Assembly (NCBI GenBank): GCA_965261025.1 | Contig: OZ253438.1 | Location: forward strand, 1,170,001 to 1,202,000 | Direction of reading: 5' to 3' | Source of the DNA: Chlamydiales bacterium | GTDB lineage: Bacteria > Chlamydiota > Chlamydiia > Chlamydiales > SM23-39 | DNA length: 32,000 nt | In this document: piece by piece, positions 1 to 32,000 of the stretch | Numbering within the stretch: the first letter of the stretch is position 1 | Layout: each line of letters starts with the position of its first letter | Notes under the pieces: model-generated | Databases searched by the model: none | What the model was told of the DNA's origin: nothing | The model's input: the letters and a program-made list of their open reading frames with translations, nothing else | Made by a program: the position numbers and the translations under genes

Positions 1-309
1 GTTCGTCCCTTTTTGAAAGTAGCTAGTGCAGTAGAGCTACCCTTTGAAGATAGGAGTTTTGATTTAGTAATTTCCATAAATACGATCCATAATTTAGAGA
101 GATTCGATTTACAAAGGGCTCTTAAAGAAATCCAAAGGGTTTCTAAGAAGGGAGCTTTTATTACGGTAGATGCTTATCGAAATGAAAAGGAAAAAGAGCT
201 GATGTATAGTTGGAATTTGACGGCAAAAACCATTTTACATGTGGAAGAGTGGAAAGAGCTTTTTGCCCAGTGCAGCTACACCGGTGACTACTATTGGTTC
301 ATGCCTTAA
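1..309 (+). CDS. Class I SAM-dependent methyltransferase (type-11-like), 3' fragment; the 5' end lies upstream of the window
   Basis: Frame 1 is open from base 1 to TAA 307-309. The translated tail (..ELPFEDRSFDLVISINTIHNL..KGAFITVDAY..) looks like the post-motif-I half of a Methyltransf_11 fold. It lies 100 nt upstream of the next gene on the same strand. Confidence 0.65.
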   Translation, partial: VRPFLKVASAVELPFEDRSFDLVISINTIHNLERFDLQRALKEIQRVSKKGAFITVDAYRNEKEKELMYSWNLTAKTILHVEEWKELFAQCSYTGDYYWFMP

Positions 310-411
310 AATCCTTCAAAAAAACGATTGCTTCACAAAAGTAGGTGTTGCTATCATCCCGGTTTTCCTGGTTAGAAGAATTTTTGTTTTTCGAATAGAT
401 ATATTGAGTGA

Positions 412-1674
412 GTGGATTATAAACCAAAAAAGTGGAACGAATCTGTGCTAAAAACAGCAAAAAAGAAGATAGAAAAAGCTCCTTTGATTGAGAAGAAGCC
501 CTGTTGTAGCGTTTGCTTGGATTCAGGTTTCTTACAAGAGCTTCTTGTTTTTCCGGAGCTTCCCTTTACAGGGATTTATGTTCCTTTAGAAGAAAGGGAG
601 GAGTCTTGTTTCTCTCAAGGGTTGGATCAGGGATTTTCTTTTTGTCCTCGTTGTTGTCATGGACAGCTGACTAATGTGGTAGATCCTTTTGTAGTTTATA
701 ATCAGTCCTATACTCATAGGGGCTCTAAAAGTGTTATTGCAACAGGAGGAAACCAGTTTTTTGCCCAATTTATAGAAAAAGTTTTTCCTCGCAGAACCTT
801 TCGGGGAGTTGTAGATATTGGCTGTAATGATGGTTTTTTGTTAAGACAGCTTGAAGAAAAGGCGGAACATCTTTTAGGGATTGATCCTATCTGGGGAAAT
901 AGAGAAGTAAAATTAACAGAAAAAATTCGTCTTTTGGGAGGGTTTGTACAAGAGGTAGATATTGTAAAATCACTGGGGAAACCTCTTGATTTAGTTATAT
1001 CTGCGCACACTTTTGAGCATGTAGAGAATCCAAAACAAGTTTTAGAGTCTATTGCAAAAAAGGTGGAAGTGGGTACGGTTTTAGTCATAGAAGTTCCCAG
1101 TTTGGATACACTTTTGAGAAACCATCGTTTTGATCAGATATTTCACCAACACATACAATATTTTTCTTGCAGATCGATCTCTACTTTGATGCAAAGTATA
1201 GGTTTTTCCTATGTTGCCCACGAATTTAATTATTCCATGTGGGGGGGGACTATGCTTTTTGCTTTTGTAAGAAAAGAGCAAAGAGAAGAAAAGCTCCCTG
1301 ATTTTCCAAAATATAGTTTAGAAGAAATCTTTTCTTCTTATGCTACCTTCCAAGATTCCTTAGAGAGGCTTTCAAAAAAGATCGCTTCTTTGGAAAAAGG
1401 AGAGATTTGCGCTTTTGGAGCGGCGCAAATGTTACCAGTTTTAGCGTATCATACTCCTTGCCATTTAGCTGGAATTTCTTCTGTCTACGATGATAATACA
1501 CAAAGGCATTTTCTACGCTATCCGGGATTTTCTTTTACTATACAAAACCCAGGAGGAGTCTCTTTTAGGGATAAGACAGTAGTAATTACTGCTTTAGATA
1601 GCGCTCGTCCTCTTATTGGTAGGTTAAATTCTTTGGGGGCTAAAAGTATACTACTACCACTACAGAACCTATAA
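412..1674 (+). CDS. Zn-ribbon C-methyltransferase of the NDP-sugar C-methyltransferase type (TylCIII-like; Methyltransf_13/14 architecture)
   Basis: N-terminal CxxC..CxxC pair (CSVC ... CPRC). SAM motif I is VVDIGCNDGFLL. The C-terminal domain contains FHQHIQYF and is paralogous to ORF 14981-16180. The start is uncertain: GTG 412, GTG 445 and TTG 484 are all in frame and none has a strong SD. The stop overlaps the next start (TAATG at 1672-1676). Confidence 0.75.
   Translation: MDYKPKKWNESVLKTAKKKIEKAPLIEKKPCCSVCLDSGFLQELLVFPELPFTGIYVPLEEREESCFSQGLDQGFSFCPRCCHGQLTNVVDPFVVYNQSYTHRGSKSVIATGGNQFFAQFIEKVFPRRTFRGVVDIGCNDGFLLRQLEEKAEHLLGIDPIWGNREVKLTEKIRLLGGFVQEVDIVKSLGKPLDLVISAHTFEHVENPKQVLESIAKKVEVGTVLVIEVPSLDTLLRNHRFDQIFHQHIQYFSCRSISTLMQSIGFSYVAHEFNYSMWGGTMLFAFVRKEQREEKLPDFPKYSLEEIFSSYATFQDSLERLSKKIASLEKGEICAFGAAQMLPVLAYHTPCHLAGISSVYDDNTQRHFLRYPGFSFTIQNPGGVSFRDKTVVITALDSARPLIGRLNSLGAKSILLPLQNL
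1241..1248 (+). repeat. Homopolymeric G8 tract inside the C-methyltransferase coding sequence (codons TGG GGG GGG = W-G-G)
   Basis: Read directly: ...ccatgt gggggggg actatg... This is the longest G/C run I found in the window; all other G/C runs are 6 nt or shorter. Confidence 0.95.
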
Positions 1675-2561
1675 TGAAAAAATTAAAAATTGCCATACTA
1701 GGAACGGGGAAGTTAGCTACAGATCTACTGGTAAAAGTGCTTCGCTCTTCCAAGCTTGAATGTGTCATCTTTGTAGGAAGAAACCGAGAGTCTCATGGAA
1801 TCTGTATTGCTAAAGATTTGCAGGTGCCAACCTCTTTTGAAGGAGTAGATTTTTTATTGAAACAGCCCCACTTATATGAACTGGTTTTCGATGTAACCAC
1901 AGCGCAGTCTCATCTTATTCACAACCAGCTTTTGCAGCCTCTTGGAAAACCTATTATAGATCTTACTCCTTGCCGTATTGGGAGTCTCCTTGTTCCCTCT
2001 ATTAATCTATCTTTAGTACATAAGACAAAGAATGTAAATTTAGTAAGTTGTGGTGGACAAACAGCTATCCCTATAATTCACGAGATTGTTTCCAAGGCAG
2101 ATTTGGTAGAATCAATCGAAATTGTTTCCACTATTGCTGCAAAAAGTGCGGGTAGAGGAACTCGTATAAATATTGATGAATATATTACCAAAACCGAAAC
2201 GGCCATTTCCTATTTTTCGGGATGTAAGAAGGTAAAAGCGATACTTATTTTAAATCCCGCCGTTCCCGAAGTGAATATGAAGACTACTCTTTATATGAAG
2301 GGCAAGCATACTGATCTTGATTCGATTCATAAAGCTATTTTATTAGCTGTTGAAAATATGCAGAAATATGTTCCAGGATATCGTTTGAAAGTACCCCCTG
2401 TGATTGACGAAGATGTTTTGACTGTAACTATAGAAGTCGTCGGTAGAGGAGACTACCTCCCTTTTTATGCGGGAAACTTAGATATTATAAATTGTGCAGC
2501 GATTCAGATTGCTGAGGAGTATGCAAATCATGTAACGGGATCGATGGCATGTCATGTATAG
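1674..2561 (+). CDS. Acetaldehyde dehydrogenase (acetylating), DmpF/MhpF family
   Basis: N-terminal Rossmann motif KIAILGTGKLATDLLVK. Catalytic-Cys signature NLVSCGGQTAIPIIHEI. Length of 295 aa is typical of the family. It overlaps the downstream aldolase gene by 13 nt, as DmpF/DmpG pairs do. Confidence 0.85.
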   Translation: MKKLKIAILGTGKLATDLLVKVLRSSKLECVIFVGRNRESHGICIAKDLQVPTSFEGVDFLLKQPHLYELVFDVTTAQSHLIHNQLLQPLGKPIIDLTPCRIGSLLVPSINLSLVHKTKNVNLVSCGGQTAIPIIHEIVSKADLVESIEIVSTIAAKSAGRGTRINIDEYITKTETAISYFSGCKKVKAILILNPAVPEVNMKTTLYMKGKHTDLDSIHKAILLAVENMQKYVPGYRLKVPPVIDEDVLTVTIEVVGRGDYLPFYAGNLDIINCAAIQIAEEYANHVTGSMACHV

Positions 2562-3568
2562 AGATTAGCGATGCTTCTTTAAGAGATGGAAATCATGCTA
2601 TATCCCATCAGCTTCACTTGGAGCATATAGCCCTTTATGCTCTAAAAGCAGATGAGTCTGGTATGTCCTACATTGAGGTAGGACATGGTAATGGTTTAGG
2701 AGCTAGTTCTTTTCAGATTGGGCATGCGCTCCACAGTGATGCAGAAGTTTTACATGCGGCTAGAAAAGCAGTGCAAAGGGGAAAGTTAAGTGTTCATGCA
2801 ATTCCTGGATTTGCCACAATTGATAAAGATATTTTACCTGCTATAGAAAAGGGAGTAGATACTTTTAGAATAGCCTCTCATTGCACGGAAGCGGATACGA
2901 CAGAGACCCAAATATCTTATTTGAAAAAGAGGGATAAGGAGGTTTTTGGAGTGCTCATGATGTCTCATAGGGCTTGTAAAAAGCAATTATTAGAGTCCGC
3001 AAGGTACATGCAAAGCTATGGAGCTTCTGGTGTGATTCTTATGGATTCAGCAGGAGCTTATATTCCGAGTGAGGTAAAAGAGAAGATTTCTTTTTTGGTA
3101 GATCATCTACAGGTTAAGGTGGGATTTCATGCGCATAATAACCTTGGTCTTGCTGTATCTAATTCTATTCTCGCTGTAGAATGTGGAGCCACTATTTTAG
3201 ACGCTACAGCAAGGGGTTTTGGAGCAGGTGCAGGAAATTGTCAGATAGAAATCCTGGTACCTCTTTTAAGCAGGCTAGGATATAGGACAAATATCGATCC
3301 CCATAAAGTTTTAGATCTGGCTGATTTTGCCGAAAAAACTTTTATACCAAGCATTCCTTCTCCTAGAACGCTTAGTATAGCAACCGGTTTGGCAGGCCTA
3401 TTTTCTGGCTTTGCTAAGCCTATAGAGAAGATGTGTGAAAAATATGAAGTAGATCCCAAGAAGGTAATTGAGACGCTAGGTTCTATGAAAGTAGTGGCAG
3501 GGCAGGAAGATGCTATTTTGCAGGCCATAAAAATGGTGATGAGTCATGATACAAGAAAATCTTCTTAA
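2549..3568 (+). CDS. 4-hydroxy-2-oxovalerate aldolase-like (DmpG/MhpE family, HMGL-like TIM barrel)
   Basis: ISDASLRDGNHAISHQ (substrate/metal Asp region) and VGFHAHNNLGLAVSNS (His-x-His metal ligands). 339 aa. Directly paired with the DmpF-like gene. Confidence 0.85.
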   Translation: MSCIEISDASLRDGNHAISHQLHLEHIALYALKADESGMSYIEVGHGNGLGASSFQIGHALHSDAEVLHAARKAVQRGKLSVHAIPGFATIDKDILPAIEKGVDTFRIASHCTEADTTETQISYLKKRDKEVFGVLMMSHRACKKQLLESARYMQSYGASGVILMDSAGAYIPSEVKEKISFLVDHLQVKVGFHAHNNLGLAVSNSILAVECGATILDATARGFGAGAGNCQIEILVPLLSRLGYRTNIDPHKVLDLADFAEKTFIPSIPSPRTLSIATGLAGLFSGFAKPIEKMCEKYEVDPKKVIETLGSMKVVAGQEDAILQAIKMVMSHDTRKSS

Positions 3569-4334
3569 GAAAGCCCTTACTTCAAATCGAGTTGTTTTTG
3601 GGACTTGGTCTGTCTTACACTCTGTTTCTTCTATAGAGGCCTTGGGGGCAACTCCTTTAGATTTTATCCTTTTTGATAGGGAACATGATTCTATTTCTTA
3701 CGAGAAAATTGCTCAGTATACAAGTTTTTGTTTTGCTAGCAGACTTACTCCACTGGTTAGAATTCCTGAAATTTCTCTTAGTGAGGTACAACGCGCGCTT
3801 GATTCGGGAGCGCAAGGGTTGCATGTTCCAAATATTTCAAGGCCTGAGCAAATAGAGAAGCTCTTGGAACTAGCGTTATTTCCTCCTTTGGGTAAAAGAG
3901 GGTTTGCTCCTTTTACTAAGGCTTGTGGGTATCAAAAAGAAAAGGTGTCTTATGTTTTACAAAACACCAATAACCAGCTTTTGCTAGCGGTTCATATAGA
4001 AAACAAAGAAGGAATAGAAAATCTTTCCAAGCTTCTTTCTTATGAATTTATTGATATATTTTTTGTGGGGCTTTTTGATTTAGCAAACTCTTTGGGTCTT
4101 CAGGGGGATATTAGGCATCCGCATTGGGAAGAAATCTTGAAGTCCCTTATAAAACAGATTCAGTCGAAAAATAAAATAGCAGGAACCATTGCTATGAATT
4201 TAGAGCAGGCGGAGTATTTGCTGGGATTGGGATTTCAGTATTTAACGATCTCTTCTGACTGTGATATGCTCTTTAGTTCTTATACAAACTTTTTACAAAA
4301 TGTGGGAAGGGTTTCTTATGGAGTTAAATCTTAA
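3546..4334 (+). CDS. HpcH/HpaI-family (class II, pyruvate-dependent) aldolase
   Basis: VVFGTWSVLHS..IEALGATPLDFILFDREHD and ..VRIP......RALDSGAQGLHVP resemble the HpcH/HpaI aldolase / citrate-lyase beta fold. The ATG at 3546 overlaps the upstream gene by 23 nt. Confidence 0.75.
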   Translation: MIQENLLKKALTSNRVVFGTWSVLHSVSSIEALGATPLDFILFDREHDSISYEKIAQYTSFCFASRLTPLVRIPEISLSEVQRALDSGAQGLHVPNISRPEQIEKLLELALFPPLGKRGFAPFTKACGYQKEKVSYVLQNTNNQLLLAVHIENKEGIENLSKLLSYEFIDIFFVGLFDLANSLGLQGDIRHPHWEEILKSLIKQIQSKNKIAGTIAMNLEQAEYLLGLGFQYLTISSDCDMLFSSYTNFLQNVGRVSYGVKS

Positions 4335-5109
4335 GGGAAAAAAAGCATTGGTTACAGGGGGCTCTAACGGAATTGGCAAGGCCATTGTCAAGGCTTTGGC
4401 TTCGGAAGGGGTCACGGTAGCTTTTACTTCTAGAAAGCAGTACCGAATTGATTCACTTTTATCAGAGATGGAGGAAGAGGGACTTTCTCATTTAGGGGTA
4501 CAGGTGGATATCTCAGAAGAAGCAGGTCCTAGTAGAGTAAAGGCTGTTTTAGAAGAAAAGTTTGGAGAAGTGGACATTCTCGTAAATAATGTAGGAGATA
4601 CTTTATCAATAGTGGATCCTTACTGTTCCTTATCTGATTGGAAAAGGATATACCGGCTAAATCTCGAAGTGCACGTAGAGTTAGTTAATTTATTTCTTCC
4701 TCATATGCTCAAGCAAAGGTGGGGTCGAATTGTAAATATCACGGCAGGCGCTGCTTTAGAAAACAGTGGTCCCGTTCCTTATTGTTCTATGAAGGCGGCG
4801 TATACGGCTTATACAAGATCTATGGCGCGAGTTTTGGCACCAGAAAATGTCGTTATGACAGCGGTGCTTCCTGGTGTTGTGCTTACAGAAGAAGGGCATT
4901 GGCAAAAAGTATTGGAAGACAGACCGAATCATGCAAAAAAGTATTTATCGGAGAGGACTTCTTTGAAAAGATTTGGGCTTCCTGAAGAGATTAGTCCCAT
5001 GGTGGTTTTTCTTTGTTCTGATGCGGCTTCCTTTTGTCAAGGGTCTATTGTTCCTGTAGAAGGAGGACAGGCCCGTCATTATTTTCATGTGCATGGAATA
5101 GGAAATTAA
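4318..5109 (+). CDS. Short-chain dehydrogenase/reductase (classical SDR)
   Basis: The protein starts MELNLKGKKALVTGGSNGIGKAI (TGxxxGIG). It carries NNVG and the YxxxK catalytic motif (YCSMKAAY). I prefer ATG 4318, preceded by GGGAAGGG, over the track's upstream alternative start at 4261. The TAA stop is immediately followed by the next ATG (5107-5112). Confidence 0.85.
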   Translation: MELNLKGKKALVTGGSNGIGKAIVKALASEGVTVAFTSRKQYRIDSLLSEMEEEGLSHLGVQVDISEEAGPSRVKAVLEEKFGEVDILVNNVGDTLSIVDPYCSLSDWKRIYRLNLEVHVELVNLFLPHMLKQRWGRIVNITAGAALENSGPVPYCSMKAAYTAYTRSMARVLAPENVVMTAVLPGVVLTEEGHWQKVLEDRPNHAKKYLSERTSLKRFGLPEEISPMVVFLCSDAASFCQGSIVPVEGGQARHYFHVHGIGN

Positions 5110-6870
5110 ATGAAGGCAACAGACTATATTGCCTCTGTTTTACGAAAAAAGGGTATTTCAGCAGTTTTTGGAGTAACTGGGGGTGCAGTCGTACATCTTT
5201 TTGATTCTGCAAAGAAGGAGGGATTAGAATGCGTGTTTACCCATCACGAACAGTCGGGAGCTTTTGCAGCAGGGGCTTTTGCTAGGCTCCAGGGATTAGG
5301 AGCTTTATTTTGTACTACAGGACCTGGAGGGACAAACGCTCTTACAGGGATAGCGGCGGCTTGGCTTGACTCCGTTCCCTTAATCTGCTTAGGGGGACAG
5401 GTAAGATTGTCTCACATGAAACCAAAAAATATTCGGCAGCAAGGAGCACAAGAGCTGGATATAGTCTCTTTGATGAAGCCCATTACAAAATCAGCACAAA
5501 CGGTAAAGAGTTTAGCTCTTTTACCTAAGATGTTAGAAGAGTCTATTGAAATAGCTACCTCAAAAAGACCGGGACCCGTTTATCTAGAAATACCCCTGGA
5601 TTTACAGTGGCAATCCATTACTTTACCAGAGGCTTCTTTACAGAAAGACTTTCCGGAAGTAGCTTTAGAAGAAGAAAAAATGAAGCAAATTTTTCAGCGG
5701 TTTAACCAGGCTAAAAAACCTCTTGTTTTGATAGGGCATGGTGTAAGACTAGCTAAGGCTAAATATCTTATAAGAGCTTTTTTGGATAAGAGCGAAGTTC
5801 CTCATATCACTACGTGGAATGCGGTAGATCTGGTAGAGGGAACGTCCCCTTTGTATCTGGGTTGTCCTGGGATGTTTGGCACTAGAGAAGCCAATTTAGC
5901 GGTACAGACTTGCGACTTTCTTCTTTGTATAGGGACGCATTTACCTATTCCTATTACAACAGGTTTATTTCATAAGTTTGCTACTTCTGCTGAGATTGCT
6001 ATGATCAATATTGATGACAAGGAGCTTTCCTCGCAAAGGGTAGAGATAAAGCATAAACTACTCATGGATGCTAGGGTTTTTTTAGAAAAGGCTCTTCCTG
6101 TTATTCAGCCTGTAAAAAATTGGTCTTGGAAAAGCTCCTGCTGTAGGATTCGGCAGCTTTTTTCTTCGAGCTTTTTACCGAAAAAGGAAAAAGGTTTTAT
6201 GGATGCTTATCAAGCGGTAAGAATCATCAACAGCTTTTTGGATAAAGATACTATTGTGGTTATAGATGGGGGAGGCACTATTGTACAGATTGGAATGCAA
6301 ACGCTTATTGCTAAAGAGAATCAACGAATTATAATTGATGCGGGACTTTGTTCTATGGGATCAGGGCTTCCTCATGTTATTGGCTCTTGTAAAGCAAGGC
6401 CTGATGCAAAGGTATTTTGTCTTGTGGGAGAAGGCAGTCTTATGTTTAATTTACAAGAACTTCAGACTCTCTCTGATCACAAGATGAATGTAGTAGTGTT
6501 CGTTTTCAATAATGAAGGATATCTTTCTATAAAACATACCCAGGAGAGTTTTTTAAAAGGAGTTTACTTAGGCTCTAGCAAAGAGGGAGGGATTTCTACG
6601 CCAGATCTCAAAAAGTTGGCTTCTTCTTTTTGCATTCGATATTCGCTGGCTGCGGAGGAAGAGACGTTTTCTGAGCAGCTCTCCATTATAAAAAAAGAAA
6701 AAGGCCCTCACTTATGTGAAGTTCGAATTTCTAAAGAGCAGTCTATTTCTCCAAAAATCGGATTTTCAAAAAATCAAGACGGGACAGCCTCTCAAAATCC
6801 CATAGATAAGATGGAGCCCTTCATCTTTGAAAAAGAAACAAGAGAATTCTTAGTAAATATAAAGACCTGA
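5110..6870 (+). CDS. Thiamine-diphosphate-dependent enzyme, acetolactate-synthase large-subunit / YerE-like carboligase
   Basis: HHEQSGAFAAGAFARL carries the catalytic Glu. TTGPGGTNALTGIAAAWLDSVPLICLGGQ is also present. The ThDP motif reads GEGSLMFN..(24 aa)..NNEGY, i.e. GEG instead of the canonical GDG. 586 aa. Confidence 0.85.
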   Translation: MKATDYIASVLRKKGISAVFGVTGGAVVHLFDSAKKEGLECVFTHHEQSGAFAAGAFARLQGLGALFCTTGPGGTNALTGIAAAWLDSVPLICLGGQVRLSHMKPKNIRQQGAQELDIVSLMKPITKSAQTVKSLALLPKMLEESIEIATSKRPGPVYLEIPLDLQWQSITLPEASLQKDFPEVALEEEKMKQIFQRFNQAKKPLVLIGHGVRLAKAKYLIRAFLDKSEVPHITTWNAVDLVEGTSPLYLGCPGMFGTREANLAVQTCDFLLCIGTHLPIPITTGLFHKFATSAEIAMINIDDKELSSQRVEIKHKLLMDARVFLEKALPVIQPVKNWSWKSSCCRIRQLFSSSFLPKKEKGFMDAYQAVRIINSFLDKDTIVVIDGGGTIVQIGMQTLIAKENQRIIIDAGLCSMGSGLPHVIGSCKARPDAKVFCLVGEGSLMFNLQELQTLSDHKMNVVVFVFNNEGYLSIKHTQESFLKGVYLGSSKEGGISTPDLKKLASSFCIRYSLAAEEETFSEQLSIIKKEKGPHLCEVRISKEQSISPKIGFSKNQDGTASQNPIDKMEPFIFEKETREFLVNIKT

Positions 6871-7729
6871 AGAATCTCCTTCCCCGGGAGATTATTCCTC
6901 CTAGAATGAGGAAGATAAGGGTTTTGGGGGATTTTTTTTGCCAAAATAGGGTATAAATAAATTCTTTTCTCAGCTCTTTCAAAATAGAGTAAGAGAGCAT
7001 CTTTTTTCTCACGTCAAGATAAGCGGGAGTTTGTAGGGATTCTAATATATAAAGACAGGGTTTTTTTCGGTCATTTTTAGGATGAGAAAGATTTTCATCG
7101 TGCAAACGCTTATGAGCCAACACCGCTTTTATAAAAACAAAACCATGTCTCAAGGCAATCACATGGGAAAAAAACCAATCGCAAAGAGGTCCTGTATTTT
7201 TTTGAACTCCTCCTGCTTGGAGAACATAACTTCTTTTGTAGATGCTAGTATGTCCTAAAAATGTGTGATTTTCTTGCTTAAATTTTGCCACTTCCTCTCT
7301 AGGGTAGAATTGGGAGGGGAAAGACGTTTGTTCATTGCATTTTTCTCCTTCTTTTTTTTTGTGAAAATAAAAAGGTTCAGAACAAGCAAACCCCGCTTCG
7401 GGGTGTGCTTTTAAAGAGGAGAGAGTAATTTCAATAAAATTTGGTAAAATGAAGTCATCGGAACAGGCAAAATAAATGTATTCTCCTTTTGCCCTATGTA
7501 GCCCCCTATTAGCGCTTTCATAAGCTCCTCGTCTCTTCTCGTTTTTGATAAAAATAATCTGAGGAAAGTTTCTTACGTAACTTTCTATAATATCGCGGCT
7601 ATTATCCGTAGAGGCATCATCGATAAGGATAAGTTCGTCAGGAAATTTTGTTTGTTGAGCAAATCCTTCCAAAGCAGATTCAATATAACGTCCAAAATTG
7701 TAATTGCACATAACTACAGAAAGACGCAT
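6821..7729 (-). CDS. Family 2 glycosyltransferase (GT-A fold)
   Basis: MRLSVVMCNYNFGRYIESAL..LILIDDASTDNS.. and a DxD-like CSDDF motif. ATG 7729 is preferred over the track's 7777 because GT2 proteins normally begin right at the 'SV(V/I)..YN' strand. The 3' end overlaps the convergent ThDP gene by 50 nt. Confidence 0.8.
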   Translation of the reverse strand: MRLSVVMCNYNFGRYIESALEGFAQQTKFPDELILIDDASTDNSRDIIESYVRNFPQIIFIKNEKRRGAYESANRGLHRAKGEYIYFACSDDFILPNFIEITLSSLKAHPEAGFACSEPFYFHKKKEGEKCNEQTSFPSQFYPREEVAKFKQENHTFLGHTSIYKRSYVLQAGGVQKNTGPLCDWFFSHVIALRHGFVFIKAVLAHKRLHDENLSHPKNDRKKPCLYILESLQTPAYLDVRKKMLSYSILKELRKEFIYTLFWQKKSPKTLIFLILGGIISRGRRFFRSLYLLRILLFLFQR

Positions 7730-7921
7730 TGAGGTTCCAAAAGGTTTTTTTGTATACAAGATACCTTGCGTAGGCATTTTTAAAAAATAAGAACAAAAAG
7801 AAAGTCTTCTAACTTTAGTTGTACAGAAAAGAAGATCTTCGTGTTAGACTCCGAGGTAGTTTTTACATACAAGTTAAGCTGCAGCTAAATATAGCCCAGA
7901 GGATAGTTTAGGTATTTTGAT
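7730..7921. promoter_or_regulatory. Divergent intergenic region that must hold promoters for the GT2 (minus) and Zn-ADH (plus) genes
   Basis: Back-to-back start codons. The only candidate element I see is a weak TTTACA (7862-7867) - N18 - TAAATA (7886-7891). I could make no confident -35/-10 assignment by eye. Confidence 0.3.
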
Positions 7922-8986
7922 ATGAAAGAGGGTAAAACATTCGCAGCTATCTTGGAAAAGCAAAAGTCTCCCCTTCTTTTAAAAGAGCTTAAACTTCCCG
8001 AATTAAAACCAGGCCAGGTTTTAGTCAAGATGCACTATAGCGGTCTTTGTAGAACCCAGATAAATGAGATTATAGGATTAAAGGGAGAGGATCATTACCT
8101 ACCGCACACTTTAGGTCATGAAGGGTCTGGGGTTGTAGTTAGTATAGGAGAGGAAGTTACTAAGGTACTCCCTGGAGATCACGTAGTGATTTCCTGGATA
8201 AAAAGTAAAGGTAGAGAAGCTTCTTCTACGCAGTATGAAGGAGAGGGGCAAAAAGTGAACTCAGGAGCAGTGAGTACCTTTTTAACCTATGCGGTTATTG
8301 CAGAAAATCGGTTGGTTTCTATCCCTAAAGATATTTGTCTAAAAGAAGCCGCTCTTTTAGGTTGCGCTTTTTGTACAGGAGCAGGTGTGATCTTAAACCA
8401 AATGAAGCTAAAAAAGGGAGAATCTTTGGCGATATGTGGATTAGGAGGTATTGGCATGAGCGCGCTTATAGCAGCTTCTATGCAGAAGGCTTTTCCTATT
8501 GTTGCAGTAGATATTTCCCGAGAAAAACTGCACAAGGCAAAAGAGCTTGGAGCTACTCATACCATCGATGCTAAAGAAGAAGGAGTTCTGGATAAAATTC
8601 GACAGATTACAGAAAAAAAGGGAGTAAATTTTTCTTTAGAATCAGCAGGTAGCTTATCTGCTATGGAACTCTCTTTTGCTTGCTTGTCTCCTGATAGGGA
8701 AGATTTTAGAAAAGGTGCTTGCTACATTGTAGGGAATGTAAAAAAACAAAGCACCATTCGGATAGATCCCTTTGATTTAATTTTGGGAAAAAAAATTTAT
8801 GGCTCCTGGGGTGGAGAAACTAACTTAGATGAAGATATTCCTAGATATTGTAAGCTCATTCAAGAAGGAAAACTTTCTTTAAAATCGCTCATCTCACACG
8901 AAGTTTCTTTAAAAAATATCAATTCTCTCATAGATCTTGCAAAGAAAAATGAGCTTCAAAGAGGTCTTGTGACTTTTTTGCAATAG
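7922..8986 (+). CDS. Zinc-dependent medium-chain alcohol dehydrogenase (MDR family)
   Basis: Catalytic Zn ligand contexts are GLCRTQ, GHEGSGVV and LLGCAFCTGAG. The NAD motif is GLGGIGMSA. The four-Cys structural-zinc loop that normally follows GDxV is absent (ISWIKSKGREASSTQYEG has no Cys). Confidence 0.8.
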   Translation: MKEGKTFAAILEKQKSPLLLKELKLPELKPGQVLVKMHYSGLCRTQINEIIGLKGEDHYLPHTLGHEGSGVVVSIGEEVTKVLPGDHVVISWIKSKGREASSTQYEGEGQKVNSGAVSTFLTYAVIAENRLVSIPKDICLKEAALLGCAFCTGAGVILNQMKLKKGESLAICGLGGIGMSALIAASMQKAFPIVAVDISREKLHKAKELGATHTIDAKEEGVLDKIRQITEKKGVNFSLESAGSLSAMELSFACLSPDREDFRKGACYIVGNVKKQSTIRIDPFDLILGKKIYGSWGGETNLDEDIPRYCKLIQEGKLSLKSLISHEVSLKNINSLIDLAKKNELQRGLVTFLQ

Positions 8987-9075
8987 AGATCTTCTTCCTC
9001 TCTTTGAAATTAAGATATCTTTTATGTTTTGCTTTTTTTAAGATACGTTTCTTATTCTTAGATTGGGAGGAGAAA

Positions 9076-9438
9076 ATGGGGAATGCTTTACAGGTTGTAG
9101 CAGAGGCAGGAAGTTTTTCAGTGGCTACTTATCTGGTAGGATCTGTTTCTCTTCCGATTGCTACAGCTGCCGGTTGCGTTTTTGCTTTGGTTTCTCGGAT
9201 TACCGAACCTTTTTTTAAACAGCGCGGGAGTCGGGAAAATAATTTTAGTGTATTTTTTTGTAATACAATGATGGCTGCCGCTTTAGTAAATTTTTTATTT
9301 GGCTCTAACCTTACTAAGGTAGTATCTTTCAACATCCTGATTTGCACAGCATTGGTCTTATTGATAATAAGGATAGCTTCGTTAGCCAAAGAATATCTTG
9401 AAGCGGGATGGGGCTTATTATCCGCTATATTGTCTTAG
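9076..9438 (+). CDS. Small hydrophobic membrane protein, unknown function (about 120 aa, 3-4 predicted TM segments)
   Basis: ATG 9076 is preceded by GGGAGGAG at 9065-9072. The track's start at 9004 is a TTG with no SD. Hydrophobic stretches include SVATYLVGSVSLPIATAAGCVFALV, FFCNTMMAAALVNFLFG and FNILICTALVLLIIRIASL. I recognise no family. Confidence 0.5.
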   Translation: MGNALQVVAEAGSFSVATYLVGSVSLPIATAAGCVFALVSRITEPFFKQRGSRENNFSVFFCNTMMAAALVNFLFGSNLTKVVSFNILICTALVLLIIRIASLAKEYLEAGWGLLSAILS

Positions 9439-9484
9439 CCATAAGTTTAGTAATTTCTAGCTATATTTGGGAAAATAGCGCTTT

Positions 9485-9679
9485 TTAAGAAACCCTAGAA
9501 GGGCTGTATTTTTCTTGTAGTAGTAGATAACTTTTTTCGATTTCCTGGCAAGAAGACAGGAGCGTCTCATGCTCTTTTAAAAGAGCAGAAAGGCTCTTAG
9601 AGGTTTTTTTTTCTTGTAGGTTTTGCAGCGATTTTTTTAGTTCATTTATTTGTTTCATAGCTTCGTTATAAGGGGTCAT
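9485..9679 (-). CDS. Small (64 aa) predicted coiled-coil protein, unknown function
   Basis: Its ATG overlaps the TGA of the upstream MFS gene (ATGA at 9676-9679). The sequence is heptad-like and rich in K/E/L/Q (NELKKSLQNLQEKK..LLKEHETLL). Coding status is supported only by this coupling. Confidence 0.4.
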   Translation of the reverse strand: MTPYNEAMKQINELKKSLQNLQEKKTSKSLSALLKEHETLLSSCQEIEKSYLLLQEKYSPSRVS

Positions 9680-10896
9680 ACTTTTTTTTGTATATACAAA
9701 ATGGCAGCAAAAAGACTGGTCAAAGAGGCAAGTAGAAATGGAATATTTACATGAATATGTGTCGTGATCGCAACCAAAGGAGAAAGTCCCATAGCTAAAG
9801 ACTGCATGGATTGGCTCATTCCTAAAATTTTTCCTTGAGTTTGTTTTCCTGCCTTTTCAGAGATTTTATTAGTACAAATAGGCCAAGAAACGCCTGCTAA
9901 GACTACACCAATTCCTAAAAGAATAACGAGGTAGGTTACCTTAGAGATAAACAGAAGGGAAAAAGTAATTATGGTGATAGCTAGAAAGGAAGTTTCCAAA
10001 AGTTTTAAAGGAGAGAAAAAGCGGAGAAGTTTTTTTACCAAAAATCCTGCTCCTACGGCCCAACAAACTCCCATAAAAGAGGAAATATCTCCTATTTCAG
10101 AGTTGGTAAATTGAAATTCTCTTACAGCTAAAACAGGGGTGAATTGCAAGAGGATATTCCAGGAAAACAGAAAGAGAAAGAAAATCAGATAAATTCTTTT
10201 TAGCTTTTCAATGGTAAGAGCTTGTTGGATATTTTGAAAACTTTCTAAAAGGTGAAATTTCTGTTTTGTATTATGAGGATGTGTTTCTTCAAAACCAAAG
10301 AGGAGAAAAAAGAGATTAAAAAGGCAACAAAAAGCAGCGATCCAAAAGGGAAGCACTTCACTAAAGTAGGGATTTAAAGTAGAATCAGAAAATTTTCCTC
10401 CTAAAAAAGTACCAAGAATAAAGGAGAGTCCCGCTAGCATAGCTAGGTAACCAAATCCTTTTGTTCTCTTGGATCCTTCTTCTGATAAATCCGCAATAGA
10501 AGCTAAACAAATAGAGAGATTCCCAGAAAAAATACCACTCAAGAGCCTTCCTATAAGAAGAAGCCATAAAAGCTTTTCTTTTATACCAAAAGCGCTAAGA
10601 ACAAGACCTAAAAAAGTAAAGCCAACTGTTAAAATAAAGGCCTTTTTTCTACCCACTTTATCCGCATATTCTCCGATTAAAGGAGCTCCGAAAAATTGTC
10701 CTATAGGAAAAATAGCTAGAAAAATTCCTAAAAGAGTAGTGCGAGTGGCTAAAGAAACACTTTCAGAAAATAAAAGGTTTTTAGGATCAAGAAAAAAAGG
10801 AGCAAAGATGGGAAAAACAATAGACCAACTAAGATTGTCTACAAAAAAGGTAAGATAAACTGAAGGTAAGGTTAGTTTTTTCCTTTTAGTATGCAT
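9676..10896 (-). CDS. Major facilitator superfamily transporter (DHA1 / drug:H+ antiporter-like)
   Basis: About 12 hydrophobic segments. MFS motif A is GEYADKVGRKKAF, located between TM2 and TM3. 406 aa. Confidence 0.85.
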   Translation of the reverse strand: MHTKRKKLTLPSVYLTFFVDNLSWSIVFPIFAPFFLDPKNLLFSESVSLATRTTLLGIFLAIFPIGQFFGAPLIGEYADKVGRKKAFILTVGFTFLGLVLSAFGIKEKLLWLLLIGRLLSGIFSGNLSICLASIADLSEEGSKRTKGFGYLAMLAGLSFILGTFLGGKFSDSTLNPYFSEVLPFWIAAFCCLFNLFFLLFGFEETHPHNTKQKFHLLESFQNIQQALTIEKLKRIYLIFFLFLFSWNILLQFTPVLAVREFQFTNSEIGDISSFMGVCWAVGAGFLVKKLLRFFSPLKLLETSFLAITIITFSLLFISKVTYLVILLGIGVVLAGVSWPICTNKISEKAGKQTQGKILGMSQSMQSLAMGLSPLVAITTHIHVNIPFLLASLTSLFAAILYIQKKV

Positions 10897-10959
10897 GGTT
10901 TTCTTTGTCTTTTTGCTTCTTTACCCTTTAGCAAAAAGAAAAAATAAAAAGAAGAGGTT

Positions 10960-11481
10960 TTATAGTTCCTTATTTTTTTTATGCCTTCTGATGTGCAAAA
11001 TGAGGAGAATTAAAATGGCCAAAAGAAGAACCGGAATAGAAAAAACGTAGAAGAACTTTATAGCAATGGCAACAATGAGAGCAAAAACTCCTAAGGTAAA
11101 ACCTACTAAAAGAAAGGACCACTCGACATAGATTCCAATAGTGAATACCGTCAATGCTAACAAAGTTAAAGCAATAAGGCCAGCCAAAGACCTACTAAGA
11201 AGCCCTGTTTGTACATACATTTCTAATAGAAACACCGCTGCTAAAAGTCCCACCCAATGTAGCAGCTCATGCCAAAGGGTAATGGGGGTTATGGTTTCTT
11301 TTTTTCTTTTTTCATACCAAGAAAGCCAAAGGGCCAGAAGGGCATTTACTGGAATAATCCATTTCCAGTAGCTCCATCCTCCCACTGCCTTAATATCTGT
11401 TAAGACAACCCCTATAAAAGCTAAGATAAGCATGAAAATAGCTGTAGTAAGTCTTGCTCCCCAAGGATGTTTTGGTTTCAT
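10960..11481 (-). CDS. Multi-pass membrane protein, unknown function
   Basis: ATG 11481 (MKPKHPWGARL..) is preferred over the track's TTG at 11538. There are five or more hydrophobic segments and a basic C-terminal tail (HIRRHKKNKEL). It lies downstream of ung on the same strand. Confidence 0.55.
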   Translation of the reverse strand: MKPKHPWGARLTTAIFMLILAFIGVVLTDIKAVGGWSYWKWIIPVNALLALWLSWYEKRKKETITPITLWHELLHWVGLLAAVFLLEMYVQTGLLSRSLAGLIALTLLALTVFTIGIYVEWSFLLVGFTLGVFALIVAIAIKFFYVFSIPVLLLAILILLILHIRRHKKNKEL

Positions 11482-11541
11482 GGTATATAGTAAACCCTTT
11501 TTTTTGATTGTCTTTTTCAAAAGGTAAAAAAGCAACAAAAT

Positions 11542-12231
11542 CTAGCTTGAAAGAGCCCAACGGATTGGTTTAATTCCTTTTTTTTCCAGATAACAATTTG
11601 TTTTTGAAAAAGGTTTAGAGCCAAAAAAGCCAAAAGAAGCAGAATAAGGAGAAGGGTGGGCCGAGGAAAGAACGAGGTGATCTTTAGGAATTTTTGCTAA
11701 GATCCTTTCGCACTTTTCTTGAGCTGATTTTCCCCAAAGGAGGAAAACCAAAGAATCTTTCTTTTCTGCTAAAAGCTGAATGACTCGATCAGTAAAAATT
11801 TCCCATCCTTTTCCATAGTGAGATCTAGGTTCTTTTTCTCTCACCGTTAAAGTAGCGTTGAGAAGAAGCACTCCTTCTTTGGCCCAACCCAGTAAAGAGC
11901 CTTGCTTTGGAGGAGGAATGTGTAGATCCTCTTCTAATTCTTTGAAAATGTTTTTTAAAGAAGGGGGAAAAGGAGTGCCTTCTTGTACGCTAAAAGAAAG
12001 GCCGTGAGCTTGGTCTTTTCCATGGTAAGGATCTTGTCCTAAAAGAACCACTTTTACCGCATCAAAAGGGGTTTGACAAAAGGCGTTAAAAAGGAGAGAA
12101 GAAGGGGGATAAAGGAGTTTTCCTTCTTTTATTTCTTTTCGCAAGAAATCTTGAAGATCTTTCATGTAAGGCATTTTCCACTCTTTCTCCAAAAGGTGGG
12201 CCCATTTTTGTTCCATATAAAAAGGAGTCAT
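11542..12231 (-). CDS. ung: Uracil-DNA glycosylase, family 1
   Basis: VVLLGQDPYHGKDQAHGLSFSV (water-activating Asp loop), GVLLLNATLTV and the C-terminal HPSPYSA His motif. Its ATG overlaps the TGA of the upstream epimerase gene (ATGA at 12228-12231). Confidence 0.92.
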   Translation of the reverse strand: MTPFYMEQKWAHLLEKEWKMPYMKDLQDFLRKEIKEGKLLYPPSSLLFNAFCQTPFDAVKVVLLGQDPYHGKDQAHGLSFSVQEGTPFPPSLKNIFKELEEDLHIPPPKQGSLLGWAKEGVLLLNATLTVREKEPRSHYGKGWEIFTDRVIQLLAEKKDSLVFLLWGKSAQEKCERILAKIPKDHLVLSSAHPSPYSASFGFFGSKPFSKTNCYLEKKGIKPIRWALSS

Positions 12232-13163
12232 ATATTTTTAAATTCACTTCTTTTCAAAAGAGGATAAGCAAATACCATCTCTTGAATTCCCTCTTCTAAA
12301 GTTTTTGTAGGAGCCCAACCGAGAGATTCTAGCTTTTCATTGCTTACGATATAGTTTCTTTGATCTGGATCTTTCCCTATAGGAGCAGAGTGAATATATA
12401 GGTCAGGAACATATCTTTGTATCGTTTCTGCTAGTTCTTTTTTACTGAGATTTGCAGAACTTAACCCTACATTAAAAGCCTCAGCTCTCATTCTATCAAA
12501 GTTTTGTATAGCAAATAGAAAAGCTCTAGCTACGTCTTTTACGTGGATGTAGTTTCTTTTGAAATGCTCTTCGAAAAGAACTAGAACCTTGTCATGACAG
12601 GCGCGAAAAGTAAAGTCATTGACCAAAAGATCGAGACGCATTCTGGGAGATATCCCAAACACAGTAGCGAGTCTTAAAGAAACGGCTTGCTTTGTTTGTA
12701 GTAACTTTTTTTCTATATCTACTTTGAGTTTTCCATATAAAGAAACGGGGTTTAACGGAGTTTTTTCGGTGCAGAAAAGATTGTTTTGCCCTAGCCCATA
12801 CCCGCTATTGCTATTTGGAAACACTATTTTTTTCTCTTTTGTCATATAGCGCAAAATCAGCTCAATAGCGTCGTAATTTACAAGCTTTGCCAAAGAAGGA
12901 GAGGCTTGGCAAATAGGGGCTCCTACTAAAGCCGCTAGAGGAAGAATGATATCTGCTTCTTCAACTAGATGAGCAAGAAGAGGTTCATTTTGTACTTCCC
13001 CTTTTATAAAACGAAAATGAGGACTGGCAAAGCAACAAAGAAGGGAGGTGGGTGTATACAAAAGAGAATCCAAAACAGTAACGAAAAACCCTTCTTCTAA
13101 AAGAAGAGGAACCATTACGGAGCCTATGTATCCTGCTCCCCCTGTTACTAAGATATGTTGCAT
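12228..13163 (-). CDS. NAD-dependent nucleotide-sugar epimerase/dehydratase/reductase (extended SDR)
   Basis: ILVTGGAGYIGS Rossmann motif and YGKLK (YxxxK). 311 aa. It overlaps the upstream nucleotidyltransferase gene by 16 nt. Confidence 0.85.
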   Translation of the reverse strand: MQHILVTGGAGYIGSVMVPLLLEEGFFVTVLDSLLYTPTSLLCCFASPHFRFIKGEVQNEPLLAHLVEEADIILPLAALVGAPICQASPSLAKLVNYDAIELILRYMTKEKKIVFPNSNSGYGLGQNNLFCTEKTPLNPVSLYGKLKVDIEKKLLQTKQAVSLRLATVFGISPRMRLDLLVNDFTFRACHDKVLVLFEEHFKRNYIHVKDVARAFLFAIQNFDRMRAEAFNVGLSSANLSKKELAETIQRYVPDLYIHSAPIGKDPDQRNYIVSNEKLESLGWAPTKTLEEGIQEMVFAYPLLKRSEFKNI

Positions 13164-13867
13164 AAGTTAGAAAGTGCGGTTTGTGCTTGTTGAAAGGATT
13201 TTTCTGTTCCTATATCGACAAAAGTCTTATCGCAAGGATACATAAAGAAACGCTTTTGTAAACAAAGGGGAAATACCTCTTTTTCCAAAGAAAAAGAAGG
13301 AGATTCAAAAGGCAAATCGGAAAAAAGGCTCTTTCGAAAAAGATAGGTACCACAGCTAATCCATCCTTTTTCTGAAAAAGGGATCTTCTCTTCAAAAGAA
13401 AGAATTTGGGAAGTAGTAGGATCTATGCTTACAGTTCCATATCTACTAGTGTCTTCCATTTGTTTTCCTAAAAGGGAAATGTCTGCTTTTTTTTCTAAAA
13501 AGCTTTGGTAGAATCCCTTTAGAGAATAGTCTGTAAAACAGTCCCCATTAGTAGCAAGTACATGAGGGGTTTTTACTAAATTCAAAGCTCTTTTTAAAGC
13601 ACCGCCCGTTCCCAAAGGGGTCTCTTCTATAGAAAAATAGAGGGGAAATGAGGTTTCTTTAAAGTGTTCCAAGATTTTCCCTGCTTTATATCCCACAGCC
13701 AGGATAATCCTACCTACCGAAGAAAAGGAGGCGAGCTGGTTTATCAAAAGATCCAAAAAAGGAATTCCTCGAATGGGAGCAAGGGGTTTAGGGACGGAAG
13801 AAACAACTTTTTGCAGACGAGTTCCGAATCCCCCTGCCAAAATAATAGCGTCTGTTTTATTTGTCAT
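13148..13867 (-). CDS. Sugar-1-phosphate nucleotidyltransferase (HddC / mannose-1-P guanylyltransferase-like)
   Basis: AIILAGGFGTRLQ..PKPLAPI signature (GxGTRL). 239 aa. ATGA overlap with the kinase gene at 13864-13867. Confidence 0.85.
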   Translation of the reverse strand: MTNKTDAIILAGGFGTRLQKVVSSVPKPLAPIRGIPFLDLLINQLASFSSVGRIILAVGYKAGKILEHFKETSFPLYFSIEETPLGTGGALKRALNLVKTPHVLATNGDCFTDYSLKGFYQSFLEKKADISLLGKQMEDTSRYGTVSIDPTTSQILSFEEKIPFSEKGWISCGTYLFRKSLFSDLPFESPSFSLEKEVFPLCLQKRFFMYPCDKTFVDIGTEKSFQQAQTALSNLCNIS

Positions 13868-14868
13868 AAGTCCTTCCTATAAATCAGAGAGCTTCCCTCT
13901 TTTTCTAAGGAAAAGGGAACCGCAAAAAGAGGACGAAGTGCTTCTTTTACCTCCATCTTCTTGGAAGGGGGAACCATTAGTAACAAGAAACCGCTCTGCC
14001 CTGCTCCACAAAGCTTCCCTCCTAAAGCTCCTGCTTTCCTTGCTTTTTCGTAATACAGATTAATCGTTTCGTTAGAAATTTGAGAAGAAAGTTTTTGTTT
14101 TAACTGCCAGCTATAGTCTAAAAGTTCGGCAAGTTTCTCCGGGAAAAAGAGCTCCTTTTGTTCTAGGAAAATTTTTTTTGCTTCGTATACCAAGGAAACC
14201 ATCGTTTCTAAAAAGGAATCATTTTTATTTTCTTTTGTATTTTGAATTTGCTCTTGGATTACTTTTTCTGCAAATCGTGTGGTTCCTGTATAAAAAAGCA
14301 TCAGATGTTCCATAAAGCAAAGGCGTTTTTCCTCAGGGATAGGTAGGGGAAAAACCTCTATTCCCTTAGGGGAAAATTCCATTAGGTTGCATCCTCCAAA
14401 AGAGGCATGGTATTGATCTTGGGATCCCACTTTTTCTCGAATCATCTGTTGTTCTACAAAGCAAGCCTCTTTAGCTAAAAGATTTTTAGAAATGTTTCTT
14501 CCTTGTAGAGCTGCTAAAGCGTGTAGAAATCCAACCGTAAAAGAAGAAGAGGAGCCAAGACCTGTTCTGGCGGGAAGATCCGAGCAAATATGAACATCTA
14601 AAGGCTCTTCTAACTTATAAAAACGGAGGCATTCTCGAATACTGGGATGCTCAATCTCTTCCAGGGAATTTACGGCCTCTACTTTGGAGTAAGATAGGCG
14701 CATCTTGTGCGGAAAAAAAGGGCTTGTTTTTTTCACGGTAACGTAGGTGTATTGATCTATAGTAGTTCCTAAGATAGCTCCTTTTTTTCTTAAGTAGTAT
14801 TCTGTATAGTCAGAACCTCCTCCGAAAAAACTAATCCTTACAGGAGTTTTAGAAATCACCAAAACCAT
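13864..14868 (-). CDS. GHMP-family sugar kinase (HddA / heptose-7-phosphate-kinase-like)
   Basis: N-terminus is KTPVRISFFGGGSDY. GHMP ATP motif is LPARTGLGSSSSFTVGF. 334 aa. It is the first gene of the minus-strand operon. Confidence 0.85.
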   Translation of the reverse strand: MVLVISKTPVRISFFGGGSDYTEYYLRKKGAILGTTIDQYTYVTVKKTSPFFPHKMRLSYSKVEAVNSLEEIEHPSIRECLRFYKLEEPLDVHICSDLPARTGLGSSSSFTVGFLHALAALQGRNISKNLLAKEACFVEQQMIREKVGSQDQYHASFGGCNLMEFSPKGIEVFPLPIPEEKRLCFMEHLMLFYTGTTRFAEKVIQEQIQNTKENKNDSFLETMVSLVYEAKKIFLEQKELFFPEKLAELLDYSWQLKQKLSSQISNETINLYYEKARKAGALGGKLCGAGQSGFLLLMVPPSKKMEVKEALRPLFAVPFSLEKEGSSLIYRKDL

Positions 14869-14980
14869 AGCAAAAAGCAGTTGGGTAAAGAGCCATGGTA
14901 GCTTTCACGATTTTTTTATCCAAATCTTATTTATTTTTTGCTAATGTCTCTCTTTAGTTAGGAGGAGAGGGCTGGTTTTT
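14869..14980. promoter_or_regulatory. Divergent intergenic region (kinase operon on minus, C-methyltransferase/fcl-like/gmd operon on plus), including a strong SD for the plus-strand gene
   Basis: Back-to-back starts. GGAGGAGAGG at 14961-14970 lies 10 nt before GTG 14981. I found no confident -35/-10 elements by eye. Confidence 0.35.
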
Positions 14981-16180
14981 GTGTTTTGTAGAGTCTGTGA
15001 TAAAAGAGATTTTCGTTTAGTAGTAGATCTGAAAGAGCAACCTTGGGGGAATCATTTTTTGCAAAAAGAAGAGTTGGGAAAAGAACAAAAATATCCTCTT
15101 CGTCTTGTTTATTGCGAAAGTTGTTCTACTGTGCAACTAGACCATACGGTAAAAAAGGAAATCCTGTTTTTAGACCACACGTATCTTTCTGGTATGACTC
15201 AGACCTTAAAAAGACATTTTTCTAAGGAGGCTCAAAGAGTAGATAATCGATTTTTCTCTAAAAAAAAGAAAAAGAGAGTTCTCGATATAGGTTCCAATGA
15301 TGGTACGCAGTTACGCTTTTATAAGGAGATGGGATATGAAGTAGTGGGAGTGGAGTCTTCTAAAAAAGCGGCAGAGATTGCTTCAAAAGAGGGAATCTAC
15401 ACTATTTGTGATTTCTTTAACTTTGACCTTGCCAGGAAAATAGGAGGTTTTTTTGACGTAATCAATGCAGCAGGAGTTTTTTTTCACCTAGAAGAACTTC
15501 ATTCAGTTTGTGAGGGTATTCGTTATCTTTTGGAGGAAAAAGGGGTTTTTATCATTCAATGCATGTATATGAAAAACATCGTAGAAAAGGGGGCTTTTGA
15601 TCAGATTTATCATGAGCATCTTCTTTATTATACGGTTCGCTCTTTAACTACCCTTTTAAAAAGGCATGGATTGGAGCTTTTTGAGGTGGAAGTAAATCCT
15701 ATTCATGGAGGGTCTTTGATAGCCTATGCTTCGCATAAAGGAAGCTTTCCTATTCTTTCTTCTTTGCTGGCTTTAGAAAAAGAGGAAGAGCAACAGGGGT
15801 GTAACACCTATGAATACTACCAAAGATTTGCTGAGAAAATACAGGTCCTCAAAGAGGAAAATCTTCGATTTTTTTCTGAGGCAAAAAAAGAGGGAAAAAC
15901 GATTTATGGTATGGGAGCTCCTGTAAAAGGCAATACCCTTTTAAACTACTTTGGGATAGGAACAGAATATATTTCCTATTTGGTAGAAAAAAATCCTTTA
16001 AGGAAGGGATTGTATAGTCCTGGTATGCATATTCCCATAATTTTGGAGGAGGATCTGACTACAGTTCCAGATATCTACTACGTGTTGGCATGGAATTTTA
16101 AGCAGGAAATTTTGCAAAGGCACCTCGATCTTGTAAAAAGAGGAATTCAATTTCATTTTCCTATAGGTGGAAGCACATGA
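14981..16180 (+). CDS. Zn-ribbon C-methyltransferase (NDP/GDP-sugar C-methyltransferase type), paralogue of 412-1674
   Basis: GTG start with a strong SD. CRVC ... CESC zinc-ribbon pair. SAM motif I is VLDIGSNDGTQL. YHEHLLYY and the C-terminal Methyltransf_14-like domain are present. 4-nt overlap with the next gene. Confidence 0.8.
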   Translation: MFCRVCDKRDFRLVVDLKEQPWGNHFLQKEELGKEQKYPLRLVYCESCSTVQLDHTVKKEILFLDHTYLSGMTQTLKRHFSKEAQRVDNRFFSKKKKKRVLDIGSNDGTQLRFYKEMGYEVVGVESSKKAAEIASKEGIYTICDFFNFDLARKIGGFFDVINAAGVFFHLEELHSVCEGIRYLLEEKGVFIIQCMYMKNIVEKGAFDQIYHEHLLYYTVRSLTTLLKRHGLELFEVEVNPIHGGSLIAYASHKGSFPILSSLLALEKEEEQQGCNTYEYYQRFAEKIQVLKEENLRFFSEAKKEGKTIYGMGAPVKGNTLLNYFGIGTEYISYLVEKNPLRKGLYSPGMHIPIILEEDLTTVPDIYYVLAWNFKQEILQRHLDLVKRGIQFHFPIGGST

Positions 16181-17124
16181 GTATTTTGGTAACAGGGGCT
16201 TCCGGATTTTTAGGGAAGTTTTTAGTAGAGACTCTCTTAAAACGAGGGAAAAAAGTAATTGCTTTGGATAGCAAGAAAGCAGATCTTACCGAAAAAGGCT
16301 CTTTAAGGGATTTTGATTCTTATAATATTTCTACGATTTACCACTTAGCCGCTTGGACACAAGCAGGAGATTTTTGCCTTTATCATTCAGCACAGCAGTG
16401 GTTTATTAATCAAAAGATCAACTTGCACGTCTTAGATTGGTGGGTAAAAAAACAGCCTCAAGCCAAAATGGTAAGTATAGGAACTAGCTGTTCTTATGAT
16501 CCAGAACACCCTTTGAAAGAGGAATTTTACCTTCAAGGAAAACCAATAGATAGTCTGTTTACCTATGCTATGACAAAAAGAATGCTTCTTACGGGTTTAC
16601 AAGCTGTGAACAGGCAATATGGACTGAAGTATTTATATGTGATCCCCTCTACCCTTTATGGTCCCAGCTATCATGAGGATGGAAGGCAAATGCATTTTAT
16701 CTTTGACTTGGTTCGTAAAATTTTAGAGGGAAAGTTTTGCGGAAAACCTGTTATCTTATGGGGGGATGGGAAGCAAGAAAGAGAAATAATTCATGTGTTT
16801 GACTTTATAAGAACGCTTTTAGAATTGGAAGAAACTACATCAGATACATGGATTAACATAGGGGCCGGGAAAGGTTACTCTATTAGGGATTTTGCCCAAA
16901 AAATTTGCAAGCTGGTTGGCTTTCCCTGGGAAAAAGTTCAGTTTGATAGTTCTCGTTATGTAGGAGCAAGATCAAAGATTTTAGATATAGAAAAACTGCG
17001 AAAGCTTAGACCCAATCTTTCTTTTCTTCCATTGGAGGAAGGATTAAAAGACTTAATTGAATGGTTTTGTATTAAGAAGAATTATTCAGTATTTAAGGCT
17101 GACGTAGAAAGAAATGCAAAATAG
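16177..17124 (+). CDS. GDP-4-keto-6-deoxyhexose epimerase/reductase (GDP-L-fucose synthase / Fcl-like extended SDR)
   Basis: ILVTGASGFLGK, a YAMTK catalytic motif, and PSTLYGP..H plus VQFDSSRYVGARSKILDIEKL, which parallels the E. coli Fcl C-terminus (FDASKPDGTPRKLLDVTRL, recalled from memory). It sits immediately upstream of gmd. Confidence 0.8.
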   Translation: MSILVTGASGFLGKFLVETLLKRGKKVIALDSKKADLTEKGSLRDFDSYNISTIYHLAAWTQAGDFCLYHSAQQWFINQKINLHVLDWWVKKQPQAKMVSIGTSCSYDPEHPLKEEFYLQGKPIDSLFTYAMTKRMLLTGLQAVNRQYGLKYLYVIPSTLYGPSYHEDGRQMHFIFDLVRKILEGKFCGKPVILWGDGKQEREIIHVFDFIRTLLELEETTSDTWINIGAGKGYSIRDFAQKICKLVGFPWEKVQFDSSRYVGARSKILDIEKLRKLRPNLSFLPLEEGLKDLIEWFCIKKNYSVFKADVERNAK

Positions 17125-17148
17125 TAAGGTTTTATTTTAGGTTTATCT

Positions 17149-18189
17149 ATGGCAAAAAAAGCCCTGATTACAGGGATTACAGGGCAAGATGGTTCTTATT
17201 TAGCAGAGCTACTTTTAGAAAAAGGCTACCTAGTACATGGACTAGCCAGAAGAACTTCTTCTTCCTCTTTTACTAGAATTCTTTCGCTCCAAAATCACCC
17301 TAATTTTTTCCTTCATGAAGGAGACCTTACTGACTTTTCTAGCTTAAAAAGACTTTTGGAAGAAATCTCTTTTGAAGAAATCTATAATTTAGCTGCTATG
17401 AGTCATGTCCAAAGCTCTTTTTCCGTTCCCTTAAGCACAGCGGATATAAATGGGTTGGGGGTTTTGCGTTTTCTGGAGCTTTTGAGGAATAGCTCTGCGA
17501 ACACCAAATTTTATCAAGCTTCTACTTCAGAACTTTTTGGTAAAGTAAAACAAGTTCCCCAAAATGAAAATACGGCTTTTCATCCAAGATCTCCTTATGC
17601 TACTTCCAAGCTTTTTGCTTATTGGTCTGTAGTAAACTACCGAGAAGCGTACCATCTTTTTGCCTGTAACGGCATTTTATTTAACCACGAAAGTCCAAGA
17701 AGAGGAGAAAATTTTGTTACCCGAAAAATTACTTTGGCTGCGGCTAGAATAGAACGAGGACTACAAACAGAGCTGGTTTTAGGAAATCTTGAAGCGAAAA
17801 GAGATTGGGGCTATGCCAAAGATTTTGTAGAAGGTATGTGGAGAATCCTTCAGCAAAAAATGCCGGAGGATTTTGTTCTTTCTACAGGGAAGACTCACAG
17901 TGTAAGAGAATTTGTAGAACTTGTCTTTGAGAAAATAGGAAGAAATCTTGTTTGGGAAGGAAAAGGTTTACAAGAGGTGGGAAGAGATCGGAACACGCAA
18001 AAAATTCTTGTGAGAGTCTCTCCCGAATATTTCAGGCCTACCGAAGTAGACTTGCTCCTAGGAGATCCTTCTAAGGCAAAAAAAAAGCTAGGATGGGAGG
18101 CTTCTACTGATCTAAAAAATCTGGCTTCTTTGATGGTAGAAGAAGACAGAAAAACCGTAGAAAGGATCTGTCAGGAAAGCTCCTGTTAG
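17149..18189 (+). CDS. gmd: GDP-mannose 4,6-dehydratase
   Basis: KKALITGITGQDGSYLAELLLEKGYLVHGLARRTSS is almost identical in pattern to canonical Gmd N-termini. Also present: STSELFG, YATSKLFAYW, NHESPRRGENFVTRKIT and RDWGYAKDFVEGMW. Confidence 0.93.
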   Translation: MAKKALITGITGQDGSYLAELLLEKGYLVHGLARRTSSSSFTRILSLQNHPNFFLHEGDLTDFSSLKRLLEEISFEEIYNLAAMSHVQSSFSVPLSTADINGLGVLRFLELLRNSSANTKFYQASTSELFGKVKQVPQNENTAFHPRSPYATSKLFAYWSVVNYREAYHLFACNGILFNHESPRRGENFVTRKITLAAARIERGLQTELVLGNLEAKRDWGYAKDFVEGMWRILQQKMPEDFVLSTGKTHSVREFVELVFEKIGRNLVWEGKGLQEVGRDRNTQKILVRVSPEYFRPTEVDLLLGDPSKAKKKLGWEASTDLKNLASLMVEEDRKTVERICQESSC

Positions 18190-19397
18190 AACACGAAAGA
18201 AGCTCTTTTTTCAAGAGCTCTTTTAGCTAATTCCTTACCTATAGAAAAGGAGGCGGTAGCGGCAGGAGAAGGAGCATTTAATACCTGAAGCGTATTTTTC
18301 GTCTCCTGAATACAAAAGTCGTAAAGAATTTCCCCTTTTCCAGAAATAAGTTGGGAACGAAGCCCTATAAGACCTGGAATTAGATCTTTTTCTGTAATGG
18401 AGGGGATCAGTTTTTGAGCCTCTTGAGTAAACTTTTTTTTATAAAAAGAGCGAAAAAGTTCTATAACTCCGACTTTTGTATTTTTTAGACCCATTTTCCA
18501 AAATCCAGGAAATAGGATCATCTGAAGCACTTGAGAAAAATCAAAGGCTCTTTTCGTATATTTTTTCTTGGAAAAAGCCAAAACCGCATTGGGGCCTACT
18601 TCTACACCACCTTTCATCATAGGAGTAAAATGAATTCCTAAAAAAGGATATCTCAAATCACAGACAGGGTAAATAAGCCCTTTTATCAAAGGGATTTTTT
18701 CAGGAACTAGCTGATAATATTCCCCTCGAAAGGGAATGATTCGTAAAGAGAGGTGAGGAAGCACCATCTTCGCAATTTGATCAGAAAAAATCCCAGCACA
18801 GTTAATGACCAAGGAGGCTCTTATTTCTTTGGTAGTAGTTTGTAAGATAGCCTCTCTCTCATTAGAAAGGAGTTTTTCTGCTTTTTCCTTTAAGAAAAAG
18901 TCAACCCCTTCCTTTCTCAAATTCTCATAAAGTTTTTCTGCTACTTTACAAAATTCTACAATAGCACAAGAGGGAACGGATAAAGCTTTAATCCCTACAG
19001 CATAAGGCTCTTTTTCTTGTAGTTCCTCAGGACCCATCAGACGCAGTCCAGGAATTTGATTAGCCCTTCCTCTTCTTTCTATTTCATATAAGTTAGGAAG
19101 ATCCTCTTCTTTGGTAGCTACAATCACTTTTCCTAAAGGTTTCACAGGAATGTGGTTCTCTTGACAAAAAGCTAAAAGTTCCTTTCTTCCCTCTAAACAG
19201 TTTTTTGCCTTAAAAGATCCAGGAGGATAATAGACCCCTGAATGAACTACCCCGCTATTATGAGAAGTTTGTTGTGATCCTACCTTCTTTTCTTTCTCTA
19301 TGACAGCAATAGAAAGAGAGGGGGCTTTTTTTCGGATCTGGTATGCCGTGCAAAGGCCAACAATTCCTCCTCCCACTATGGTGATATCATATTTCAT
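18186..19397 (-). CDS. FAD-dependent oxidoreductase of the L-2-hydroxyglutarate oxidase/dehydrogenase (LhgO/YgaF) type
   Basis: YDITIVGGGIVGLCTAYQI (GxGxxG) followed by QTSHNSGVVHSGVYYPPGSFKAKNCLEG, which closely follows the LhgO pattern HNSGVIHAGVYYTPGSLKA (recalled from memory). Its stop overlaps the gmd stop (TTAG at 18186-18189). Confidence 0.75.
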   Translation of the reverse strand: MKYDITIVGGGIVGLCTAYQIRKKAPSLSIAVIEKEKKVGSQQTSHNSGVVHSGVYYPPGSFKAKNCLEGRKELLAFCQENHIPVKPLGKVIVATKEEDLPNLYEIERRGRANQIPGLRLMGPEELQEKEPYAVGIKALSVPSCAIVEFCKVAEKLYENLRKEGVDFFLKEKAEKLLSNEREAILQTTTKEIRASLVINCAGIFSDQIAKMVLPHLSLRIIPFRGEYYQLVPEKIPLIKGLIYPVCDLRYPFLGIHFTPMMKGGVEVGPNAVLAFSKKKYTKRAFDFSQVLQMILFPGFWKMGLKNTKVGVIELFRSFYKKKFTQEAQKLIPSITEKDLIPGLIGLRSQLISGKGEILYDFCIQETKNTLQVLNAPSPAATASFSIGKELAKRALEKRASFVF

Positions 19398-20200
19398 GAA
19401 AACCCTATAGAAATTTGGGACAGTTTTTCTCCATAAAGAGCAAAGCTGGTCTTCTCAATATGGTACAATTTTTTCTCGATACTTAGTTCATTTAAGTATC
19501 TATAAACTCCGGGATAATTGGGATCATAATCATGCCAAAGGATAACTCCTTGCAGTGAGAGTTTTTCCAGGACTTTTTGGGTATCCCTTTTTACATTTTC
19601 ATAGGAATGAGAACCGTCAATAAAGCAAAAGTCGATAGCTCCTTTTTTACAAAAAAGGGAAAAATCATATTCTGCGGAATCTCCTAAGTGCTGCACTACT
19701 TTGTGTTCCATGGGAGTGTTTTGGTATTTCCTTTGTTGTTTTTGTAGATCTGTTACAAATTTTACTTCCCTTCTTAAGATAGGAGCGCTTGTTTTTTCTC
19801 CAGAAGAAGGGAGATCAATGGTGTGCACTACGGCTTTTTTTGACGTATTTAAAGCTAGCTGTAAAGTAGTGTTACCGTCAAAGGTGCCTATTTCTACCGA
19901 GTTTGTAGGGTTTAAGGTTTTTACAACAGAGGCGAGTACAAGAAGCTCTAAGTAAGATACGTTACCATCTCGCGTATCACAGTTAAGTAAGGAAATTTCT
20001 CCTGCCTGACGGATCAATTTTTCTGGGGATATTTTTTGTAGTTTGCACGACTTATAAGCTCCGGCAGCATACAAAGAGGTAATGCTGGGTTTTAAGATGG
20101 GTTTAAGGAGCCTGGGATATCGGATAGCAAAAAAAAGGGCTTTTAAGACTCTAGATATTTTGTGAAACTTTTCTGTTTTTATTTTCAAAGTCTCAGACAT
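19394..20200 (-). CDS. Class I SAM-dependent methyltransferase (Methyltransf_24 / TylF-CmcI-like)
   Basis: NSVEIGTFDGNTTLQLA (motif I) and FCFIDGSHSYENVKRD..GVILWHDY. ATG 20200 is preceded by GGAGAGGA and is preferred over the track's TTG at 20281. ATGA overlap with the LhgO-like gene at 19394-19397. Confidence 0.7.
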   Translation of the reverse strand: MSETLKIKTEKFHKISRVLKALFFAIRYPRLLKPILKPSITSLYAAGAYKSCKLQKISPEKLIRQAGEISLLNCDTRDGNVSYLELLVLASVVKTLNPTNSVEIGTFDGNTTLQLALNTSKKAVVHTIDLPSSGEKTSAPILRREVKFVTDLQKQQRKYQNTPMEHKVVQHLGDSAEYDFSLFCKKGAIDFCFIDGSHSYENVKRDTQKVLEKLSLQGVILWHDYDPNYPGVYRYLNELSIEKKLYHIEKTSFALYGEKLSQISIGFS

Positions 20201-20371
20201 AAGTCCTCTCCATATAAGAGTGTTAAAACAGGGGAAGGGTAGGTTATGAACCTTTTTTTGTAAAGAGCAGCCCTCTTTCAAAAAATCCTTTATTCTTTGG
20301 GAAAAATAATTTCCCCTATTTAGTATAAGTGTCCATATTGAATATATTCTGGAAGGCTAAATGGATTTTTT
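20201..20371. promoter_or_regulatory. Divergent intergenic region (methyltransferase/LhgO-like operon on minus, GT4-GT4-FkbM operon on plus)
   Basis: Back-to-back starts in AT-rich sequence. It contains a perfect short inverted repeat, GGGAAA-aataa-TTTCCC, at 20299-20315. Promoter elements were not confidently assignable. Confidence 0.3.
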
Positions 20372-21457
20372 ATGAAAAAATTATGTGTTGATGCCAGAAT
20401 GCTTTTTTCTTCTGGAATCGGAACGTATTTAAGAAATATTCTTCAGGGGCTCCAAAAAGAAAAGCAGTTTACCATCTCTGTAATTGTTCCGGAAAAATTT
20501 GCGCAGGAGAAGGAGATAGCCCCTTTTTCCAAGATCTTTTGTAAAGCACCTATTTATTCGATAGAAGAGCAGCTAGCTCTACCTTTTTTTATTCCCTCTT
20601 GCGATCTTTTTTGGTCTCCTCATTTTAATGTTCCTTTAGCAAAAATTCGGGCTAAAAGACGGATAGTAACCCTTTGCGATATCTACTTTTTCATGCATCA
20701 AAAAAATCTTTCCTGGTTGAAAAAAAAGTATGCGCAGATTTTTTATCAAAAAGCCATAGATGCTTCTGAAAGAGTCATTACCATTTCTTCCTTTTCTGAA
20801 AGAGAGATTAGGGAAAATCTAAAAAGGACGGAGCAAAAAATAGTAACGATTCCGTTGGGAGTAGAGAGACAAGACTTTGTAGAAGGAGAGAAAAAAAGAA
20901 AGCTTCCCTCTTCTTTTTTCTTGTATGTGGGAAATCTAAAACCGAATAAAAATTTGGAGAGACTTTTTAGGGCCTTTTCCAAGCTTTCTTCTGAGAATCC
21001 TTCCCTTTCTTTAGCGGTAATTTCTAGGAGTAAAAAGCAGGAAAGAGAGAAAATTATACGAGAAGCGTTTTCTGGAGAAAAGCTTCCTTCTTCTATCATT
21101 TTTTTTGAAGATGTCTCCAATAAAGAGCTTCCTTTTTTTTATAAAGAAGCAATCTCTTTAGTATTTCCTTCTCTTTATGAAGGATTTGGGCTTCCTCCTT
21201 TAGAGGCTATGATTGCAGAGTGTCCTGTTTTAGCTTCCAATATAGAAGTGATTCAAGAAGTTTGTAAATCTTCAGTTCTCTATTTTGATCCTTATCAAGA
21301 GGGGGAGATATACCAGAGAATGAAACAGGTCTTAGAGGATACACAAATGAGAGAAGAGCTTCGAGAAAAAGGCAAAATCTATGCAAAAAATCTCTCTTGG
21401 GAGAAAACTATAAAGAGTCATGTCACTCTGTTTGAGGAGATTTTGGAGAAGGTATGA
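20372..21457 (+). CDS. Family 4 (GT-B, group 1) glycosyltransferase
   Basis: C-terminal EX7E region is PSLYEGFGLPPLEAMIAECPVLAS. 361 aa. Confidence 0.85.
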   Translation: MKKLCVDARMLFSSGIGTYLRNILQGLQKEKQFTISVIVPEKFAQEKEIAPFSKIFCKAPIYSIEEQLALPFFIPSCDLFWSPHFNVPLAKIRAKRRIVTLCDIYFFMHQKNLSWLKKKYAQIFYQKAIDASERVITISSFSEREIRENLKRTEQKIVTIPLGVERQDFVEGEKKRKLPSSFFLYVGNLKPNKNLERLFRAFSKLSSENPSLSLAVISRSKKQEREKIIREAFSGEKLPSSIIFFEDVSNKELPFFYKEAISLVFPSLYEGFGLPPLEAMIAECPVLASNIEVIQEVCKSSVLYFDPYQEGEIYQRMKQVLEDTQMREELREKGKIYAKNLSWEKTIKSHVTLFEEILEKV

Positions 21458-22587
21458 AAACAGCTTTAGTCCATGATTGGCTAACGTGTTTAGCGGGAGC
21501 AGAAAAAGCGCTTCAGTCTTTATATACACTTTATCCTTCTCCTATTTATACTTTGTTAGCGGATTTTTCCTCTTTAAAAGGGTCTTTTTTTGAGAGAAAA
21601 GAAATTCATACCTCCTTCATTCAAAGACTTCCTTTTGCCAAGAAAAAATATCGAAGCTATCTTCCCTTTTTTCCTTTAGCCATAGAGCAGCTGGATGTTT
21701 CCTCTTATGATCTAGTTCTTTCTTCTTCTCACTGTGCTGCTAAAGGGGTTTTAACCCACGCAGAGCAGCTACACATTTGTTACTGTCATACCCCTGTTCG
21801 GTATGCTTGGGATATGTATCATGAGTATTTATCTATGGGAAATCTAAAAAAAGGAGGAAAGGGGCTTTTAGCAAAGATTTTTCTCCACTACTTTCGTAGC
21901 TGGGATAAACTCTCCGCTAGTAGAGTAGATTATTTTTTAGCTAATTCCCACTTTATAGCAAAAAGGATCGAAAAGGTTTACGGGAGAAAGGCGGAGGTAG
22001 TATTTTTTCCTGTGAATACGAAATTTTTTACCTTTTGCGACAAAAAAGAGGACTTTTACTTAGCGGTTTCAAGACTGGTCCCTTATAAAAAAATGGATGT
22101 AATAGTTCGGGCTTTTCACAATATGCCTGAGAAAAAGCTTATAGTCATCGGAGATGGGCCTGAGCTTTCAAGACTAGAGAAAATGAAATCTTCTAATGTA
22201 TCTTTTATGGGATATCAAAAAGATGAAGTGGTAAGAAGTTATATGCAAAAAGCAAAAGCGTTTTTATATGCTGCCTTAGAAGATGCAGGAGTCGTTCCCG
22301 TAGAAGCCATGAGTTGCGGAACTCCTGTTATTGCTTACGGAAAAGGAGGCATTTTAGATAGCGTAATACCAAAAGTTACAGGGCTTTTTTTCCTAGAACA
22401 AACTCCAAAGGCTTTAGAAGAGGCTATTGAGGCTTTTGAGAAAAGGAGTTTTGATCTAGAAAAAATAAGAGAGCATGCAGAAAATTTTTCTAAGGAAAAC
22501 TTTGAAAAAAGGCTCTATAATAGTATCGAAACAAAAAAAGTAAACTTCTTTACTCCAGGGAAAAGCCATCATGGGTTCCTTTTCTAA
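21454..22587 (+). CDS. Family 4 (GT-B, group 1) glycosyltransferase
   Basis: N-terminus is MKTALVHDWLTCLAGAEKAL, and AALEDAGVVPVEAMSCGTPVIAYGKGG is the EX7E region. 4-nt overlap with the upstream GT4 gene. Confidence 0.85.
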   Translation: MKTALVHDWLTCLAGAEKALQSLYTLYPSPIYTLLADFSSLKGSFFERKEIHTSFIQRLPFAKKKYRSYLPFFPLAIEQLDVSSYDLVLSSSHCAAKGVLTHAEQLHICYCHTPVRYAWDMYHEYLSMGNLKKGGKGLLAKIFLHYFRSWDKLSASRVDYFLANSHFIAKRIEKVYGRKAEVVFFPVNTKFFTFCDKKEDFYLAVSRLVPYKKMDVIVRAFHNMPEKKLIVIGDGPELSRLEKMKSSNVSFMGYQKDEVVRSYMQKAKAFLYAALEDAGVVPVEAMSCGTPVIAYGKGGILDSVIPKVTGLFFLEQTPKALEEAIEAFEKRSFDLEKIREHAENFSKENFEKRLYNSIETKKVNFFTPGKSHHGFLF

Positions 22588-23341
22588 GTATGCTATTCAA
22601 AGGATTGTTCCTCCTTTTTTGTACCGCTTTTTATCTAAGGTAAGACTTCCTGAAGAAGGGCTTGATTTTACGAAATTTTTGCTAGCAAAATATGCAGTAA
22701 GAAGAGGAGGAAGTCTTATCGATGGTGGAGCCCATATAGGGTTTTATTCCAGGTGTTATGCCCAACTTTTAAAGAAAAAACCGGGTCGTCTTTTTTCTTT
22801 TGAACCGAACCCTTATCTTTTTCCTCTTTTGCAAAAGACTAGAGTTCTTCCCAAAGAAAAACATTTTTTTTTCCAAAAAGCTCTGTGTAAGACAAGTGGA
22901 GAAAAAAAAGCTTTTTTTGTGCGCCCCTTTTCTTTGGCAGAAGATAGCTCTTTAAAGCGCCCTTTAGAAAAAAAAGCCTTTAAAAGAATCGAAGTAGAAA
23001 GTTTTTGTCTGGATGATCTTTACAAGAGATATGAACTGAAAGATTGTAAGTTGGTAAAACTGGATGTAGAAGAAAACGAAGCTCTTGTTTTTGAGGGAGC
23101 TGCTCTTTTTTTACAAGAAGTTTCACCTTGGATAATCTTCGAATATACTCAAGAAGAAAAAAAAGAAAATCGTACTCTGCATATTTTGCAAGAAGGGGGA
23201 TACGTTTTTTTTGATTTACAGACCTTTGAGAAGGTAAGCTCTTCTTATAAAAGCCTATTAACAGATTTAGTAGCTGTTGCAAGGAAAGACGAGGAGGAGC
23301 TAAAAAATGTCCTAAGGTCTATTGAGTTCTTAACCGTTTAG
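22571..23341 (+). CDS. FkbM-family SAM-dependent methyltransferase
   Basis: LIDGGAHIGFYS (the FkbM 'DxGAxxG' motif), SFEPNP and VKLDVEENE. Overlaps the upstream GT4 gene by 17 nt. Confidence 0.7.
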   Translation: MGSFSKYAIQRIVPPFLYRFLSKVRLPEEGLDFTKFLLAKYAVRRGGSLIDGGAHIGFYSRCYAQLLKKKPGRLFSFEPNPYLFPLLQKTRVLPKEKHFFFQKALCKTSGEKKAFFVRPFSLAEDSSLKRPLEKKAFKRIEVESFCLDDLYKRYELKDCKLVKLDVEENEALVFEGAALFLQEVSPWIIFEYTQEEKKENRTLHILQEGGYVFFDLQTFEKVSSSYKSLLTDLVAVARKDEEELKNVLRSIEFLTV

Positions 23342-23368
23342 ACTTGCAGCAAAGGGATTTTCGAGGCT

Positions 23369-23989
23369 CTATTCTAAGCGAGAAAAGTTAGGTTTTTGAT
23401 GCTCGTATTGAATAAAATGATAAATTCTAAGGGCAGCTGTAAGCAAAACTAGGGAGCTAAACAGGAGCGTTATCAAAGGGAAAATACCCGGAAAAAGGAT
23501 CATTAAAGAGAAAAATAAAAACGCTTCTGCTCTTTCAATTAGGCCTGAGCTATAATGAAAACTTTTTTGGCCTGTATTTTCTGTAAAAATACCTACAACA
23601 AGAAATGAAGTAACGCAAATTAAGATGGAACCTAGCATAAGTAGGGAGTAGATTCCTCTGGTTTCAGGATGAAATAAAAAAAGAGCTAAAATCACAGAAA
23701 ATTCTACCACACGGTCGCTTATAATATCCAAAGCACTTCCCAAAGGAGAAGACTGGTTTTTTAGTCTTGCCAAAGTTCCATCTAGGGTATCTAAATAGCC
23801 AGAAAATAAAAGACAGATCAAACTTTTCCAGATCGATCCGGTGCTTATGGGTATTGCACTGAGAATTCCGATGAAACAGCTTGCCATAGTAAGATGAGAG
23901 GGAGATAGAAAAGACCAATTTTTTATTTGTTTTGCAAGGGGATCTACCAATAGAGATTGGTAAGGGCCTCGGAAGTATTTTTCTAGCAT
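23369..23989 (-). CDS. CDP-alcohol phosphatidyltransferase family protein
   Basis: Exact family signature D-x2-D-G-x2-A-R-x8-G-x3-D-x3-D in DTLDGTLARLKNQSSPLGSALDIISDRV. Multi-pass membrane protein of 206 aa. Its ATG overlaps the stop of the upstream fusion gene (ATGCTAG at 23983-23989). Confidence 0.85.
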   Translation of the reverse strand: MLEKYFRGPYQSLLVDPLAKQIKNWSFLSPSHLTMASCFIGILSAIPISTGSIWKSLICLLFSGYLDTLDGTLARLKNQSSPLGSALDIISDRVVEFSVILALFLFHPETRGIYSLLMLGSILICVTSFLVVGIFTENTGQKSFHYSSGLIERAEAFLFFSLMILFPGIFPLITLLFSSLVLLTAALRIYHFIQYEHQKPNFSRLE

Positions 23990-26118
23990 CTGGGGTTCCT
24001 TATTTTTGTTACTTTTTTCACTATAAAAGAGGCAACAGCAAGCAATCCTATAGCCAGCAGAGAGAGAATGAATTGCTTATTAAAAATAGCAGGAAAAGAA
24101 AAAGGATTGGCCTTATCAAGCGCTACTTTAATCCCTGCTCCCACTTGGGTATAAACGTAGGATCCAGGAAGGATTCCTAAAAAGGTAGTCCATAGGAAGG
24201 TAAGAAAAGATACCTGAAAAAAAGCGGCAGCCACATTAACAAGCCAAAAAGGAAAAAGCGGAATAAACCGCAAAAGTAGCAAATAACTCCAGGCATTTTT
24301 TTTGAATCCTTGTTCCATTTTTTGTAAAAAAGGCCCCGCTTTACGTCGAAGAATCTCGCCGAAAGCGGTTCGCGCAACAAAAAAAAGGATGGCAGAGCCT
24401 AAAGTGGCGCCAGTTACCACATAAAAAGTACTCAAAGGCATAGGAAAAAGAGCCCCTCCAATTAAGCTTAAGGCTCCAGCTATTGGTAAGGAGAGTCCTG
24501 TAGAAATTATATAGATTAATACAAAAGACAAAGAGGCTAATACAAAATGGGTATCAACAAAATACCTTATGTCAGCTTGTCTTTCTTTTACTATATCAAT
24601 TGTCAGATAGCTATGTATTCCAGTTAGGTAAATGCCTGCTATAAGCAGTAAAAGGATAAAAAGAGGGAGAAAACGTTTCCAGGTAACTGTTTGGAAAGGG
24701 TGTTTTAGCCAGGGTAAAAAAGTTTGTATTAACCAAAGATCTGCACTTTTTCGGATAGCCAAATTATAAGTGGGATAGGGATGAATTAATGAAGAAAGCT
24801 TTCGTAGAGAGATATTTTCTTTTGCAGCTAAACATAGCTCAGGAAGCATCTCTCCTGCTCTGGGACCCACGATAGTTGCACCGAGAATTTTACCGCGCCT
24901 TTTTTTTGTTATTACCTTAACAAACCCTTCCTTTCTTCCTGCAGTGATCGCCCGATCATTTTCGGTAAAGGGAACAGAATAAATAGCTACGTTTTGCCCA
25001 AATAATTCAGTAGCAGCTCTTTCTGAAAGGCCAAAGCAGGCTATTTCCGGGTCTGTAAAGGTAACACGTGGCATTAGGGGGTCTCTTAGCTTTTTTCTGA
25101 TGGGGGAAAGAAGGGAAAGAAGTACTTTTCTAGCTTGATTTTCGGCCGCATGGGTAAATTTGGGACCTTCTTCGACTACATCTCCAATAGCCCAAATATG
25201 TTTCTGAGATGTTCTTCCATATTTATCTACTTGTATACCTTTTTCAGAAAAAGCGATTCCTGCTGCTTTCAATTGAAGAGAATCCGTATTTGCTTTTCGT
25301 CCCACAGCAACAAAAAGAGCGTCAGAGGAAATAAACGTCTCTTCCTTTTCAGATTGTTTTATGATTAACGTAAATTTTCCCTCGGAATAGCTTACAGATT
25401 TTGTTTCGAATCCTAGAAACAACTCGACACCTTCCTTTTCCAAAGTTTTGGCAAGGATTTCCTGGGCTTCCGGCTCTTCTTTATTTAAAAGAGAGCCGTT
25501 TTTATGAATTTGAATGACGTGAGATCCTAGTCGTGAAAATGCTTGTGCCATTTCACATCCAACAGGTCCCCCTCCCAAGATAGAGATAGACTTGGGGATC
25601 CTATGTAGGGCGAAAAGAGTTTCGTTGGTTAAAAAAGGGGTTTCATATATTCCCGCAATATCGGGGATTAAAGCAGAAGATCCTGTTGCAATTACTATCT
25701 TTTCTCCATAAACTTCGTAAGGGATTTTTTCTCCCGTTTTTATTTGAATAAGGTGAGGAGCTGTAAAGCTTGCTGTTGCAGTAACAGTCTCTATTTTTTT
25801 TTCTTTAAGAAACTTAGGCTCCTCTTTTTTGCGTACAGAAGAGATGATTTGTCTAACTCTTTCGAGTACTTTTTTCGTATTCGTGGGACCAGAGACTCCT
25901 TCTAGTCCAAAATCTTTTGCATACTTGATTGCATGAGCGACTTGCGAGGAGGCAATAAATGATTTGCTAGGAATACAGCCCGAATTGGTACATTCACCTC
26001 CATAGGTTCCCCTCTCGATGAGCAAAACTTTTTTTCCCGCTTTTGCGGCTCCTGTTGCAATCACTAGCCCAGCAGAACCTGCTCCAATGACCACAATTTG
26101 GTATCGATCTTGAACCAT
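23983..26118 (-). CDS. Fusion protein: N-terminal class I pyridine-nucleotide-disulfide oxidoreductase (Lpd / mercuric-reductase-like) plus C-terminal DedA / TVP38-TMEM64 (SNARE-associated) membrane domain
   Basis: N-terminal part (about 24720-26118): VVIGAGSAGLV, redox disulfide GGECTNSGCIPSK, second Rossmann motif ILGGGPVGCEMAQ, WAIGDV, and dimerisation-domain HPYPTYN. C-terminal part (about 23986-24680): five or more TM segments with the DedA-type LLLLRFIPLFPFWLVNVAAAFF. It is a single uninterrupted 711-codon ORF. Confidence 0.85.
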   Translation of the reverse strand: MVQDRYQIVVIGAGSAGLVIATGAAKAGKKVLLIERGTYGGECTNSGCIPSKSFIASSQVAHAIKYAKDFGLEGVSGPTNTKKVLERVRQIISSVRKKEEPKFLKEKKIETVTATASFTAPHLIQIKTGEKIPYEVYGEKIVIATGSSALIPDIAGIYETPFLTNETLFALHRIPKSISILGGGPVGCEMAQAFSRLGSHVIQIHKNGSLLNKEEPEAQEILAKTLEKEGVELFLGFETKSVSYSEGKFTLIIKQSEKEETFISSDALFVAVGRKANTDSLQLKAAGIAFSEKGIQVDKYGRTSQKHIWAIGDVVEEGPKFTHAAENQARKVLLSLLSPIRKKLRDPLMPRVTFTDPEIACFGLSERAATELFGQNVAIYSVPFTENDRAITAGRKEGFVKVITKKRRGKILGATIVGPRAGEMLPELCLAAKENISLRKLSSLIHPYPTYNLAIRKSADLWLIQTFLPWLKHPFQTVTWKRFLPLFILLLLIAGIYLTGIHSYLTIDIVKERQADIRYFVDTHFVLASLSFVLIYIISTGLSLPIAGALSLIGGALFPMPLSTFYVVTGATLGSAILFFVARTAFGEILRRKAGPFLQKMEQGFKKNAWSYLLLLRFIPLFPFWLVNVAAAFFQVSFLTFLWTTFLGILPGSYVYTQVGAGIKVALDKANPFSFPAIFNKQFILSLLAIGLLAVASFIVKKVTKIRNPRC

Positions 26119-26177
26119 ATGTTTTTCTCACAGAACTGGGTTTATAAGGGATATATAGTTAGAGCGCTAGGAAAATA

Positions 26178-27524
26178 TCAAGAAGTTTTTATAAGGGTAG
26201 TTTCTAAAGAACCCTCCGTGCTTTTGAATATCGCTTGATTTTTCAAACAAAGTCCTAAGCAGAGTGCCGTATGAACCCAAAGGTAGTTTCGGAAAATATT
26301 TTGATTAAATTGAAGAACGCATAAGGAGATTAGAAGAGAAAGAAATAAAGCGATGATTCTATTTCTTTCTTGGAGGGGAAGTAGAGGATTTTCCACCGTT
26401 TTTTTGAAGACGTAATAAAGCGATAACCCCAGTAGGATAAAACCGAAAAAACCAAAAAGACCCAGACTTGCTAAAATCTCGGTAAGGACGTTGGTGGGAT
26501 CATAGGGAAGAACTTCTTCTAAAGTAACTTCTTGTAAGAAGGCTTGTTTTAAAAGTATTTCTTGATATAGATAAGGCCCAACTCCTCCTAATCCTACTCC
26601 TAAAAAGGGGTTTTCTAAAAAGACTTTCCAGGCGTTTACGATACCTTCCCATCGGGTGGAAAAACAACCATGGGAAGAGAAGTTTTTATTAAAGAATTTG
26701 AAAAAAGTGTCCGAGAAAATATGGGGAAAAAAAAACCAAAAAGAGCCAAAAATAAAGAACAAAAATCCAGAAAATAGGAGGAGTTTTTTTCGTAAAAAAC
26801 CGATGTATTTTTTCAAAAAAGTAAAAGAGCTAAAAAAAAGAGAGAGGCCGAGTAAAACAAAGTAAGCAAAAAATCCGCCTGTAGAAGTAGAGATTATAAG
26901 GAAAAGATTGATAAGAAAAAGCAGGAGAAAATTTTTCATAGAGAAGAAAGGCTTTTTTTCAAGCAGGAAGAAAAGGTTATGAAACATGACAAAAGAACCC
27001 ATATACAGAGCGTAAAAAGAAGGTTCATAGGTCCAAGCGTGGGGCCTGGCAAATTTTCCTAAAAATTGAGAGAGAAAGGGATCATATATTCCAAAAATAG
27101 AAAGAAAGAGTTGTAAAAAAGCATGCATTCCTACCAAAAGAAAGGAGAAAAAATAGATTCTGATAACTCTTTTTTCTTCTCCCTTCAAGACAAAGAGAAG
27201 GGGAAGGAGAAAGTAGCTTACGAATTGAAAACAATAAATACAAAAGTAGCCTAAAGAACGTAGAGGAAGAGGGCTAAAGAAGGAGGAGACAAAAAGGGAG
27301 AAAAAAATCCAAAGGGAAGCCATCCAAACAGGTTTAGGAAGAGAATACTGACGCAGCAAAGGGAAAAAAAGCAGCGTTAAAAATAAAGAGAAAAGATGGG
27401 TAGCTTTCAAGCGAAAAAAAACGAGTGTAATATAGAGCTTATCGGCAGAGAGGGTTACAAAGTAGATGAATAAAAAAAGGTAAGGAAGAGAAGGGGCTAT
27501 CCTATAAAGCTTTTTAGAAAACAT
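26178..27524 (-). CDS. O-antigen ligase / polymerase-like membrane protein (Wzy_C domain family)
   Basis: About 10-12 TM segments, very Phe/Leu-rich. The loop STRWEGIVNAWKVFLENPFLGVGLGGVGPY matches the Wzy_C/WaaL pattern (R..W......I...P..G.G.G). Its ATG (27522-27524) directly abuts the topA stop (TAG at 27525-27527). Confidence 0.7.
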   Translation of the reverse strand: MFSKKLYRIAPSLPYLFLFIYFVTLSADKLYITLVFFRLKATHLFSLFLTLLFFPLLRQYSLPKPVWMASLWIFFSLFVSSFFSPLPLRSLGYFCIYCFQFVSYFLLPLLFVLKGEEKRVIRIYFFSFLLVGMHAFLQLFLSIFGIYDPFLSQFLGKFARPHAWTYEPSFYALYMGSFVMFHNLFFLLEKKPFFSMKNFLLLFLINLFLIISTSTGGFFAYFVLLGLSLFFSSFTFLKKYIGFLRKKLLLFSGFLFFIFGSFWFFFPHIFSDTFFKFFNKNFSSHGCFSTRWEGIVNAWKVFLENPFLGVGLGGVGPYLYQEILLKQAFLQEVTLEEVLPYDPTNVLTEILASLGLFGFFGFILLGLSLYYVFKKTVENPLLPLQERNRIIALFLSLLISLCVLQFNQNIFRNYLWVHTALCLGLCLKNQAIFKSTEGSLETTLIKTS

Positions 27525-30011
27525 CTATTTCATATGGTTCTTCAAAAGGCCTGCTATTTTCATCATGTCTAGGGGGTCTTTTCCCAAAACCTTAGAAAGT
27601 TTTGCGTCAGGTAGAATAATTCTTTTATTTTGGGGATCTTGTAGATCCTGTTTTTTGATATACTCCCAAAGTTTTTTAACCACCTCTCCTCGACTAAGCT
27701 CCTTTTCTCCCGTTATCGCTTGTAGTTCTTTACTCAAAAGGAGTTTTCTTTGCATGCCTGCTTTTTTCCCTCTTGCTCTTTTTTTGTAGGCCGTTTTTAC
27801 GTGGTCTTTATATTTTTCCGCTAGATCTTCCAATTGATTTACAATCACATCACAGGCTGGAAAAAGGGAACAGGAATAAAAGGTTTTTCCAAAACGAGAC
27901 TTTCGTGGAGTAATTTTTCCACTGCACCCTTTAGCAGGGCAGTCTGGCATAGTGGAAAGATCCAATATCTCTTCCCCTTTTTTGGGGATATTTACGATTC
28001 CTTTACAATCAGGGTAATTAGAGCAGCCTAAAAAAGCGCCGTATCTTCCGTGGCGCAAAAGCATTTCTTTGTGACAAAGAGGACACTTTTGCTCCCAGTC
28101 AAACCCTTCTGCATAATCTTCTCTTTTAAAATCAAGCGCCTCTAAAGGAGCCGTGAACTTACACTCAGGATAGTTGGAGCAGCCATAAAAATATTTAGTT
28201 TTGGACCAAATTTTCTGGAGCTTGTGGCCACAAGTAGGACAGTCAATATCTGTGGTAACTTTGGGAACTACGGCTTCTTTTTCTGCTTTTTCTACCAAAG
28301 GGTTAAAGAGATGCCAAAAATCAGACAGAACTTTTCTCCAATCTTTTTGATCTTCTGCAATCAGCTCCAATTCATCTTCCATATTTGCTGTAAAGCTCGG
28401 ATTCATGATTAGCTTGAAATTATCTTCGAGCATCTGGGCAATTACTTTTCCGAGTTCCGTAGGTTTTAGGGCATGGTTTTCTTTCAGCGTATAATCCCTA
28501 CTTTGGATTTTATTCATAATAGAAGCATAAGTTGAAGGTCTTCCCACTCCAGACTTTTCCAACTCTTTTACTAAAGAAGCCTCTGTAAAGCGAGCAGGAG
28601 GTTTAGTAAAAGCTTGTGCCATGGTGAGATTTTTTAGCTGAAGAACCTGCTTTTGTTCAATAGGAGGAAGAAGCTGTTCCTTTTCCTGTTCTGTATCTTG
28701 TTTTTCCTCATAGATAGCCAGAAAACCTTTAAATTTCAGGGTAGATCCACCTGCCTTTAAAAGAATTTGCTGGTCTGTTTGAATTTCTGCAGAAACGGTA
28801 TCGTAAAGGGCTGCTACCATCTGAGAAGCCACAAATCTTCTCCAAATTAGAACGTAGAGTTTCAGCTGATCTTGATTTAGATAAGGCTTTATCTTCTGGG
28901 GAGGATAAGCAAGAGTAGTAGGTCGAATCGCTTCATGTGCCTCTTGTGCAGATTGTTTACTTTTATAAAAGGGGGGCTTTTCGGGGAGATATTCTTTCCC
29001 AAAAGTTTTTGTAATATACTCTCTTGCCTCTTTTTGTGCTTCAGGAGCTATTTGAACCGAGTCGGTTCTCATATAGGTAATAAGGCCTTCTGTTCCTTGT
29101 TTTCCTAGGTCGACTCCCTCATAAAGAGTTTGCGCGATCCCCATAGTTCTGGTGGGAGCAAAGCCAAAATAACGAGAGGCCTCTTGTTGTAGGGTAGAAG
29201 TTATAAAGGGAGGAGTCGGGTTTCTTTTTTTTTCTTTTTTTTCTACTTTTCCTACCTTATAGGAGGCTTTTTTCAGCCTCTTTGAAATACTTTGGGCAAT
29301 TTCTTCATTCGAGATTAAAAACAGATTTTCTTCCTTAGAAGGTTCTTTTGCTACTTTTTTTCCATCGATTTTATAGGGAAATGCCTCAAAAAACTTTTCC
29401 CCTTCTCTACCTTGTAAAAGGGCTTTTATGTTCCAGTATTCTACAGGGATGAAAACCTCAATTTCCCTTTCTCTGTCTACCACCATTTTTAAAGCAACAG
29501 ACTGCACTCTTCCTGCAGAAGAGCCTGATTTTCCCCTTCGGACCCTTCTTGTCAAAATAGGGGAAATTTTGTAGCCAACAATCCTATCTAAAATTCTTCT
29601 TGCCTGTTGTGCATTTACCAAGGAGAGATTGATGGAGCGAGGCTTTTCCAAGGCTTGTAAGACGGCATTTTTGGTGATAGAGTTGAAGGTAATTCTTTGC
29701 AGTTTTGTTTTTGAGGGAAGAAGTTTAGAGATATGCCAAGCAATCGCTTCTCCTTCTCTATCAGGATCAGGAGCTAGGTAGACAGAAGAGGCCCCTTTAG
29801 CAGCTTCTTTTAAATTTTTCACTACCTCTTTTTTATCGGGAAGCACCTCATATTTTGGTTCAAAATTATGTTCTATATCGATGCCAAAATTTTTCTGAGG
29901 AAGATCCCGGATATGTCCCACAGAAGAGGCAAATAAATACTTAGACCCTAAAAGTTTTTTTAGGGTCTTTATTTTTGCTGGGGACTCAACAATAATTAGC
30001 TTTTTTTGCAT
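27525..30011 (-). CDS. topA: DNA topoisomerase I (type IA) with three C-terminal Zn ribbons and a terminal SWIB/MDM2 domain
   Basis: TOPRIM KLIIVESPAKIKTLKK and DPDREGEAIAWH. GLITYMRTDS carries the catalytic Tyr. Zn ribbons are CPTCGH..GCSNYPECKF, CPLCHK..GCSNYPDCKG and CPAKGCSG..SCSLFPACD. The SWIB tail is LSRGEVVKKLWEYIKKQDLQDPQNKRIILPDAKLSKVLG. ATG 30011 (MQKKLIIVESPAK) is preferred over the track's TTG at 30068. Confidence 0.93.
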   Translation of the reverse strand: MQKKLIIVESPAKIKTLKKLLGSKYLFASSVGHIRDLPQKNFGIDIEHNFEPKYEVLPDKKEVVKNLKEAAKGASSVYLAPDPDREGEAIAWHISKLLPSKTKLQRITFNSITKNAVLQALEKPRSINLSLVNAQQARRILDRIVGYKISPILTRRVRRGKSGSSAGRVQSVALKMVVDREREIEVFIPVEYWNIKALLQGREGEKFFEAFPYKIDGKKVAKEPSKEENLFLISNEEIAQSISKRLKKASYKVGKVEKKEKKRNPTPPFITSTLQQEASRYFGFAPTRTMGIAQTLYEGVDLGKQGTEGLITYMRTDSVQIAPEAQKEAREYITKTFGKEYLPEKPPFYKSKQSAQEAHEAIRPTTLAYPPQKIKPYLNQDQLKLYVLIWRRFVASQMVAALYDTVSAEIQTDQQILLKAGGSTLKFKGFLAIYEEKQDTEQEKEQLLPPIEQKQVLQLKNLTMAQAFTKPPARFTEASLVKELEKSGVGRPSTYASIMNKIQSRDYTLKENHALKPTELGKVIAQMLEDNFKLIMNPSFTANMEDELELIAEDQKDWRKVLSDFWHLFNPLVEKAEKEAVVPKVTTDIDCPTCGHKLQKIWSKTKYFYGCSNYPECKFTAPLEALDFKREDYAEGFDWEQKCPLCHKEMLLRHGRYGAFLGCSNYPDCKGIVNIPKKGEEILDLSTMPDCPAKGCSGKITPRKSRFGKTFYSCSLFPACDVIVNQLEDLAEKYKDHVKTAYKKRARGKKAGMQRKLLLSKELQAITGEKELSRGEVVKKLWEYIKKQDLQDPQNKRIILPDAKLSKVLGKDPLDMMKIAGLLKNHMK

Positions 30012-30147
30012 ACTCTTTTCGAAATCAAACAAGAGGTTATTTTTAAGTGTTGTAGGACCTTTTGGCAAGAACTCTTTGTGATTTTTATGCTAATTTTTTT
30101 TTATCCTGCAAGAAAAAAGAGGCAATTTTTAAAAAAAGGTTTTTCCT
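30012..30147. promoter_or_regulatory. Divergent intergenic region between topA (minus) and the HExxH membrane-protein gene (plus)
   Basis: Back-to-back starts in very AT-rich sequence with a T9 run at 30094-30102. Promoters are inferred from gene arrangement only. Confidence 0.3.
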
Positions 30148-30990
30148 ATGTTTTCCTATTGCTTGCCTAAGGAGGAAGAGACTTTAGAGCAATACGAGGA
30201 AAAGGCGGCAAAGATAAGAGCCTTTCAAGAGAATCCCTTGCCCTTTCTAGAAAGGGAAAAAATTACCCTTCCTTTTTCTCTAGAAGATAAGGTGGCAGAA
30301 CCTGATTGGGATTGGGTAAGAGCTTTTTTACGGGACAAGTTTGATATTTCTCCTTCTTTTTTGTCTGCTTTTTATTCAAATCGAGGTCTTTTTTTCTGGC
30401 AAGGAGCCCAAACCTGGATTTTTGAAAAGGAAGGGTTTTTTCTTCTTCAGATTCGAAAGAATTTTAAAAAGGGGAACCTACTTTTCTATTCTAAAGAAGA
30501 GGTTTTATCCCATGAAGCAGTACATGCATTTCGTTTTGATAGGAAAGAGTCTTTTTTTGATGAAATTTTTGCCTATTTGACTTCTCCTCGTCTTTTTCGG
30601 AGGATTTTTGGTCCTCTATTTCAAAAAAACAGGGAAGTGTTTTTTCTTTTTCTTTTTGCTTTTTCTCCCTTTCTCTTTCTGGGTTTTTCCCCTTTTTTGG
30701 GACTTTGTAGTTTTTTAGGTTTTTTGCTGCTTTTTGGGTTTTCTCTAATTCGGTTAGCCTATTACCATAATCTTTTTAAAAAGGCCTATAAAGCTTTGGA
30801 GAAATTTGCAGAAAAAAAAGATATTTTTCCGATCTTAGTTCGTTTAGAAGGAAAAGAAATCAAAGAGATAGCTAAAATGGCTTCTTCTAGCTTAAGAGAA
30901 TTTTTTGAAGAAAAGAAAAAAGACTCTTTAAGGTGGGAGATGATAGAAAAAACCTATTTTTCCCAAAATAGAGAAAAAAGATTCGAATAA
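30148..30990 (+). CDS. Hypothetical membrane protein with an HExxH motif (possible zinc metallopeptidase-like protein)
   Basis: SHEAVHAFRFDRKESFFDEIF (HEAVH plus downstream acidic residues), followed by a Phe/Leu-rich hydrophobic block (VFFLFLFAFSPFLFLGFSPFLGLCSFLGFLLLFGFSLI) and a charged C-terminus. I recognise no family. Confidence 0.5.
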   Translation: MFSYCLPKEEETLEQYEEKAAKIRAFQENPLPFLEREKITLPFSLEDKVAEPDWDWVRAFLRDKFDISPSFLSAFYSNRGLFFWQGAQTWIFEKEGFFLLQIRKNFKKGNLLFYSKEEVLSHEAVHAFRFDRKESFFDEIFAYLTSPRLFRRIFGPLFQKNREVFFLFLFAFSPFLFLGFSPFLGLCSFLGFLLLFGFSLIRLAYYHNLFKKAYKALEKFAEKKDIFPILVRLEGKEIKEIAKMASSSLREFFEEKKKDSLRWEMIEKTYFSQNREKRFE

Positions 30991-31004
30991 AAAAGGAAGA
31001 GTAT

Positions 31005-31961
31005 ATGACCCAGTTGATAGAGATAGAAGAGATAAAATCCCTTTCTCCTTCCGAAGCAGCCGATAGATCCTTAGAGCTTTGTAGAGGTTTGGAAAGAGGG
31101 GATATTCTTTTTTTCCCCAAGATCCCTTTCTCCTTTTTGGAAGAAGACGTAGCTTTTTTATTAAAGCAAAAGCAATCGGGCAAAAAAGGGAGAAAAAATG
31201 TAGCTTTCAAACCCCTTTTAGATAAGATCTCTAACCATGCAGGAGCTTGCCACGAAGAAAAAAAGAGGCTTCATGAGATAATGCGTGGTTTTTGCCATGA
31301 GGTAAATCTGATCTTATCAAAGCTACTTACTCCTTATGCGGCAAAATGGAAGATTGACTATGCAAGCTTTCGTCCCTTTCAGGAAAAGGGAAGGAATTTG
31401 CGTCTTACAGCAAGAAATGATTTACTACACTTTGATGCGTTTGCTTCTAGACCTATGCATGGGGATAGAATTCTTCGTTTTTTTGTAAATATCAATCCAA
31501 CTCTTTGTAGGAAGTGGATTACCGCTTCTTCTTTTGAAGAGACTTTTCAAAATTTTTTGAAAAACAGGGAAATTTCCCTTCCTAAAGCTGCCTATCACTT
31601 TTCTGTAAAATGGCGGGAAAGATGTAAAGGGTTAGCCAGGCATCTAGGGCTCCCTGTTACCCTACGCTCTCCCTATGATACCTTTATGCTACGCTTTCAT
31701 CATTTTTTGAAAAAAAATCAAAGGTTTCAAGAAAAAGTGGAGAAAAAACATTGGGAGTTTCCTCCTTTTTCCTGTTGGGCTGTTTTTACAGATCAGGTAA
31801 GTCATGCTGCCTTAGAAGGGCAATATGCTTTGGAGCAAACTTTTTTGGTCCCTAGAGAAGTTTTATTAAATCCAGAAAAAGCCCCTATTTCTGTTTTGGA
31901 AAGGCTTTCCAAAGAGGTAATGACCTCTAATTATGCTCTATCTCGGAGAGAAGTTTCCTAG
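31005..31961 (+). CDS. Kdo hydroxylase-like protein (KdoO family, Fe(II)/2-oxoglutarate-dependent dioxygenase)
   Basis: The N-terminal LERGDILFFPKIPF..LEEDVAFLL resembles the KdoO-family N-terminus as I remember it. There is an HxD in LLHFDAF and a distal His in QVSHAALEG (HxD...H facial triad). The size of 318 aa fits. SD AAGGAAGAG lies 4 nt before the ATG. The assignment is from memory of the family, not from a search. Confidence 0.55.
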   Translation: MTQLIEIEEIKSLSPSEAADRSLELCRGLERGDILFFPKIPFSFLEEDVAFLLKQKQSGKKGRKNVAFKPLLDKISNHAGACHEEKKRLHEIMRGFCHEVNLILSKLLTPYAAKWKIDYASFRPFQEKGRNLRLTARNDLLHFDAFASRPMHGDRILRFFVNINPTLCRKWITASSFEETFQNFLKNREISLPKAAYHFSVKWRERCKGLARHLGLPVTLRSPYDTFMLRFHHFLKKNQRFQEKVEKKHWEFPPFSCWAVFTDQVSHAALEGQYALEQTFLVPREVLLNPEKAPISVLERLSKEVMTSNYALSRREVS

Positions 31962-32000
31962 TATTTTGAGAGGGGATCTTGAGGTTTAAGCGATATTTTG

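Follow-up and report, generated by a model that had tools for sequence, protein, structure and literature searches.

The analysed stretch of 32,000 nucleotides (the window) probably carries a chromosomal O-antigen/outer-core-type lipopolysaccharide (LPS) glycan island beside topA in an uncultured environmental chlamydia, a cluster whose predicted role is the assembly and attachment of a surface chain of rare branched and methylated sugars (Table 1). The family assignments, fold, synteny and co-occurrence described below are observed; from them we infer which substrates are used, in what order the steps run, which lipid carries the glycan and what finally accepts it. The medically known chlamydiae are without such a cluster, and roughly half of the environmental chlamydiae sampled possess a simpler form of it.

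The first-pass annotation had assigned the DNA to Chlamydiota on the strength of its TopA-SWIB protein, and the best TopA matches indeed all come from chlamydial MAGs, the closest genome being an uncultured MAG with a TopA identity of 87%. Across the window the gene arrangement is syntenic with that of this closest relative, at amino-acid identities of 56–87%, and the clustering is therefore not a matter of chance. Pfam and NCBIfam scans likewise bear out the call of a glycan biosynthesis locus and recover every item of the original inventory, which comprises five methyltransferases (g01, g02, g17, g21, g24), three glycosyltransferases (the GT2 enzyme g08 and the GT4 enzymes g22 and g23), a Wzy_C protein, Gmd and an Fcl-like enzyme, and a kinase/nucleotidyltransferase/epimerase module.

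Table 1. Features of the glycan locus and its flanks (positions are those of the window)
Gene	Assignment	Position	Strand	Evidence or remark
g01	SAM methyltransferase (Methyltransf_11), C-terminal part of ~219 aa	1-309	+	Pfam match
g02	Divergent sugar C-methyltransferase-like (TcaB9/TylC3-type), first gene of cassette	412-1674	+	TcaB9 similarity
g03	Acetylating acetaldehyde dehydrogenase (DmpF/BphJ/ErwJ type)	1674-2561	+	TIGR03215 342 bits, cut-off 282
g04	4-hydroxy-2-oxovalerate (pyruvate) aldolase (DmpG/BphI/ErwI type)	2549-3568	+	TIGR03217 324 bits, cut-off 286
g05	HpcH/HpaI-family class II pyruvate aldolase	3546-4334	+	Pfam HpcH_HpaI 69 bits
g06	Classical SDR, candidate acyl-branch carbonyl reductase (YerF/ErwF role)	4261-5109	+	adh_short 144 bits
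g07	YerE/ErwE-like ThDP-dependent carboligase	5110-6870	+	Best PDB match JanthE 8RPH, 340 bits
g08	GT2 glycosyltransferase	6821-7777	-	Glycos_transf_2 98 bits
g09	Zinc-type alcohol dehydrogenase, co-travels with ThDP enzyme	7922-8986	+	ADH_N and ADH_zinc_N domains
	MFS (Tet-like) transporter, 192-aa membrane protein, uracil-DNA glycosylase (ung)	9676-12231	-	Interrupt glycan block
g14	Cj1427-like GDP-heptose C4-dehydrogenase	12228-13163	-	410 bits, full length, PDB 6VO6/6VO8
g15	Sugar-1-phosphate guanylyltransferase, HddC-like	13148-13867	-	NCBIfam HddC 151 bits, under cut-off 300
g16	GHMP sugar kinase, HddA/WcbL-like heptose-phosphate kinase	13864-14868	-	PDB matches 118-128 bits
g17	NDP-4-keto-sugar 3-C-methyltransferase (TylC3/TcaB9 family)	14981-16180	+	Methyltransf_13 and Methyltransf_14 domains
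g18	GMER (Fcl)-like 4-keto-sugar epimerase/reductase	16177-17124	+	Best PDB match E. coli GMER 1BWS, 99 bits
[quoted passage not shown]
g20	L-2-hydroxyglutarate oxidase (LhgO-type FAD enzyme)	18186-19397	-	NF008726 467 bits, cut-off 299
g21	Methyltransf_24 methyltransferase	19394-20281	-	Pfam 57.8 bits
g22	GT4a glycosyltransferase, conserved chlamydial core member	20372-21457	+	Glycos_transf_1
g23	GT4b, WbaZ-like (mannosyl)transferase	21454-22587	+	Best PDB match WbaZ-1 mannosyltransferase
g24	FkbM-family methyltransferase	22571-23341	+	TIGR01444 67.6 bits, cut-off 37.7
g25, g26	CDP-alcohol phosphatidyltransferase (PIP-synthase-like, g25) and g26	23369-26118	-	Family scans
g26	Pyridine-nucleotide-disulfide oxidoreductase fused to DedA/VTT domain	within 23369-26118	-	
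g27	Wzy_C polytopic membrane protein, WaaL-like fold, candidate O-antigen ligase	26178-27524	-	Pfam Wzy_C 46 bits, cut-off 31.7
g28	TopA-SWIB, conserved anchor gene and lineage marker	27525-30068	-	NF004966 1308 bits, cut-off 868
g30	Kdo hydroxylase KdoO, LPS inner-core modifier	31005-31961	+	Pfam Kdo_hydroxy 281 bits

An ancestral core shared by many Chlamydiota would consist of Gmd, two GT4 enzymes (one of them WbaZ-like) and a WaaL-like membrane protein, to which this lineage would have added three sugar-nucleotide tailoring modules (heptose, C-methyl and acyl-branch). The orthologous core, namely Gmd, GT4a, GT4b, the WaaL-like protein and topA, recurs beside topA in related chlamydiae, and the locus is not peculiar to one genome, a point that the earlier reading had left to a synteny check. 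GT4b is the best-conserved member of the core: of the 43 chlamydial loci compared at species level, 20 have an orthologue (E<1e-90) at 1.2–6.2 kb downstream of topA. GT4a orthologues adjoin GT4b in L005, L013, L020, L039, L048, L089 and L090, the last two of which also carry FkbM genes. Together with the Wzy_C proteins that hold the position of g27 in Simkania, Neptunochlamydia and others, this distribution does not support the view that the locus is an unusual envelope feature for the lineage, once environmental Chlamydiota are taken as the yardstick. Three further methyltransferases would decorate the glycan; g21, whose orthologue in the closest relative is 63% identical, is a probable sugar O-methyltransferase.

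Several neighboring genes qualify or frame this picture. The MFS, membrane protein and ung genes that split the block have no glycan-related family match and occupy the same place in the closest relative. By comparison, g25 and g26 are missing from the closest relative, which has DUF952 there instead, and from all other loci; they are lineage-specific insertions whose membership in the pathway is uncertain. Just outside the interval 1–27524 lies g30, with an orthologue in the closest relative that is 70% identical and directly followed there by rpoN and a GT9 gene.

The glycan, presumably assembled on undecaprenyl phosphate, would depend for export on a flippase or ABC transporter whose gene lies beyond the window, and WaaL-like g27 would then ligate it to the lipid A-Kdo/Ko core. 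The description of g27 as Wzy_C/O-antigen-ligase-like is upheld by its AF2 model (pLDDT 92.8), which has a WaaL-like fold and finds WaaL 7TPG as its sole significant PDB match (Foldseek, E=8e-5, TM 0.57/0.62). That match is modest (TM about 0.6, identity 14%), and g27 lacks the strict WaaL motif H[NSQ]x9Gxx[GTY], coming nearest to it with H285-x8-G-x2-N; both observations count against an LPS glycan island. Among the 120 of 139 matches listed, the named homologues of g27 are all chlamydial 'O-antigen ligase family' proteins and none is named Chlamydia or Chlamydophila, in keeping with the idea that Chlamydiaceae lack the locus. Public annotation already reads 'O-antigen ligase family protein [Chlamydiae...]' for such homologues.

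Wzy_C domains are common to polymerases and ligases, and the region could instead be, in line with the first-pass annotation, a self-contained locus for a polymer-type O-antigen or a capsule, with g27 as a Wzy-type polymerase or with a capsule unligated to lipid A. The protein at the g27-equivalent position in L005 matches Pfam O-ag_pol_Wzy, and L089 encodes a Wzx-type flippase of the kind typical of Wzy-dependent pathways. We nevertheless consider this unlikely: the window holds neither Wzz nor a second Wzy_C or Wzy protein, only WaaL is a significant structural match for g27, the glycosyltransferases number just three, the locus is incomplete within the window, and its neighbors belong to the LPS core (KdoO here, GT9 in relatives). 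PglL-type enzymes also possess a Wzy_C domain, and sequence alone cannot separate them from WaaL. If g27 were a PglL/PilO-type O-oligosaccharyltransferase, the undecaprenyl-linked glycan would be transferred to envelope proteins and not to lipid A, and the missing strict WaaL motif would be accommodated; but g27 matches no PglL-specific Pfam family, its best structural match is WaaL, and KdoO and GT9 core genes flank the locus, which together render protein O-glycosylation improbable.

The first-pass annotation had reported no Wzx, Wzm/Wzt, Wzz or WecA/WbaP, and correctly: none of the 30 ORFs in the window has a match to these families. The window is without an initiating phosphoglycosyltransferase, flippase, ABC exporter, polymerase or chain-length regulator, which counts against the preferred LPS island. 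However, a locus once described as complete-looking proves to be truncated. The frame of g01 stays open up to position 1, which leaves the gene incomplete at the edge of the window, and in the closest relative further genes follow: GmhA, HldE, an E1 alpha/beta pair and an epimerase. With part of the locus lying beyond position 1, the lack of an export route is probably a window-boundary artefact. Nor is export as unexplained as had been stated: among related topA-linked loci, L089 has a Wzx-type flippase and L090 a Wzm ABC-exporter permease at the distal end, and in L083 and L085 the branched-sugar cassette is accompanied by a HepA/MsbA-like ABC exporter. The DedA fusion g26, once named as a possible source of export, is a poor candidate, given that DedA proteins recycle undecaprenyl phosphate as C55-P flippases (PMC11474028, PMC12893004) and that g26 is syntenic in no relative.

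The same exporters in L083 and L085, the few glycosyltransferases and the lack of an initiating transferase or flippase in the window would also suit an LOS-type assembly, in which sugars are added straight onto lipid A-Kdo at the cytoplasmic face and the product is flipped by MsbA, leaving g27 some other role. We give this reading little credence: the window, the closest relative, L008, L048, L089 and L090 all retain a WaaL-like gene next to the GT4 core, other Wzy_C proteins hold the same position in L017, L019, L022 and L039, and Wzx or Wzm is present in L089 and L090.

Returning to the LPS island, its heptose module amends the inventory. The genes of the kinase/nucleotidyltransferase/epimerase module are where they had been placed, but the supposed epimerase, g14, is a close homologue of 6VO6, which we take to be the C. 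jejuni GDP-heptose C4-dehydrogenase Cj1427 (~60% identity to 6VO6/6VO8, as estimated by eye from the alignment). The best PDB matches of g16 are 3K85, 4USK/4UT4 and 4N3O, named by their depositors as a heptose-phosphate kinase, a 'putative sugar kinase' and a putative heptose 7-phosphate kinase, respectively, and in both the closest relative and L085, GmhA and HldE genes lie at the flank of the locus. Against the island it must be counted that the HddA (135 bits for g16), HddC and Fcl models all match below their NCBIfam cut-offs. The HddA-like kinase and HddC-like guanylyltransferase would make GDP-heptose, which g14 would oxidize at C4 while reducing α-ketoglutarate to L-2-hydroxyglutarate, a conversion of cosubstrate described for Cj1427 (PMC10680097). 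LhgO-type g20 could then return L-2-hydroxyglutarate to α-ketoglutarate for g14, and such product recycling would account for an otherwise puzzling oxidase in the locus. Orthologues of g20 and g14 co-occur in three chlamydial genomes, and in L048 the two belong to the same gene run.

In the C-methyl module, Gmd, the TylC3-type 3-C-methyltransferase and the GMER-like epimerase/reductase are predicted to make a GDP-6-deoxy-3-C-methylhexose. The best PDB match of g17 is the D-mycarose 3-C-methyltransferase 4RV9 (249 bits; TcaB9, 183 bits), and g18, which scores 134 bits against an Fcl cut-off of 500, keeps the catalytic Ser/Cys, Tyr/Lys and His positions of GMER in alignment.

The genes at 412–8986, the most distinctive module of the locus, match the scheme for acyl-branched sugars such as erwiniose and caryophyllose. 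Six of them (1674–6870 and 7922–8986) were missing from the earlier list. DmpF/DmpG (g04 includes a DmpG_comm domain in Pfam) and the HpcH aldolase would supply 4-hydroxy-2-oxo acids, which g07 would decarboxylate, adding the product to a 4-keto sugar nucleotide; the SDR g06, whose true start probably lies downstream of 4261, would reduce the newly formed carbonyl. A second C-methyltransferase-like enzyme, the small methyltransferase and the zinc alcohol dehydrogenase may finish the sugar, presumably transferred by g08. That second enzyme, g02, resembles TcaB9 (E=7e-19 across residues 30–291) and is 24% identical to g17, with whose zinc-ribbon cysteines those of its own N-terminal CxxC...CxxC ribbon align; its orthologues in L083 and L085 match Pfam Methyltransf_13. 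Two features of the module count against the island. The ThDP motif of g07 is a GEG variant, where each of the 86 homologues with a match to the motif has GDG, and this might impair cofactor binding. The known acceptor of the Erw/Yer enzymes is CDP-4-keto-3,6-dideoxyglucose, and no genes of its pathway are present.

At least four chlamydial genomes keep the six genes of the cassette together, and a g08 orthologue adjoins it in L082 and L085. The relative L082 has a full-length, 219-aa orthologue of g01. In the distant locus L087 the cassette core g01, g02, g06, g07 and g09 recurs, and in L088 g01, g07 and g09; in both, g01 and g09 orthologues (the latter at 346–368 bits) stand beside the ThDP enzyme, and other candidate keto-acid-forming enzymes are encoded. 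In L087, as in the chlamydial loci, the g06 gene is always the neighbor of the gene for the ThDP enzyme. That 1674–6870 serves ordinary metabolism unrelated to glycans, in the lower part of a meta-cleavage pathway or in a route to acetoin or branched-chain amino acids, is highly improbable even though DmpF and DmpG exceed equivalog cut-offs for catabolic enzymes and g07 and g06 resemble acetolactate synthase and butanediol dehydrogenase. The closest match of g07 is a YerE-like enzyme, and its score lies under every NCBIfam acetolactate synthase equivalog cut-off; neither an ALS small subunit nor an acetolactate decarboxylase or hydratase is encoded. C-methyltransferase, GT2, heptose and Wzy_C genes accompany the cassette in those chlamydial loci that were examined, as do a C-methyltransferase-like gene in L087 and GT2 and HldE-like genes in L088, and the same gene set has been assigned to erwiniose and caryophyllose synthesis.

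Parallels to the modules of this LPS island are found in other systems. The enzymes of the C-methyl module are the set proposed for virenose in Coxiella, where the model uses a Gmd/3-C-methyltransferase/GMER-like trio (PMC3539893). The carboligase g07 is nearest to JanthE, a ketone-accepting, YerE-like enzyme, ahead of 5AHK (253 bits) and the acetolactate synthases (E. coli ALS I, 237 bits). Finally, g03–g07 correspond to the ErwE/ErwF/ErwI/ErwJ gene set of erwiniose, in which the roles of ErwJ and ErwI have been described, and to MMAR_2331/2332 of caryophyllose, where MMAR_2331 is an aldolase/citrate lyase family protein needed for synthesis of that sugar (PMC9306805).

The 32-kb window is occupied by 30 substantial open reading frames (ORF scan; g01 to g30) and contains no tRNA gene (tRNA scan); its GC content is even at 0.33–0.42, and neither a compositional island signature nor a tRNA in the window points to recent transfer. 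Pfam and NCBIfam scans of these frames recovered every item in the gene inventory of the first-pass annotation, which had described an O-antigen- or capsule-style, methylated glycan locus beside the topA-SWIB gene (see table). Both of the zinc-ribbon C-methyltransferases it had listed stand: g17 carries Methyltransf_13 and Methyltransf_14 domains and matches the D-mycarose 3-C-methyltransferase 4RV9 at 249 bits in a PDB sequence search, and g02 is a divergent relative in the same family (TcaB9, E = 7e-19, CxxC...CxxC cysteines aligned). The proposed Chlamydiota lineage is also confirmed by the score of the SWIB-fused topoisomerase g28 (NF004966, "topoisomerase I/SWI fusion", 1308 bits against a cut-off of 868) together with its chlamydial nearest relatives. 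The closest genome is an uncultured MAG (GCA_964351495; TopA 87% identical), and the remaining close TopA matches are 57–65% identical, the named ones mostly from environmental Chlamydiota (Rhabdochlamydiaceae, Simkaniaceae, Parachlamydiales, Anoxychlamydiales). A few matches in the 57–87% range are titled Verrucomicrobia, Halobacteriovoraceae, or "uncultured bacterium" (MAGs), and clearly non-chlamydial TopA sequences reach at most 52% identity. The source organism is an environmental chlamydia, not a member of the Chlamydiaceae; the ten window proteins checked are singletons at 90% identity.

Features of the window, with strand where assigned
Position	Strand	Feature
1-309		SAM methyltransferase
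412-1674		SAM methyltransferase
1674-6870		Five enzymes: acetylating acetaldehyde dehydrogenase, 4-hydroxy-2-oxovalerate aldolase, HpcH/HpaI aldolase, SDR, 586-aa ThDP enzyme
6821-7777		GT2 glycosyltransferase
9676-12231	-	Tet-family-like MFS transporter, 192-aa five-TM protein, ung
12228-13163		SDR
13148-13867		Nucleotidyltransferase
13864-14868		GHMP kinase
14981-16180		SAM methyltransferase
16177-17124		Fcl-like SDR (g18)
17149-18189		Gmd (g19), over equivalog cut-off
19394-20281		SAM methyltransferase
20372-21457		GT4 glycosyltransferase
21454-22587		GT4 glycosyltransferase
22571-23341		SAM methyltransferase
23369-26118		Insertion comprising the next two genes
23369-23989	-	Small CDP-alcohol phosphatidyltransferase
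23983-26118	-	711-aa flavoprotein::DedA fusion
26178-27524	-	Wzy_C protein (g27)
30148-30990	+	280-aa protein
31005-31961	+	Kdo hydroxylase KdoO, two genes from topA; Pfam 281 bits, NCBIfam 204 bits (below cut-off 300)

How widespread such a locus is can be gauged from 56 chlamydial topA loci, 43 of which have at least 8 kb downstream and form the denominator: a clear orthologue of the window's second GT4 glycosyltransferase (GT4b, g23) lies 1.2–6.2 kb from topA in 20 of these 43. A topA-adjacent glycan locus is thus common in environmental Chlamydiota, and its earlier portrayal as unusual for the lineage was overstated; the contrast is fair against the Chlamydiaceae but does not hold among their environmental relatives. 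The usual content between topA and GT4b is a polytopic protein of 390–450 aa and a ManC-type guanylyltransferase. The polytopic protein belongs to Pfam Wzy_C in L017 (Simkania), L019 (Neptunochlamydia), L022, and L039, matches Wzy_C below the cut-off in L013, belongs to O-ag_pol_Wzy in L005, matches the latter below the cut-off in L020, and has no Pfam match in L018. The topA-linked loci of L005, L008, L013, L017–L020, L022, L023, L039, L048, L089, L090, and others have a core orthologous to that of the window, in the shared order topA, Wzy_C-type (or O-ag_pol_Wzy-like) membrane protein, GT4b, GT4a, and Gmd, usually with ManC, FkbM, and GT2; on the chromosomes L089 and L090 the orthologous core of Gmd, GT4a, GT4b, ManC, WaaL-like gene, and topA is joined by export genes at the distal end. 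Unlike these loci, that of the window lacks an adjacent ManC, contains an insertion of a DedA fusion and a CDP-alcohol transferase, and exceeds 27 kb because of added heptose, C-methyl, and acyl-branch modules. Heptose-module genes also adjoin topA in L018 and L048, and the acyl-branch module recurs in L082 (the topA contig of the closest relative), L083 (~80 kb from the topA of locus L015, with which it shares a contig), and L085, where linkage to topA is not established. Our literature search on chlamydial O-antigen and O-antigen ligases returned no account of topA-linked variable loci, and LPS, O-antigen, and glycosyltransferases go unmentioned in the main chlamydial pangenome paper.

The opposite side of topA is also of interest. 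L089 (13927–18095) and L090 (19085–21207) carry GT6 and paired Gly_transf_sug genes (TcdA/TcdB-like glucosyltransferase fold) in the position held in the window by the 280-aa protein and KdoO, and thus both topA flanks appear glycan-variable in the phylum. The 280-aa protein matches no Pfam or NCBIfam family. In most chlamydial loci a homologue (E 1e-16 to 1e-94) is encoded no more than a few kb from topA, which makes this protein an apparent lineage-specific, conserved neighbour of topA. The KdoO orthologue in the closest relative is 70% identical and is followed by rpoN and GT9, and a weaker homologue (31%) occurs in L013; KdoO suggests a Ko-containing inner core in the source chlamydia.

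In the closest relative, the same genes occur in nearly the same order at 56–87% amino-acid identity, and the clustering is therefore conserved rather than a chance arrangement. The locus had been taken as complete-looking, with an unexplained export route; the first description does not hold, and the second probably reflects the window boundary. The reading frame of g01 is open to position 1, and the locus of the 87% relative (L082), our proxy for the window's own flanks, runs on leftwards through a full-length methyltransferase, an epimerase, a pyruvate-dehydrogenase-E1-like alpha/beta pair, an HldE-like kinase/nucleotidyltransferase gene, and a GmhA-like SIS gene: the window truncates the locus at its left edge. 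Among the 30 window ORFs there is no match to the Wzx, Wzm/Wzt, Wzz, or WecA/WbaP families (Pfam, NCBIfam). Of a Wzy-dependent O-antigen gene set, the window holds a single Wzy_C protein and no initiating phosphoglycosyltransferase (WecA/WbaP), Wzx, or Wzz; of an ABC-transporter-dependent set, Wzm (ABC2_membrane) and Wzt are absent. Because the locus is cut at the left edge, these absences are statements about the window alone. Export genes occur in other loci: a Wzx-type flippase (Polysacc_synt_3) at the distal end of L089, Wzm (ABC2_membrane) at that of L090, Wzm/Wzt in the JGI metagenome contig L088, and a HepA/MsbA/PglK-like ABC half-transporter adjoining the branched-sugar cassette in L083 and L085. 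The window boundary is thus the best explanation for the missing export route, the distal end of a locus of more than 27 kb falling outside.

The block is broken up by the MFS transporter, the small membrane protein, and ung, a trio found in the same place in the relative; the transporter was considered as a flippase and rejected, being Tet-like and kept together with ung as a housekeeping block. Nearer topA lies the pair of CDP-alcohol phosphatidyltransferase (g25) and DedA fusion (g26), absent from the relative, which has a DUF952 gene instead, and from all other loci compared. The fusion joins a dihydrolipoamide-dehydrogenase/mercuric-reductase-like (pyridine-nucleotide-disulfide-oxidoreductase) flavoprotein to a C-terminal DedA/VTT membrane domain, directly adjoins the WaaL-like gene, and is missing from all 80 topA loci as well as from the same position in the closest relative. 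It would tether a redox enzyme to a putative undecaprenyl-phosphate flippase; as an exporter it was rejected, since it is not syntenic and the DedA family flips undecaprenyl phosphate (PMC11474028, PMC12893004). The closest families to g25, which has no synteny in relatives, are archaetidylinositol and phosphatidylinositol phosphate synthases (62–78 bits, under cut-offs). Its presence would mean that a chlamydia makes inositol phospholipids; a phosphatidylinositol-mannoside-like glycolipid made by g25 with GT4 mannosyltransferases was rejected, as g25 lies under all cut-offs and is absent from every related locus.

Three modules are predicted to specify rare sugars. The first, for C-methylation, consists of g17, g18, and g19, contiguous on one strand, and provides the gene set for a GDP-6-deoxy-3-C-methylhexose: Gmd, a 4RV9-like C-methyltransferase, and a GMER-like SDR (g18) in which the Ser/Cys, Tyr/Lys, and His catalytic positions of 1BWS (GMER) are conserved in alignment. 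The SDR g18 may instead, or additionally, serve the heptose branch by reducing a 4-keto-heptose, because in L048 its orthologue adjoins a Cj1427-like gene without Gmd.

The second module would be directed at heptose. Its g14 aligns with PDB entries 6VO6/6VO8 at 410 bits (residues 3–310 on 4–311; ~60% identity, read by eye), the former being, we take it, Cj1427 of Campylobacter jejuni. Cj1427 is a ping-pong dehydrogenase that oxidizes GDP-D-glycero-α-D-manno-heptose to the 4-keto sugar and converts α-ketoglutarate to L-2-hydroxyglutarate (PMC10680097). The nearest PDB entries to the kinase g16 (3K85, 4USK, 4N3O) were deposited as heptose-phosphate or putative sugar kinases; its best NCBIfam match is HddA (135 bits against a cut-off of 600), and that of the nucleotidyltransferase g15 is HddC (151 against 300). 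The GmhA isomerase and GmhB phosphatase, which would supply the heptose phosphate, are absent from the window (Pfam, NCBIfam), but both the relative and L085 have an SIS (GmhA-like) gene just past the position of its left edge. The FAD enzyme g20 scores 467 bits against the L-2-hydroxyglutarate oxidase (LhgO) equivalog (cut-off 299). Orthologues of g20 and g14 co-occur in three chlamydial genomes, and L048 has the gene order LhgO, GMER-like, Cj1427-like, HddC-like. From this co-localization and the known chemistry of Cj1427, we infer that g20, which would otherwise be out of place in the locus, regenerates α-ketoglutarate for g14. To our knowledge, neither an L-2-hydroxyglutarate oxidase in the C. 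jejuni heptose pathway nor any cofactor-recycling partner of LhgO type for Cj1427 has been described. The predicted 4-keto-heptose may be diverted to C-methylation or acyl branching.

The third module, absent from the first-pass list, comprises the five enzymes at the left of the window. Its DmpF- and DmpG-type proteins (g03, g04) exceed their equivalog cut-offs, g05 contains an HpcH_HpaI domain, and the aldolases and dehydrogenase are contiguous with the ThDP enzyme g07 in at least four genomes. g07 falls below every acetolactate synthase equivalog cut-off; among solved structures it is closest to the ketone-accepting, YerE-like carboligase JanthE (8RPH, 340 bits), followed by 5AHK (253 bits), presumably YerE of Pseudomonas protegens, and E. 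coli ALS I (237 bits). By sequence, g07 is a predicted YerE-like ThDP carboligase distinct from acetolactate synthase, and the SDR g06, which always adjoins it in chlamydial loci and in L087 (Methanospirillum), is a candidate for the side-chain ketoreductase (YerF/ErwF role). The ThDP/Mg motif of g07 reads GEG...NN (E441, codon GAA, 6430–6432); GDG...NN is found in 86 of the 86 homologues in which the motif was matched, the 61% relative among them. One base change would suffice for this conservative D-to-E replacement, which may be functional or may instead reflect a sequencing error or the onset of decay.

A six-gene cassette (C-methyltransferase-like, DmpF, DmpG, HpcH, SDR, ThDP) is kept as a unit in at least four genomes. 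Its core (g01, g02, g06, g07, and the zinc alcohol dehydrogenase g09) recurs in L087, and orthologues of g01, g07, and g09 recur in L088 beside other SDR and methyltransferase genes. There the aldolases are replaced by a GD_AH-family dehydratase and a TAL_FSA aldolase, or by an HMGL-like protein, all candidate keto-acid formers, a pattern that a variable-donor scheme would predict. The window contains none of the genes for CDP-4-keto-3,6-dideoxy-D-glucose (DdhA-D; glucose-1-P cytidylyltransferase, CDP-glucose dehydratase, E1/E3); its 4-keto sources are only GDP-linked (Gmd, Cj1427-like), and the acceptor would therefore be GDP-6-deoxyhexos-4-ulose or GDP-heptos-4-ulose. Immediately upstream of the cassette in L083 (3099–4205) is an IS element (rve integrase, HTH domains), a hint that the cassette is mobile as a block. 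In L082 (1560–3586, just left of where the window starts), L087 (1331–3113), and L088 (1845–3902), the YerE-like enzyme is found with an alpha/beta pair that resembles pyruvate-dehydrogenase E1 or transketolase. E1-type enzymes install two-carbon branches in antibiotic sugar pathways, and the pair is suggestive of a further ThDP-dependent step that adds a two-carbon branch; with the HldE-like and epimerase genes included, the conserved set would widen into a "supermodule".

The fate of these sugars turns on g27. WaaL ligases carry a Wzy_C domain in a polytopic protein with about 12 TM; g27 matches Pfam Wzy_C at 46 bits (cut-off 31.7) and has at least 10 hydrophobic segments. A PDB sequence search returned no match, and structure prediction with Foldseek was therefore used. 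The AlphaFold (AF2) model, built with 45 homologues, is all-helical (pLDDT 92.8, pTM 0.91), and its sole PDB match at E ≤ 1e-3 is WaaL (7TPG_B; E = 8.4e-5, TM 0.57/0.62), followed by FtsW at E = 0.014. The strict WaaL motif H[NSQ]x9Gxx[GTY] is absent, the nearest sequence being H285-x8-G294-x2-N; across the 45 homologues, R160, R291, and R412 (g27 numbering) do not vary, and H285 and H418 hardly do. A search of 5.8 billion proteins found 139 family members; among the 120 listed, all named homologues are chlamydial "O-antigen ligase family" proteins and none is named from Chlamydia. KdoO lies beside topA in the window, and in both the relative and L089 it is accompanied by rpoN and a gene of the GT9 heptosyltransferase family. 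The modelled fold and gene context favour a ligase.

We consider it probable that the window carries an LPS O-antigen/outer-core-type island, in which the three rare-sugar modules, together with three methyltransferases that would decorate the glycan, have been added to a conserved chlamydial core. Assembly would take place on a polyprenyl carrier, genes beyond the window would provide export, and g27 would ligate the glycan. A true polymer or capsule, with g27 as polymerase, is rather unlikely: an O-ag_pol_Wzy protein in the place of g27 in L005 would favour this reading, but the modelled fold of g27 is nearest to WaaL. Lower still, and on a par with each other, we rank a protein O-glycosylation system with g27 as O-oligosaccharyltransferase, to be set against the LPS-core genes nearby, and an LOS-type cytoplasmic assembly, with which the lack of exporters in the window would fit but not their presence in related loci. 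That the five-enzyme module serves metabolism unrelated to glycans, as its matches to the catabolic DmpF and DmpG equivalogs might suggest, is very improbable given its carboligase and its conserved place in the cassette.

Beyond the preferred ligated island, a broader joint reading is offered tentatively, and we regard it, as a whole, as less likely than not. The topA locus would be a hypervariable, ancestral site for a WaaL-ligated O-antigen or outer core, analogous to the galF-gnd O-antigen locus of enterobacteria, with the rough LPS of Chlamydiaceae a derived loss; the sugar here would be an undescribed GDP-heptose or GDP-6-deoxyhexose derivative bearing a ThDP-installed polyhydroxyalkyl branch and C- and O-methyl groups; and a dedicated L-2-hydroxyglutarate oxidase would close the α-ketoglutarate cycle of a Cj1427-type ping-pong dehydrogenase. 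Chlamydial LPS is, in textbooks, the rough, Kdo-only genus antigen. If a WaaL-centred locus is widespread among environmental chlamydiae, this would alter the picture of the ancestral chlamydial envelope and bear on encounters with amoebal and animal hosts. With topA as an anchor, chlamydial MAGs can be typed simply for the diversity of their surface glycans. The locus further predicts acyl-branched sugars beyond proteobacteria and mycobacteria, on a GDP-linked acceptor, and the pairing of g14 with g20 provides a testable account of how L-2-hydroxyglutarate from Cj1427-type dehydrogenases is disposed of.

Known systems parallel each of these parts. In Helicobacter pylori, O-antigen is attached by a WecA/Wzk/WaaL route. 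As in WaaL-dependent attachment (7TPG), g27 is a polytopic Wzy_C protein with a WaaL-like fold beside glycosyltransferases and LPS-core genes, and its relatives are paired with Wzx, Wzm, or an ABC half-transporter; unlike WaaL, with which it shares 14% identity, its His motif is not strict, and the window has no initiating transferase or exporter. The C-methyl module resembles the proposed GDP-virenose trio of Coxiella burnetii phase I LPS (CBU_0689 GMD, CBU_0691 TylCIII-like, CBU_0688 GMER; PMC3539893) in its three families, operon-like run, and location inside an O-antigen region, and both organisms are obligate intracellular; the Coxiella scheme is itself in silico. Like the capsular heptose pathway of C. 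jejuni (PMC10680097), the window has a kinase, a guanylyltransferase, and a close Cj1427 homologue, its GMER-like SDR could fill the reductase role of Cj1428, and GmhA is near in relatives; unlike it, no cupin-type Cj1430 epimerase is seen in the window, and the chlamydial loci include an L-2-hydroxyglutarate oxidase gene.

The side chains of erwiniose, caryophyllose, and gastriose are made by an aldolase plus YerE-like ThDP logic (Steitz et al., PMC9306805). An ErwI/ErwJ (BphI/BphJ-type) aldolase/dehydrogenase pair or MMAR_2331 (aldolase/citrate-lyase-type) supplies a 4-hydroxy-2-oxo acid, which the YerE-like ErwE or MMAR_2332 decarboxylates and couples to a 4-keto sugar nucleotide, and the NAD(P)H reductase ErwF follows; a Rhodopseudomonas palustris cluster adds a SAM methyltransferase (PMC9306805). 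Compared by gene-set description, the acyl-branch module shares its enzyme logic with Pectobacterium atrosepticum ErwE/F/I/J and Mycobacterium marinum MMAR_2331/2332, and, as in R. palustris CGA009, it sits in an LPS/LOS glycan locus with its own glycosyltransferase and a SAM methyltransferase. It differs from these clusters in having both aldolase systems, a chlamydial host, and no DdhA-D, with a TcaB9-like C-methyltransferase and a zinc alcohol dehydrogenase as constant parts of the chlamydial cassette. Since counterparts of every module are known, none of this is new in kind; what is new in combination or setting is the topA-anchored variable O-antigen-type locus across environmental Chlamydiota and, as predicted from the genes, an acyl-branched-sugar cassette with a GDP-linked acceptor in this phylum and the putative pairing of LhgO with a Cj1427-type enzyme.

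Follow-up and report, generated by a model that had tools for sequence, protein, structure and literature searches.

What could be made by an operon that sets two methyltransferases, one of them from the sugar C-methyltransferase superfamily, before an aldehyde dehydrogenase, two pyruvate aldolases, a reductase and a ThDP-dependent carboligase, inside a glycan locus? This question is raised by the first genes of a 32 000 nt stretch of a Chlamydiales contig (OZ253438.1; hereafter the window). ORF calling identified seven head-to-tail ORFs (Table 1), as an earlier sequence-only reading had described; recomputed junctions of +102, -1, -13, -23, -17 and 0 nt match that description except at the first, which had been given as +100 nt. 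The family calls made for all seven genes also hold, on the basis of Pfam, NCBIfam and PDB matches. The window start cuts gene 1, leaving its 3' part, the product of which is 81% identical to the last 102 amino acids of the 219-amino-acid L001 orthologue. The GTG start of gene 2 is the least certain of the set, with family members having ~18 fewer N-terminal residues; for the SDR gene the ATG giving MELNLKG was taken, the longest ORF beginning at GTG 4261.

Table 1. Features of the window discussed in the text, with supporting matches.
Position	Strand	Feature	Evidence
1-309	+	Methyltransf_11-type SAM methyltransferase, 3' part (gene 1)	Pfam PF08241, E 4.8e-11
412-1674	+	Zn-ribbon three-domain methyltransferase, sugar C-methyltransferase superfamily, divergent subfamily with FHQH motif (gene 2)	
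1674-2561	+	Acylating acetaldehyde dehydrogenase (DmpF/BphJ/ErwJ-like)	TIGR03215, 342 bits (cutoff 282); PF09290, E 1.5e-45
2549-3568	+	Class II pyruvate aldolase (DmpG/BphI/ErwI-like), glycan-associated subfamily	TIGR03217, 324 bits (cutoff 286)
3546-4334	+	HpcH/HpaI-family class II pyruvate aldolase, rare subfamily	PF03328, E 3.4e-19
4318-5109	+	Classical SDR, probable branch ketoreductase	PF00106, E 3.4e-42; TGGSNGIG and YCSMK motifs
5110-6870	+	YerE-like ThDP-dependent carboligase, acetolactate-synthase superfamily	Three TPP domains
6821-7777	-	GT2 glycosyltransferase	PF00535, E 1e-27; convergent with ThDP gene, 50-nt overlap
7922-8986	+	Zn-dependent medium-chain alcohol dehydrogenase (Zn-ADH), co-conserved, outside the seven genes	PF08240 and PF00107
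9676-10896		MFS exporter	
12228-13163	-	Epimerase/reductase	Pfam match
13148-13867	-	HddC-like nucleotidyltransferase	NCBIfam HddC, 151 bits, below cutoff; Pfam match
13864-14868	-	HddA-like GHMP kinase	NCBIfam HddA, 135 bits, below cutoff; Pfam match
14981-16180		Canonical sugar 3-C-methyltransferase family member	

The gene arrangement is not due to chance, because L001 repeats both the overlaps and the order of the genes (61–84% identity) and the gene set recurs in many other loci. The proposal that the genes form one unit is upheld, and the neighbourhood comparison that had been suggested as a check found a six-gene core (C-methyltransferase-like, DmpF, DmpG, HpcH, SDR and ThDP) in at least 17 other loci with 36–84% protein identity: L001, L009, L050, L093, L094, L095 and 11 metagenome loci with a different gene order, derived from Chlamydiales, Planctomycetia and unassigned metagenome contigs. 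The conserved unit is larger than seven genes. Downstream it includes the Zn-ADH, with homologues (31–77% identity) in L001, L050, L095 and most of the longer metagenome loci, and the GT2, which has the same convergent position in L001 and is found within the module or next to it in L050, L093, L094 and L095. Upstream, E1 alpha/beta, 4,6-dehydratase-like, GmhA-like and HldE-like genes are members of the unit in orthologous loci; the window begins inside gene 1, and these heptose-type, dehydratase-like and E1 genes are seen in the orthologous loci only.

Our preferred answer, with a probability of roughly 0.7, is that this chlamydia builds an acyl-branched nucleotide sugar (C-branched, with a higher carbon number) for a surface glycan, and that the operon encodes the steps that form the side chain. 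A sugar with a branch or an extended chain was the first role suggested by the sequence-only reading, and it is supported by the logic of erwiniose and caryophyllose synthesis, by the placement of the ThDP enzyme and by synteny; gene identities, family placement and conserved synteny come from this analysis, the erwiniose and caryophyllose logic from the literature. For the acyl-branched sugars erwiniose, caryophyllose and gastriose, the published scheme unites a ThDP enzyme of the YerE kind with a ketoreductase and a pyruvate aldolase of either the DmpG/DmpF or the HpcH type, to which a SAM methyltransferase is added in some cases; the aldolases supply a 4-hydroxy-2-oxo acid, which the ThDP enzyme decarboxylates, adding the unit to a keto sugar (Steitz et al., Angew Chem 2022, PMC9306805). 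Since the aldolases provide the donor of the ThDP enzyme in this scheme, the three C–C bond enzymes, previously taken to be independent, are better read as a series. Nor is the operon without a characterised counterpart in composition, although the sequence-only reading knew of none: its core logic is published for erwiniose and caryophyllose, and the Rhodopseudomonas palustris CGA009 cluster adds a SAM methyltransferase (PMC9306805). What is new, and not previously described, is the gene combination.

The erwiniose genes of Pectobacterium atrosepticum encode ErwE (ThDP), ErwF (reductase), ErwI (DmpG-like) and ErwJ (DmpF-like), with ErwE beside ErwI and ErwJ, and ErwE accepts 4-hydroxy-2-oxopentanoate and rejects pyruvate (PMC9306805). 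Like the operon, this cluster places ThDP, DmpG-like, DmpF-like and reductase genes inside a glycan locus, and its aldolase product is the ThDP donor, as we propose here; the operon differs in its extra HpcH aldolase and two methyltransferases, in a classical instead of an extended SDR, and in being without CDP-3,6-dideoxyhexose genes. Caryophyllose synthesis pairs an HpcH/citrate-lyase-type aldolase, MMAR_2331, with ThDP enzyme MMAR_2332 (PMC9306805). In this Mycobacterium marinum cluster, as in those for gastriose (M. gastri MygI/MyGE) and of R. palustris, an aldolase of the HpcH/citrate-lyase family feeds the ThDP carboligase with a longer hydroxylated 2-oxo acid, the acceptor being a 3,6-dideoxy-4-keto sugar; compared by description, no DmpFG pair is reported for these clusters, unlike the operon.

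In the pathway that we propose, the DmpF-like enzyme would convert acetyl-CoA to acetaldehyde, which the DmpG-like aldolase would combine with pyruvate to give 4-hydroxy-2-oxopentanoate; the HpcH aldolase would join pyruvate to another aldehyde, yielding a second or longer 4-hydroxy-2-oxo acid. The YerE-like ThDP enzyme would decarboxylate the keto acid and attach the remaining hydroxyacyl group at the ketone of an NDP-4-keto sugar, giving a tertiary alcohol. The branch ketone would be reduced by the SDR, possibly with the Zn-ADH, the sugar or branch methylated by the TcaB9-like methyltransferase and the Methyltransf_11 enzyme, and the sugar passed on by the GT2. We infer all of the substrates, together with the roles of the HpcH aldolase, the SDR and both methyltransferases.

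The closest solved relatives of the ThDP enzyme are JanthE (8rph, E 1.7e-100; 340 bits) and PpYerE (5ahk; 253 bits), both scoring above genuine acetolactate synthases (E. coli AHAS I, 237 bits), and in a neighbour-joining tree drawn without support values it groups with the 75 other ThDP enzymes of DmpG-bearing loci and away from E. coli IlvB and IlvI. Its clade is small and separate, and few relatives reach 40% identity; it is ~31–33% identical to the common DmpFG-linked type and is likened to ErwE, YerE and MMAR_2332 by description only. The superfamily is shared with JanthE, PpYerE and YerE of the yersiniose A pathway (YerE/YerF), as is the type of reaction proposed, in which a 2-oxo acid is decarboxylated and added to a ketone; YerE, however, takes pyruvate as donor and needs no aldolase, unlike the scheme proposed for the operon. 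HEQ occupies residues 46–48, and the Mg/ThDP motif reads GEG at 440–442 where orthologues have GDG, a substitution that counts against the favoured pathway. The top NCBIfam names for this protein are acetolactate synthases and the SDR matches a meso-2,3-butanediol dehydrogenase model (E 8e-42), as in a module for acetolactate, acetoin, 2,3-butanediol or branched-chain amino acids. We consider such a module extremely improbable, given that all acetolactate synthase equivalog models scored far below cutoff (e.g. 338 versus 738 bits), that the window ORFs include no small regulatory subunit, acetolactate decarboxylase or ilv genes, and that the ThDP protein lies closer to YerE-like enzymes.

The DmpF-like protein has Cys126 within a VSCGGQ motif, and in the related loci its gene always comes with the DmpG-like gene. 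The DmpG-like protein, with HMGL-like and DmpG_comm domains, belongs to the 4-hydroxy-2-oxovalerate aldolase family (PDB 1nvm, E 2.3e-61), and its catalytic and metal residues R12, D13, H16, H194 and H196 are invariant. Phe285 replaces Tyr291 of DmpG in 26/26 family members and His83 replaces Leu88 in 23/26; in BphI the corresponding positions are Tyr290 and Leu87, where Y290F loosens the preference for 4S and a double exchange, Y290F plus either L87N or L87W, turns it to 4R. These changes at two stereocontrol positions suggest a 4R product or relaxed stereochemistry; the ErwE donor is the 4R acid (Steitz et al., 2022, PMC9306805). With the catabolic DmpFG/BphIJ and HpaI/YfaU enzymes, the aldolases of the operon have in common their folds, catalytic residues and complex-forming communication domain, but they differ in a biosynthetic genomic context, in the altered stereocontrol residues and in the proposed direction, which is synthesis and not cleavage. 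Both DmpF-like and DmpG-like proteins exceed NCBIfam equivalog cutoffs built on catabolic enzymes, as they would in a meta-cleavage or hydroxyphenylacetate-type operon in which DmpFG and HpaI cleave 4-hydroxy-2-oxo acids beside glycan genes by chance. We give this explanation almost no credence: the stereocontrol Tyr is Phe in all members examined, none of the window ORFs encodes a hydratase, dioxygenase, hydrolase or regulator that such pathways have, and in 82 of the 88 loci with the DmpG subfamily, which span bacteria and archaea, a ThDP enzyme lies within ~10 kb, most such loci also having NDP-sugar genes and glycosyltransferases.

The HpcH aldolase fell below every equivalog cutoff, including those for HpaI, GarL and RhmA; its top PDB relative is YfaU (E 1.8e-26), and the aligned His47, Arg73, Glu153 and Asp179 positions are kept. 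Only seven relatives were returned at E ≤ 1e-10 by a word-indexed search. DmpFG, SDR and ThDP genes occur without HpcH in L112, L114 and L170, and HpcH, SDR and ThDP genes without DmpFG in L097, L098 and L135, a pattern that would follow if either aldolase can supply the donor in place of the other. The operon itself carries two aldolase types, and the need for both is left unexplained by the proposed scheme.

The SDR is the best-conserved protein of the set (59–84% identity across loci); its gene adjoins the ThDP gene wherever the latter is present and otherwise directly follows the C-methyltransferase-like gene. Whereas other locus types have an extended NDP-sugar-type SDR beside the ThDP enzyme, that of the operon is of the classical small-molecule type. 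This would fit the second role suggested earlier, in which the genes make a C4/C5 hydroxy acid or diol as substituent: the product, for example 3-hydroxybutanal, 1,3-butanediol or 2,4-dihydroxypentanoate, would be a small molecule of the hydroxy-acid, hydroxyaldehyde or diol class, attached to the glycan through an O- or N-link and not as a C–C branch. Between them, the aldolases, the SDR, the Zn-ADH and decarboxylation by the ThDP enzyme offer in principle the chemistry needed to form and reduce such a product; the role has less support, however, because the conserved gene set holds no CoA ligase, acyltransferase or aminotransferase, and we think it unlikely. The ThDP enzyme moreover groups with YerE-like carboligases, the characterised members of which attack ketones, and a co-conserved 4,6-dehydratase-like gene would create a keto-sugar acceptor.

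Gene 2 joins a four-Cys ribbon (C32, C35, C78 and C81, conserved in the family) to a class I methyltransferase; it matches TcaB9 in the PDB (E 7e-19), and with the family profile A2 the match to 4rv9 and TcaB9 extends over profile positions 10–383 of 399 (E 6.7e-37). The Zn-ribbon, SAM domain and C-terminal domain are common to TcaB9, the 4rv9 D-mycarose enzyme and the TylC3 type, and, as in TcaB9, the residues aligned with His181 and His225 are kept. Unlike these sugar 3-C-methyltransferases, the subfamily has an invariant F244-H245-Q246-H247 in place of Y-x-E-H (Y222-D-E224-H225 in TcaB9). Most homologues have PF08421 and some PF08484 in addition; the window copy is below Pfam thresholds for both. 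A canonical member of the sugar 3-C-methyltransferase family is encoded separately (Table 1). The other methyltransferase gene, Methyltransf_11, lies directly 3' of the ThDP gene in L050 and L084, and in L133 the ThDP enzyme ends in a fused homologous domain (50% identity over 100 amino acids).

E1 alpha/beta pairs occur in L001, L050, L095 and many metagenome loci, where they adjoin the methyltransferase, SDR and dehydratase-like genes named above. Of these, the C-methyltransferase-like gene and the SDR are tied more constantly to the E1 pair than to the ThDP and aldolase genes, and their role may instead lie with an acetyl branch formed by E1 alpha/beta. The acetyl-branching enzymes AviB1/B2, Pau11/12 and KbDH (alpha-keto acid dehydrogenase 2) are of the same type, but they act on antibiotic sugars with pyruvate only, whereas the pair of the orthologous loci lies in a surface-glycan locus with a YerE-like enzyme. 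That such enzymes are known mainly from antibiotic pathways, and that an MFS exporter is close by, would suit a diffusible secondary metabolite or glycosylated natural product instead of a cell-surface glycan. PKS, NRPS and aglycone genes are absent from the window and related loci, however, the chlamydial host has a small genome, and the surroundings are LPS- or glycan-type (GT2, GT4, GT9, ABC exporter, YfhO-like and KdoO-like proteins), which makes a product of this kind decidedly improbable.

For the branched surface-glycan sugar that we favour, the acceptor has to be considered. HpcH-linked Ddh-type loci (e.g. Janthinobacterium sp. BJB426, L077) resemble the operon in holding DmpF, DmpG, HpcH and ThDP in one glycan locus; unlike it, they have DdhA/B/C-like genes and two extended-SDR reductases and are without the TcaB9-like methyltransferase, classical SDR and E1 alpha/beta, and their HpcH and ThDP proteins are 28–37% and ~32% identical, respectively, to those of the window. 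DdhA/B/C-like genes, which make the known acceptor, are present in 0/7 window-type loci compared with 12/16 and ~46/65 in the other two types, which counts against the favoured pathway. Instead of CDP-3,6-dideoxy-4-ketoglucose, the acceptor is probably a heptose or hexose of the 6-deoxy-4-keto kind; a keto sugar to act as acceptor would be made by the 4,6-dehydratase-like gene product of related loci. The window-type cluster is distinguished by both aldolase types, a classical SDR, heptose-type activation genes in place of CDP-3,6-dideoxyhexose genes, and E1 alpha/beta in relatives. The kinase, nucleotidyltransferase and epimerase trio (Table 1) is also a neighbour of the core in L001 and L094, as are the kinase and transferase in L093; these are probably sugar-activation genes for the same glycan, with a weaker link to the operon.

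The row of seven genes that the sequence-only reading had seen lies on the forward strand and was borne out by the ORF coordinates and by the computed junctions (+102, -1, -13, -23, -17 and 0 nt), and every one of its family names was upheld by Pfam and NCBIfam. The least certain start is the GTG of gene 2; N-termini in this family are about 18 residues shorter. An Rfam search of the window, including the 102-nt gap, returned no matches; promoter-like sites in the window did not exceed shuffle expectation, terminator-like matches were scattered within genes, and G+C ranged from 0.33 to 0.42 along the window and gave no clear sign of an island.

Coordinates of the operon, of other genes in the window and of related features in other loci
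Feature	Locus	Position (nt)	Strand	Assignment or remark
Gene 1, Methyltransf_11	Window	1-309	+	Pfam; truncated by window start
Gene 2, class I methyltransferase	Window	412-1674	+	Pfam/NCBIfam
Gene 3, acetylating acetaldehyde dehydrogenase	Window	1674-2561	+	TIGR03215, 342 bits vs cutoff 282
Gene 4, 4-hydroxy-2-oxovalerate aldolase with DmpG communication domain (PF07836)	Window	2549-3568	+	TIGR03217, 324 bits vs 286
His83 of gene 4	Window	2795-2797	+
Phe285 of gene 4	Window	3401-3403	+
Gene 5, HpcH/HpaI aldolase	Window	3546-4334	+	PF03328, E 3.4e-19; below all equivalog cutoffs
Gene 6, classical SDR	Window	4318-5109	+	Pfam/NCBIfam
Gene 7, ThDP enzyme, three TPP domains	Window	5110-6870	+	Pfam/NCBIfam
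Mg/ThDP motif of gene 7	Window	6427-6435	+	Residues 440-442
GT2	Window	6821-7777	-	Overlaps 3' end of ThDP gene by 50 nt
Zn-ADH	Window	7922-8986	+	Downstream of ThDP gene
Membrane protein, transporter and glycosylase genes	Window	9004-11538
HddA-like, HddC-like and epimerase genes	Window	12228-14868	-
C-methyl-sugar cassette	Window	14981-18189	+
Canonical C-methyltransferase	Window	14981-16180	+	Full PF08421+PF13489+PF08484
L-2-hydroxyglutarate oxidase	Window	18186-20281	-	Oxidase equivalog, 467 vs 299 bits; span includes the coupled Methyltransf_24 gene
Two GT4	Window	20372-22587
Topoisomerase I/SWI-domain fusion	Window	27525-30068	-	847 aa; NF004966, 1308 bits vs cutoff 868
KdoO-like Kdo hydroxylase	Window	31005-31961	+	Below cutoff, 204 vs 300 bits
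Reversed HldE-like protein	L001	2600-4129
Reversed HldE-like protein	L050	2192-3268
Reversed HldE-like protein	L093	6533-8059
Reversed HldE-like protein	L133	13954-15465
YerE-like ThDP enzyme fused to Methyltransf_11-type domain	L133	7398-9965
rve integrase/transposase	L009	5746-6462
rve integrase/transposase	L133	11692-12465
HpcH relative	L005/L006	10001-10780

Most likely, the unit represents a new, modular form of the pathway to acyl-branched sugars, present in chlamydiae and their relatives. A unifying scheme for acyl-branched sugars has been proposed and partly tested by Steitz et al. (PMC9306805). In the cluster for erwiniose, the genes for ErwE (ThDP enzyme) and ErwF (reductase) are neighbours of those for ErwI, a pyruvate aldolase similar to BphI, and ErwJ, an acetaldehyde dehydrogenase similar to BphJ; ErwE uses the 4R acid, accepting 4-hydroxy-2-oxopentanoate while rejecting pyruvate, and ligated the former to a pyranone that mimics the proposed acceptor CDP-3,6-dideoxy-4-keto-glucose (PMC9306805). 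The same roles fall to MMAR_2331 (aldolase/citrate-lyase family) and MMAR_2332 (ThDP) for caryophyllose, and the R. palustris cluster has an additional SAM methyltransferase (PMC9306805). The sequence-only reading had counted three independent C-C enzymes in the operon and knew of no characterised pathway of such composition. Given this scheme, however, they are better taken as a chain of donor supply and ligation of a kind already described, and the operon is not of an unknown kind. We thereby extend to the operon, by analogy, a logic worked out for erwiniose; the direct observations are protein families and synteny.

In line with the scheme, the ThDP gene shares an operon with DmpG-like and HpcH aldolases; the cluster holds candidate NAD(P)H ketoreductases, namely the classical SDR directly upstream of the ThDP gene and the Zn-ADH downstream; and the surroundings form a glycan locus with GT2, two GT4 and further sugar-nucleotide genes. 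The departure from it lies in the acceptor genes of the DdhA-D type: none of the seven loci of the window type has a DdhA/B/C-like gene within 10 kb, and GmhA-like, HldE-like, HddA/HddC-like and 4,6-dehydratase-like genes are found in their place. The window SDR is also of the classical type, whereas loci of other types have extended-SDR ('Epimerase'-type) reductases in that position.

By HMM cutoffs, communication domain, residues and adjacency, genes 3 and 4 are identified from sequence as a DmpF/BphJ/ErwJ and DmpG/BphI/ErwI pair. The catalytic and metal-binding residues R12, D13, H16, H194 and H196 of gene 4 are invariant in its subfamily, and gene 3 retains the catalytic Cys126 in VSCGGQ. 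Two positions diverge: Phe replaces Tyr291 of DmpG in all 26 subfamily members, and His replaces Leu88 in 23 of the 26, so that the residues determining 4S selectivity in BphI (Y290 and L87) are absent from gene 4, which has Phe285 and His83 instead. In BphI, Y290F abolishes 4S selectivity and L87N/W combined with Y290F reverses it to 4R. Given these mutant effects, and given the 4R acid used by ErwE (PMC9306805), the substitutions in gene 4 would fit a biosynthetic aldolase of 4R or relaxed selectivity rather than one of catabolic type. In the alignment of the DmpG-like family, the His83/Phe285 pair may offer a simple marker to distinguish glycan-associated from catabolic members. A catabolic reading of the operon was ruled out by context, curated cutoffs and residues. 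On alignment to YfaU, the conserved His, Arg, Glu and Asp of the family are all present in the HpcH aldolase, which falls under cutoff in the HpaI, GarL and RhmA equivalogs. Its nearest non-orthologous relative, at 39% identity, lies in a marine metagenome glycan locus (L005/L006) with three CMP-sugar-type cytidylyltransferases, a NeuB-like synthase, a GAPDH-like protein and a 2-hydroxyacid dehydrogenase; the locus has no ThDP enzyme. This points to a further role for aldolases of this type in making sugars.

Among solved structures, the best relatives of gene 7 are 8rph (E 1.7e-100) and 5ahk (E 4.4e-74), the latter of which we take to be the PpYerE entry; E. coli AHAS I (E 3.5e-69) and the plant acetolactate synthases rank behind them, with bit scores of 340 for JanthE, 253 for PpYerE and 237 for AHAS I. 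The 8rph structure is that of JanthE, which has been described as YerE-like, and a review names JanthE and PpYerE as the enzymes of this kind whose structures are solved. Gene 7, which carries the HEQ motif, three TPP domains and a GEG...NN cofactor motif, also falls far under cutoff in all acetolactate synthase equivalog models. By these comparisons it is closer to the solved YerE-like enzymes than to acetolactate synthases, and an acetolactate-synthase reading was ruled out by context, curated cutoffs and residues. The ThDP protein of the Janthinobacterium locus L077 was considered as a stand-in for JanthE and dropped; at 361 bits to 8rph, compared with 340 for the window protein, it is no closer. 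A neighbour-joining tree, without support values, of 75 ThDP proteins from DmpG-bearing loci with E. coli IlvB, IlvI and PoxB placed the window protein with those of L001, L009, L050 and L084, in a clade inside the ThDP group of DmpG-bearing loci and apart from IlvB and IlvI. Identity was about 32% to other subclades and 27-29% to IlvI and IlvB. The clade is small, since only five proteins in a library of 1.84 billion representatives are at least 40% identical to the window enzyme.

The Mg/ThDP motif reads GEG in the window enzyme and GDG in its orthologues in L001, L009, L050 and L084, as in all other ThDP relatives inspected where the motif could be located; the GEG may be a tolerated Asp-to-Glu change, the mark of a weakened enzyme or a sequencing variant. 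In L133, another related locus, a YerE-like ThDP enzyme carries a C-terminal Methyltransf_11-type domain that is 50% identical to window gene 1 over 100 aa, a fusion that links genes 1 and 7. P0251, P0260 and P0274 are ThDP relatives of similar length, at about 850 aa.

A search with gene 4 returned thousands of relatives at 52-60% identity. Scanning genomes with an alignment of the DmpG relatives gave at least 80 loci in Bacteroidota, Paenibacillus, cyanobacteria, proteobacteria, spirochaetes, PVC bacteria and several archaea, and these, together with the window and seven others, make up a set of 88; an uncultured Chlamydiales bin was the closest genome match to gene 4 among the matches listed. 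A ThDP enzyme lies within about 10 kb of the DmpF-DmpG pair in 82 of the 88 loci, again among the matches listed. Sixty-five loci are of a plain type (ThDP in 59 and DdhA/B/C-like genes in about 46; e.g. Planktothrix L002 and Paenibacillus L003), 16 have HpcH beside ThDP (DdhA/B/C-like genes in 12) and the remaining seven are of the window type. An HpcH locus is exemplified by L077, with the order Wzz, transferase, dehydratase, DegT-type, HpcH, ThDP, reductase, DmpF, DmpG, reductase. The short Omnitrophota contig L084, which ends upstream of DmpF, was placed in the HpcH type; its ThDP enzyme belongs to the window clade.

The check for a conserved neighbourhood that the sequence-only reading had proposed found the unit conserved: the order C-methyltransferase-like, DmpF, DmpG, HpcH, SDR, ThDP recurs in six other loci. 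L001 shares 61-84% identity and the same neighbours on both sides; L009 is from a Chlamydiales bin; L050, from a Planctomycetia bin, carries two insertions, a YfhO-like gene and a GT2; the same order is kept in L094 and L095, and in L093 the SDR and ThDP genes are inverted. Around these cores lie a GmhA-like isomerase, an HldE-like protein, an E1 alpha/beta pair, Methyltransf_11, Zn-ADH and HddA/HddC-like genes (the last also in the window), as well as several genes of the epimerase/dehydratase family, among them one that most resembles a 4,6-dehydratase; all of these flanking genes score under equivalog cutoffs. In the HldE-like protein the domains are reversed, the nucleotidyltransferase coming first and the PfkB kinase second, and it falls below the HldE cutoffs.

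When metagenomes were scanned with the family of gene 2, 80 loci were returned, in which the constant partners were E1 alpha/beta, Methyltransf_11, classical SDR (often immediately downstream of the methyltransferase), Zn-ADH, dehydratase-like and HldE-like genes. DmpF, DmpG, HpcH and ThDP occur together in 11 of these loci, in a gene order differing from that of the window; three have DmpFG, SDR and ThDP without HpcH, three have HpcH, SDR and ThDP without DmpFG, three have SDR and ThDP only, and many have neither aldolase nor ThDP enzyme. The ThDP enzyme can thus occur with just one of the two aldolase systems, whichever it is, and this fits a role of the aldolases as donor suppliers. E1 alpha/beta-type enzymes have been assigned to acetyl branching of antibiotic sugars (review), and from gene content we read these loci as a base module built on E1 alpha/beta that would have gained a YerE-like enzyme together with either or both of the aldolase systems. 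Genes for rve integrases/transposases in or beside the module in L009 and L133 hint at horizontal transfer of the cassette, and such transfer would suit its patchy distribution among phyla.

The family profile of gene 2 matches two sugar 3-C-methyltransferases, 4rv9 and TcaB9, over all three domains and nearly full length (E 6.7e-37), and the protein has four conserved Cys and the architecture of Zn-ribbon, SAM and C-terminal domains. Of the TcaB9 active-site residues Tyr222, Glu224 and His225, only the His is kept in this family: FHQH is invariant in the subfamily, by comparison with Y-x-E-H in TcaB9 and in the window's canonical C-methyltransferase. C-methylation by gene 2 is plausible but, given this replacement, not assured. 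That canonical enzyme belongs to a second cassette in the window, of C-methyltransferase, epimerase/reductase and GDP-mannose 4,6-dehydratase, which probably makes a separate 6-deoxy-3-C-methyl hexose.

In the proposed pathway, the DmpF-like enzyme would reduce acetyl-CoA to acetaldehyde, which the DmpG-like enzyme would join with pyruvate to give 4-hydroxy-2-oxopentanoate. HpcH, as a second pyruvate aldolase, would make another or a longer hydroxy-oxo acid, such as 4,6-dihydroxy-2-oxoheptanoate, if 3-hydroxybutanal is available, or 4,5-dihydroxy-2-oxohexanoate from lactaldehyde. The hydroxy-oxo acid would be decarboxylated by the ThDP enzyme and the remainder joined to an NDP-4-keto sugar; reduction of the branch ketone by the SDR or ADH, methylation and transfer by the GT2 would follow. 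The operon may instead supply a substituent in the form of a free hydroxy acid or diol, but it has no ligase or acyltransferase with which to attach one; a diffusible secondary metabolite is an unlikely product and would be ill-suited to the genomic context. The branched sugar expected from the operon is probably novel. No C-branched sugar structure was found for the organism's glycan in the literature searched, which likewise yielded nothing relevant on aldolases of these types in O-antigen clusters or on chlamydial heptose glycans. A more specific and rather doubtful proposal is that PVC bacteria, including environmental chlamydiae, make an undescribed heptose-derived monosaccharide with methyls and two ThDP-installed branches, an acetyl or hydroxyethyl group from E1 alpha/beta and a C4-C6 hydroxyacyl group from the YerE-like enzyme with the two aldolases in series. 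If this were true, one surface glycan would unite two branching systems of which, in the literature, one belongs to LPS and the other to antibiotics.

Few bacteria are known to have acyl-branched sugars, which are rare and difficult to detect by chemical means. The DmpFG-ThDP cassette has a wide distribution that takes in Bacteroidota, Paenibacillus, cyanobacteria, methanogenic archaea and chlamydiae, with a distinct modular variant in chlamydiae, planctomycetes and related metagenome bins. For the chlamydial phylum, whose LPS is usually regarded as minimal, a complex surface sugar is predicted. [quoted passage not shown]

Several further genes of the window merit mention. The glycan locus is interrupted by unrelated genes, given that a small membrane protein, a Tet-like MFS transporter, a 192-aa multi-pass membrane protein and a uracil-DNA glycosylase intervene between the operon and the next sugar genes, the transporter and glycosylase being placed alike in L001. 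Midway through the glycan locus, the genes for an L-2-hydroxyglutarate oxidase and a Methyltransf_24 protein are translationally coupled. The topoisomerase I/SWI-domain fusion is characteristic of chlamydiae and suggests that the window is of chlamydial origin, and beside it lies the gene for the KdoO-like Kdo hydroxylase.

Follow-up and report, generated by a model that had tools for sequence, protein, structure and literature searches.

Near the start of the window, which comprises 32,000 nucleotides of a Chlamydiales bacterium (contig OZ253438.1), we found six translationally coupled genes between positions 412 and 6870 (Table 1). They are joined by overlaps of 1, 13, 23 and 14 nt and by one zero gap. 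The stop of the first gene overlaps the dehydrogenase start within TAATG, the dehydrogenase and aldolase genes share 13 nt, as read directly in the sequence, and the HpcH-type aldolase gene overlaps that of the DmpG-type aldolase by 23 nt. A promoter scan of positions 1-9700 gave no signal above shuffles, and the terminator candidates were weak and positioned inside genes.

Table 1. Features of the window discussed in the text
Feature	Position	Strand	Basis
SAM methyltransferase, 3' end, cut by the window start	1..309	+	Methyltransf_11 match
TcaB9/TylC3-like nucleotide-sugar C-methyltransferase homologue (MTc)	412..1674	+	Structure relatives
DmpF/ErwJ-type acylating acetaldehyde dehydrogenase	1674..2561	+	295 aa; Pfam and NCBIfam matches, Cys126, clade
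DmpG/ErwI-type class II pyruvate aldolase (4-hydroxy-2-oxovalerate aldolase)	2549..3568	+	339 aa; Pfam, NCBIfam, alignment
HpcH/HpaI-family class II pyruvate aldolase (second aldolase)	3546..4334	+	Pfam HpcH_HpaI, E 3.4e-19
Classical short-chain dehydrogenase/reductase (SDR)	4321..5109	+	adh_short, E 3e-42
YerE/ErwE/JanthE-like ThDP-dependent carboligase	5110..6870	+	Three TPP domains (Pfam); last gene of unit
GT2 glycosyltransferase	6821..7777	-	Glycos_transf_2, E 1e-27; syntenic in L001
Zn-dependent alcohol dehydrogenase (Zn-ADH)	7922..8986	+	ADH_N and ADH_zinc_N domains; cassette-conserved
HddA-like GHMP kinase, HddC-like nucleotidyltransferase, epimerase/dehydratase-family gene	12228..14868	-	Pfam
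TopA-SWIB fusion	27525..30068		Window ORF annotation

The best solved relatives of MTc are the sugar 3-C-methyltransferases TcaB9 (5t64 and 4rv9, E 7e-19), and it shares 24% identity over 251 aa with the window's canonical C-methyltransferase. The second aldolase scored 134.9 bits with TIGR02311, which is under the cut-off of that family. The SDR is 84% identical in the related locus L001, is kept in the type-B loci described below and is a candidate side-chain ketoreductase. Homologues of the Zn-ADH were found in L001, L018, L042, L058, L069, L071 and L074.

L001, whose aldolase is 75% identical to that of the window, shares the window's gene order all the way from the methyltransferase gene to the one for the nucleotidyltransferase. 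The truncated gene at the window start encodes a product with 81% identity to the C-terminal 102 aa of the L001 methyltransferase (219 aa), so the cassette extends upstream of the window. The presumed 4,6-dehydratase of the cassette would also sit upstream, judging from L001 only, and the coupled unit itself holds no obvious keto-sugar-forming dehydratase. The trio downstream had HddA (134.7 bits) and HddC (150.7 bits) as its best NCBIfam matches, both under cut-off. It is syntenic in L001, a similar trio is present in L054, and it is possibly a sugar-activation set tied to the coupled unit.

Pfam annotated the other ORFs of the window as glycan genes. Searching the window by tblastn with E. 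coli MhpA-D gave nothing meaningful, and together with the Pfam annotation this bears out the sequence-only reading, which had seen no hydratase, extradiol dioxygenase or hydrolase there. Its guess of a host-associated genome fits the TopA-SWIB fusion, which we take to be a chlamydial hallmark and from which the genome looks chlamydia-like.

Catalytic residues and clade of the pair

The dehydrogenase carries the AcetDehyd-dimer domain (PF09290, E 1.5e-45) and scored 341.9 bits against the NCBIfam equivalog TIGR03215 (cut-off 282.25). The aldolase carries the HMGL-like domain (PF00682, E 7e-38) and the communication domain DmpG_comm (PF07836, E 4e-16), and scored 323.8 bits against the equivalog TIGR03217 (cut-off 286). 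With both scores above the cut-offs and the two genes overlapping, the DmpF/DmpG-type pair is real. It has the same two-domain architectures, gene order and overlap as the catabolic complexes DmpFG, BphIJ, MhpFE and HsaGF, and the same catalytic Cys, metal ligands and Arg/His catalytic residues. The Cys is Cys126 in VSCGGQTAIP (DmpF Cys132), and a gap-free alignment of the aldolase to 1nvm_A places R12/D13/H16 at DmpG R17/D18/H21 and H194/H196 at the metal ligands H200/H202. The pair differs from these complexes in three signatures described below, in its glycan context and in having no pathway partners in the window.

The sequence-only reading had called the pair catalytically intact. Going by the residues kept, this appears correct for the catalytic Cys, the metal ligands and the Arg/His residues, but two other positions of the aldolase differ. 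Phe285 replaces DmpG Tyr291 (BphI Tyr290) and His83 replaces DmpG Leu88 (BphI Leu87), while Leu88 and Tyr291 are kept in all nine classical aldolases compared. The Tyr291 position is Phe in all but 2 (Val) of 87 sequences of the aldolase clade and in all of the 120 best database homologues. The BphI Leu87 position is His, Phe or Tyr in the clade, and less often Leu. Judged by these alignments, Phe285/His83 is a clade-wide signature and no defect.

The third signature lies in the dehydrogenase, where the end of beta-2 reads VGRN in place of the VGID found in 5/5 classical sequences, and a VGRN-type Arg is typical of its clade. In Rossmann folds, Arg at this position goes with the use of NADPH and an acidic residue, as in VGID, with NAD+. 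The change suggests that the window dehydrogenase uses NADPH.

The stereochemistry of the aldolase can be predicted by analogy. In BphI, Leu87 and Tyr290 enforce 4S stereospecificity, and the variants L87N/Y290F and L87W/Y290F turned the specificity from 4S to 4R (PMC3962088). The Phe/His pair of the window aldolase mirrors the engineered 4R-specific L87N/Y290F variant, and its product is predicted to be the 4R enantiomer. The enzyme would be a natural counterpart of this variant and useful for biocatalysis.

The sequence-only reading had proposed a phylogeny of both proteins. In neighbour-joining trees, the only kind built, both fell outside the classical catabolic enzymes into clades of their own with bootstrap support of 100/100, against a small classical sample of 9 aldolases and 5 dehydrogenases. 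The two proteins are 34-41% identical to the DmpFG, BphIJ, MhpFE and HsaGF enzymes; the aldolase alone shares 34-36% identity with characterised enzymes and 48-57% with members of its clade. Sequence alone should be enough to recognise the biosynthetic subfamily, by Phe at 291 and non-Leu at 88 in the aldolase and by an Arg closing beta-2 in the dehydrogenase. Automatic annotation will call these genes aromatic-catabolism enzymes, here and in related genomes of many phyla, and the signature residues offer a simple rule for their re-annotation.

Percent identity does not split the contexts inside the clade, where MhpD-linked members are as near to the window as glycan-linked ones. An MhpD-like neighbour had led us to label seven actinobacterial loci catabolic. 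We dropped this label because L060, the one inspected, has no ring-cleavage genes and because two related loci on Streptomyces plasmids belong to biosynthesis (NRPS in one; KAS III and ACP in the other).

The ThDP-dependent partner and related loci

The sequence-only reading described the pair as an orphan. This does not hold, since its operon also encodes a functional partner, the ThDP-dependent carboligase, four genes further downstream; that reading had looked for catabolic partners only. The ThDP enzyme scored under every acetolactate synthase cut-off of NCBIfam. Its best solved relative is the YerE-like JanthE of Janthinobacterium sp. HH01 (8rph), which scored 340 bits where AHAS reached 253. 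It is 29-36% identical to the ThDP enzymes of erwiniose-like loci. Its cofactor motif is GEG...NN (GEG at residues 440-442), where GDG...NN is usual and JanthE has CDG. Among the type-B loci GEG occurs only in the window, and one other locus in the set has it. By sequence GEG seems a conservative variant of GDG, but it could weaken Mg2+ binding and would then count against a role of the unit in donor supply.

JanthE takes 4-hydroxy-2-oxovalerate among other donors, and its physiological substrates were described as unidentified in a 2025 paper. The keto acid predicted for the pair is a likely candidate for the donor that JanthE uses natively. A Duganella protein about 88% identical to JanthE, as estimated from an alignment, is encoded in an erwiniose-like locus, and this locus has no HpcH aldolase.

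The dehydrogenase-aldolase pair is kept in 82 of the 84 related loci. A ThDP enzyme adjoins it in 73 of the 84, in many phyla and amid nucleotide-sugar genes, and the cassettes of relatives carry 4,6-dehydratase-like, heptose-activation and PDH-E1 genes. An HpcH homologue is present in 18/84 loci, always beside the ThDP enzyme or with only an SDR between. In the classical loci L005 and L088-L090 the meta-cleavage partner genes are present.

A described counterpart is the erwiniose cluster of Pectobacterium atrosepticum, in which the BphI/BphJ-like pair ErwI/ErwJ lies beside ErwE and ErwF (Steitz et al. 2022, PMC9306805). Pectobacterium is not among the 80 related loci listed, and we liken ErwI (WP_011093013) and ErwJ (WP_011093012) to the window pair by the published description and gene context. 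In both, a cluster for surface glycans has a BphJ/BphI-like pair and, next to it, a YerE-like ThDP carboligase. In erwiniose-like loci the aldolase gene is followed by that of an ErwF-type extended-SDR reductase, and the erwiniose cluster has the CDP-glucose, E1 and E3 genes for CDP-4-keto-3,6-dideoxyglucose. The window has neither, which counts against donor supply. It has in addition the HpcH aldolase, the classical SDR, the Zn-ADH and MTc.

The window also resembles the caryophyllose cluster of Mycobacterium marinum, with its HpcH/citrate-lyase aldolase MMAR_2331 and YerE-like ThDP enzyme MMAR_2332; in the window the HpcH aldolase lies two genes upstream of the ThDP enzyme, and the SDR alone separates them. 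The caryophyllose cluster is described with the HpcH/citrate-lyase type and no mention of a DmpFG-type pair (PMC9306805), whereas the window has both types.

Proposed role of the pair and its alternatives

A biosynthetic role for a BphI/BphJ-like pair is not new. Steitz et al. (2022, PMC9306805) proposed that ErwI/ErwJ supply 4-hydroxy-2-oxopentanoate as a donor for keto-sugar C-branching. In their scheme acetyl-CoA is converted to acetaldehyde, which with pyruvate gives (R)-4-hydroxy-2-oxopentanoate, and ErwE moves the unit to the keto sugar. ErwE was shown to accept 4-hydroxy-2-oxopentanoate, to refuse pyruvate and to pick the R enantiomer, and it prefers C5 and C6 4-hydroxy keto acids (PMC9306805). 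The 4R prediction for the window aldolase matches this preference.

Since the pair shares one operon with a ThDP sugar-branching enzyme, it most likely builds a small keto acid for a surface-sugar side chain. We consider it likely that the pair supplies the donor for making an acyl-branched sugar, as the counterpart of ErwJ/ErwI, and works in the biosynthetic direction. The condensation direction in glycan biosynthesis, one of two options in the sequence-only reading, is favoured by the operon coupling to the ThDP enzyme, its linkage across the related loci, the separate clade and the ErwI/ErwJ precedent; the direction is read from this context.

The dehydrogenase would reduce acetyl-CoA to acetaldehyde, probably with NADPH, and pass it on to the aldolase, which retains the communication domain. 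From acetaldehyde and pyruvate the aldolase would form 4-hydroxy-2-oxopentanoate by condensation, with 4R as the predicted configuration. The ThDP enzyme would decarboxylate this keto acid and join what is left, a 3-hydroxybutanoyl unit, to a nucleotide-activated keto sugar at its carbonyl. The new side-chain ketone would be reduced by the SDR and/or the Zn-ADH, and the GT2 with neighbouring glycosyltransferases would put the sugar into the surface glycan of this chlamydia-like bacterium. The HpcH aldolase and MTc may act in the same pathway. If so, chlamydia-like and other PVC-group bacteria are predicted to bear unusual C-branched sugars on their surface glycans, where such sugars matter for host recognition and serology.

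We think it unlikely that the keto acid, be it 4-hydroxy-2-oxopentanoate or a related one, is made for a product other than a C-branched sugar, such as an acyloin or polyol in free form or an acyl group placed later on the glycan, with the ThDP enzyme acting on small molecules only. The YerE-like enzymes characterised so far use keto sugars or ketone analogues, the unit opens with the homologue of TcaB9 and is flanked by the GT2 gene, and the 4,6-dehydratase-like and heptose-activation genes of relatives argue for a sugar. Small-molecule settings do exist in the clade: in Streptomyces parvulus its dehydrogenase and aldolase genes lie with methyltransferase and FAA-hydrolase genes in an NRPS cluster, and in S. 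atratus a clade pair is positioned beside KAS III, ACP and CoA-ester-lyase genes. The missing ErwF-type reductase and keto-sugar-forming dehydratase would fit this alternative too.

It is quite improbable that the aldolase takes a sugar-derived or longer aldehyde and the dehydrogenase reduces another acyl-CoA, e.g. 3-hydroxybutyryl-CoA or lactoyl-CoA. The aldehyde-pocket residues do differ from the classical ones, with His83 and Ile85 at BphI Leu87 and Leu89, the second aldolase may mean that the side chain is more elaborate, and longer side chains are known from caryophyllose and gastriose (PMC9306805). However, the known longer-chain clusters use an aldolase of the HpcH/citrate-lyase family and not the DmpG type (PMC9306805), and ErwE, with its preference for C5/C6 donors, is the only characterised partner of a DmpG-type pair. 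The sugar-derived aldehyde suggested by the sequence-only reading gained no support; the retained dehydrogenase and the Erw precedent point to acetaldehyde from acetyl-CoA as the probable aldolase substrate. We saw no sequence feature pointing to a different acyl-CoA.

It is hardly credible that the pair is a catabolic remnant, or that it yields pyruvate and acetyl-CoA from 4-hydroxy-2-oxovalerate at the end of a meta-cleavage pathway for aromatics or steroids whose other genes lie elsewhere in the genome: the equivalog cut-offs passed by both proteins were trained on catabolic enzymes, and gene order and overlap are as in the dmpFG and mhpFE operons, but the window has no MhpA-D homologue by tblastn, translational coupling joins the pair to sugar-modifying genes, its clade stands apart, the Tyr, Leu and VGID signatures kept in every classical enzyme compared are absent, and the genome looks chlamydia-like, a group in which, to our knowledge, aromatic catabolism is not expected.

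The type-B cassette

The window and eight other loci share a cassette, type B, that is distinct from the erwiniose type. Its hosts are Planctomycetia, Verrucomicrobia/Opitutia, Omnitrophota, Roizmanbacteria, Methylophilaceae and a chlamydia-like relative. In type B, two ThDP branching systems (PDH-E1 alpha/beta and the YerE-like enzyme) would be combined with DmpG-type and HpcH-type aldolases, two methyltransferase types and heptose-activation genes. A literature search found no paper giving the structure of aurantose and spirochaetose. Tentatively, type B may be a second conserved cassette that makes a multiply branched, C-methylated higher-carbon sugar of undescribed structure; its two aldolases could work one after the other and extend a polyol side chain beyond C4. 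Speculatively, clusters with both aldolases might lead to tetradeoxydecose-type side chains.

The pair and its six-gene operon

Both proteins scored above the equivalog cut-offs of the curated NCBIfam profiles, the dehydrogenase with 341.9 against 282.25 and the aldolase with 323.8 against 286. The nearest solved structures for both were DmpG/DmpF-type complexes (1nvm, 4jn6, 4lrs, 8ih7). The motifs quoted in the sequence-only reading were all present, and the catalytic Cys, the Arg-Asp-His triad and the two metal histidines aligned with DmpG without gaps. The overlapping-gene arrangement was also borne out, with an overlap of 13 nt. Judged from its sequence, the pair is real and intact. A tblastn search of the window with E. 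coli MhpA-D found no meta-cleavage partner, as had been noticed before. The pair had also been called an orphan, which it is not: it is translationally coupled in a six-gene unit that includes a ThDP enzyme. The genes of this unit overlap successively by 1, 13, 23 and 14 nt, and the last follows with zero gap. A GT2 glycosyltransferase and a Zn-ADH gene come after the unit, and the annotation of the other ORFs showed that the rest of the window consists of glycan biosynthesis genes.

Features of the window and of related loci
Sequence	Feature	Position	Strand	Remarks
Window	TcaB9/TylC3 nucleotide-sugar C-methyltransferase homologue	starts at 412		coupled gene 1
Window	Acetaldehyde dehydrogenase, 295 aa	1674..2561	+	coupled gene 2; dimerisation domain; TIGR03215
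Window	Aldolase, 339 aa	2549..3568	+	coupled gene 3; HMGL-like barrel, DmpG communication domain; TIGR03217
Window	HpcH/HpaI-family aldolase			coupled gene 4; second aldolase of the operon
Window	Classical SDR			coupled gene 5
Window	Three-domain ThDP enzyme, 586 aa	ends at 6870		coupled gene 6; residues 440-442 at 6427-6435
Window	Uracil-DNA glycosylase family gene	11542-12231	-	amid glycan genes
Window	Canonical TylC3-type C-methyltransferase, Fcl-like reductase, GDP-mannose 4,6-dehydratase	14981-18189		compact sub-operon
Window	HddA/HddC-like kinase and nucleotidyltransferase			among glycan genes
Window	GT4 glycosyltransferases; Wzy_C-domain protein			among glycan genes
Window	Pyridine nucleotide-disulphide oxidoreductase, 711 aa	23983-26118	-	dimerisation domain; C-terminal VTT/DedA-type membrane domain
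Window	Topoisomerase I	27525-30068	-	C-terminal SWIB/MDM2 domain
L001	HldE-like bifunctional enzyme	2600-4129		nucleotidyltransferase N-terminal, kinase C-terminal
L001	Uracil-DNA glycosylase family gene	18373-19059		same position as in the window
L043	ThDP enzyme	6297-8135		Duganella sp. BJB476
L086	Dehydrogenase, aldolase, methyltransferase, FAA-family hydrolase	8126-11871		Streptomyces parvulus pSPA1; Phe/Arg signature
L091	Same-signature members	4239-9535		S. atratus plasmid

A clade apart from the catabolic enzymes

The window aldolase shared 34-36% identity with MhpE, DmpG, HsaF, 4lrs and 8ih7, and 48-57% with the aldolases of the collected loci. The trees also included classical pairs taken from meta-cleavage operons on plasmids of Thermus, Burkholderia vietnamiensis G4, Rhodococcus DK17 and Pseudomonas veronii, and in all there were nine classical aldolases and five classical dehydrogenases. 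The sequence-only reading had considered that both proteins may stand apart from the characterised pairs, and they did: the split between the classical enzymes and the clade of the window proteins had an NJ bootstrap of 100/100 for both proteins.

The two groups also differ in signature residues. Every one of the nine classical aldolases carries Tyr at DmpG position 291 and Leu-x-Leu at 88-90. In the clade, position 88 is occupied by His, Phe or Tyr and more rarely by Leu, and position 291 by Phe, with Val in two cases; the window aldolase has His83 and Phe285 at these sites. The 120 best database homologues, without exception, have Phe at the Tyr position. BphI loses its stereocontrol through Y290F alone, and the double variants L87N/Y290F and L87W/Y290F show the inverted, 4R specificity (PMC3962088). 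By analogy, a polar or bulky residue combined with Phe in the clade aldolase is predicted to fit the 4R donor used by ErwE. At the end of beta-2, the classical dehydrogenases carry VGID (5/5) and the clade carries VGRN or a similar Arg-containing motif, which in the window dehydrogenase is VGRN with Arg36 and Asn37. An Arg-type motif at this site of the Rossmann fold is, as a rule of thumb, a mark of NADPH. This suggests that the clade dehydrogenase would use NADPH, in keeping with a reductive step of a biosynthesis.

Some members of the clade have other surroundings. The L086 set is part of an NRPS cluster that also has a halogenase gene and hydroxyphenylglycine-type genes, and the L091 members lie beside KAS III, ACP, CoA-ester lyase and MaoC dehydratase genes. 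These secondary-metabolite contexts suggest that the pair has other roles in biosynthesis as well. An Actinomycetota subclade (L060, L066, L070, L072, L079, L082, L085) has the pair with only an MhpD/FAA-family hydratase. At L060, the sole locus of this subclade inspected, there were no ring-cleavage genes nearby and the neighbours were tRNA-synthetase-related.

Two cassette types and their ThDP enzymes

The comparison set comprised 84 loci, four from an exact-protein look-up and 80 from a one-genome-per-species scan, and their neighbouring genes were classed by BLASTP against reference proteins. The pair was kept in 82 loci, and a ThDP enzyme stood beside it in 73. In about 64 loci (type A), genes for a cytidylyltransferase-like protein, a 4,6-dehydratase, a DegT/E1-like protein and sometimes an E3 reductase are followed by the ThDP enzyme, dehydrogenase, aldolase and an extended-SDR reductase. 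By its gene content, type A joins the pair to yersiniose-type CDP-3,6-dideoxyhexose genes, the same situation as in the erwiniose cluster (Steitz et al. 2022, PMC9306805).

Type B comprises the window and eight loci from a chlamydia-like relative, Planctomycetia, Opitutia, Verrucomicrobia, Omnitrophota, Roizmanbacteria, Methylophilaceae and one unclassified bacterium. It combines a 4,6-dehydratase-like gene, PDH-E1 alpha/beta, methyltransferases and a TcaB9-like homologue with the pair, usually HpcH, an SDR, the ThDP enzyme and Zn-ADH, and heptose-activation genes are frequent. We found no description of this variant in the literature searched, and the cluster survey of Krug et al. 2024 (Angew. 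Chem. e202403535) might cover it. A type-A erwiniose-like arrangement with a CDG-type ThDP enzyme was seen in the MAG Chlamydiae bacterium O_S4.2_7 (L023), so both types occur within Chlamydiae.

The closest homologue, L001 (75% identity), has the same gene order as the window and, upstream, GmhA, an HldE-like enzyme, PDH-E1 alpha and beta and three epimerase/dehydratase-family genes. Since the first 102 codons of the window match the end of the L001 methyltransferase at 81%, the cassette probably extends past the window start. The HldE-like enzyme has its domains reversed and scores far under the HldE cut-off, so it may have another sugar and nucleotide specificity than that of ADP-heptose synthesis.

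The window ThDP enzyme fell below all acetolactate synthase cut-offs. Its best solved match was 8rph (340 bits; best AHAS 253), which is JanthE, a YerE-like carboligase accepting ketones. It was 36-62% identical to type-B and 29-36% to type-A enzymes. Its Mg2+/ThDP motif is GEG, not the GDG of the known case and of the 62% identical L001 orthologue, and the exchange may either be tolerated or point to weakened function. The L043 ThDP enzyme matched JanthE over its full length (1186 bits; about 88% identity as a rough estimate from the alignment). Its gene immediately precedes those of a DmpF/DmpG-type pair and an ErwF-like reductase, amid CDP-deoxyhexose genes. The physiological substrates of JanthE were called unidentified in a 2025 paper, and 4-hydroxy-2-oxopentanoate and a CDP-keto sugar are the candidates that the L043 context points to. 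The CDG cofactor motif is unusual and was reported as unique to JanthE. In the ThDP alignment of loci L002-L085, it occurred in 37 of 52 type-A loci without the HpcH aldolase and in none of 13 loci with it (Fisher p = 2e-6), which links the motif type to the second aldolase.

Proposed role of the pair

The acetaldehyde dehydrogenase ErwJ (WP_011093012) and the aldolase ErwI (WP_011093013) of Pectobacterium atrosepticum are 41-43% similar to BphJ/BphI, and their genes lie next to those of the ThDP enzyme ErwE and the reductase ErwF. Steitz et al. proposed that acetyl-CoA is converted to acetaldehyde and condensed with pyruvate to 4-hydroxy-2-oxopentanoate, which ErwE joins to CDP-4-keto-3,6-dideoxyglucose before ErwF reduction yields erwiniose. 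In vitro, ErwE accepted 4-hydroxy-2-oxopentanoate, rejected pyruvate and selected the R enantiomer (PMC9306805). By this analogy, the earlier idea that the pair runs in the condensation direction would be right in substance, and it is already in the literature (PMC9306805).

The best explanation is that the pair, within a cassette variant, supplies the donor for an acyl-branched-sugar pathway as a module of the ErwJ/ErwI type. Unlike the erwiniose cluster, the window is without an ErwF-type reductase and CDP-3,6-dideoxyhexose genes and has HpcH as a second aldolase. In the related loci, the HpcH gene is always beside the ThDP gene or separated from it only by an SDR, so both aldolases probably feed the ThDP enzyme, either in series or in parallel. 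The acceptor may be a heptose derivative or else a 4-keto-6-deoxy sugar made by a dehydratase of the cassette itself, which was seen in relatives only.

It is possible that the pair serves a product other than a branched sugar, as Streptomyces plasmids carry members of its clade within an NRPS cluster or next to KAS III and ACP genes, but the C-methyltransferase homologue, the glycosyltransferase and the sugar genes of the relatives favour a sugar. That the aldolase acts on a substrate other than acetaldehyde seems improbable. A catabolic role is very unlikely because operon context, clade, signatures and genome type all speak against it. The concept of a biosynthetic pair was known beforehand. 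Useful and testable here are the sequence rule marking the biosynthetic subfamily, a naturally occurring active site predicted to be of the 4R type, and the wide spread of the type-B cassette.

Elsewhere in the window, the compact sub-operon looks like a route to a GDP-6-deoxy-3-C-methylhexose of the virenose/evalose type, so the glycan may carry a second, C1-branched sugar. The topoisomerase I-SWIB fusion, which is characteristic of Chlamydiae, suggests a chlamydia-like genome. The fusion of the oxidoreductase to a membrane domain is an unusual architecture, and its gene adjoins one for a CDP-alcohol phosphatidyltransferase.

Follow-up and report, generated by a model that had tools for sequence, protein, structure and literature searches.

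What does a ThDP enzyme that resembles acetolactate synthase make when it is encoded directly behind an SDR, among the glycan genes of a Chlamydia-like bacterium? The question arises on contig OZ253438.1 of assembly GCA_965261025.1, from which we analysed a stretch of 32,000 nt (the window). The SDR gene runs from an ATG at 4318 to a TAA at 5107–5109 (263 aa); this stop codon abuts the ATG at 5110 of the ThDP gene, which ends with a TGA at 6868–6870 (586 aa), and the two form a translationally coupled pair. Shine-Dalgarno-like sequences precede both starts (GGGAAGGG ahead of 4318, AGGAAA ahead of 5110). The positions and the TAA/ATG junction are as given in the initial annotation, which likened the two genes to the YerE/YerF module, with pyruvate as the source of a C2 unit. 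We consider it probable, if by no means assured, that the pair is the downstream end of an ErwJ/ErwI/ErwF/ErwE-like acyl-branched-sugar cassette in an envelope-glycan island.

The pair terminates a coupled operon of six genes, in the order C-methyltransferase, acylating acetaldehyde dehydrogenase, 4-hydroxy-2-oxovalerate aldolase, HpcH/HpaI aldolase, SDR and ThDP enzyme. The YerE-like enzyme and its reductase stand as annotated, but the two-gene unit does not. The relevant features of the window are:

412–1674, + strand: SAM-dependent sugar C-methyltransferase, TylC3-like, first gene of the block (Pfam Methyltransf_23)
1674–2561, + strand: acylating acetaldehyde dehydrogenase, DmpF/BphJ/ErwJ-like (TIGR03215, 341.9 bits, cut-off 282)
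2549–3568, + strand: 4-hydroxy-2-oxovalerate aldolase, DmpG/BphI/ErwI-like (TIGR03217, 323.8 bits, cut-off 286)
3546–4334, + strand: class II HpcH/HpaI pyruvate aldolase (Pfam HpcH_HpaI)
4318–5109, + strand: classical SDR ketoreductase, NADPH type (Pfam adh_short, 144.6 bits)
5110–6870, + strand: YerE/ErwE-like ThDP carboligase (TPP_enzyme N, M and C domains; JanthE match)
6430–6432, + strand: GAA codon for E441, replacing the Mg-binding Asp of GDG (same codon in contigs of two runs from two studies)
6821–7777, − strand: GT2 glycosyltransferase, convergent, with a 50-nt overlap with the 3′ end of the ThDP gene (Glycos_transf_2, 97.6 bits)
7922–8986, + strand: Zn-dependent medium-chain alcohol dehydrogenase (Zn-ADH), conserved cassette member (ADH_N, ADH_zinc_N)
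12228–18189, strand not given: sugar-nucleotide genes that co-occur with the cassette (epimerase, HddC-like guanylyltransferase, HddA-like kinase, C-methyltransferase, Fcl-like reductase, Gmd)

The product of the first gene shares 24% identity (E 5e-20) with the Methyltransf_13/14 C-methyltransferase encoded at 14981–16180, N-terminal Cys-rich region included. The DmpG-like aldolase gene is single copy in the genome. No FAA_hydrolase-family hydratase was found in the genome (a single contig, 93% complete), which therefore has no meta-cleavage pathway. The HpcH/HpaI aldolase has YfaU and HpaI as its best PDB matches (E ~1e-26), falls in the same superfamily as MMAR_2331 and possibly makes a second donor keto acid. 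With this aldolase and an upstream E1 alpha/beta pair, a second ThDP system, there is more than one way to match donors with enzymes. The SDR translation shows TGGSNGIG, NNVG and YxxxK, with SRK after beta2.

The same cassette recurs in genomes of Verrucomicrobiota, Omnitrophota and Neomarinimicrobiota, and its gene order is syntenic in a congeneric genome. Zn-ADH, DmpF, DmpG, C-methyltransferase, SDR and ThDP genes, with HpcH as a variable member, are kept across loci L004, L005, L006, L007 and L018. Orthologues of the first C-methyltransferase occur in the cassettes of L004–L007, where the SDR also lies directly upstream of the ThDP gene (53–65% identical); the DmpF-like gene adjoins the ThDP gene in L004, L005, L006 and L018 (46–50% identity). 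The Zn-ADH is 45–54% identical in L001, L004, L006, L007 and L018, and a GT2 homologue follows the ThDP gene in L001, L005, L007 and L018. L005, an Opitutia MAG, adds GT2, GHMP kinase, epimerase, nucleotidyltransferase, C-methyltransferase and Fcl-like genes; five of the six sugar-nucleotide genes of the window (all except Gmd) have homologues after its ThDP gene. In the phylogeny, the window’s enzyme and all loci with DmpFG context form one clade (45 rows, SH-like support 100), and the DmpF/DmpG pair is found at 5 of the 8 loci of this clade versus 0 of the 72 other family loci scanned. Compared with the congeneric orthologues, the SDR is the most conserved operon gene (84% identity), and the ThDP gene is among the fastest-evolving (~61–62% identity, versus 71–84% for the metabolic neighbours).

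So, is the enzyme an acetolactate synthase? Several homologues carry this JGI label, and in NCBIfam the best-matching names are those of AHAS large subunits (E 1e-100). The AHAS large subunit (IlvB/IlvI/IlvG) indeed shares the three-domain fold, including a middle domain that binds FAD, and the region of the GDG-x24-27-NN motif. Nevertheless, we rejected an anabolic or catabolic acetolactate synthase and attach virtually no probability to it. The AHAS equivalog models score at most 338 bits (range 200–338) against curated cut-offs of 509–1084, the best being NF006524 (337.6 bits, cut-off 738) and TIGR00118 (324.1 bits, cut-off 538). An ilvN/ilvC/ilvD context, which the initial annotation had named as a sign of a genuine synthase, is absent: regulatory subunit, ilvC and ilvD had no match in the single 1,422,118-bp contig (93% complete), whereas 13–14 of 14 control genomes were matched. 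The surroundings are instead those of a glycan operon. The protein has a PYR / TH3 (FAD) / PP architecture (TPP_enzyme_N at residues 1–120, TPP_enzyme_M at 192–327 and TPP_enzyme_C at 393–538, each above the gathering score), keeps the catalytic Glu E47 and the metal ligands N468 and G470, and probably binds FAD. By sequence, it scores 340 bits with JanthE (8rph; 31–32% identity), 253 with PpYerE and 237 with E. coli AHAS I, a margin over AHAS that is large for JanthE and small for PpYerE. Foldseek with the model of the enzyme likewise ranks JanthE (E 4e-55, TM 0.90–0.91) above AHAS (~1e-46, TM 0.82), and a C-terminal extension common to the enzyme and JanthE is absent in AHAS. These comparisons support a YerE-like enzyme, closer to the characterised YerE-like enzymes than to AHAS, and bear out the annotation of the protein as ALS-like but of YerE type.

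The motif CLVGEGSLMFN...FVFNNEGY places G440-E441-G442 24 residues ahead of N467-N468, and the translation thus confirms the GEG and the spacing that had been read from the DNA. HMMER alignments set E441 opposite the Mg-binding Asp of JanthE (CDG) and PpYerE (GDG). The concern that GEG is a sequencing error can be set aside: the GAA codon reappears unchanged in two contigs, one from Logan at depth 22 (probably of the source sample) and one of 151 nt from another study, and this recurrence makes an error of sequencing or assembly unlikely. GEG is not conserved among orthologues. The congeneric orthologue carries GDG, as do 119 of the 120 nearest homologues; the present genome is the only one with Glu, both among those 120 and within the 45-row clade. 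CDG-motif representatives fall outside this clade. Nor is the Asp near-invariant, as first supposed. Glu occupies its position in 7% of the decarboxylase superfamily (PMC3534367), and GEG occurs in 12 of 150 other diverse family representatives (~8%); on the tree it arose ~13 times independently, with E47 and N468 intact each time. E441 is a real, lineage-specific and conservative swap of the Mg-binding Asp, and would most likely be compatible with activity. More speculatively, it could adjust the affinity for metal or cofactor to an intracellular life.

The annotation also expected a reductase partner at a surface-glycan locus, and the SDR and the glycan genes around the ThDP gene agree with this. 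The neighbours include glycosyltransferases, C-methyltransferases, an O-antigen ligase, and heptose and dehydratase genes, with an RmlB-like dehydratase gene just upstream and Gmd downstream. The E1 alpha/beta pair, which is E2-less, lies upstream in the same operon (~17 kb), where genes for two or three C-methyltransferases and for a heptose-nucleotide pathway are found as well. Pfam and NCBIfam searches, covering the ORFs examined in the window and seven of the eight operon genes directly upstream, found no CDP-glucose pathway and no PMP-dependent 3-dehydrase. GDP/heptose-type sugar genes stand where CDP-3,6-dideoxy-4-keto-D-glucose (ddh-type) genes would be expected for an erwiniose module. 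These genes suggest, as the probable acceptor, a hexose or heptose derivative linked to GDP or another NDP, not a product of the CDP-3,6-dideoxyhexose pathway on which YerE and ErwE draw.

The erwiniose cluster comprises ErwE, ErwF, ErwI (BphI-like) and ErwJ (BphJ-like), and ErwE takes 4-hydroxy-2-oxopentanoate and rejects pyruvate (PMC9306805). By analogy, the gene set is a better fit to this module than to the two-gene YerE/YerF scheme. Because the operon matches the ErwJ/ErwI/ErwF/ErwE module, its donor would likely be 4-hydroxy-2-oxopentanoate, not pyruvate. The earlier logic of a carboligase followed by a reductase is retained, but the ErwE/F/I/J-like genes point to a gamma-hydroxy-2-oxo acid in place of pyruvate. 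In the proposed pathway, the acylating dehydrogenase would supply acetaldehyde from acetyl-CoA, and the DmpG-like aldolase would join it to pyruvate to give 4-hydroxy-2-oxopentanoate. The ThDP enzyme would decarboxylate this acid, and the carbanion of the ThDP-bound 3-hydroxybutanal (“activated aldehyde”) would add to the C4 carbonyl of a nucleotide-4-keto-6-deoxy sugar, generating a tertiary alcohol. This acceptor sugar may come from the RmlB-like dehydratase or from Gmd. The NADPH-dependent SDR would then reduce the branch carbonyl as a YerF/ErwF-like reductase, an equivalence drawn by position only, and the GT2 enzyme encoded at 6821–7777, a candidate transferase for the cassette product, would pass the sugar to the glycan.

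Might the enzyme nevertheless use pyruvate, as YerE does? It would then transfer a C2 acetyl branch, reduced by the SDR to a yersiniose-like 1-hydroxyethyl group, and the aldolases and acetaldehyde dehydrogenase would serve another step. Its YerE-like membership by sequence and fold is consistent with this, JanthE, the closest solved relative, accepts pyruvate (PMC12188165), and the SDR and ThDP genes, TAA then ATG, are the most tightly coupled of the operon. We regard a pyruvate donor as unlikely, since it leaves the association with DmpF/DmpG in the enzyme’s own clade unexplained, the operon already has, further upstream, an E1 alpha/beta pair of a type for which two-carbon sugar branching has been proposed, and ErwE, with the same gene neighbours, does not take pyruvate. 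The directly coupled HpcH-family aldolase upstream of the SDR suggests another donor: alone or after DmpFG, it would form a C6–C7 polyhydroxylated 2-oxo acid, which the ThDP enzyme would transfer, leaving a long-chain branch like those of caryophyllose and of the sugar from Rhodopseudomonas palustris. In the caryophyllose cluster, MMAR_2331 is of the aldolase/citrate-lyase family, the R. palustris cluster has a SAM methyltransferase as the present operon does, and the cassette Zn-ADH could supply an aldehyde. However, among related cassettes HpcH is confined to L004 and the congeneric genome, DmpFG being the usual partner, and no source of a C3/C4 hydroxyaldehyde was identified, making a branch of this length quite unlikely. 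We therefore retain the erwiniose-type pathway, with 4-hydroxy-2-oxopentanoate as the likely donor.

The preceding readings all suppose a working enzyme. If D441E weakened Mg-ThDP binding strongly enough, the protein could have no activity or be in decay, and the species would no longer make the branch. The restriction of Glu to the present genome among near relatives, the Asp of the congeneric orthologue and the low conservation of the ThDP gene within the operon would fit decay, as would R475K, a second change at a near-invariant position that is again found in the present genome alone. Yet JanthE likewise has Lys at the R475 position, the frame is intact with all 586 aa aligning end to end, E47, N468 and G470 are kept, and every operon partner is intact. 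The branch lengths of the window’s enzyme and its GDG sister are equal (0.39 and 0.39), and Glu is recurrent in the family and superfamily. We consider impairment very improbable, and an active, erwiniose-type carboligase remains our preferred reading.

Judged from its genes, the cassette appears to be of an already known pathway kind, in which a carbon side chain is put onto a cell-surface sugar. The host phylum is classically held to make only truncated, O-antigen-less LPS. Given two mechanistically different ThDP branching systems (E1 alpha/beta and ErwE-like), C-methyltransferases and a heptose-nucleotide pathway in one operon, we tentatively raise the idea, doubtful as it is, that the operon builds a multiply C-branched higher sugar of undescribed type on the LPS of a Chlamydia-like intracellular bacterium. 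The findings would bring Chlamydia-like bacteria and related PVC lineages into the recently defined erwiniose/caryophyllose scheme for long acyl-branched sugars, and suggest that enzymes of this class can have an acceptor that is not CDP-linked but GDP- or heptose-based. The natural GEG enzyme and its same-genus GDG orthologue (62% identical) offer a clean test pair for Glu at the Mg-binding position. The analysis also corrects the widespread ‘acetolactate synthase’ label of the family, in a genome without a valine pathway.

How does the cassette compare with known systems? The clusters of Mycobacterium marinum (MMAR_2331/MMAR_2332, caryophyllose) and R. palustris CGA009 resemble it by gene content, with an HpcH/citrate-lyase-family aldolase, ThDP carboligase, reductase and, in R. 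palustris, SAM methyltransferase, but they lack a DmpFG pair and use C7 polyhydroxy keto acids as donors. YerE/YerF of Yersinia pseudotuberculosis (yersiniose A) and PpYerE (PDB 5AHK) share an O-antigen context and the ThDP/FAD-dependent transfer of an acyl group to a 4-keto nucleotide sugar with ketoreduction afterwards, steps that are predicted here; YerE differs in its pyruvate-derived C2 branch, its independence of an aldolase and its CDP-linked 3,6-dideoxy acceptor, and PpYerE barely outscores E. coli AHAS I against the window’s enzyme. JanthE of Janthinobacterium sp. HH01 (PDB 8RPH/8RPI/8RPJ), the closest solved structure, is a YerE-like, ketone-accepting carboligase with FAD that uses pyruvate and longer donors and accepts 4-hydroxy-2-oxovalerate. 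The equivalents of its P293 and K567 are kept in the window’s enzyme, and that of Y268 is Phe. Both have a non-canonical ThDP motif, but in JanthE it is the first Gly that differs (CDG) and the Asp stays, and in the window’s enzyme Glu takes the place of the Asp. The erwiniose module of Pectobacterium atrosepticum (Steitz et al. 2022, PMC9306805) differs from the cassette in its acceptor genes, as CDP-3,6-dideoxy-4-keto-glucose genes are replaced here by heptose/GDP-type genes and an RmlB-like dehydratase. The present locus also has an extra HpcH aldolase, Zn-ADH and C-methyltransferases, a Chlamydia-like host and the GEG motif, and its reductase is a classical SDR, matched to ErwF by position. 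The two systems nonetheless share a ThDP carboligase, whose likeness to ErwE is by gene set, an NAD(P)H reductase, a BphI-like aldolase, a BphJ-like dehydrogenase, an LPS locus with a glycosyltransferase and, as predicted here, 4-hydroxy-2-oxopentanoate as donor.

The SDR and ThDP genes close a run of overlapping or abutting forward-strand genes, and both reading frames lie where the initial annotation had placed them.

412-1674, + strand: TylC3-like C-methyltransferase, first gene of the run
1674-2561, + strand: acylating acetaldehyde dehydrogenase, DmpF-like (TIGR03215, 342 bits, above cut-off)
2549-3568, + strand: 4-hydroxy-2-oxovalerate aldolase, DmpG-like (TIGR03217, 324 bits, above cut-off)
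3546-4334, + strand: HpcH/HpaI class II pyruvate aldolase, preceding the SDR gene
4318-5109, + strand: classical SDR, 263 aa (ATG 4318, TAA 5107-5109)
5110-6870, + strand: ThDP enzyme, 586 aa (ATG 5110)
6430-6432, + strand: GAA codon of E441 in the ThDP gene

Shine-Dalgarno-like sequences precede the SDR and the ThDP genes; the first 17 nt of the SDR gene lie within the end of the gene before it. Promoter and terminator scans gave no meaningful difference from shuffles. At its 3' end the ThDP gene overlaps a convergent GT2 gene by 50 nt (6821-6870); the overlap is 68 nt in the congeneric genome (13838-13905 of its locus, L092). The first C-methyltransferase gene contains a G8 homopolymer (1241-1248, encoding W-G-G). 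Since G7 runs are not over-represented (2 found vs 2.9 expected from shuffles), phase variation there is only a possibility.

Further genes on this strand lie upstream of the window. They encode two epimerase/dehydratase-family proteins, a GmhA-like isomerase, an HldE-like kinase/nucleotidyltransferase, an RmlB-like 4,6-dehydratase, a further methyltransferase and, ~1.4 kb from the window, an E2-less E1 alpha/beta ThDP pair (E1_dh; Transket_pyr + Transketolase_C; G000:C1:1166624-1168639 of the source genome, L091:14624-16639). Counting this pair, which shares the operon, there are two distinct ThDP systems at the locus, both of types put forward for sugar C-branching. Downstream lie the convergent GT2 gene, Zn-ADH, HddA- and HddC-like genes, another C-methyltransferase, an Fcl-like reductase, Gmd, more glycosyltransferases and an O-antigen-ligase-family protein. 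An L-2-hydroxyglutarate oxidase equivalog (18186-19397, - strand, 467 bits vs a cut-off of 299) sits between sugar genes and a methyltransferase. No FAA_hydrolase-family hydratase was found in the genome, and the DmpFG-like pair is therefore not part of a meta-cleavage pathway.

The ThDP enzyme has three TPP_enzyme domains (Pfam). NCBIfam labels it 'acetolactate synthase', at 200-338 bits vs curated cut-offs of 509-1084. The source genome, 93% complete, is a single 1,422,118-bp contig; searches of it for ilvC, ilvN and ilvD found none, and the same searches were positive in 13-14 of 14 control genomes. The acetohydroxyacid synthase (AHAS) reading is rejected on both counts, and the clustering with acetolactate synthases in an ilvN/ilvC/ilvD context that would have spoken against a sugar enzyme was not found. 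The best match among solved structures is instead JanthE of Janthinobacterium (8RPH; 340 bits, E 1.7e-100), followed by PpYerE (5AHK, 253 bits) and E. coli AHAS I (237 bits). The AlphaFold model (pLDDT 84, pTM 0.87) likewise has JanthE as top structural match (TM 0.90-0.91, E 4e-55), with AHAS next (TM 0.82-0.85). JanthE and PpYerE both belong to the 'YerE-like' carboligases, which accept ketones (PMC12188165, PMC12247030). No SDR-ThDP fusion occurs among the long homologues, in which added domains are methyltransferase, HAD, radical SAM or unassigned. P0122 (856 aa), for example, is a ThDP carboligase naturally fused to a C-terminal SAM methyltransferase (Methyltransf_11/25/31), and in other family members the extra part is a HAD domain, a radical-SAM/SPASM domain or an unassigned N-terminal stretch of ~250 aa.

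The ThDP-binding segment reads CLVGEGSLMFN...FVFNNEGY, with 24 residues between G440-E441-G442 and N467-N468, the spacing already seen in the initial annotation. In HMMER alignments E441 pairs with the Mg-binding Asp of JanthE (motif CDG) and of PpYerE (GDG), and the remaining metal ligands, N468 and G470, are kept, as is the catalytic E47. So, is GEG real? A sequencing error had been offered as an alternative. Two studies, with one run each, supplied Logan contigs that could be placed on the gene: one at depth 22, probably from the source sample, spans it entirely with 0 differences, and a second of 151 nt (6416-6566) is identical. Because both carry the GAA codon, a sequencing or assembly error is unlikely.

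How unusual GEG is depends on the breadth of the comparison. Position 441 is Asp in 119 of the 120 nearest homologues, with Glu solely in the window's enzyme, and the congeneric orthologue (about 61-62% identity) reads GDG, so GEG is not conserved among orthologues. Across 150 diverse family representatives (50% clusters, 307-819 bits), however, GEG occurs in 12 others, and in ~3000 decarboxylase-superfamily sequences Vogel et al. report Asp at 91% and Glu at 7% (PMC3534367); the near-invariance once ascribed to the Asp is thus overstated. On the tree the 14 GEG rows, one of them from a cultured Paenibacillus (L011), require 13 changes, with E47 and N468 intact in all. Branch lengths to the window's enzyme and to its GDG sister are equal (0.39 each) and therefore give no sign of decay specific to the window's lineage. 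The Asp-to-Glu variant of Zymomonas pyruvate decarboxylase reportedly retains partial activity with weaker cofactor binding; our literature search on the D440E mutant found no report. By sequence comparison GEG is a recurrent natural variant, locally unique and globally not rare, and the best reading of E441 is a conservative substitution that the enzyme tolerates. Near the ThDP site both congeneric enzymes also depart from near-invariant family residues, at 445, 459, 462 and 507 of the window's enzyme (Q445M, L459M, K462V/S, Y507F).

We scanned one genome per species and compared the contents of 80 loci encoding relatives by tblastn with the window's proteins. The five best-contextualised relatives, L004 (Omnitrophota), L005 (Opitutia), L006 (Verrucomicrobia), L007 (Neomarinimicrobiota) and L018, jointly carry Zn-ADH, DmpF, DmpG, C-methyltransferase, SDR and ThDP genes, with 53-65% identity for the SDR and 38-42% for the ThDP enzyme. 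By tblastn Zn-ADH is missing from L005, DmpF from L007, and both methyltransferase and SDR from L018; L005 additionally encodes a GT2, a GHMP kinase, an epimerase, a nucleotidyltransferase, a second C-methyltransferase and an Fcl-like protein. Eight of the 80 loci belong to the clade of the window's enzyme described below; in the other 72, tblastn detected neither DmpF nor DmpG. The FastTree phylogeny (175 rows) was rooted on E. coli IlvB, IlvI, Gcl and PoxB, its sole named references, and was built without ErwE, YpYerE, MMAR_2332 and MyGE. A single 45-row clade (SH-like support 100), to which P0122 also belongs, holds the window's enzyme and all five relatives, and representatives with a CDG motif like that of JanthE fall outside it.

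Closer to home, the congeneric genome is syntenic throughout, and the other searched genomes of the organism's family have distant paralogues or none. Identity between the congeners is lower for the ThDP enzyme (61%), GT2 (58%) and first C-methyltransferase (62%) than for DmpF (71%), DmpG (75%), Zn-ADH (77%), the E1 subunits (77-78%) and the SDR (84%). This divergence fits glycan diversification, and may also reflect relaxed constraint; with proteins only 61% identical, saturation of synonymous sites puts the pair beyond the reach of dN/dS.

Several other features lie further along the window.

23983-26118, - strand: 711-aa fusion protein, a pyridine-nucleotide-disulphide oxidoreductase (Pyr_redox_2 + dimerisation domain) followed at the C terminus by a VTT/DedA membrane domain
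26178-27524, - strand: O-antigen-ligase-family (Wzy_C) protein
27525-30068, - strand: topoisomerase I with a C-terminal SWIB/MDM2 domain (TopA-SWIB fusion)
31005-31961, + strand: Kdo hydroxylase (PF11004, 281 bits)

TopA-SWIB fusions are typical of Chlamydiae, and the one here places the organism among Chlamydia-like bacteria. The Kdo hydroxylase and Wzy_C protein suggest that it elaborates its LPS.

The erwiniose cluster of Pectobacterium atrosepticum, described by Steitz et al. in 2022, comprises ErwE (ThDP), ErwF (reductase), ErwI (BphI-like aldolase) and ErwJ (BphJ-like acetaldehyde dehydrogenase), and ErwE uses 4-hydroxy-2-oxopentanoate as donor and rejects pyruvate (PMC9306805). All four element types are present in the window, a likeness of gene content rather than of compared ErwE sequence. 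The same holds for the aldolase of the caryophyllose cluster (MMAR_2331, aldolase/citrate-lyase family) and the additional SAM methyltransferase of the R. palustris cluster (PMC9306805). With all these element types in the window, the YerE/YerF module proposed in the initial annotation was right in kind, YerE-like and in a sugar context, but its two-gene scheme falls short because aldolase and dehydrogenase genes are coupled to the pair. An extended scheme, in which an aldolase would make a gamma-hydroxy-2-oxo acid donor, is the better model. Unlike the characterised systems, which have CDP-3,6-dideoxyhexose acceptor genes, the locus has none among the window ORFs examined and 7 of the 8 operon genes just upstream, so the acceptor sugar probably differs. 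From such comparisons we infer the donor, acceptor and activity of the ThDP enzyme. By its genes, the cassette appears to be a YerE/ErwE-type acyl-branched-sugar cassette, of a kind already known, in an unusual host.

Follow-up and report, generated by a model that had tools for sequence, protein, structure and literature searches.

What sugar is made by the enzymes encoded at positions 14981-18189 of this chlamydial sequence? The three genes found there, for a C-methyltransferase (CMT), an Fcl-like reductase (FclL) and Gmd, had been read in the first-pass annotation as an operon for a GDP-linked 6-deoxy-C-methyl-hexose. Our analysis of the window, by which we mean the whole 32-kb stretch of DNA, upholds one part of that reading, in that the enzymes very probably make a C-methyl-branched sugar linked to GDP. 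A virenose-like 6-deoxy sugar is less likely than a heptose, however, and the pathway most likely leads to a GDP-linked, methyl-branched seven-carbon sugar of the cell surface.

Gene organisation

The ORF map agrees exactly with the coupling of the three genes described earlier. CMT (14981-16180; 399 residues from a GTG start), FclL (16177-17124; 315 residues) and Gmd (17149-18189; 346 residues) all lie on the plus strand, with a 4-nt overlap between the first two and a 24-nt gap, in which no terminator-like site was seen, before the third. The matches that place the three products in their families exceed chance by a wide margin. Across a 112-bp divergent intergenic region (14869-14980), an operon on the minus strand encodes an HddA-like heptose kinase (13864-14868), an HddC-like nucleotidyltransferase (13148-13867) predicted to be a heptose-1-phosphate guanylyltransferase, and a Cj1427-like C4-dehydrogenase (12228-13163); the kinase and nucleotidyltransferase genes overlap by 4 nt. 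These heptose-pathway genes went unconnected to the trio in the first-pass annotation.

Beyond Gmd, the minus strand carries coupled genes for an L-2-hydroxyglutarate (L2HG) oxidase (18186-19397) and a Methyltransf_24-type SAM methyltransferase, MT24 (19394-20281; PF13578). They are followed on the plus strand by two GT4 glycosyltransferases (20372-21457 and 21454-22587) and an FkbM methyltransferase (22571-23341), all assigned from Pfam, which are the probable users and decorators of the sugar. The GT4 pair recurs after the module in chlamydial loci L001, L004, L005, L014 and L076, and L017 retains the first of the two. The window contains only three extended SDRs. Within its 32 kb we found no cupin epimerase or RmlC-like gene, no gmhA or gmhB, and no reductase for the Gmd product other than FclL.

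The C-methyltransferase

The assignment of CMT to the TylCIII-like type, acting on NDP-4-keto sugars, is borne out by its domains and its relatives. It comprises a zinc ribbon (PF08421, 70 bits), a class I SAM methyltransferase domain (PF13489, 53 bits) and, C-terminal to the latter, a match to PF08484 (162 bits) that spans the whole length of the profile. The only close relatives of solved structure are sugar 3-C-methyltransferases, namely MtmC (249 bits), KijD1 (191 bits) and TcaB9 (183 bits). Cys3, Cys6, Cys45 and Cys48 align with the zinc cysteines of KijD1 and MtmC and are invariant in 120 family members, save for one that is gapped at the first position. His169, Tyr210, Glu212 and His213, kept in 120/120 members, correspond to the catalytic residues His181, Tyr222, Glu224 and His225 of TcaB9. 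The equivalent of TcaB9 Tyr76 is His66, and is histidine in 118 of the 120; this family-wide change may reflect a different sugar. Together these features support CMT as a bona fide C-methyltransferase of the NDP-4-keto-sugar type. By homology with TcaB9, KijD1 and MtmC the methylated carbon would be C3, with C5, as in NovU-type relatives, a possible alternative. To our knowledge the characterised relatives all act on dTDP-linked 2,6-dideoxy or 3-amino sugars, and we know of none that acts on a GDP-heptose.

A paralogous gene at 412-1674 had been taken to imply a second C-methylation. Its product is indeed related to CMT, at the distant level of 21-24% identity. Among solved structures it is related only to TcaB9, KijD1 and MtmC (67-71 bits). 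It retains the four zinc cysteines and the catalytic histidine; Phe and Gln replace TcaB9 Tyr222 and Glu224, and a Pfam search gave no PF08484 match. The second methylation itself is uncertain, since the gene heads a YerE-like ThDP carboligase cluster (carboligase at 5110-6870), a context that suggests a longer C-branch and not another methyl group.

The reductase partner

FclL, which matches PF01370 in Pfam, is a divergent GMER/Fcl-like extended SDR, predicted to act as epimerase and 4-reductase on the methylated 4-keto sugar. Its residues T103, C105, Y130, K134 and H173 align with S107, C109, Y136, K140 and H179 of Escherichia coli GMER, and both the T103/Y130/K134 triad and the C105/H173 dyad are invariant in 120/120 homologues. 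The description of this gene as Fcl-like holds only loosely. FclL is 30% identical to E. coli GMER and scores 133.9 bits on the NCBIfam Fcl equivalog NF047922, far below the cut-off of 500; it is not orthologous to canonical Fcl. The conserved pairing with gmd expected of a GMER is also absent, Gmd being found near FclL in 6 of 32 loci and non-adjacent in the closest relative; in most loci FclL sits directly after CMT.

Probable heptose-pathway genes

The kinase (PF00288) finds its best NCBIfam match in HddA (135 bits, cut-off 600), and its four best solved relatives are all heptose-7-phosphate kinases (3K85, WcbL 4USK/4USM and 4N3O; 118-128 bits), compared with 54 bits for galactokinase. For the nucleotidyltransferase (PF00483) the best NCBIfam match is HddC (151 bits, cut-off 300) and the best solved relatives are Yersinia HddC 5XHW/6JQ8 (114 bits), with mannose-1-phosphate guanylyltransferases at 84 bits among solved structures and 126 bits on an NCBIfam model. 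Both proteins fall well below the HddA and HddC equivalog cut-offs, so that a different sugar is possible; that their genes so often accompany GmhA and GmhB in other loci favours the heptose assignment.

The dehydrogenase gives a full-length match of 409.6 bits (E 7e-122) to PDB entries 6VO6/6VO8, with 56% of 306 aligned residues identical, and the runner-up among solved structures reaches 77 bits. We take 6VO6 to be Cj1427, in keeping with its PDB molecule name. The Cj1427 enzyme of Campylobacter jejuni is a GDP-D-glycero-D-manno-heptose C4-dehydrogenase that converts alpha-ketoglutarate to L-2-hydroxyglutarate (PMC10680097), and orthology predicts the same alpha-ketoglutarate-dependent, ping-pong oxidation for the enzyme encoded here.

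The L2HG oxidase, an NF008726 equivalog (467 bits, cut-off 299), is predicted to recycle the L-2-hydroxyglutarate that the Cj1427-like enzyme produces. It is encoded after FclL in 11 chlamydial loci. Equivalogs stand beside the dehydrogenase in unrelated lineages from several phyla, adjoining it in L026 (337 bits), L070 from Longimicrobium (538 bits) and L114, and lying near it in L154. This recurrent neighbour gives indirect backing to the alpha-ketoglutarate chemistry of the Cj1427-like enzyme.

Conservation of the gene neighbourhood

Which genes accompany CMT elsewhere? Orthologues were found in 80 genomes, where the conserved partners are FclL, the kinase, the HddC-like transferase and the Cj1427-like gene. 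Among the 42 loci with full flanks (at least 6 kb on each side), FclL is present in 32, the Cj1427-like gene in 29, the HddA-like kinase in 28, the HddC-like transferase in 23 and Gmd in 8. The view that Gmd is the conserved supplier of the 4-keto substrate does not survive these counts. Where FclL is also present, the Cj1427-like gene is found in 26/32 loci and Gmd in 6/32; five of those six also carry the Cj1427-like gene, the exception being L030.

The five genes form a collinear block on one strand in Verrucomicrobia, Syntrophales, Deltaproteobacteria, Kaiserbacteria and Labrys (L010, L018, L020, L035, L065 and L079), and the divergent arrangement of the window is repeated in many chlamydial loci. 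GmhA is encoded in at least 11 of the CMT-anchored loci and a GmhB-like protein in 4; in Calothrix L080 all four GDP-heptose genes accompany the Cj1427-like gene, CMT and FclL. In an independent set of 44 metagenome loci, each of at least 8 kb and anchored on the Cj1427-like gene, the kinase occurs in 32 and the transferase in 25, while GmhA is encoded in 13 and GmhB in 8. In one of these loci, L154, the order kinase-transferase-GmhA-GmhB-dehydrogenase is collinear. GmhA and GmhB lie inside the module in many lineages, among them archaea and CPR bacteria, groups not known to possess their own LPS heptose pathway. CMT and FclL belong to a widespread, uncharacterised gene module, whose cultured carriers include Taibaiella koreensis THG-DT86, Nostoc sp. 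C117 and Calothrix rhizosoleniae SC01.

The place of Gmd

Gmd is, as first annotated, unambiguous, with 496 bits on TIGR01472 (cut-off 415) and full-length matches of 395-418 bits to solved Gmd structures; the C. jejuni GDP-heptose 4,6-dehydratase 7US5 gives only 110 bits. Its position after FclL was part of the original pathway argument. In the closest relative, L081, whose proteins are 74-84% identical to those of the window, there are two operons, CMT-FclL-L2HG oxidase, a single overlapping unit, and MT24-Gmd. Because Gmd there runs along the opposite strand in overlap with MT24, which in the window is coupled to the L2HG oxidase instead, the order CMT-FclL-Gmd, and with it the coupling of the three genes on which the original argument rests, results from a local, recent two-gene inversion.

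Gmd would nevertheless supply a second 4-keto sugar, GDP-4-keto-6-deoxymannose. It follows FclL without a terminator, it recurs near the module in about 10/80 loci, and L030, a locus from Micrarchaeota, combines Gmd with CMT, FclL and an Rmd-like gene but has no gene of the Cj1427 type. A 6-deoxyhexose route must accordingly exist in some lineage and may also operate in this one. The Gmd product could pass to the CMT-FclL cassette, to a plain 6-deoxyhexose through FclL, or to the YerE-like carboligase, and a 6-deoxy-3-C-methylhexose fed by Gmd is a possible side route.

A proposed pathway

We consider it probable that CMT and FclL serve as the tailoring cassette in a pathway of GDP-heptose modification, the remainder of which is encoded divergently next door, and that the product is a GDP-3-C-methyl-heptose. 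From the homologies, conserved catalytic residues and gene neighbourhoods observed, we infer all of the substrates, the order of the CMT and FclL steps, the methylated position and all stereochemistry in the scheme that follows. Sedoheptulose-7-phosphate would be isomerised by GmhA, phosphorylated at O1 by the HddA-like kinase and relieved of its 7-phosphate by GmhB, neither the first nor the last of these enzymes being encoded in the window, and the heptose-1-phosphate would be converted to GDP-heptose by the HddC-like guanylyltransferase. The Cj1427-like enzyme would then give GDP-4-keto-heptose, its tightly bound NAD+ being restored by reduction of alpha-ketoglutarate to L-2-hydroxyglutarate, which the L2HG oxidase would return to alpha-ketoglutarate. 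In CMT, His213 may act as the base that deprotonates the carbon adjoining the 4-keto group (C3 by homology), before methyl transfer from SAM. The Cys105/His173 dyad of FclL would epimerise C5, the sole epimerisable centre once C3 is quaternary, and the Thr103/Tyr130/Lys134 triad would direct reduction of C4 with NAD(P)H. Transfer of the GDP-3-C-methyl-heptose to a surface glycan would fall to the neighbouring GT4 enzymes.

In the literature searched we found no description of a C-methyl-heptose sugar or of such a pathway. We suggest, tentatively, that GDP-activated C-methyl-branched heptoses could be an undescribed class of sugar, made by a compact module of five to seven genes that has spread by horizontal transfer and in several lineages brings its own L2HG oxidase. 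If so, the module would range over Chlamydiota, Verrucomicrobia, Planctomycetes, Proteobacteria, Bacteroidota, Cyanobacteria, CPR bacteria and DPANN archaea, and the oxidase would close the alpha-ketoglutarate/L-2-hydroxyglutarate redox shuttle that drives Cj1427-type sugar oxidation.

Could the CMT-FclL cassette instead accept both 4-keto sugars, yielding a C-methyl-heptose together with a 6-deoxy-C-methylhexose, or a plain 6-deoxy-L-hexose if methylation is skipped? Both generators, Gmd and the Cj1427-like enzyme, are encoded in the window and in the related loci L001 and L017, and the Gmd product would have no other reductase in the window. There is also a parallel in the related C. jejuni reductases DdahC and MlghC, which accept 4-keto sugars derived from heptose as well as from mannose but prefer the former (PMC7949155). 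Most loci do without Gmd, however, and its product may instead enter the YerE-like carboligase cluster or be used by a canonical Fcl or Rmd encoded outside the window; we regard this dual use as rather unlikely.

A route through Gmd alone, in which CMT methylates GDP-4-keto-6-deoxy-D-mannose at C3, FclL epimerises and reduces the product to a virenose-, evalose- or 3-C-methylfucose-type GDP-6-deoxy-3-C-methylhexose and the heptose genes serve a separate sugar, we judge improbable. The co-directional, closely spaced genes, the genuine Gmd, the trio proposed for Coxiella virenose and the example of L030 all favour it, as does the full GMER catalytic set of FclL, whose Cys/His dyad is used on exactly this substrate. 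Against it stand the scarcity of Gmd beside CMT-FclL, mostly in the company of the Cj1427-like gene, and the arrangement of L081, where FclL overlaps the L2HG oxidase and not Gmd. FclL is, moreover, not the Fcl orthologue of Coxiella. If CMT-FclL did not use the 4-keto-heptose, the Cj1427-like product would be left without a reductase in the locus, as the window encodes no cupin epimerase and no more than three extended SDRs.

It is very doubtful that the activated sugar is mannose or another hexose, with GDP-mannose oxidised at C4 by the Cj1427-like enzyme without deoxygenation to give GDP-3-C-methylmannose or an epimer: the sub-threshold HddA and HddC scores, the mannose-1-phosphate guanylyltransferase resemblance, the lack of gmhA and gmhB in the window and the existence of 3-C-methyl-D-mannose as a known rare sugar (PMC12961483) are outweighed by the GmhA and GmhB genes inside the module in many lineages, by the heptose-7-phosphate kinases that are the kinase's four best solved relatives, and by the location of C. 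jejuni gmhB, which is likewise outside its capsule cluster.

Comparison with known systems

With the GDP-heptose pathway thus preferred, how does it relate to characterised systems? CMT shares the three-domain architecture, four-cysteine zinc site and catalytic His/Glu/Tyr/His residues of the actinomycete antibiotic NDP-hexose 3-C-methyltransferases TylCIII, EryBIII, TcaB9, KijD1 and MtmC, with 31-34% identity, but nearly all of its family has histidine for TcaB9 Tyr76. Its context is GDP-heptose (or GDP-6-deoxymannose) rather than dTDP-linked 2,6-dideoxy or 3-amino sugars, and its setting is surface-glycan loci across many phyla rather than secondary metabolism. FclL similarly has the extended SDR fold, Ser/Thr-Tyr-Lys triad and Cys109/His179 epimerase dyad of E. 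coli GMER/Fcl/WcaG, but constitutes a separate clade whose tight genomic linkage is to CMT and not to Gmd.

The C. jejuni capsular GDP-heptose pathway of the HS:2 type (GmhA/HddA/GmhB/HddC, Cj1427, the cupin epimerase Cj1430 and the C4-reductase Cj1428) has the same activation logic as the window, which encodes a clear Cj1427 orthologue (56% identity). In both systems a 4-keto intermediate would be modified before an Fcl-related SDR reduces it, and in both gmhB is outside the cluster. The window differs in having no Cj1430-type cupin C3/C5 epimerase, a TylCIII-type C-methyltransferase being inserted instead, and in the linkage of its module to an L2HG oxidase; its kinase and transferase show no more than a distant relationship to HddA and HddC. 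FclL, too, belongs to a different, GMER-like clade from the epimerase-inactive, Cj1428-type C4-reductases and retains the Cys/His epimerase pair, which is missing from DdahC and MlghC (PMC7949155).

Finally, the Coxiella burnetii virenose precedent invoked by the first-pass annotation does exist, as an in-silico proposal for CBU_0689 (Gmd), CBU_0688 (Fcl) and CBU_0691 (TylCIII-like) (PMC3539893). There, as here, Gmd, an Fcl-family SDR and a TylCIII-like methyltransferase occur together, in Coxiella within the LPS locus of an intracellular bacterium. By description the Coxiella set stands apart, however, since CBU_0688 is a canonical Fcl with 45% identity to E. coli GMER, compared with 30% for FclL, and the conserved partner of the window's module is the heptose C4-dehydrogenase set rather than Gmd.

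Results

The three open reading frames proposed to form an operon all lie on the forward strand, at exactly the positions that the first-pass annotation gave: a TylCIII/TcaB9-type sugar C-methyltransferase (CMT, 14981-16180), a divergent GMER/Fcl-like SDR overlapping it by 4 nt (FclL, 16177-17124) and, after a gap of 24 nt, Gmd (17149-18189). No terminator-like structure was found in a scan of this gap between FclL and Gmd, and promoter-like sites were fewer than in shuffled sequence. The window, with a G+C content of ∼38%, comes from an environmental member of Chlamydiota, and the nearest homologues of its proteins are from Chlamydiales metagenome-assembled genomes.

CMT has the full NDP-hexose C-methyltransferase architecture (PF08421 zinc ribbon, class I methyltransferase domain and PF08484), and among solved structures only MtmC (249 bits), KijD1 and TcaB9 are substantial relatives. 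When 120 homologues are aligned with KijD1 and MtmC, H169, Y210, E212 and H213 (TcaB9 His181, Tyr222, Glu224 and His225) are invariant in the homologues, as are the four zinc cysteines except for a gap at the first cysteine in one; the position of TcaB9 Tyr76 is occupied by His in 118 of 120 family members. Architecture, solved relatives and conserved residues uphold the assignment of CMT as a C-methyltransferase, rather than an O- or N-methyltransferase, with a target carbon adjacent to a 4-keto group. The family is large, with more than 5,500 homologues at E ≤ 0.001 among 8,000 scored candidates.

The description of FclL as Fcl-like holds in part. The Ser/Thr-Tyr-Lys triad and the Cys109/His179 epimerase dyad (GMER numbering) are kept, and are invariant in 120 of 120 homologues, but the protein falls outside canonical Fcl both on score (134 bits against a cut-off of 500, with 30% identity to E. 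coli GMER) and on its linkage to Gmd. The C. jejuni heptose reductases DdahC and MlghC, without the Cys/His dyad, are pure reductases (PMC7949155); FclL, judged by its residues, plausibly performs both epimerisation and reduction. Gmd itself is genuine, as had been claimed, scoring 496 bits against an equivalog cut-off of 415 and matching solved Gmd structures at ∼400 bits. Its identification as a GDP-heptose dehydratase was rejected, the match to the C. jejuni GDP-heptose 4,6-dehydratase being 110 bits compared with ∼400.

One genome per species was scanned, giving 451 loci with CMT relatives, the best 80 of which (57-74% identity) were searched with all window proteins and their ORFs clustered. 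Among these best 80 of 451, FclL is found in 58, the Cj1427-like SDR (12228-13163) in 52, the GHMP kinase (HddA-like, 13864-14868) in 51, the nucleotidyltransferase (HddC-like, 13148-13867) in 40 and Gmd in 10-14. When flanks of at least 6 kb are required on each side, 42 loci remain, with corresponding counts of 32, 29, 28, 23 and 8. The five genes are collinear on a single strand in Verrucomicrobia, Syntrophales, Deltaproteobacteria, Kaiserbacteria and Labrys, and divergent in Chlamydiota, where the arrangement is that of the window. The CMT-FclL-heptose module is widespread, its five genes being found in more than 12 phyla, CPR bacteria and DPANN archaea among them.

Stand-alone CMT orthologues (57-60% identity) occur in unicellular cyanobacteria (L028, L034, L046, L051, L053, L055 and L061), where no FclL, heptose genes or Gmd were found within 8 kb of CMT; the CMT family therefore has at least one further context. 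Identity level was discarded as a separator of contexts, stand-alone cyanobacterial and module copies all being 57-63% identical to the window protein. An extra class I SAM methyltransferase of ∼280 aa, not in the window, is present in L033 (7040-7858) and 11 other loci, often between the Cj1427-like gene and CMT, and may O-methylate the same sugar.

The SDR matches PDB entries 6VO6/6VO8 at 409.6 bits (E 7e-122, 56% identity over 306 residues), with the next solved structure at 77 bits, and is their orthologue. We take 6VO6 to be Cj1427; its PDB name reproduces the Cj1427c annotation. Assignment as a 4,6-dehydratase or a GalE-type epimerase was rejected, Cj1427 matching at 410 bits and all others at 77 or below. 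No C. jejuni entry was found among the top 120 homologues, which are all environmental proteins, unnamed or with generic names. The end of the SDR gene overlaps by 4 nt with ung (uracil-DNA glycosylase, 11542-12231, reverse strand), placing a DNA-repair gene in one transcription unit with sugar genes, an arrangement kept in L081 and L082 and not in other loci.

The best solved relatives of the nucleotidyltransferase are Yersinia HddC (114 bits, compared with 84 for mannose-1-P guanylyltransferases). Both it and the kinase score under their NCBIfam equivalog cut-offs, so that genomic context matters for their assignment. GmhA is found in at least 11 of the CMT loci and a GmhB-like protein in 4, and the CMT locus of Calothrix (L080) has a complete set of GDP-heptose genes. 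In 44 metagenome loci collected independently around the Cj1427-like protein, the main neighbours are kinase (32), transferase (25), GmhA (13) and GmhB (8), with CMT, FclL, Gmd and L-2-hydroxyglutarate oxidase at 3 each. These neighbours place the dehydrogenase in a predicted GDP-heptose pathway, for which CMT-FclL would be one of the optional tailoring cassettes, dependent on the dehydrogenase. Neither gmhA nor gmhB was found within the 32-kb window; in C. jejuni gmhB likewise lies outside the capsule cluster.

The gene at 18186-19397, convergent with Gmd, scores 467 bits against an L-2-hydroxyglutarate oxidase equivalog cut-off of 299, and in 11 chlamydial loci its counterpart lies directly 3' of FclL. 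Outside Chlamydiota, equivalog-level copies immediately adjoin the Cj1427-like gene in L026 (11141-12397) and Longimicrobium L070 (389-1696); further oxidase-like matches are adjacent to it in L114 (8953-10185), near it in L154 and near it in L062 (sub-threshold). L026, L070 and L114 represent unrelated phyla. The tightly bound NADH of Cj1427 is re-oxidised by α-ketoglutarate, yielding L-2-hydroxyglutarate (PMC10680097), and from this by-product we read the oxidase as a regenerator of α-ketoglutarate. The simplest reading of its predicted activity suggests dedicated L-2-hydroxyglutarate recycling for a ping-pong Cj1427-like dehydrogenase. No mention of a link between the two enzymes was found in the literature searched.

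In the closest relative (L081, contig CAYGOC010000005, 74-84% protein identity), CMT, FclL and the oxidase overlap one another as a single unit, and a Methyltransf_24-type methyltransferase gene (MT24, 19394-20281 in the window) overlaps Gmd by 4 nt on the opposite strand. The segment carrying Gmd and the oxidase is inverted between the two (17149-19397 in the window, 3806-6080 in L081), swapping the translationally coupled partners: CMT-FclL-Gmd and MT24-oxidase in the window, CMT-FclL-oxidase and MT24-Gmd in L081. The relative's order is also that of other chlamydial loci. Set against it, the inversion marks the CMT-FclL-Gmd coupling as recent and idiosyncratic; the overlap and gap are real, and Gmd lies within the locus, but the operon is the product of a two-gene inversion and differs from that in L081.

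A six-gene forward-strand block (412-6870), also present in L081, begins with a distant TcaB9-like methyltransferase (412-1674) and includes a ThDP enzyme (5110-6870), just upstream of which are genes for a DmpF-like acetaldehyde dehydrogenase, a DmpG-like 4-hydroxy-2-oxovalerate aldolase, an HpcH aldolase and an SDR. YerE-like enzymes attach acyl branches to NDP-4-keto-deoxysugars. The best solved match of the ThDP protein is JanthE (8RPH; 340 bits, compared with 253 for acetolactate synthase), a YerE-like carboligase (PMC12188165), and the donors for ErwE and MMAR_2332 are 4-hydroxy-2-oxo acids (PMC12247030). By homology, the block resembles a pathway to an erwiniose- or caryophyllose-type sugar with long-chain C-branching, in which the aldolases would make the 4-hydroxy-2-oxo acid donor. 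The second C-methyltransferase gene noted earlier exists, but it is distant and heads a YerE-like block, making a second C-methylation uncertain.

Elsewhere in the window, topoisomerase I (27525-30068, reverse strand) has a SWIB domain at its C terminus, a fusion that is a chlamydial hallmark. Nearby is the Kdo 3-hydroxylase KdoO (31005-31961, forward strand; PF11004, 281 bits), implying that the LPS inner core of this environmental chlamydia contains Ko; in metagenome locus L083 the transferase and Cj1427-like genes directly abut TopA and KdoO. A 711-aa fusion of a pyridine-nucleotide-disulphide oxidoreductase (with dimerisation domain) and a VTT/DedA membrane domain (23983-26118, reverse strand) overlaps a CDP-alcohol phosphatidyltransferase gene (23369-23989) and adjoins a Wzy_C/O-antigen-ligase-like gene (26178-27524).

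Discussion

We conclude that a GDP-3-C-methyl-heptose pathway, with an L-2-hydroxyglutarate recycling partner, is the best explanation of the locus and a reasonably probable one. From homologies, residue conservation and gene linkage we infer its substrates, step order and stereochemistry. The Cj1427 orthologue would generate a 4-keto sugar, with α-ketoglutarate and L-2-hydroxyglutarate cycled through the oxidase. CMT would then methylate a carbon adjacent to the 4-keto group, C3 being expected by homology and C5 possible, after which FclL would epimerise C5, provided that C3 has by then become quaternary, and reduce C4. Transfer would fall to a GT4 pair, which is conserved with the module in Chlamydiota.

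What, then, does Gmd do? It could feed the same CMT-FclL cassette, giving the GDP-6-deoxy-C-methyl-hexose of virenose or evalose type originally proposed; it could lead to a plain 6-deoxyhexose, via FclL or an enzyme encoded elsewhere; or it could supply a ketone acceptor for the ThDP enzyme. Dual use, with one cassette serving both routes, accommodates both the authentic Gmd and the dehydrogenase, but we regard it as unlikely; among the 32 FclL-bearing full-flank loci the SDR is present in 26 and Gmd in 6. A route through Gmd only, for which its coupling to FclL speaks, is more doubtful still, a single one of those 32 loci (Micrarchaeota L030) having Gmd without the SDR. Overall, the original interpretation is supported in part.

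C-branched sugars are uncommon and frequently dominate as antigens, an example being virenose in Coxiella phase I LPS. If the heptose pathway is correct, C-methyl-heptose would be a new monosaccharide in the bacterial and archaeal glycome, and TylCIII-type C-methyltransferases would reach beyond antibiotic dTDP-deoxysugars to surface-glycan GDP-heptoses. The unusual α-ketoglutarate-dependent mechanism of Cj1427 would gain a physiological partner that disposes of L-2-hydroxyglutarate. With the predicted YerE-like long-chain branching pathway that the window additionally encodes, the surface glycans of environmental chlamydiae would be far more elaborate than the Kdo-only LPS of pathogenic Chlamydia. 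In the literature searched we found neither a C-methyltransferase that uses GDP-heptose nor a C-methyl-heptose. The prediction is a specific one, open to direct test and apparently not described before. Cultured carriers exist (Taibaiella koreensis, Nostoc sp. C117 and Calothrix), and C. jejuni enzymology provides substrates and assays.

How does this system compare with those already known? The Coxiella precedent invoked for the Gmd route does exist, as an in silico proposal only, in which Gmd and a C-methyltransferase act with a canonical Fcl, whereas FclL here is far from canonical; a Coxiella-style Gmd route should not be read into every Gmd/C-methyltransferase neighbourhood. Up to the 4-keto intermediate the predicted working is like that of the C. 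jejuni heptose pathway, from which the window system departs in its epimerase/reductase pair, and after that intermediate it resembles TylCIII-type methylation. It is a recombination of known enzyme types, not new chemistry.

Follow-up and report, generated by a model that had tools for sequence, protein, structure and literature searches.

A chlamydial fusion of a class I flavoprotein disulfide reductase with a COG0398-type DedA membrane domain and its linkage to a CDP-alcohol phosphatidyltransferase

Background

A stretch of 32,000 nucleotides from a Chlamydiales bacterium (GCA_965261025.1 OZ253438.1:1170001-1202000, hereafter referred to as the window) carries a single open reading frame (ORF) in which a flavoprotein disulfide reductase runs into a DedA-type membrane protein, and which overlaps a gene for a CDP-alcohol phosphatidyltransferase. 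Such an arrangement raises the questions of whether the fusion is genuine, how widely the three proteins are associated in bacteria and what they might accomplish together. The human scramblases TMEM41B and VMP1 have bacterial relatives in the DedA proteins of the COG0398 subfamily. The first-pass annotation of the window, made from the sequence alone, had proposed a redox-linked lipid-carrier or phospholipid head-group system. The domains, the relatives and the gene neighbourhoods of the locus were therefore analysed.

Methods

Domains were identified with Pfam and NCBIfam profiles, and an AlphaFold2 model of the fusion protein was compared with the PDB using Foldseek. Fused homologues were drawn from different assemblies and sources (NCBI, ENA, JGI and Logan), and the top 150 representatives were taken from 1.84 billion proteins. 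Gene neighbourhoods were examined in 80 DedA-centred loci of GTDB genomes and in the 40 transferase-centred metagenome loci with enough flank.

Results and discussion

The fusion and its junction

The 711-codon ORF has an ATG start and no internal stops and is a genuine fusion of a class I flavoprotein disulfide reductase with a DedA membrane protein (Table 1). Pfam places Pyr_redox_2 at residues 6-329 (E=1.7e-59), Pyr_redox_dim at residues 349-456 (E=6e-29) and VTT_dom (PF09335) at residues 549-661 (E=1.6e-21), each match exceeding its own gathering score. The motifs quoted in the first-pass annotation are all present: GGECTNSGC at residues 40-48, HPYPTYN at residues 446-452 and RFIPLFPFWLVN at residues 617-628. 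The AlphaFold2 model has a mean pLDDT of 85.2 and a pTM of 0.70; a Foldseek search of the PDB with the full model recovered generic structures of pyridine-nucleotide-disulfide oxidoreductases (PNDRs), with no DedA structure in the best 50. No signal exceeding the shuffled expectation was obtained in a promoter and terminator scan of positions 23000-27700.

An assembly error or a frameshift that artificially joins two genes had been named at the outset as one way in which this reading could fail, and a single indel could indeed fuse the two parts because they are separate genes with a 4-nt overlap in many relatives. However, at least 26 independent full-length chlamydial fusions (665-735 aa, 46-66% identity, all with PF09335), originating from all four sources, share the same gap-free, continuous junction, WLxQTxLPxLKxPxKxxxWKRFLPL, and the junction is modelled as structured, with a helix at residues 449-472, a seven-residue connection and a transmembrane helix at residues 480-499 (pLDDT 70-90). 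An artefact can thus practically be dismissed. In six split loci, the residues equivalent to the junction surround an ATGA sequence in which the stop of the reductase gene overlaps the ATG of the DedA gene. The fusion originated by read-through of this overlapping stop and start in a PNDR>DedA operon.

Table 1. Features of the reductase-DedA fusion and the overlapping transferase gene (positions in the window)
Feature	Position	Strand	Basis
Fusion ORF, N-terminal PNDR and C-terminal DedA (stop codon included)	23983..26118	-	ORF listing, three Pfam domains, homologues, model
Reductase domain of the class I flavoprotein disulfide type, aa 1-456 (sites for FAD and NAD(P)H, dimerisation domain)	24751..26118	-	Pfam, NCBIfam, Foldseek
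Redox-active disulfide CTNSGC, Cys43...Cys48	25975..25992	-	Read from sequence; conservation in family
Reductase family-specific C-terminal helix and short linker, aa 457-479 (former gene junction)	24682..24750	-	Model, split operons
DedA/VTT membrane domain of COG0398 (YdjX/TVP38/TMEM41) type, aa 480-711	23986..24681	-	PF09335; YdjX/YdjZ similarity
Second re-entrant-loop motif, aa 617-628	24235..24270	-	Conservation in DedA alignments
Overlap ATGCTAG, 7 nt (transferase start, fusion stop)	23983..23989	-	Read from sequence
CDP-alcohol phosphatidyltransferase, putatively of the YnjF-like / inositol-phosphate-synthase-like branch, 206 aa	23369..23989	-	PF01066
CDP-OH catalytic motif D67-x2-D70-G-x2-A-R-x8-G84-x3-D88-x3-D92	23714..23791	-	Read from sequence

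The reductase domain

The N-terminal domain is a class I PNDR, with the hallmarks GAGSAG (residues 12-17), CTNSGC (residues 43-48) and GGGPVG (residues 182-187), a dimerisation domain, matches to Pyr_redox_2, Pyr_redox and Pyr_redox_dim that all exceed the Pfam cut-offs, and target-normalised Foldseek TM-scores of 0.88-0.94 against MerA and lipoamide dehydrogenase structures. The CxxxxC motif is conserved in 80-99% of the family members, whether fused in the same order, fused in the reverse order or split, and both GxGxxG motifs are also conserved across the family; this pattern, as expected for an active enzyme, suggests that the reductase is catalytically competent.

The best NCBIfam match is NF004991 (PRK06370.1-3), at 453.7 bits and below the cut-off of 620. 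The profile, 509 positions long, takes in a C-terminal extension, which the window reductase shares since the match spans profile positions 33-503. Six DedA-adjacent PNDRs from Alpha-, Gamma- and Zetaproteobacteria and Simkaniaceae also have NF004991 as their top match (445-478 bits) and, like the window domain, score about 100 bits higher on it than on the MerA and LipDH models. Judged by these profiles, the DedA-linked PNDRs probably form one NF004991-like reductase subfamily. Identities as dihydrolipoyl dehydrogenase (TIGR01350, 360.1 bits against a cut-off of 408.8) and as mercuric reductase MerA (TIGR02053, 350.0 against 454.45, with neither the C-terminal Cys pair nor the N-terminal extension) were rejected; the dimerisation domain leads straight into the DedA domain with no Cys pair between them. 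The interface domain of GR and LipDH carries an HPxxxE His-Glu catalytic dyad. In the window protein His446 is present (IHPYPTYN) with no Glu after it, and because the His before PYPT is replaced by Ala in most split proteobacterial members, as in MerA, the chemistry may differ within the family.

The DedA domain

The C-terminal domain matches PF09335 with 77.4 bits (gathering score 33.9) and shows the invariant G, P and R-x2-P-x-FPF-x3-N motif of the DedA superfamily. The R, P, FPF and N of RFIPLFPFWLVN are retained by every sequence in an alignment of 29 DedAs, standalone and fused, and in one of 27 fusions; no Cys is conserved in either alignment. It is similar to E. coli YdjX (E=2e-16) and YdjZ (E=1e-14), has no significant similarity to YqjA (E=0.5), and is 45-62% identical to standalone proteins named YdjX (TVP38/TMEM64 family) by JGI. 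Sequence comparison thus assigns it to the COG0398/TMEM41 type (YdjX, YdjZ, TVP38). A PDB sequence search with the domain gave no matches. To our knowledge, COG0398 DedA proteins still await a functional assignment, and we know of no bacterial member for which lipid scrambling has been shown.

The UptA/YghB/YqjA type (COG0586) was rejected on the missing similarity to YqjA and on missing key residues, UptA being judged via the residue criteria of PMC10127716 only. According to these, DedAs that flip undecaprenyl phosphate (UndP) have acidic side chains in re-entrant helix 1 together with a pair of Arg in helix 2, and COG0398 DedAs miss one or both of the basic residues in helix 2 (Todor et al. 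2023, PMC10127716). Re-entrant loop 1 of the window domain (LSLPIAGALSLIGGALFP) has no D or E, and loop 2 has a single Arg, R617. These observations bear on the undecaprenyl-phosphate link of the first-pass annotation, in which the DedA domain would recycle UndP for a Wzy-like polymerase and the O-antigen cluster next to it, the reductase being a redox add-on. The gene does lie just downstream, on the same strand, of an ORF with a Wzy_C match (26178..27524 (-), E=6.2e-12) within a large glycan-biosynthesis cluster. However, the domain is of the wrong type, its loop residues exclude UndP flipping by the above criteria, and none of the related loci examined has Wzy_C or TopA as a neighbour. Since this context is not conserved, the O-antigen and lipid-carrier reading fails and is very improbable; the coupling to the CDP-alcohol transferase that the first-pass annotation had noted is conserved.

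COG0398 is the DedA subfamily closest to the eukaryotic scramblases (PMC10127716; Okawa preprint); its members correlate with aerobic lifestyles and are reported essential in some Alphaproteobacteria (Todor et al. 2023, PMC10127716). PetA, the one bacterial DedA known to transport phospholipid, clusters with the UptA clade (PMC10193950), and function calls based on subfamily are therefore unreliable.

The CDP-alcohol phosphatidyltransferase

The ATG of the transferase overlaps the end of the fusion (...AGATGCTAGAAA...), as read in the first-pass annotation, and the transferase gene is translationally coupled to the fusion. The protein matches CDP-OH_P_transf (E=2.1e-14; PF01066, 54.6 against a cut-off of 22). 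The motif that defines the CDP-alcohol family, D-x2-D-G-x2-A-R-x8-G-x3-D-x3-D on TM2-TM3, is intact (DTLDGTLARLKNQSSPLGSALDIISD), and all of the 40 family members compared have D67, D70, G71, A74, R75, G84, D88 and D92. The ending ..DIISDR, accurately read earlier and set apart from that of PgsA, is not anomalous, because the full motif is intact and the M. tuberculosis PIP synthase likewise has D-x3-D-R (DATCDR). Identity as PgsA was itself rejected (TIGR00560, 24.5 bits against a cut-off of 109.1).

The top NCBIfam matches are the AIP synthase model NF040950 (77.6 against 180) and the PIP synthase model NF045883 (62.1 against 170). Inositol lipid synthesis, suggested by these matches and by a nearby SSF symporter (no matches in a PDB sequence search), was downgraded since all cut-offs are missed and the phosphate-binding Arg is missing: R155 of MtPIPS (ERPER), which binds the phosphate of inositol phosphate, aligns with a nearly invariant Ala156 (IERAEAF). 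Another Arg, R188, is nearly invariant and may be a counterpart of MtPIPS R195. The transferase is 49% identical to a homologue on a Legionella plasmid, itself 29% identical to E. coli YnjF, and 31% identical to YnjF (E=4e-16), which has the same length of 206 aa; the YnjF-like branch has no curated definition, and the assignment, a tentative one, was judged by similarity and by gene neighbourhood with COG0398 DedAs.

Distribution and gene neighbourhood

The fusion joins two genes whose pairing is widely distributed among bacteria and already noted in the literature, PNDR being the commonest fusion partner of COG0398 DedAs (Todor et al. 2023, PMC10127716). Fused reductase and DedA occur in the window order in 13-18 and in the reverse order in 30 of the top 150 representatives; ten same-order representative fusions lie at 36-41% from the nearest taxon-labelled reductase by best-hit comparison to labelled loci. 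The domain order, which the first-pass annotation had called reversed, is opposite to that of the annotated bifunctional proteins, whose membrane domain is N-terminal as it had stated, but it is not unique. The architecture also proved common, which the annotation had allowed for; the searchable literature contains no characterised precedent for the fusion, as surmised, and nothing functional beyond Todor 2023.

The 80 DedA-centred loci, from several phyla, include 27 with PNDR>DedA, 33 with DedA>PNDR and one fusion, so that the two are separate adjacent genes in 60. Thirteen of the 80 also contain the transferase, which directly follows on the same strand in 12 analysed loci (a set that includes loci beyond the 80). 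In the reverse direction, 30 of the 40 transferase-centred loci contain DedA and/or PNDR, about 25 directly adjacent and in both operon orders. The link of the transferase to the pair is thus strong in both directions. The transferase gene is found with the pair in PVC bacteria, in Legionellales and on enterobacterial plasmids; since most Proteobacteria have the pair without it, the core job of the pair cannot depend on the lipid that it makes.

MsrA and MsrB genes neighbour related loci, and AhpD-like, DUF547, ECF sigma and bufferin copper-stress genes or clusters lie near the module on Legionella, Burkholderia and Klebsiella plasmids. The function of bufferins is described in PMC11626156; DedA, PNDR or CDP-OH neighbours receive no mention in the papers on bufferins and the GIG operon. 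Recurrent alphaproteobacterial neighbours (yidC, rnpA, engB, argB) were set aside as housekeeping synteny.

Probable function

From these associations we infer, tentatively and with a likelihood slightly short of even, a lipid module in which a synthase works together with a flippase and an NAD(P)H reductase is tethered to the membrane. The transferase would make a phospholipid at the cytoplasmic leaflet, probably from CDP-diacylglycerol and an acceptor, possibly imported, that is unlikely to be inositol phosphate, and the DedA domain would equilibrate it to the outer leaflet. The reductase, presumably a homodimer like other class I enzymes, would be anchored by its C-terminal helix and by TM1 to the cytoplasmic face of the membrane and, using NAD(P)H and the CxxxxC disulfide, would keep a membrane-associated substrate reduced, the whole module serving an accessory envelope redox or metal-stress function. 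We know of no class I disulfide reductase that acts on a phospholipid, which counts against this proposal, as do the many pairs without the transferase, the want of a known lipid-scrambling bacterial COG0398 DedA, the position of PetA and the replacement of the His before PYPT. A bolder version, which we consider quite unlikely, would make the reductase, the COG0398 DedA and the YnjF-family transferase an unrecognised, widespread envelope pathway, extending from E. coli ydjX-ynjF via plasmid islands to chlamydiae: a new phospholipid head group would be built from an alcohol imported through an SSF symporter (PVC bacteria) or a YnjBCD-type ABC importer (enterobacteria) and flipped outward, and the lipid, or whatever it captures, kept reduced with NAD(P)H, in copper or oxidant defence.

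The relationship of the reductase to MerA (5x1y, 237 bits; TIGR02053 second or third best match), with which it shares a P-Y-x-T motif and many members of its family also the Ala before that motif, raises another explanation. Following the logic of MerT/MerA or RclABC, the DedA domain would move a small redox-active solute (a metal ion such as Cu or Hg, selenite/tellurite or a low-molecular-weight disulfide) that the tethered reductase reduces with NAD(P)H, the transferase being accessory. The reverse-order fusions on Burkholderia and Klebsiella plasmids directly follow a DUF2282/DUF692/DoxX bufferin copper-stress cluster and have ECF sigma/anti-sigma and AhpD-like genes nearby, E. coli ynjABCD, adjoining ydjXYZ, is up on BaeR overexpression (PMC2731931), and the pair is widespread without the transferase. 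Set against these are the missing C-terminal Cys pair and NmerA domain, the MerA score below its cut-off, a DedA domain that has no conserved Cys for metal relay and belongs to the subfamily closest to lipid scramblases, and the strong transferase linkage, which together leave solute reduction rather unlikely.

The reductase could also be a sensing or regulatory partner of the DedA scramblase, which it would gate according to the redox state of NAD(P)H/NAD(P)+ or of thiols, with no dedicated substrate turnover. Both domain orders and split forms are tolerated, and therefore co-localisation rather than a fixed catalytic geometry seems to matter; the correlation with aerobic lifestyles noted above would also fit. 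However, the strict conservation of the redox disulfide and of the two nucleotide sites is what would be expected for an active enzyme, and we know of no class I PNDR that serves as a sensor. Such a role is decidedly improbable.

Whichever role applies, the COG0398 DedAs go together with one particular kind of flavoprotein disulfide reductase, next to which they are encoded in three quarters of the sampled loci and to which they are fused in both orders; several lineages add a specific CDP-alcohol phosphatidyltransferase. This offers experimenters a defined three-protein unit with tractable hosts (E. coli, Legionella or Klebsiella plasmids, Sinorhizobium). The window gene is one ordinary member of the family.

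Comparison with known systems

MerA with MerT/MerC and RclA with RclB/RclC are class I PNDRs encoded with an inner-membrane protein for stress defence, and MerA is among the closest solved structures to the window reductase. However, the latter has no C-terminal Cys pair or NmerA and falls below the MerA and RclA model cut-offs, and the membrane partner in those systems belongs to a family different from DedA. The best curated and structural matches of the transferase are PgsA1/PIPS and archaetidylinositol-phosphate synthase, which have the same catalytic motif including D-x3-D-R; it differs in scoring far below their cut-offs and in the Ala at the position of MtPIPS R155.

DedA domains have been found fused to CDP-OH phosphatidyltransferase, LPG synthase and PLD (Roney & Rudner 2023, PMC10193950). 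There, as in the window, DedA is tied physically or genetically to a phospholipid-making enzyme, which is the reason for invoking a synthase-plus-flippase logic; in the window, DedA is fused to the reductase, and the synthase has a gene of its own that overlaps the fusion.

The split PNDR>DedA(>CDP-OH) operons of Chlamydiota, Verrucomicrobiota and Aerophobetes, which include five of the six split loci above, encode orthologous proteins (460-540 bits for the reductase and 178-236 bits for DedA against the window domains) with the same gene order and downstream transferase, but as two genes with the ATGA overlap instead of one ORF. The NCBI 'bifunctional TVP38/TMEM64 family protein/FAD-dependent oxidoreductase' corresponds to the PF09335+PF07992+PF02852 architecture noted by Todor et al. 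2023. Examples on plasmids of Burkholderia thailandensis (WP_082256000.1) and Klebsiella (WP_040063690.1), uncharacterised like the window protein, are 35-36% identical to it over about 480 aa of reductase and 30-33% in the DedA domain, and the Klebsiella gene has a CDP-alcohol transferase in the same gene run, as in the window. They differ in their N-terminal DedA and in their plasmid loci behind bufferin/DoxX clusters.

In E. coli K-12, the run ydjX-ydjY-ydjZ-ynjA-ynjBCD-ynjE combines the COG0398 DedAs YdjX and YdjZ with an AhpD-like redox protein, and ynjF, nearby on the opposite strand, encodes a 206-aa CDP-alcohol transferase that resembles that of the window. The region, whose products are all uncharacterised, differs in having no PNDR, and its ABC transporter, YdjY and YnjE are without counterparts in the window. 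The Klebsiella plasmid island, with an ABC substrate-binding protein 64% identical to YnjB and a transferase 48% identical to YnjF, bridges the E. coli and the fusion contexts.

Domain organisation and distribution of the fusion

The fusion in the window joins a class I flavoprotein disulfide reductase (PNDR) to a C-terminal DedA/VTT membrane domain. It is encoded by one unbroken reading frame, as the first-pass annotation had claimed, and its three Pfam domains are well defined (see table). The sequence motifs quoted in that annotation were all found in the fusion or in the CDP-alcohol phosphatidyltransferase (hereafter the transferase) encoded directly downstream, the ATG of which does overlap the fusion stop, within ...AGATGCTAGAAA.... 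The nearest homologues of both proteins belong to Simkaniaceae and other Chlamydiota MAGs.

Features of the window that bear on the fusion and its surroundings
Feature	Position	Strand	Details
Fusion	23983..26118	-	Single uninterrupted ORF, 711 codons
Pyr_redox_2	fusion aa 6-329	-	Pfam E=1.7e-59, above gathering score
Pyr_redox_dim	fusion aa 349-456	-	Pfam E=6e-29, above gathering score
DedA/VTT PF09335	fusion aa 549-661	-	Pfam E=1.6e-21, above gathering score
CDP-alcohol phosphatidyltransferase	23369..23989	-	206 aa, Pfam match
Wzy_C-type polymerase/ligase gene	26178-27524	-	Upstream of fusion
TopA-SWIB (DNA topoisomerase I, three zinc ribbons, C-terminal SWIB)	27525-30068	-	NF004966 1308 bits, cut-off 868
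Glycan-biosynthesis cluster	412-23341, 26178-27524, 31005-31961		Fills most of the window

A full HMMER pass was made over 1.84 billion cluster representatives, and the domain orders were read from the best 150 matches. These comprise 13 clear and five weaker fusions of the same order (PNDR N-terminal, DedA C-terminal; 31-65% identity) and 30 of the reverse order, the remainder being standalone reductases. The domain order of the window is thus not unique; the architecture is common and this order a minority variant. For proteins of the reverse order NCBI uses the name 'bifunctional TVP38/TMEM64 family protein/FAD-dependent oxidoreductase'; they are annotated on 48 Burkholderia plasmids and occur also on plasmids of Klebsiella, Salmonella, Providencia, Citrobacter and E. 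coli, and the Burkholderia and Klebsiella proteins bear out the first-pass annotation in that proteins so named carry the membrane domain at the N-terminus. PF07992 and PF02852 are the commonest fusion partners of the COG0398 DedAs (Todor et al. 2023, PMC10127716), and no function is assigned to the PNDR-DedA architecture in the literature searchable here.

Origin of the fusion

The fusion is almost certainly genuine and derived from a conserved module. An identical protein is on record from a 1.42-Mb contig, 26 further full-length relatives (665-735 aa, 46-66% identity), each with PF09335, were found in NCBI, ENA, JGI and Logan assemblies, and the mean column identity through the junction is 65% across the aligned full-length fusions. 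In split relatives, the reductase ends in ...AADLWLTQTxL..K, its stop codon and the ATG of DedA overlap (ATGA), and the DedA begins with M..WK(R/K)(F/W)(L/I)P, while the fusion proteins are continuous through the residues matching this stop/start region. As the junction residues of the split and fused forms match, the fusion arose when a PNDR>DedA operon with translational coupling was read through. An AlphaFold2 model based on a 27-sequence alignment (mean pLDDT 85.2, pTM 0.70) has a helix (449-472), a seven-residue connection and a TM helix (480-499) at the junction, which is predicted to be structured and not a floppy linker.

The reductase-DedA gene pair

The main value of the analysis lies in the conserved reductase-DedA(-transferase) unit, less so in this one gene. 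The DedA domain was aligned with standalone relatives, and GTDB species genomes searched with this alignment yielded 80 loci, from Chlamydiota, Verrucomicrobiota, Victivallales, Aerophobetes and Alpha-, Gamma- and Zetaproteobacteria. By ORF/phmmer analysis, 60 of them have the reductase gene right beside DedA on the same strand (27 PNDR>DedA, 33 DedA>PNDR); in the others it is fused (1), nearby (2) or absent (17). The pairing is ancient. Six DedA-adjacent reductases from five lineages match NF004991 best among NCBIfam models (445-478 bits, the next family being about 100 bits lower), as does the reductase domain of the window (453.7 bits); judged by these profile matches, the DedA-linked reductases constitute one subfamily dedicated to DedA. 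Across 135 fused and split members, the redox disulfide (CxxxxC), the two nucleotide-binding motifs and the P-Y-P-T motif are kept, and a C-terminal Cys pair is absent. The residue before PYPT is His in chlamydial fusions and Ala in most proteobacterial members, and the NAD(P)H β2 strand ends with Glu in Proteobacteria and with His-Arg/Lys in chlamydiae, the latter hinting at NADPH use by the chlamydial reductase.

A second, more divergent DedA lies directly beside the pair in several loci (L012 6-662, L015 5842-6540, L020 5861-6571, L021 8797-9522, L042 7277-7972), so that Verrucomicrobia and a single chlamydial MAG show the order DedA2>PNDR>DedA. E. coli, too, has two COG0398 DedAs, YdjX and YdjZ, and two DedAs at one locus may form a heteromeric DedA. 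Five alphaproteobacterial loci have a same-strand DUF547 gene directly upstream of DedA>PNDR, and 13 alphaproteobacterial loci, as well as S. meliloti pSymB, have a histidine kinase gene after the pair (loci showing these neighbours include L089 7087-7980, L057, L054, L072, L084 and L045).

The CDP-alcohol transferase

The pair is often joined by a third gene, that of a specific CDP-alcohol transferase. This gene comes after the fused or split pair in the window and in the related loci L001, L004, L007 and L008. Of the 80 genome loci, 13 have it (Chlamydiota, Verrucomicrobiota, Aerophobetes, Victivallales and Berkiella), and overlaps of 4-10 nt are usual. In a reverse test, 80 metagenome loci were collected around homologues of the transferase, and those with an upstream flank of 2.3 kb or more, 40 in all, were counted: DedA and/or the reductase is present in 30, with PNDR>DedA>transferase (DedA directly adjacent) in 14-15 and DedA>PNDR>transferase (reductase directly adjacent) in 10. 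Recurrent companions in the PVC loci are MsrA/MsrB and an SSF symporter. At L001 (10421-14136), in the Simkaniaceae MAG that is the closest relative, the fusion-transferase-SSF unit adjoins menaquinone-type genes (UbiE-like methyltransferase, chorismate-binding enzyme, MenD-like TPP enzyme), which, seen in this one genome, may be a coincidence.

The catalytic motif of the transferase is intact, and invariant in 40 homologues. Among curated models it scores highest with archaetidylinositol-phosphate synthase (77.6 bits, cut-off 180) and PIP synthase (62.1, cut-off 170), the PgsA model giving only 24.5, and its best structural matches are IPCT/DIPPS and PIP synthases. Identification as a PIP synthase was not adopted, since the scores lie under the cut-offs and MtPIPS R155, the Arg responsible for binding the phosphate group of the inositol phosphate substrate (PMC4634129), aligns with a nearly invariant Ala. 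The transferase is 49% identical to its Legionella plasmid homologue and about 31% identical to E. coli YnjF, which has the same length.

DedA subtype and surroundings of the fusion

The DedA domain shares 45-62% identity with standalone proteins named YdjX (TVP38/TMEM64 family) by JGI and 32% with E. coli YdjX (E=2e-16); it also aligns with E. coli YdjZ (E=1e-14) and gives no significant alignment with E. coli YqjA (E=0.5). Re-entrant loop 1 is without an acidic residue and loop 2 has one Arg only, which excludes the undecaprenyl-phosphate-flippase type by the criteria of Todor 2023 (PMC10127716); the loop features fit the subfamily nearest the eukaryotic scramblases (PMC10127716; Okawa preprint). 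The Wzy, TopA and glycan-cluster context was not found in any related locus examined. Given the YdjX-type DedA, its loop residues and the non-conserved neighbours, the undecaprenyl-phosphate link of the first-pass annotation and an O-antigen role are not supported.

TopA-SWIB, which matches the NCBI family 'DNA topoisomerase I/SWI domain fusion protein', has its stop abutting the start of the Wzy-like gene; this topoisomerase-SWIB fusion is a chlamydial hallmark and served here as a marker of Chlamydiota. The glycan-biosynthesis cluster, in a seemingly chlamydial genome, encodes a DmpF/DmpG-like aldolase-dehydrogenase, HpcH aldolase, SDR, TPP enzyme, GT2, GDP-mannose 4,6-dehydratase, epimerases, a sugar C-methyltransferase, GHMP kinase and nucleotidyltransferase, two GT4s, FkbM methyltransferase, the Wzy_C-type polymerase/ligase and Kdo hydroxylase. 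Chlamydiota LPS is usually described as truncated, and an O-antigen-like cluster with a possible branched/methylated sugar pathway would be unusual for Chlamydiota.

Probable function

The reductase, by its sequence a catalytically complete NAD(P)H disulfide reductase, precedes a YdjX-type DedA in one polypeptide. As it has no signal peptide, it is presumably cytoplasmic, and the existence of fusions in either order requires, in the inferred topology, that the N- and C-termini of DedA lie on the cytoplasmic side. We tentatively propose that the transferase would make a phospholipid on the inner leaflet for the DedA domain to equilibrate across the membrane, and that the reductase, at the membrane surface through the family-specific C-terminal helix, would keep a membrane-associated substrate reduced. 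Against this mechanism count the occurrence of the pair without the transferase in most Proteobacteria and the fact that we know of no demonstrated activity for any bacterial COG0398 protein; the main rival, a MerT/MerA-like system that transports and reduces a small solute, is itself unlikely. DedA-CDP-OH transferase fusions provide a precedent for linking DedA to lipid synthesis (Roney & Rudner 2023, PMC10193950), and a further point against the mechanism is PetA, which shows that predictions from DedA subfamily can mislead (PMC10193950). A redox-linked phospholipid module, as yet uncharacterised, is the plausible part of the earlier proposal, the lipid-carrier part having failed on DedA subtype and neighbours. 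With AhpD-like, MsrAB, ECF-sigma and copper-stress genes recurring around it, the module may serve in envelope redox or metal stress.

Comparison with plasmid islands and E. coli

Plasmid clusters of the bufferin type (DUF2282/DUF692/DUF2063-like/DoxX; copper-stress RiPP) lie directly ahead of or beside reverse-order fusions or the split pair on Klebsiella (L096), Burkholderia (L093 3465-8094) and Legionella (L094) plasmids, accompanied by AhpD-like, ECF sigma/anti-sigma and YnjBCD-like ABC transporter genes; the bufferin papers examined make no mention of DedA-PNDR neighbours. The Legionella conjugative plasmid carries DedA>PNDR>transferase>DUF547>...>AhpD-like (DUF547 at L094 7714-8553). On the Klebsiella plasmid NZ_CP092407 (L096 5141-15219), the order is bufferin genes>DoxX>DedA-PNDR fusion>FAD oxidoreductase>YnjBCD-like ABC transporter>YnjF-like transferase, and genes for an ECF sigma factor and an AhpD-like protein lie close by. 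The substrate-binding protein of this transporter shares 64% identity with YnjB, and the transferase shares 48% with YnjF.

In E. coli K-12 (NC_000913.3, 1833401-1841403; L090 5402-8064 and L091 2784-3404), ydjX-ydjY-ydjZ-ynjA (AhpD-like)-ynjBCD-ynjE form one run, ynjE encoding a sulfurtransferase, and ynjF, the gene of an uncharacterised CDP-alcohol transferase, lies near it on the opposite strand. A PNDR is absent from this ydjX-ynjF region, the gene set of which corresponds to that of the plasmid islands minus the reductase.
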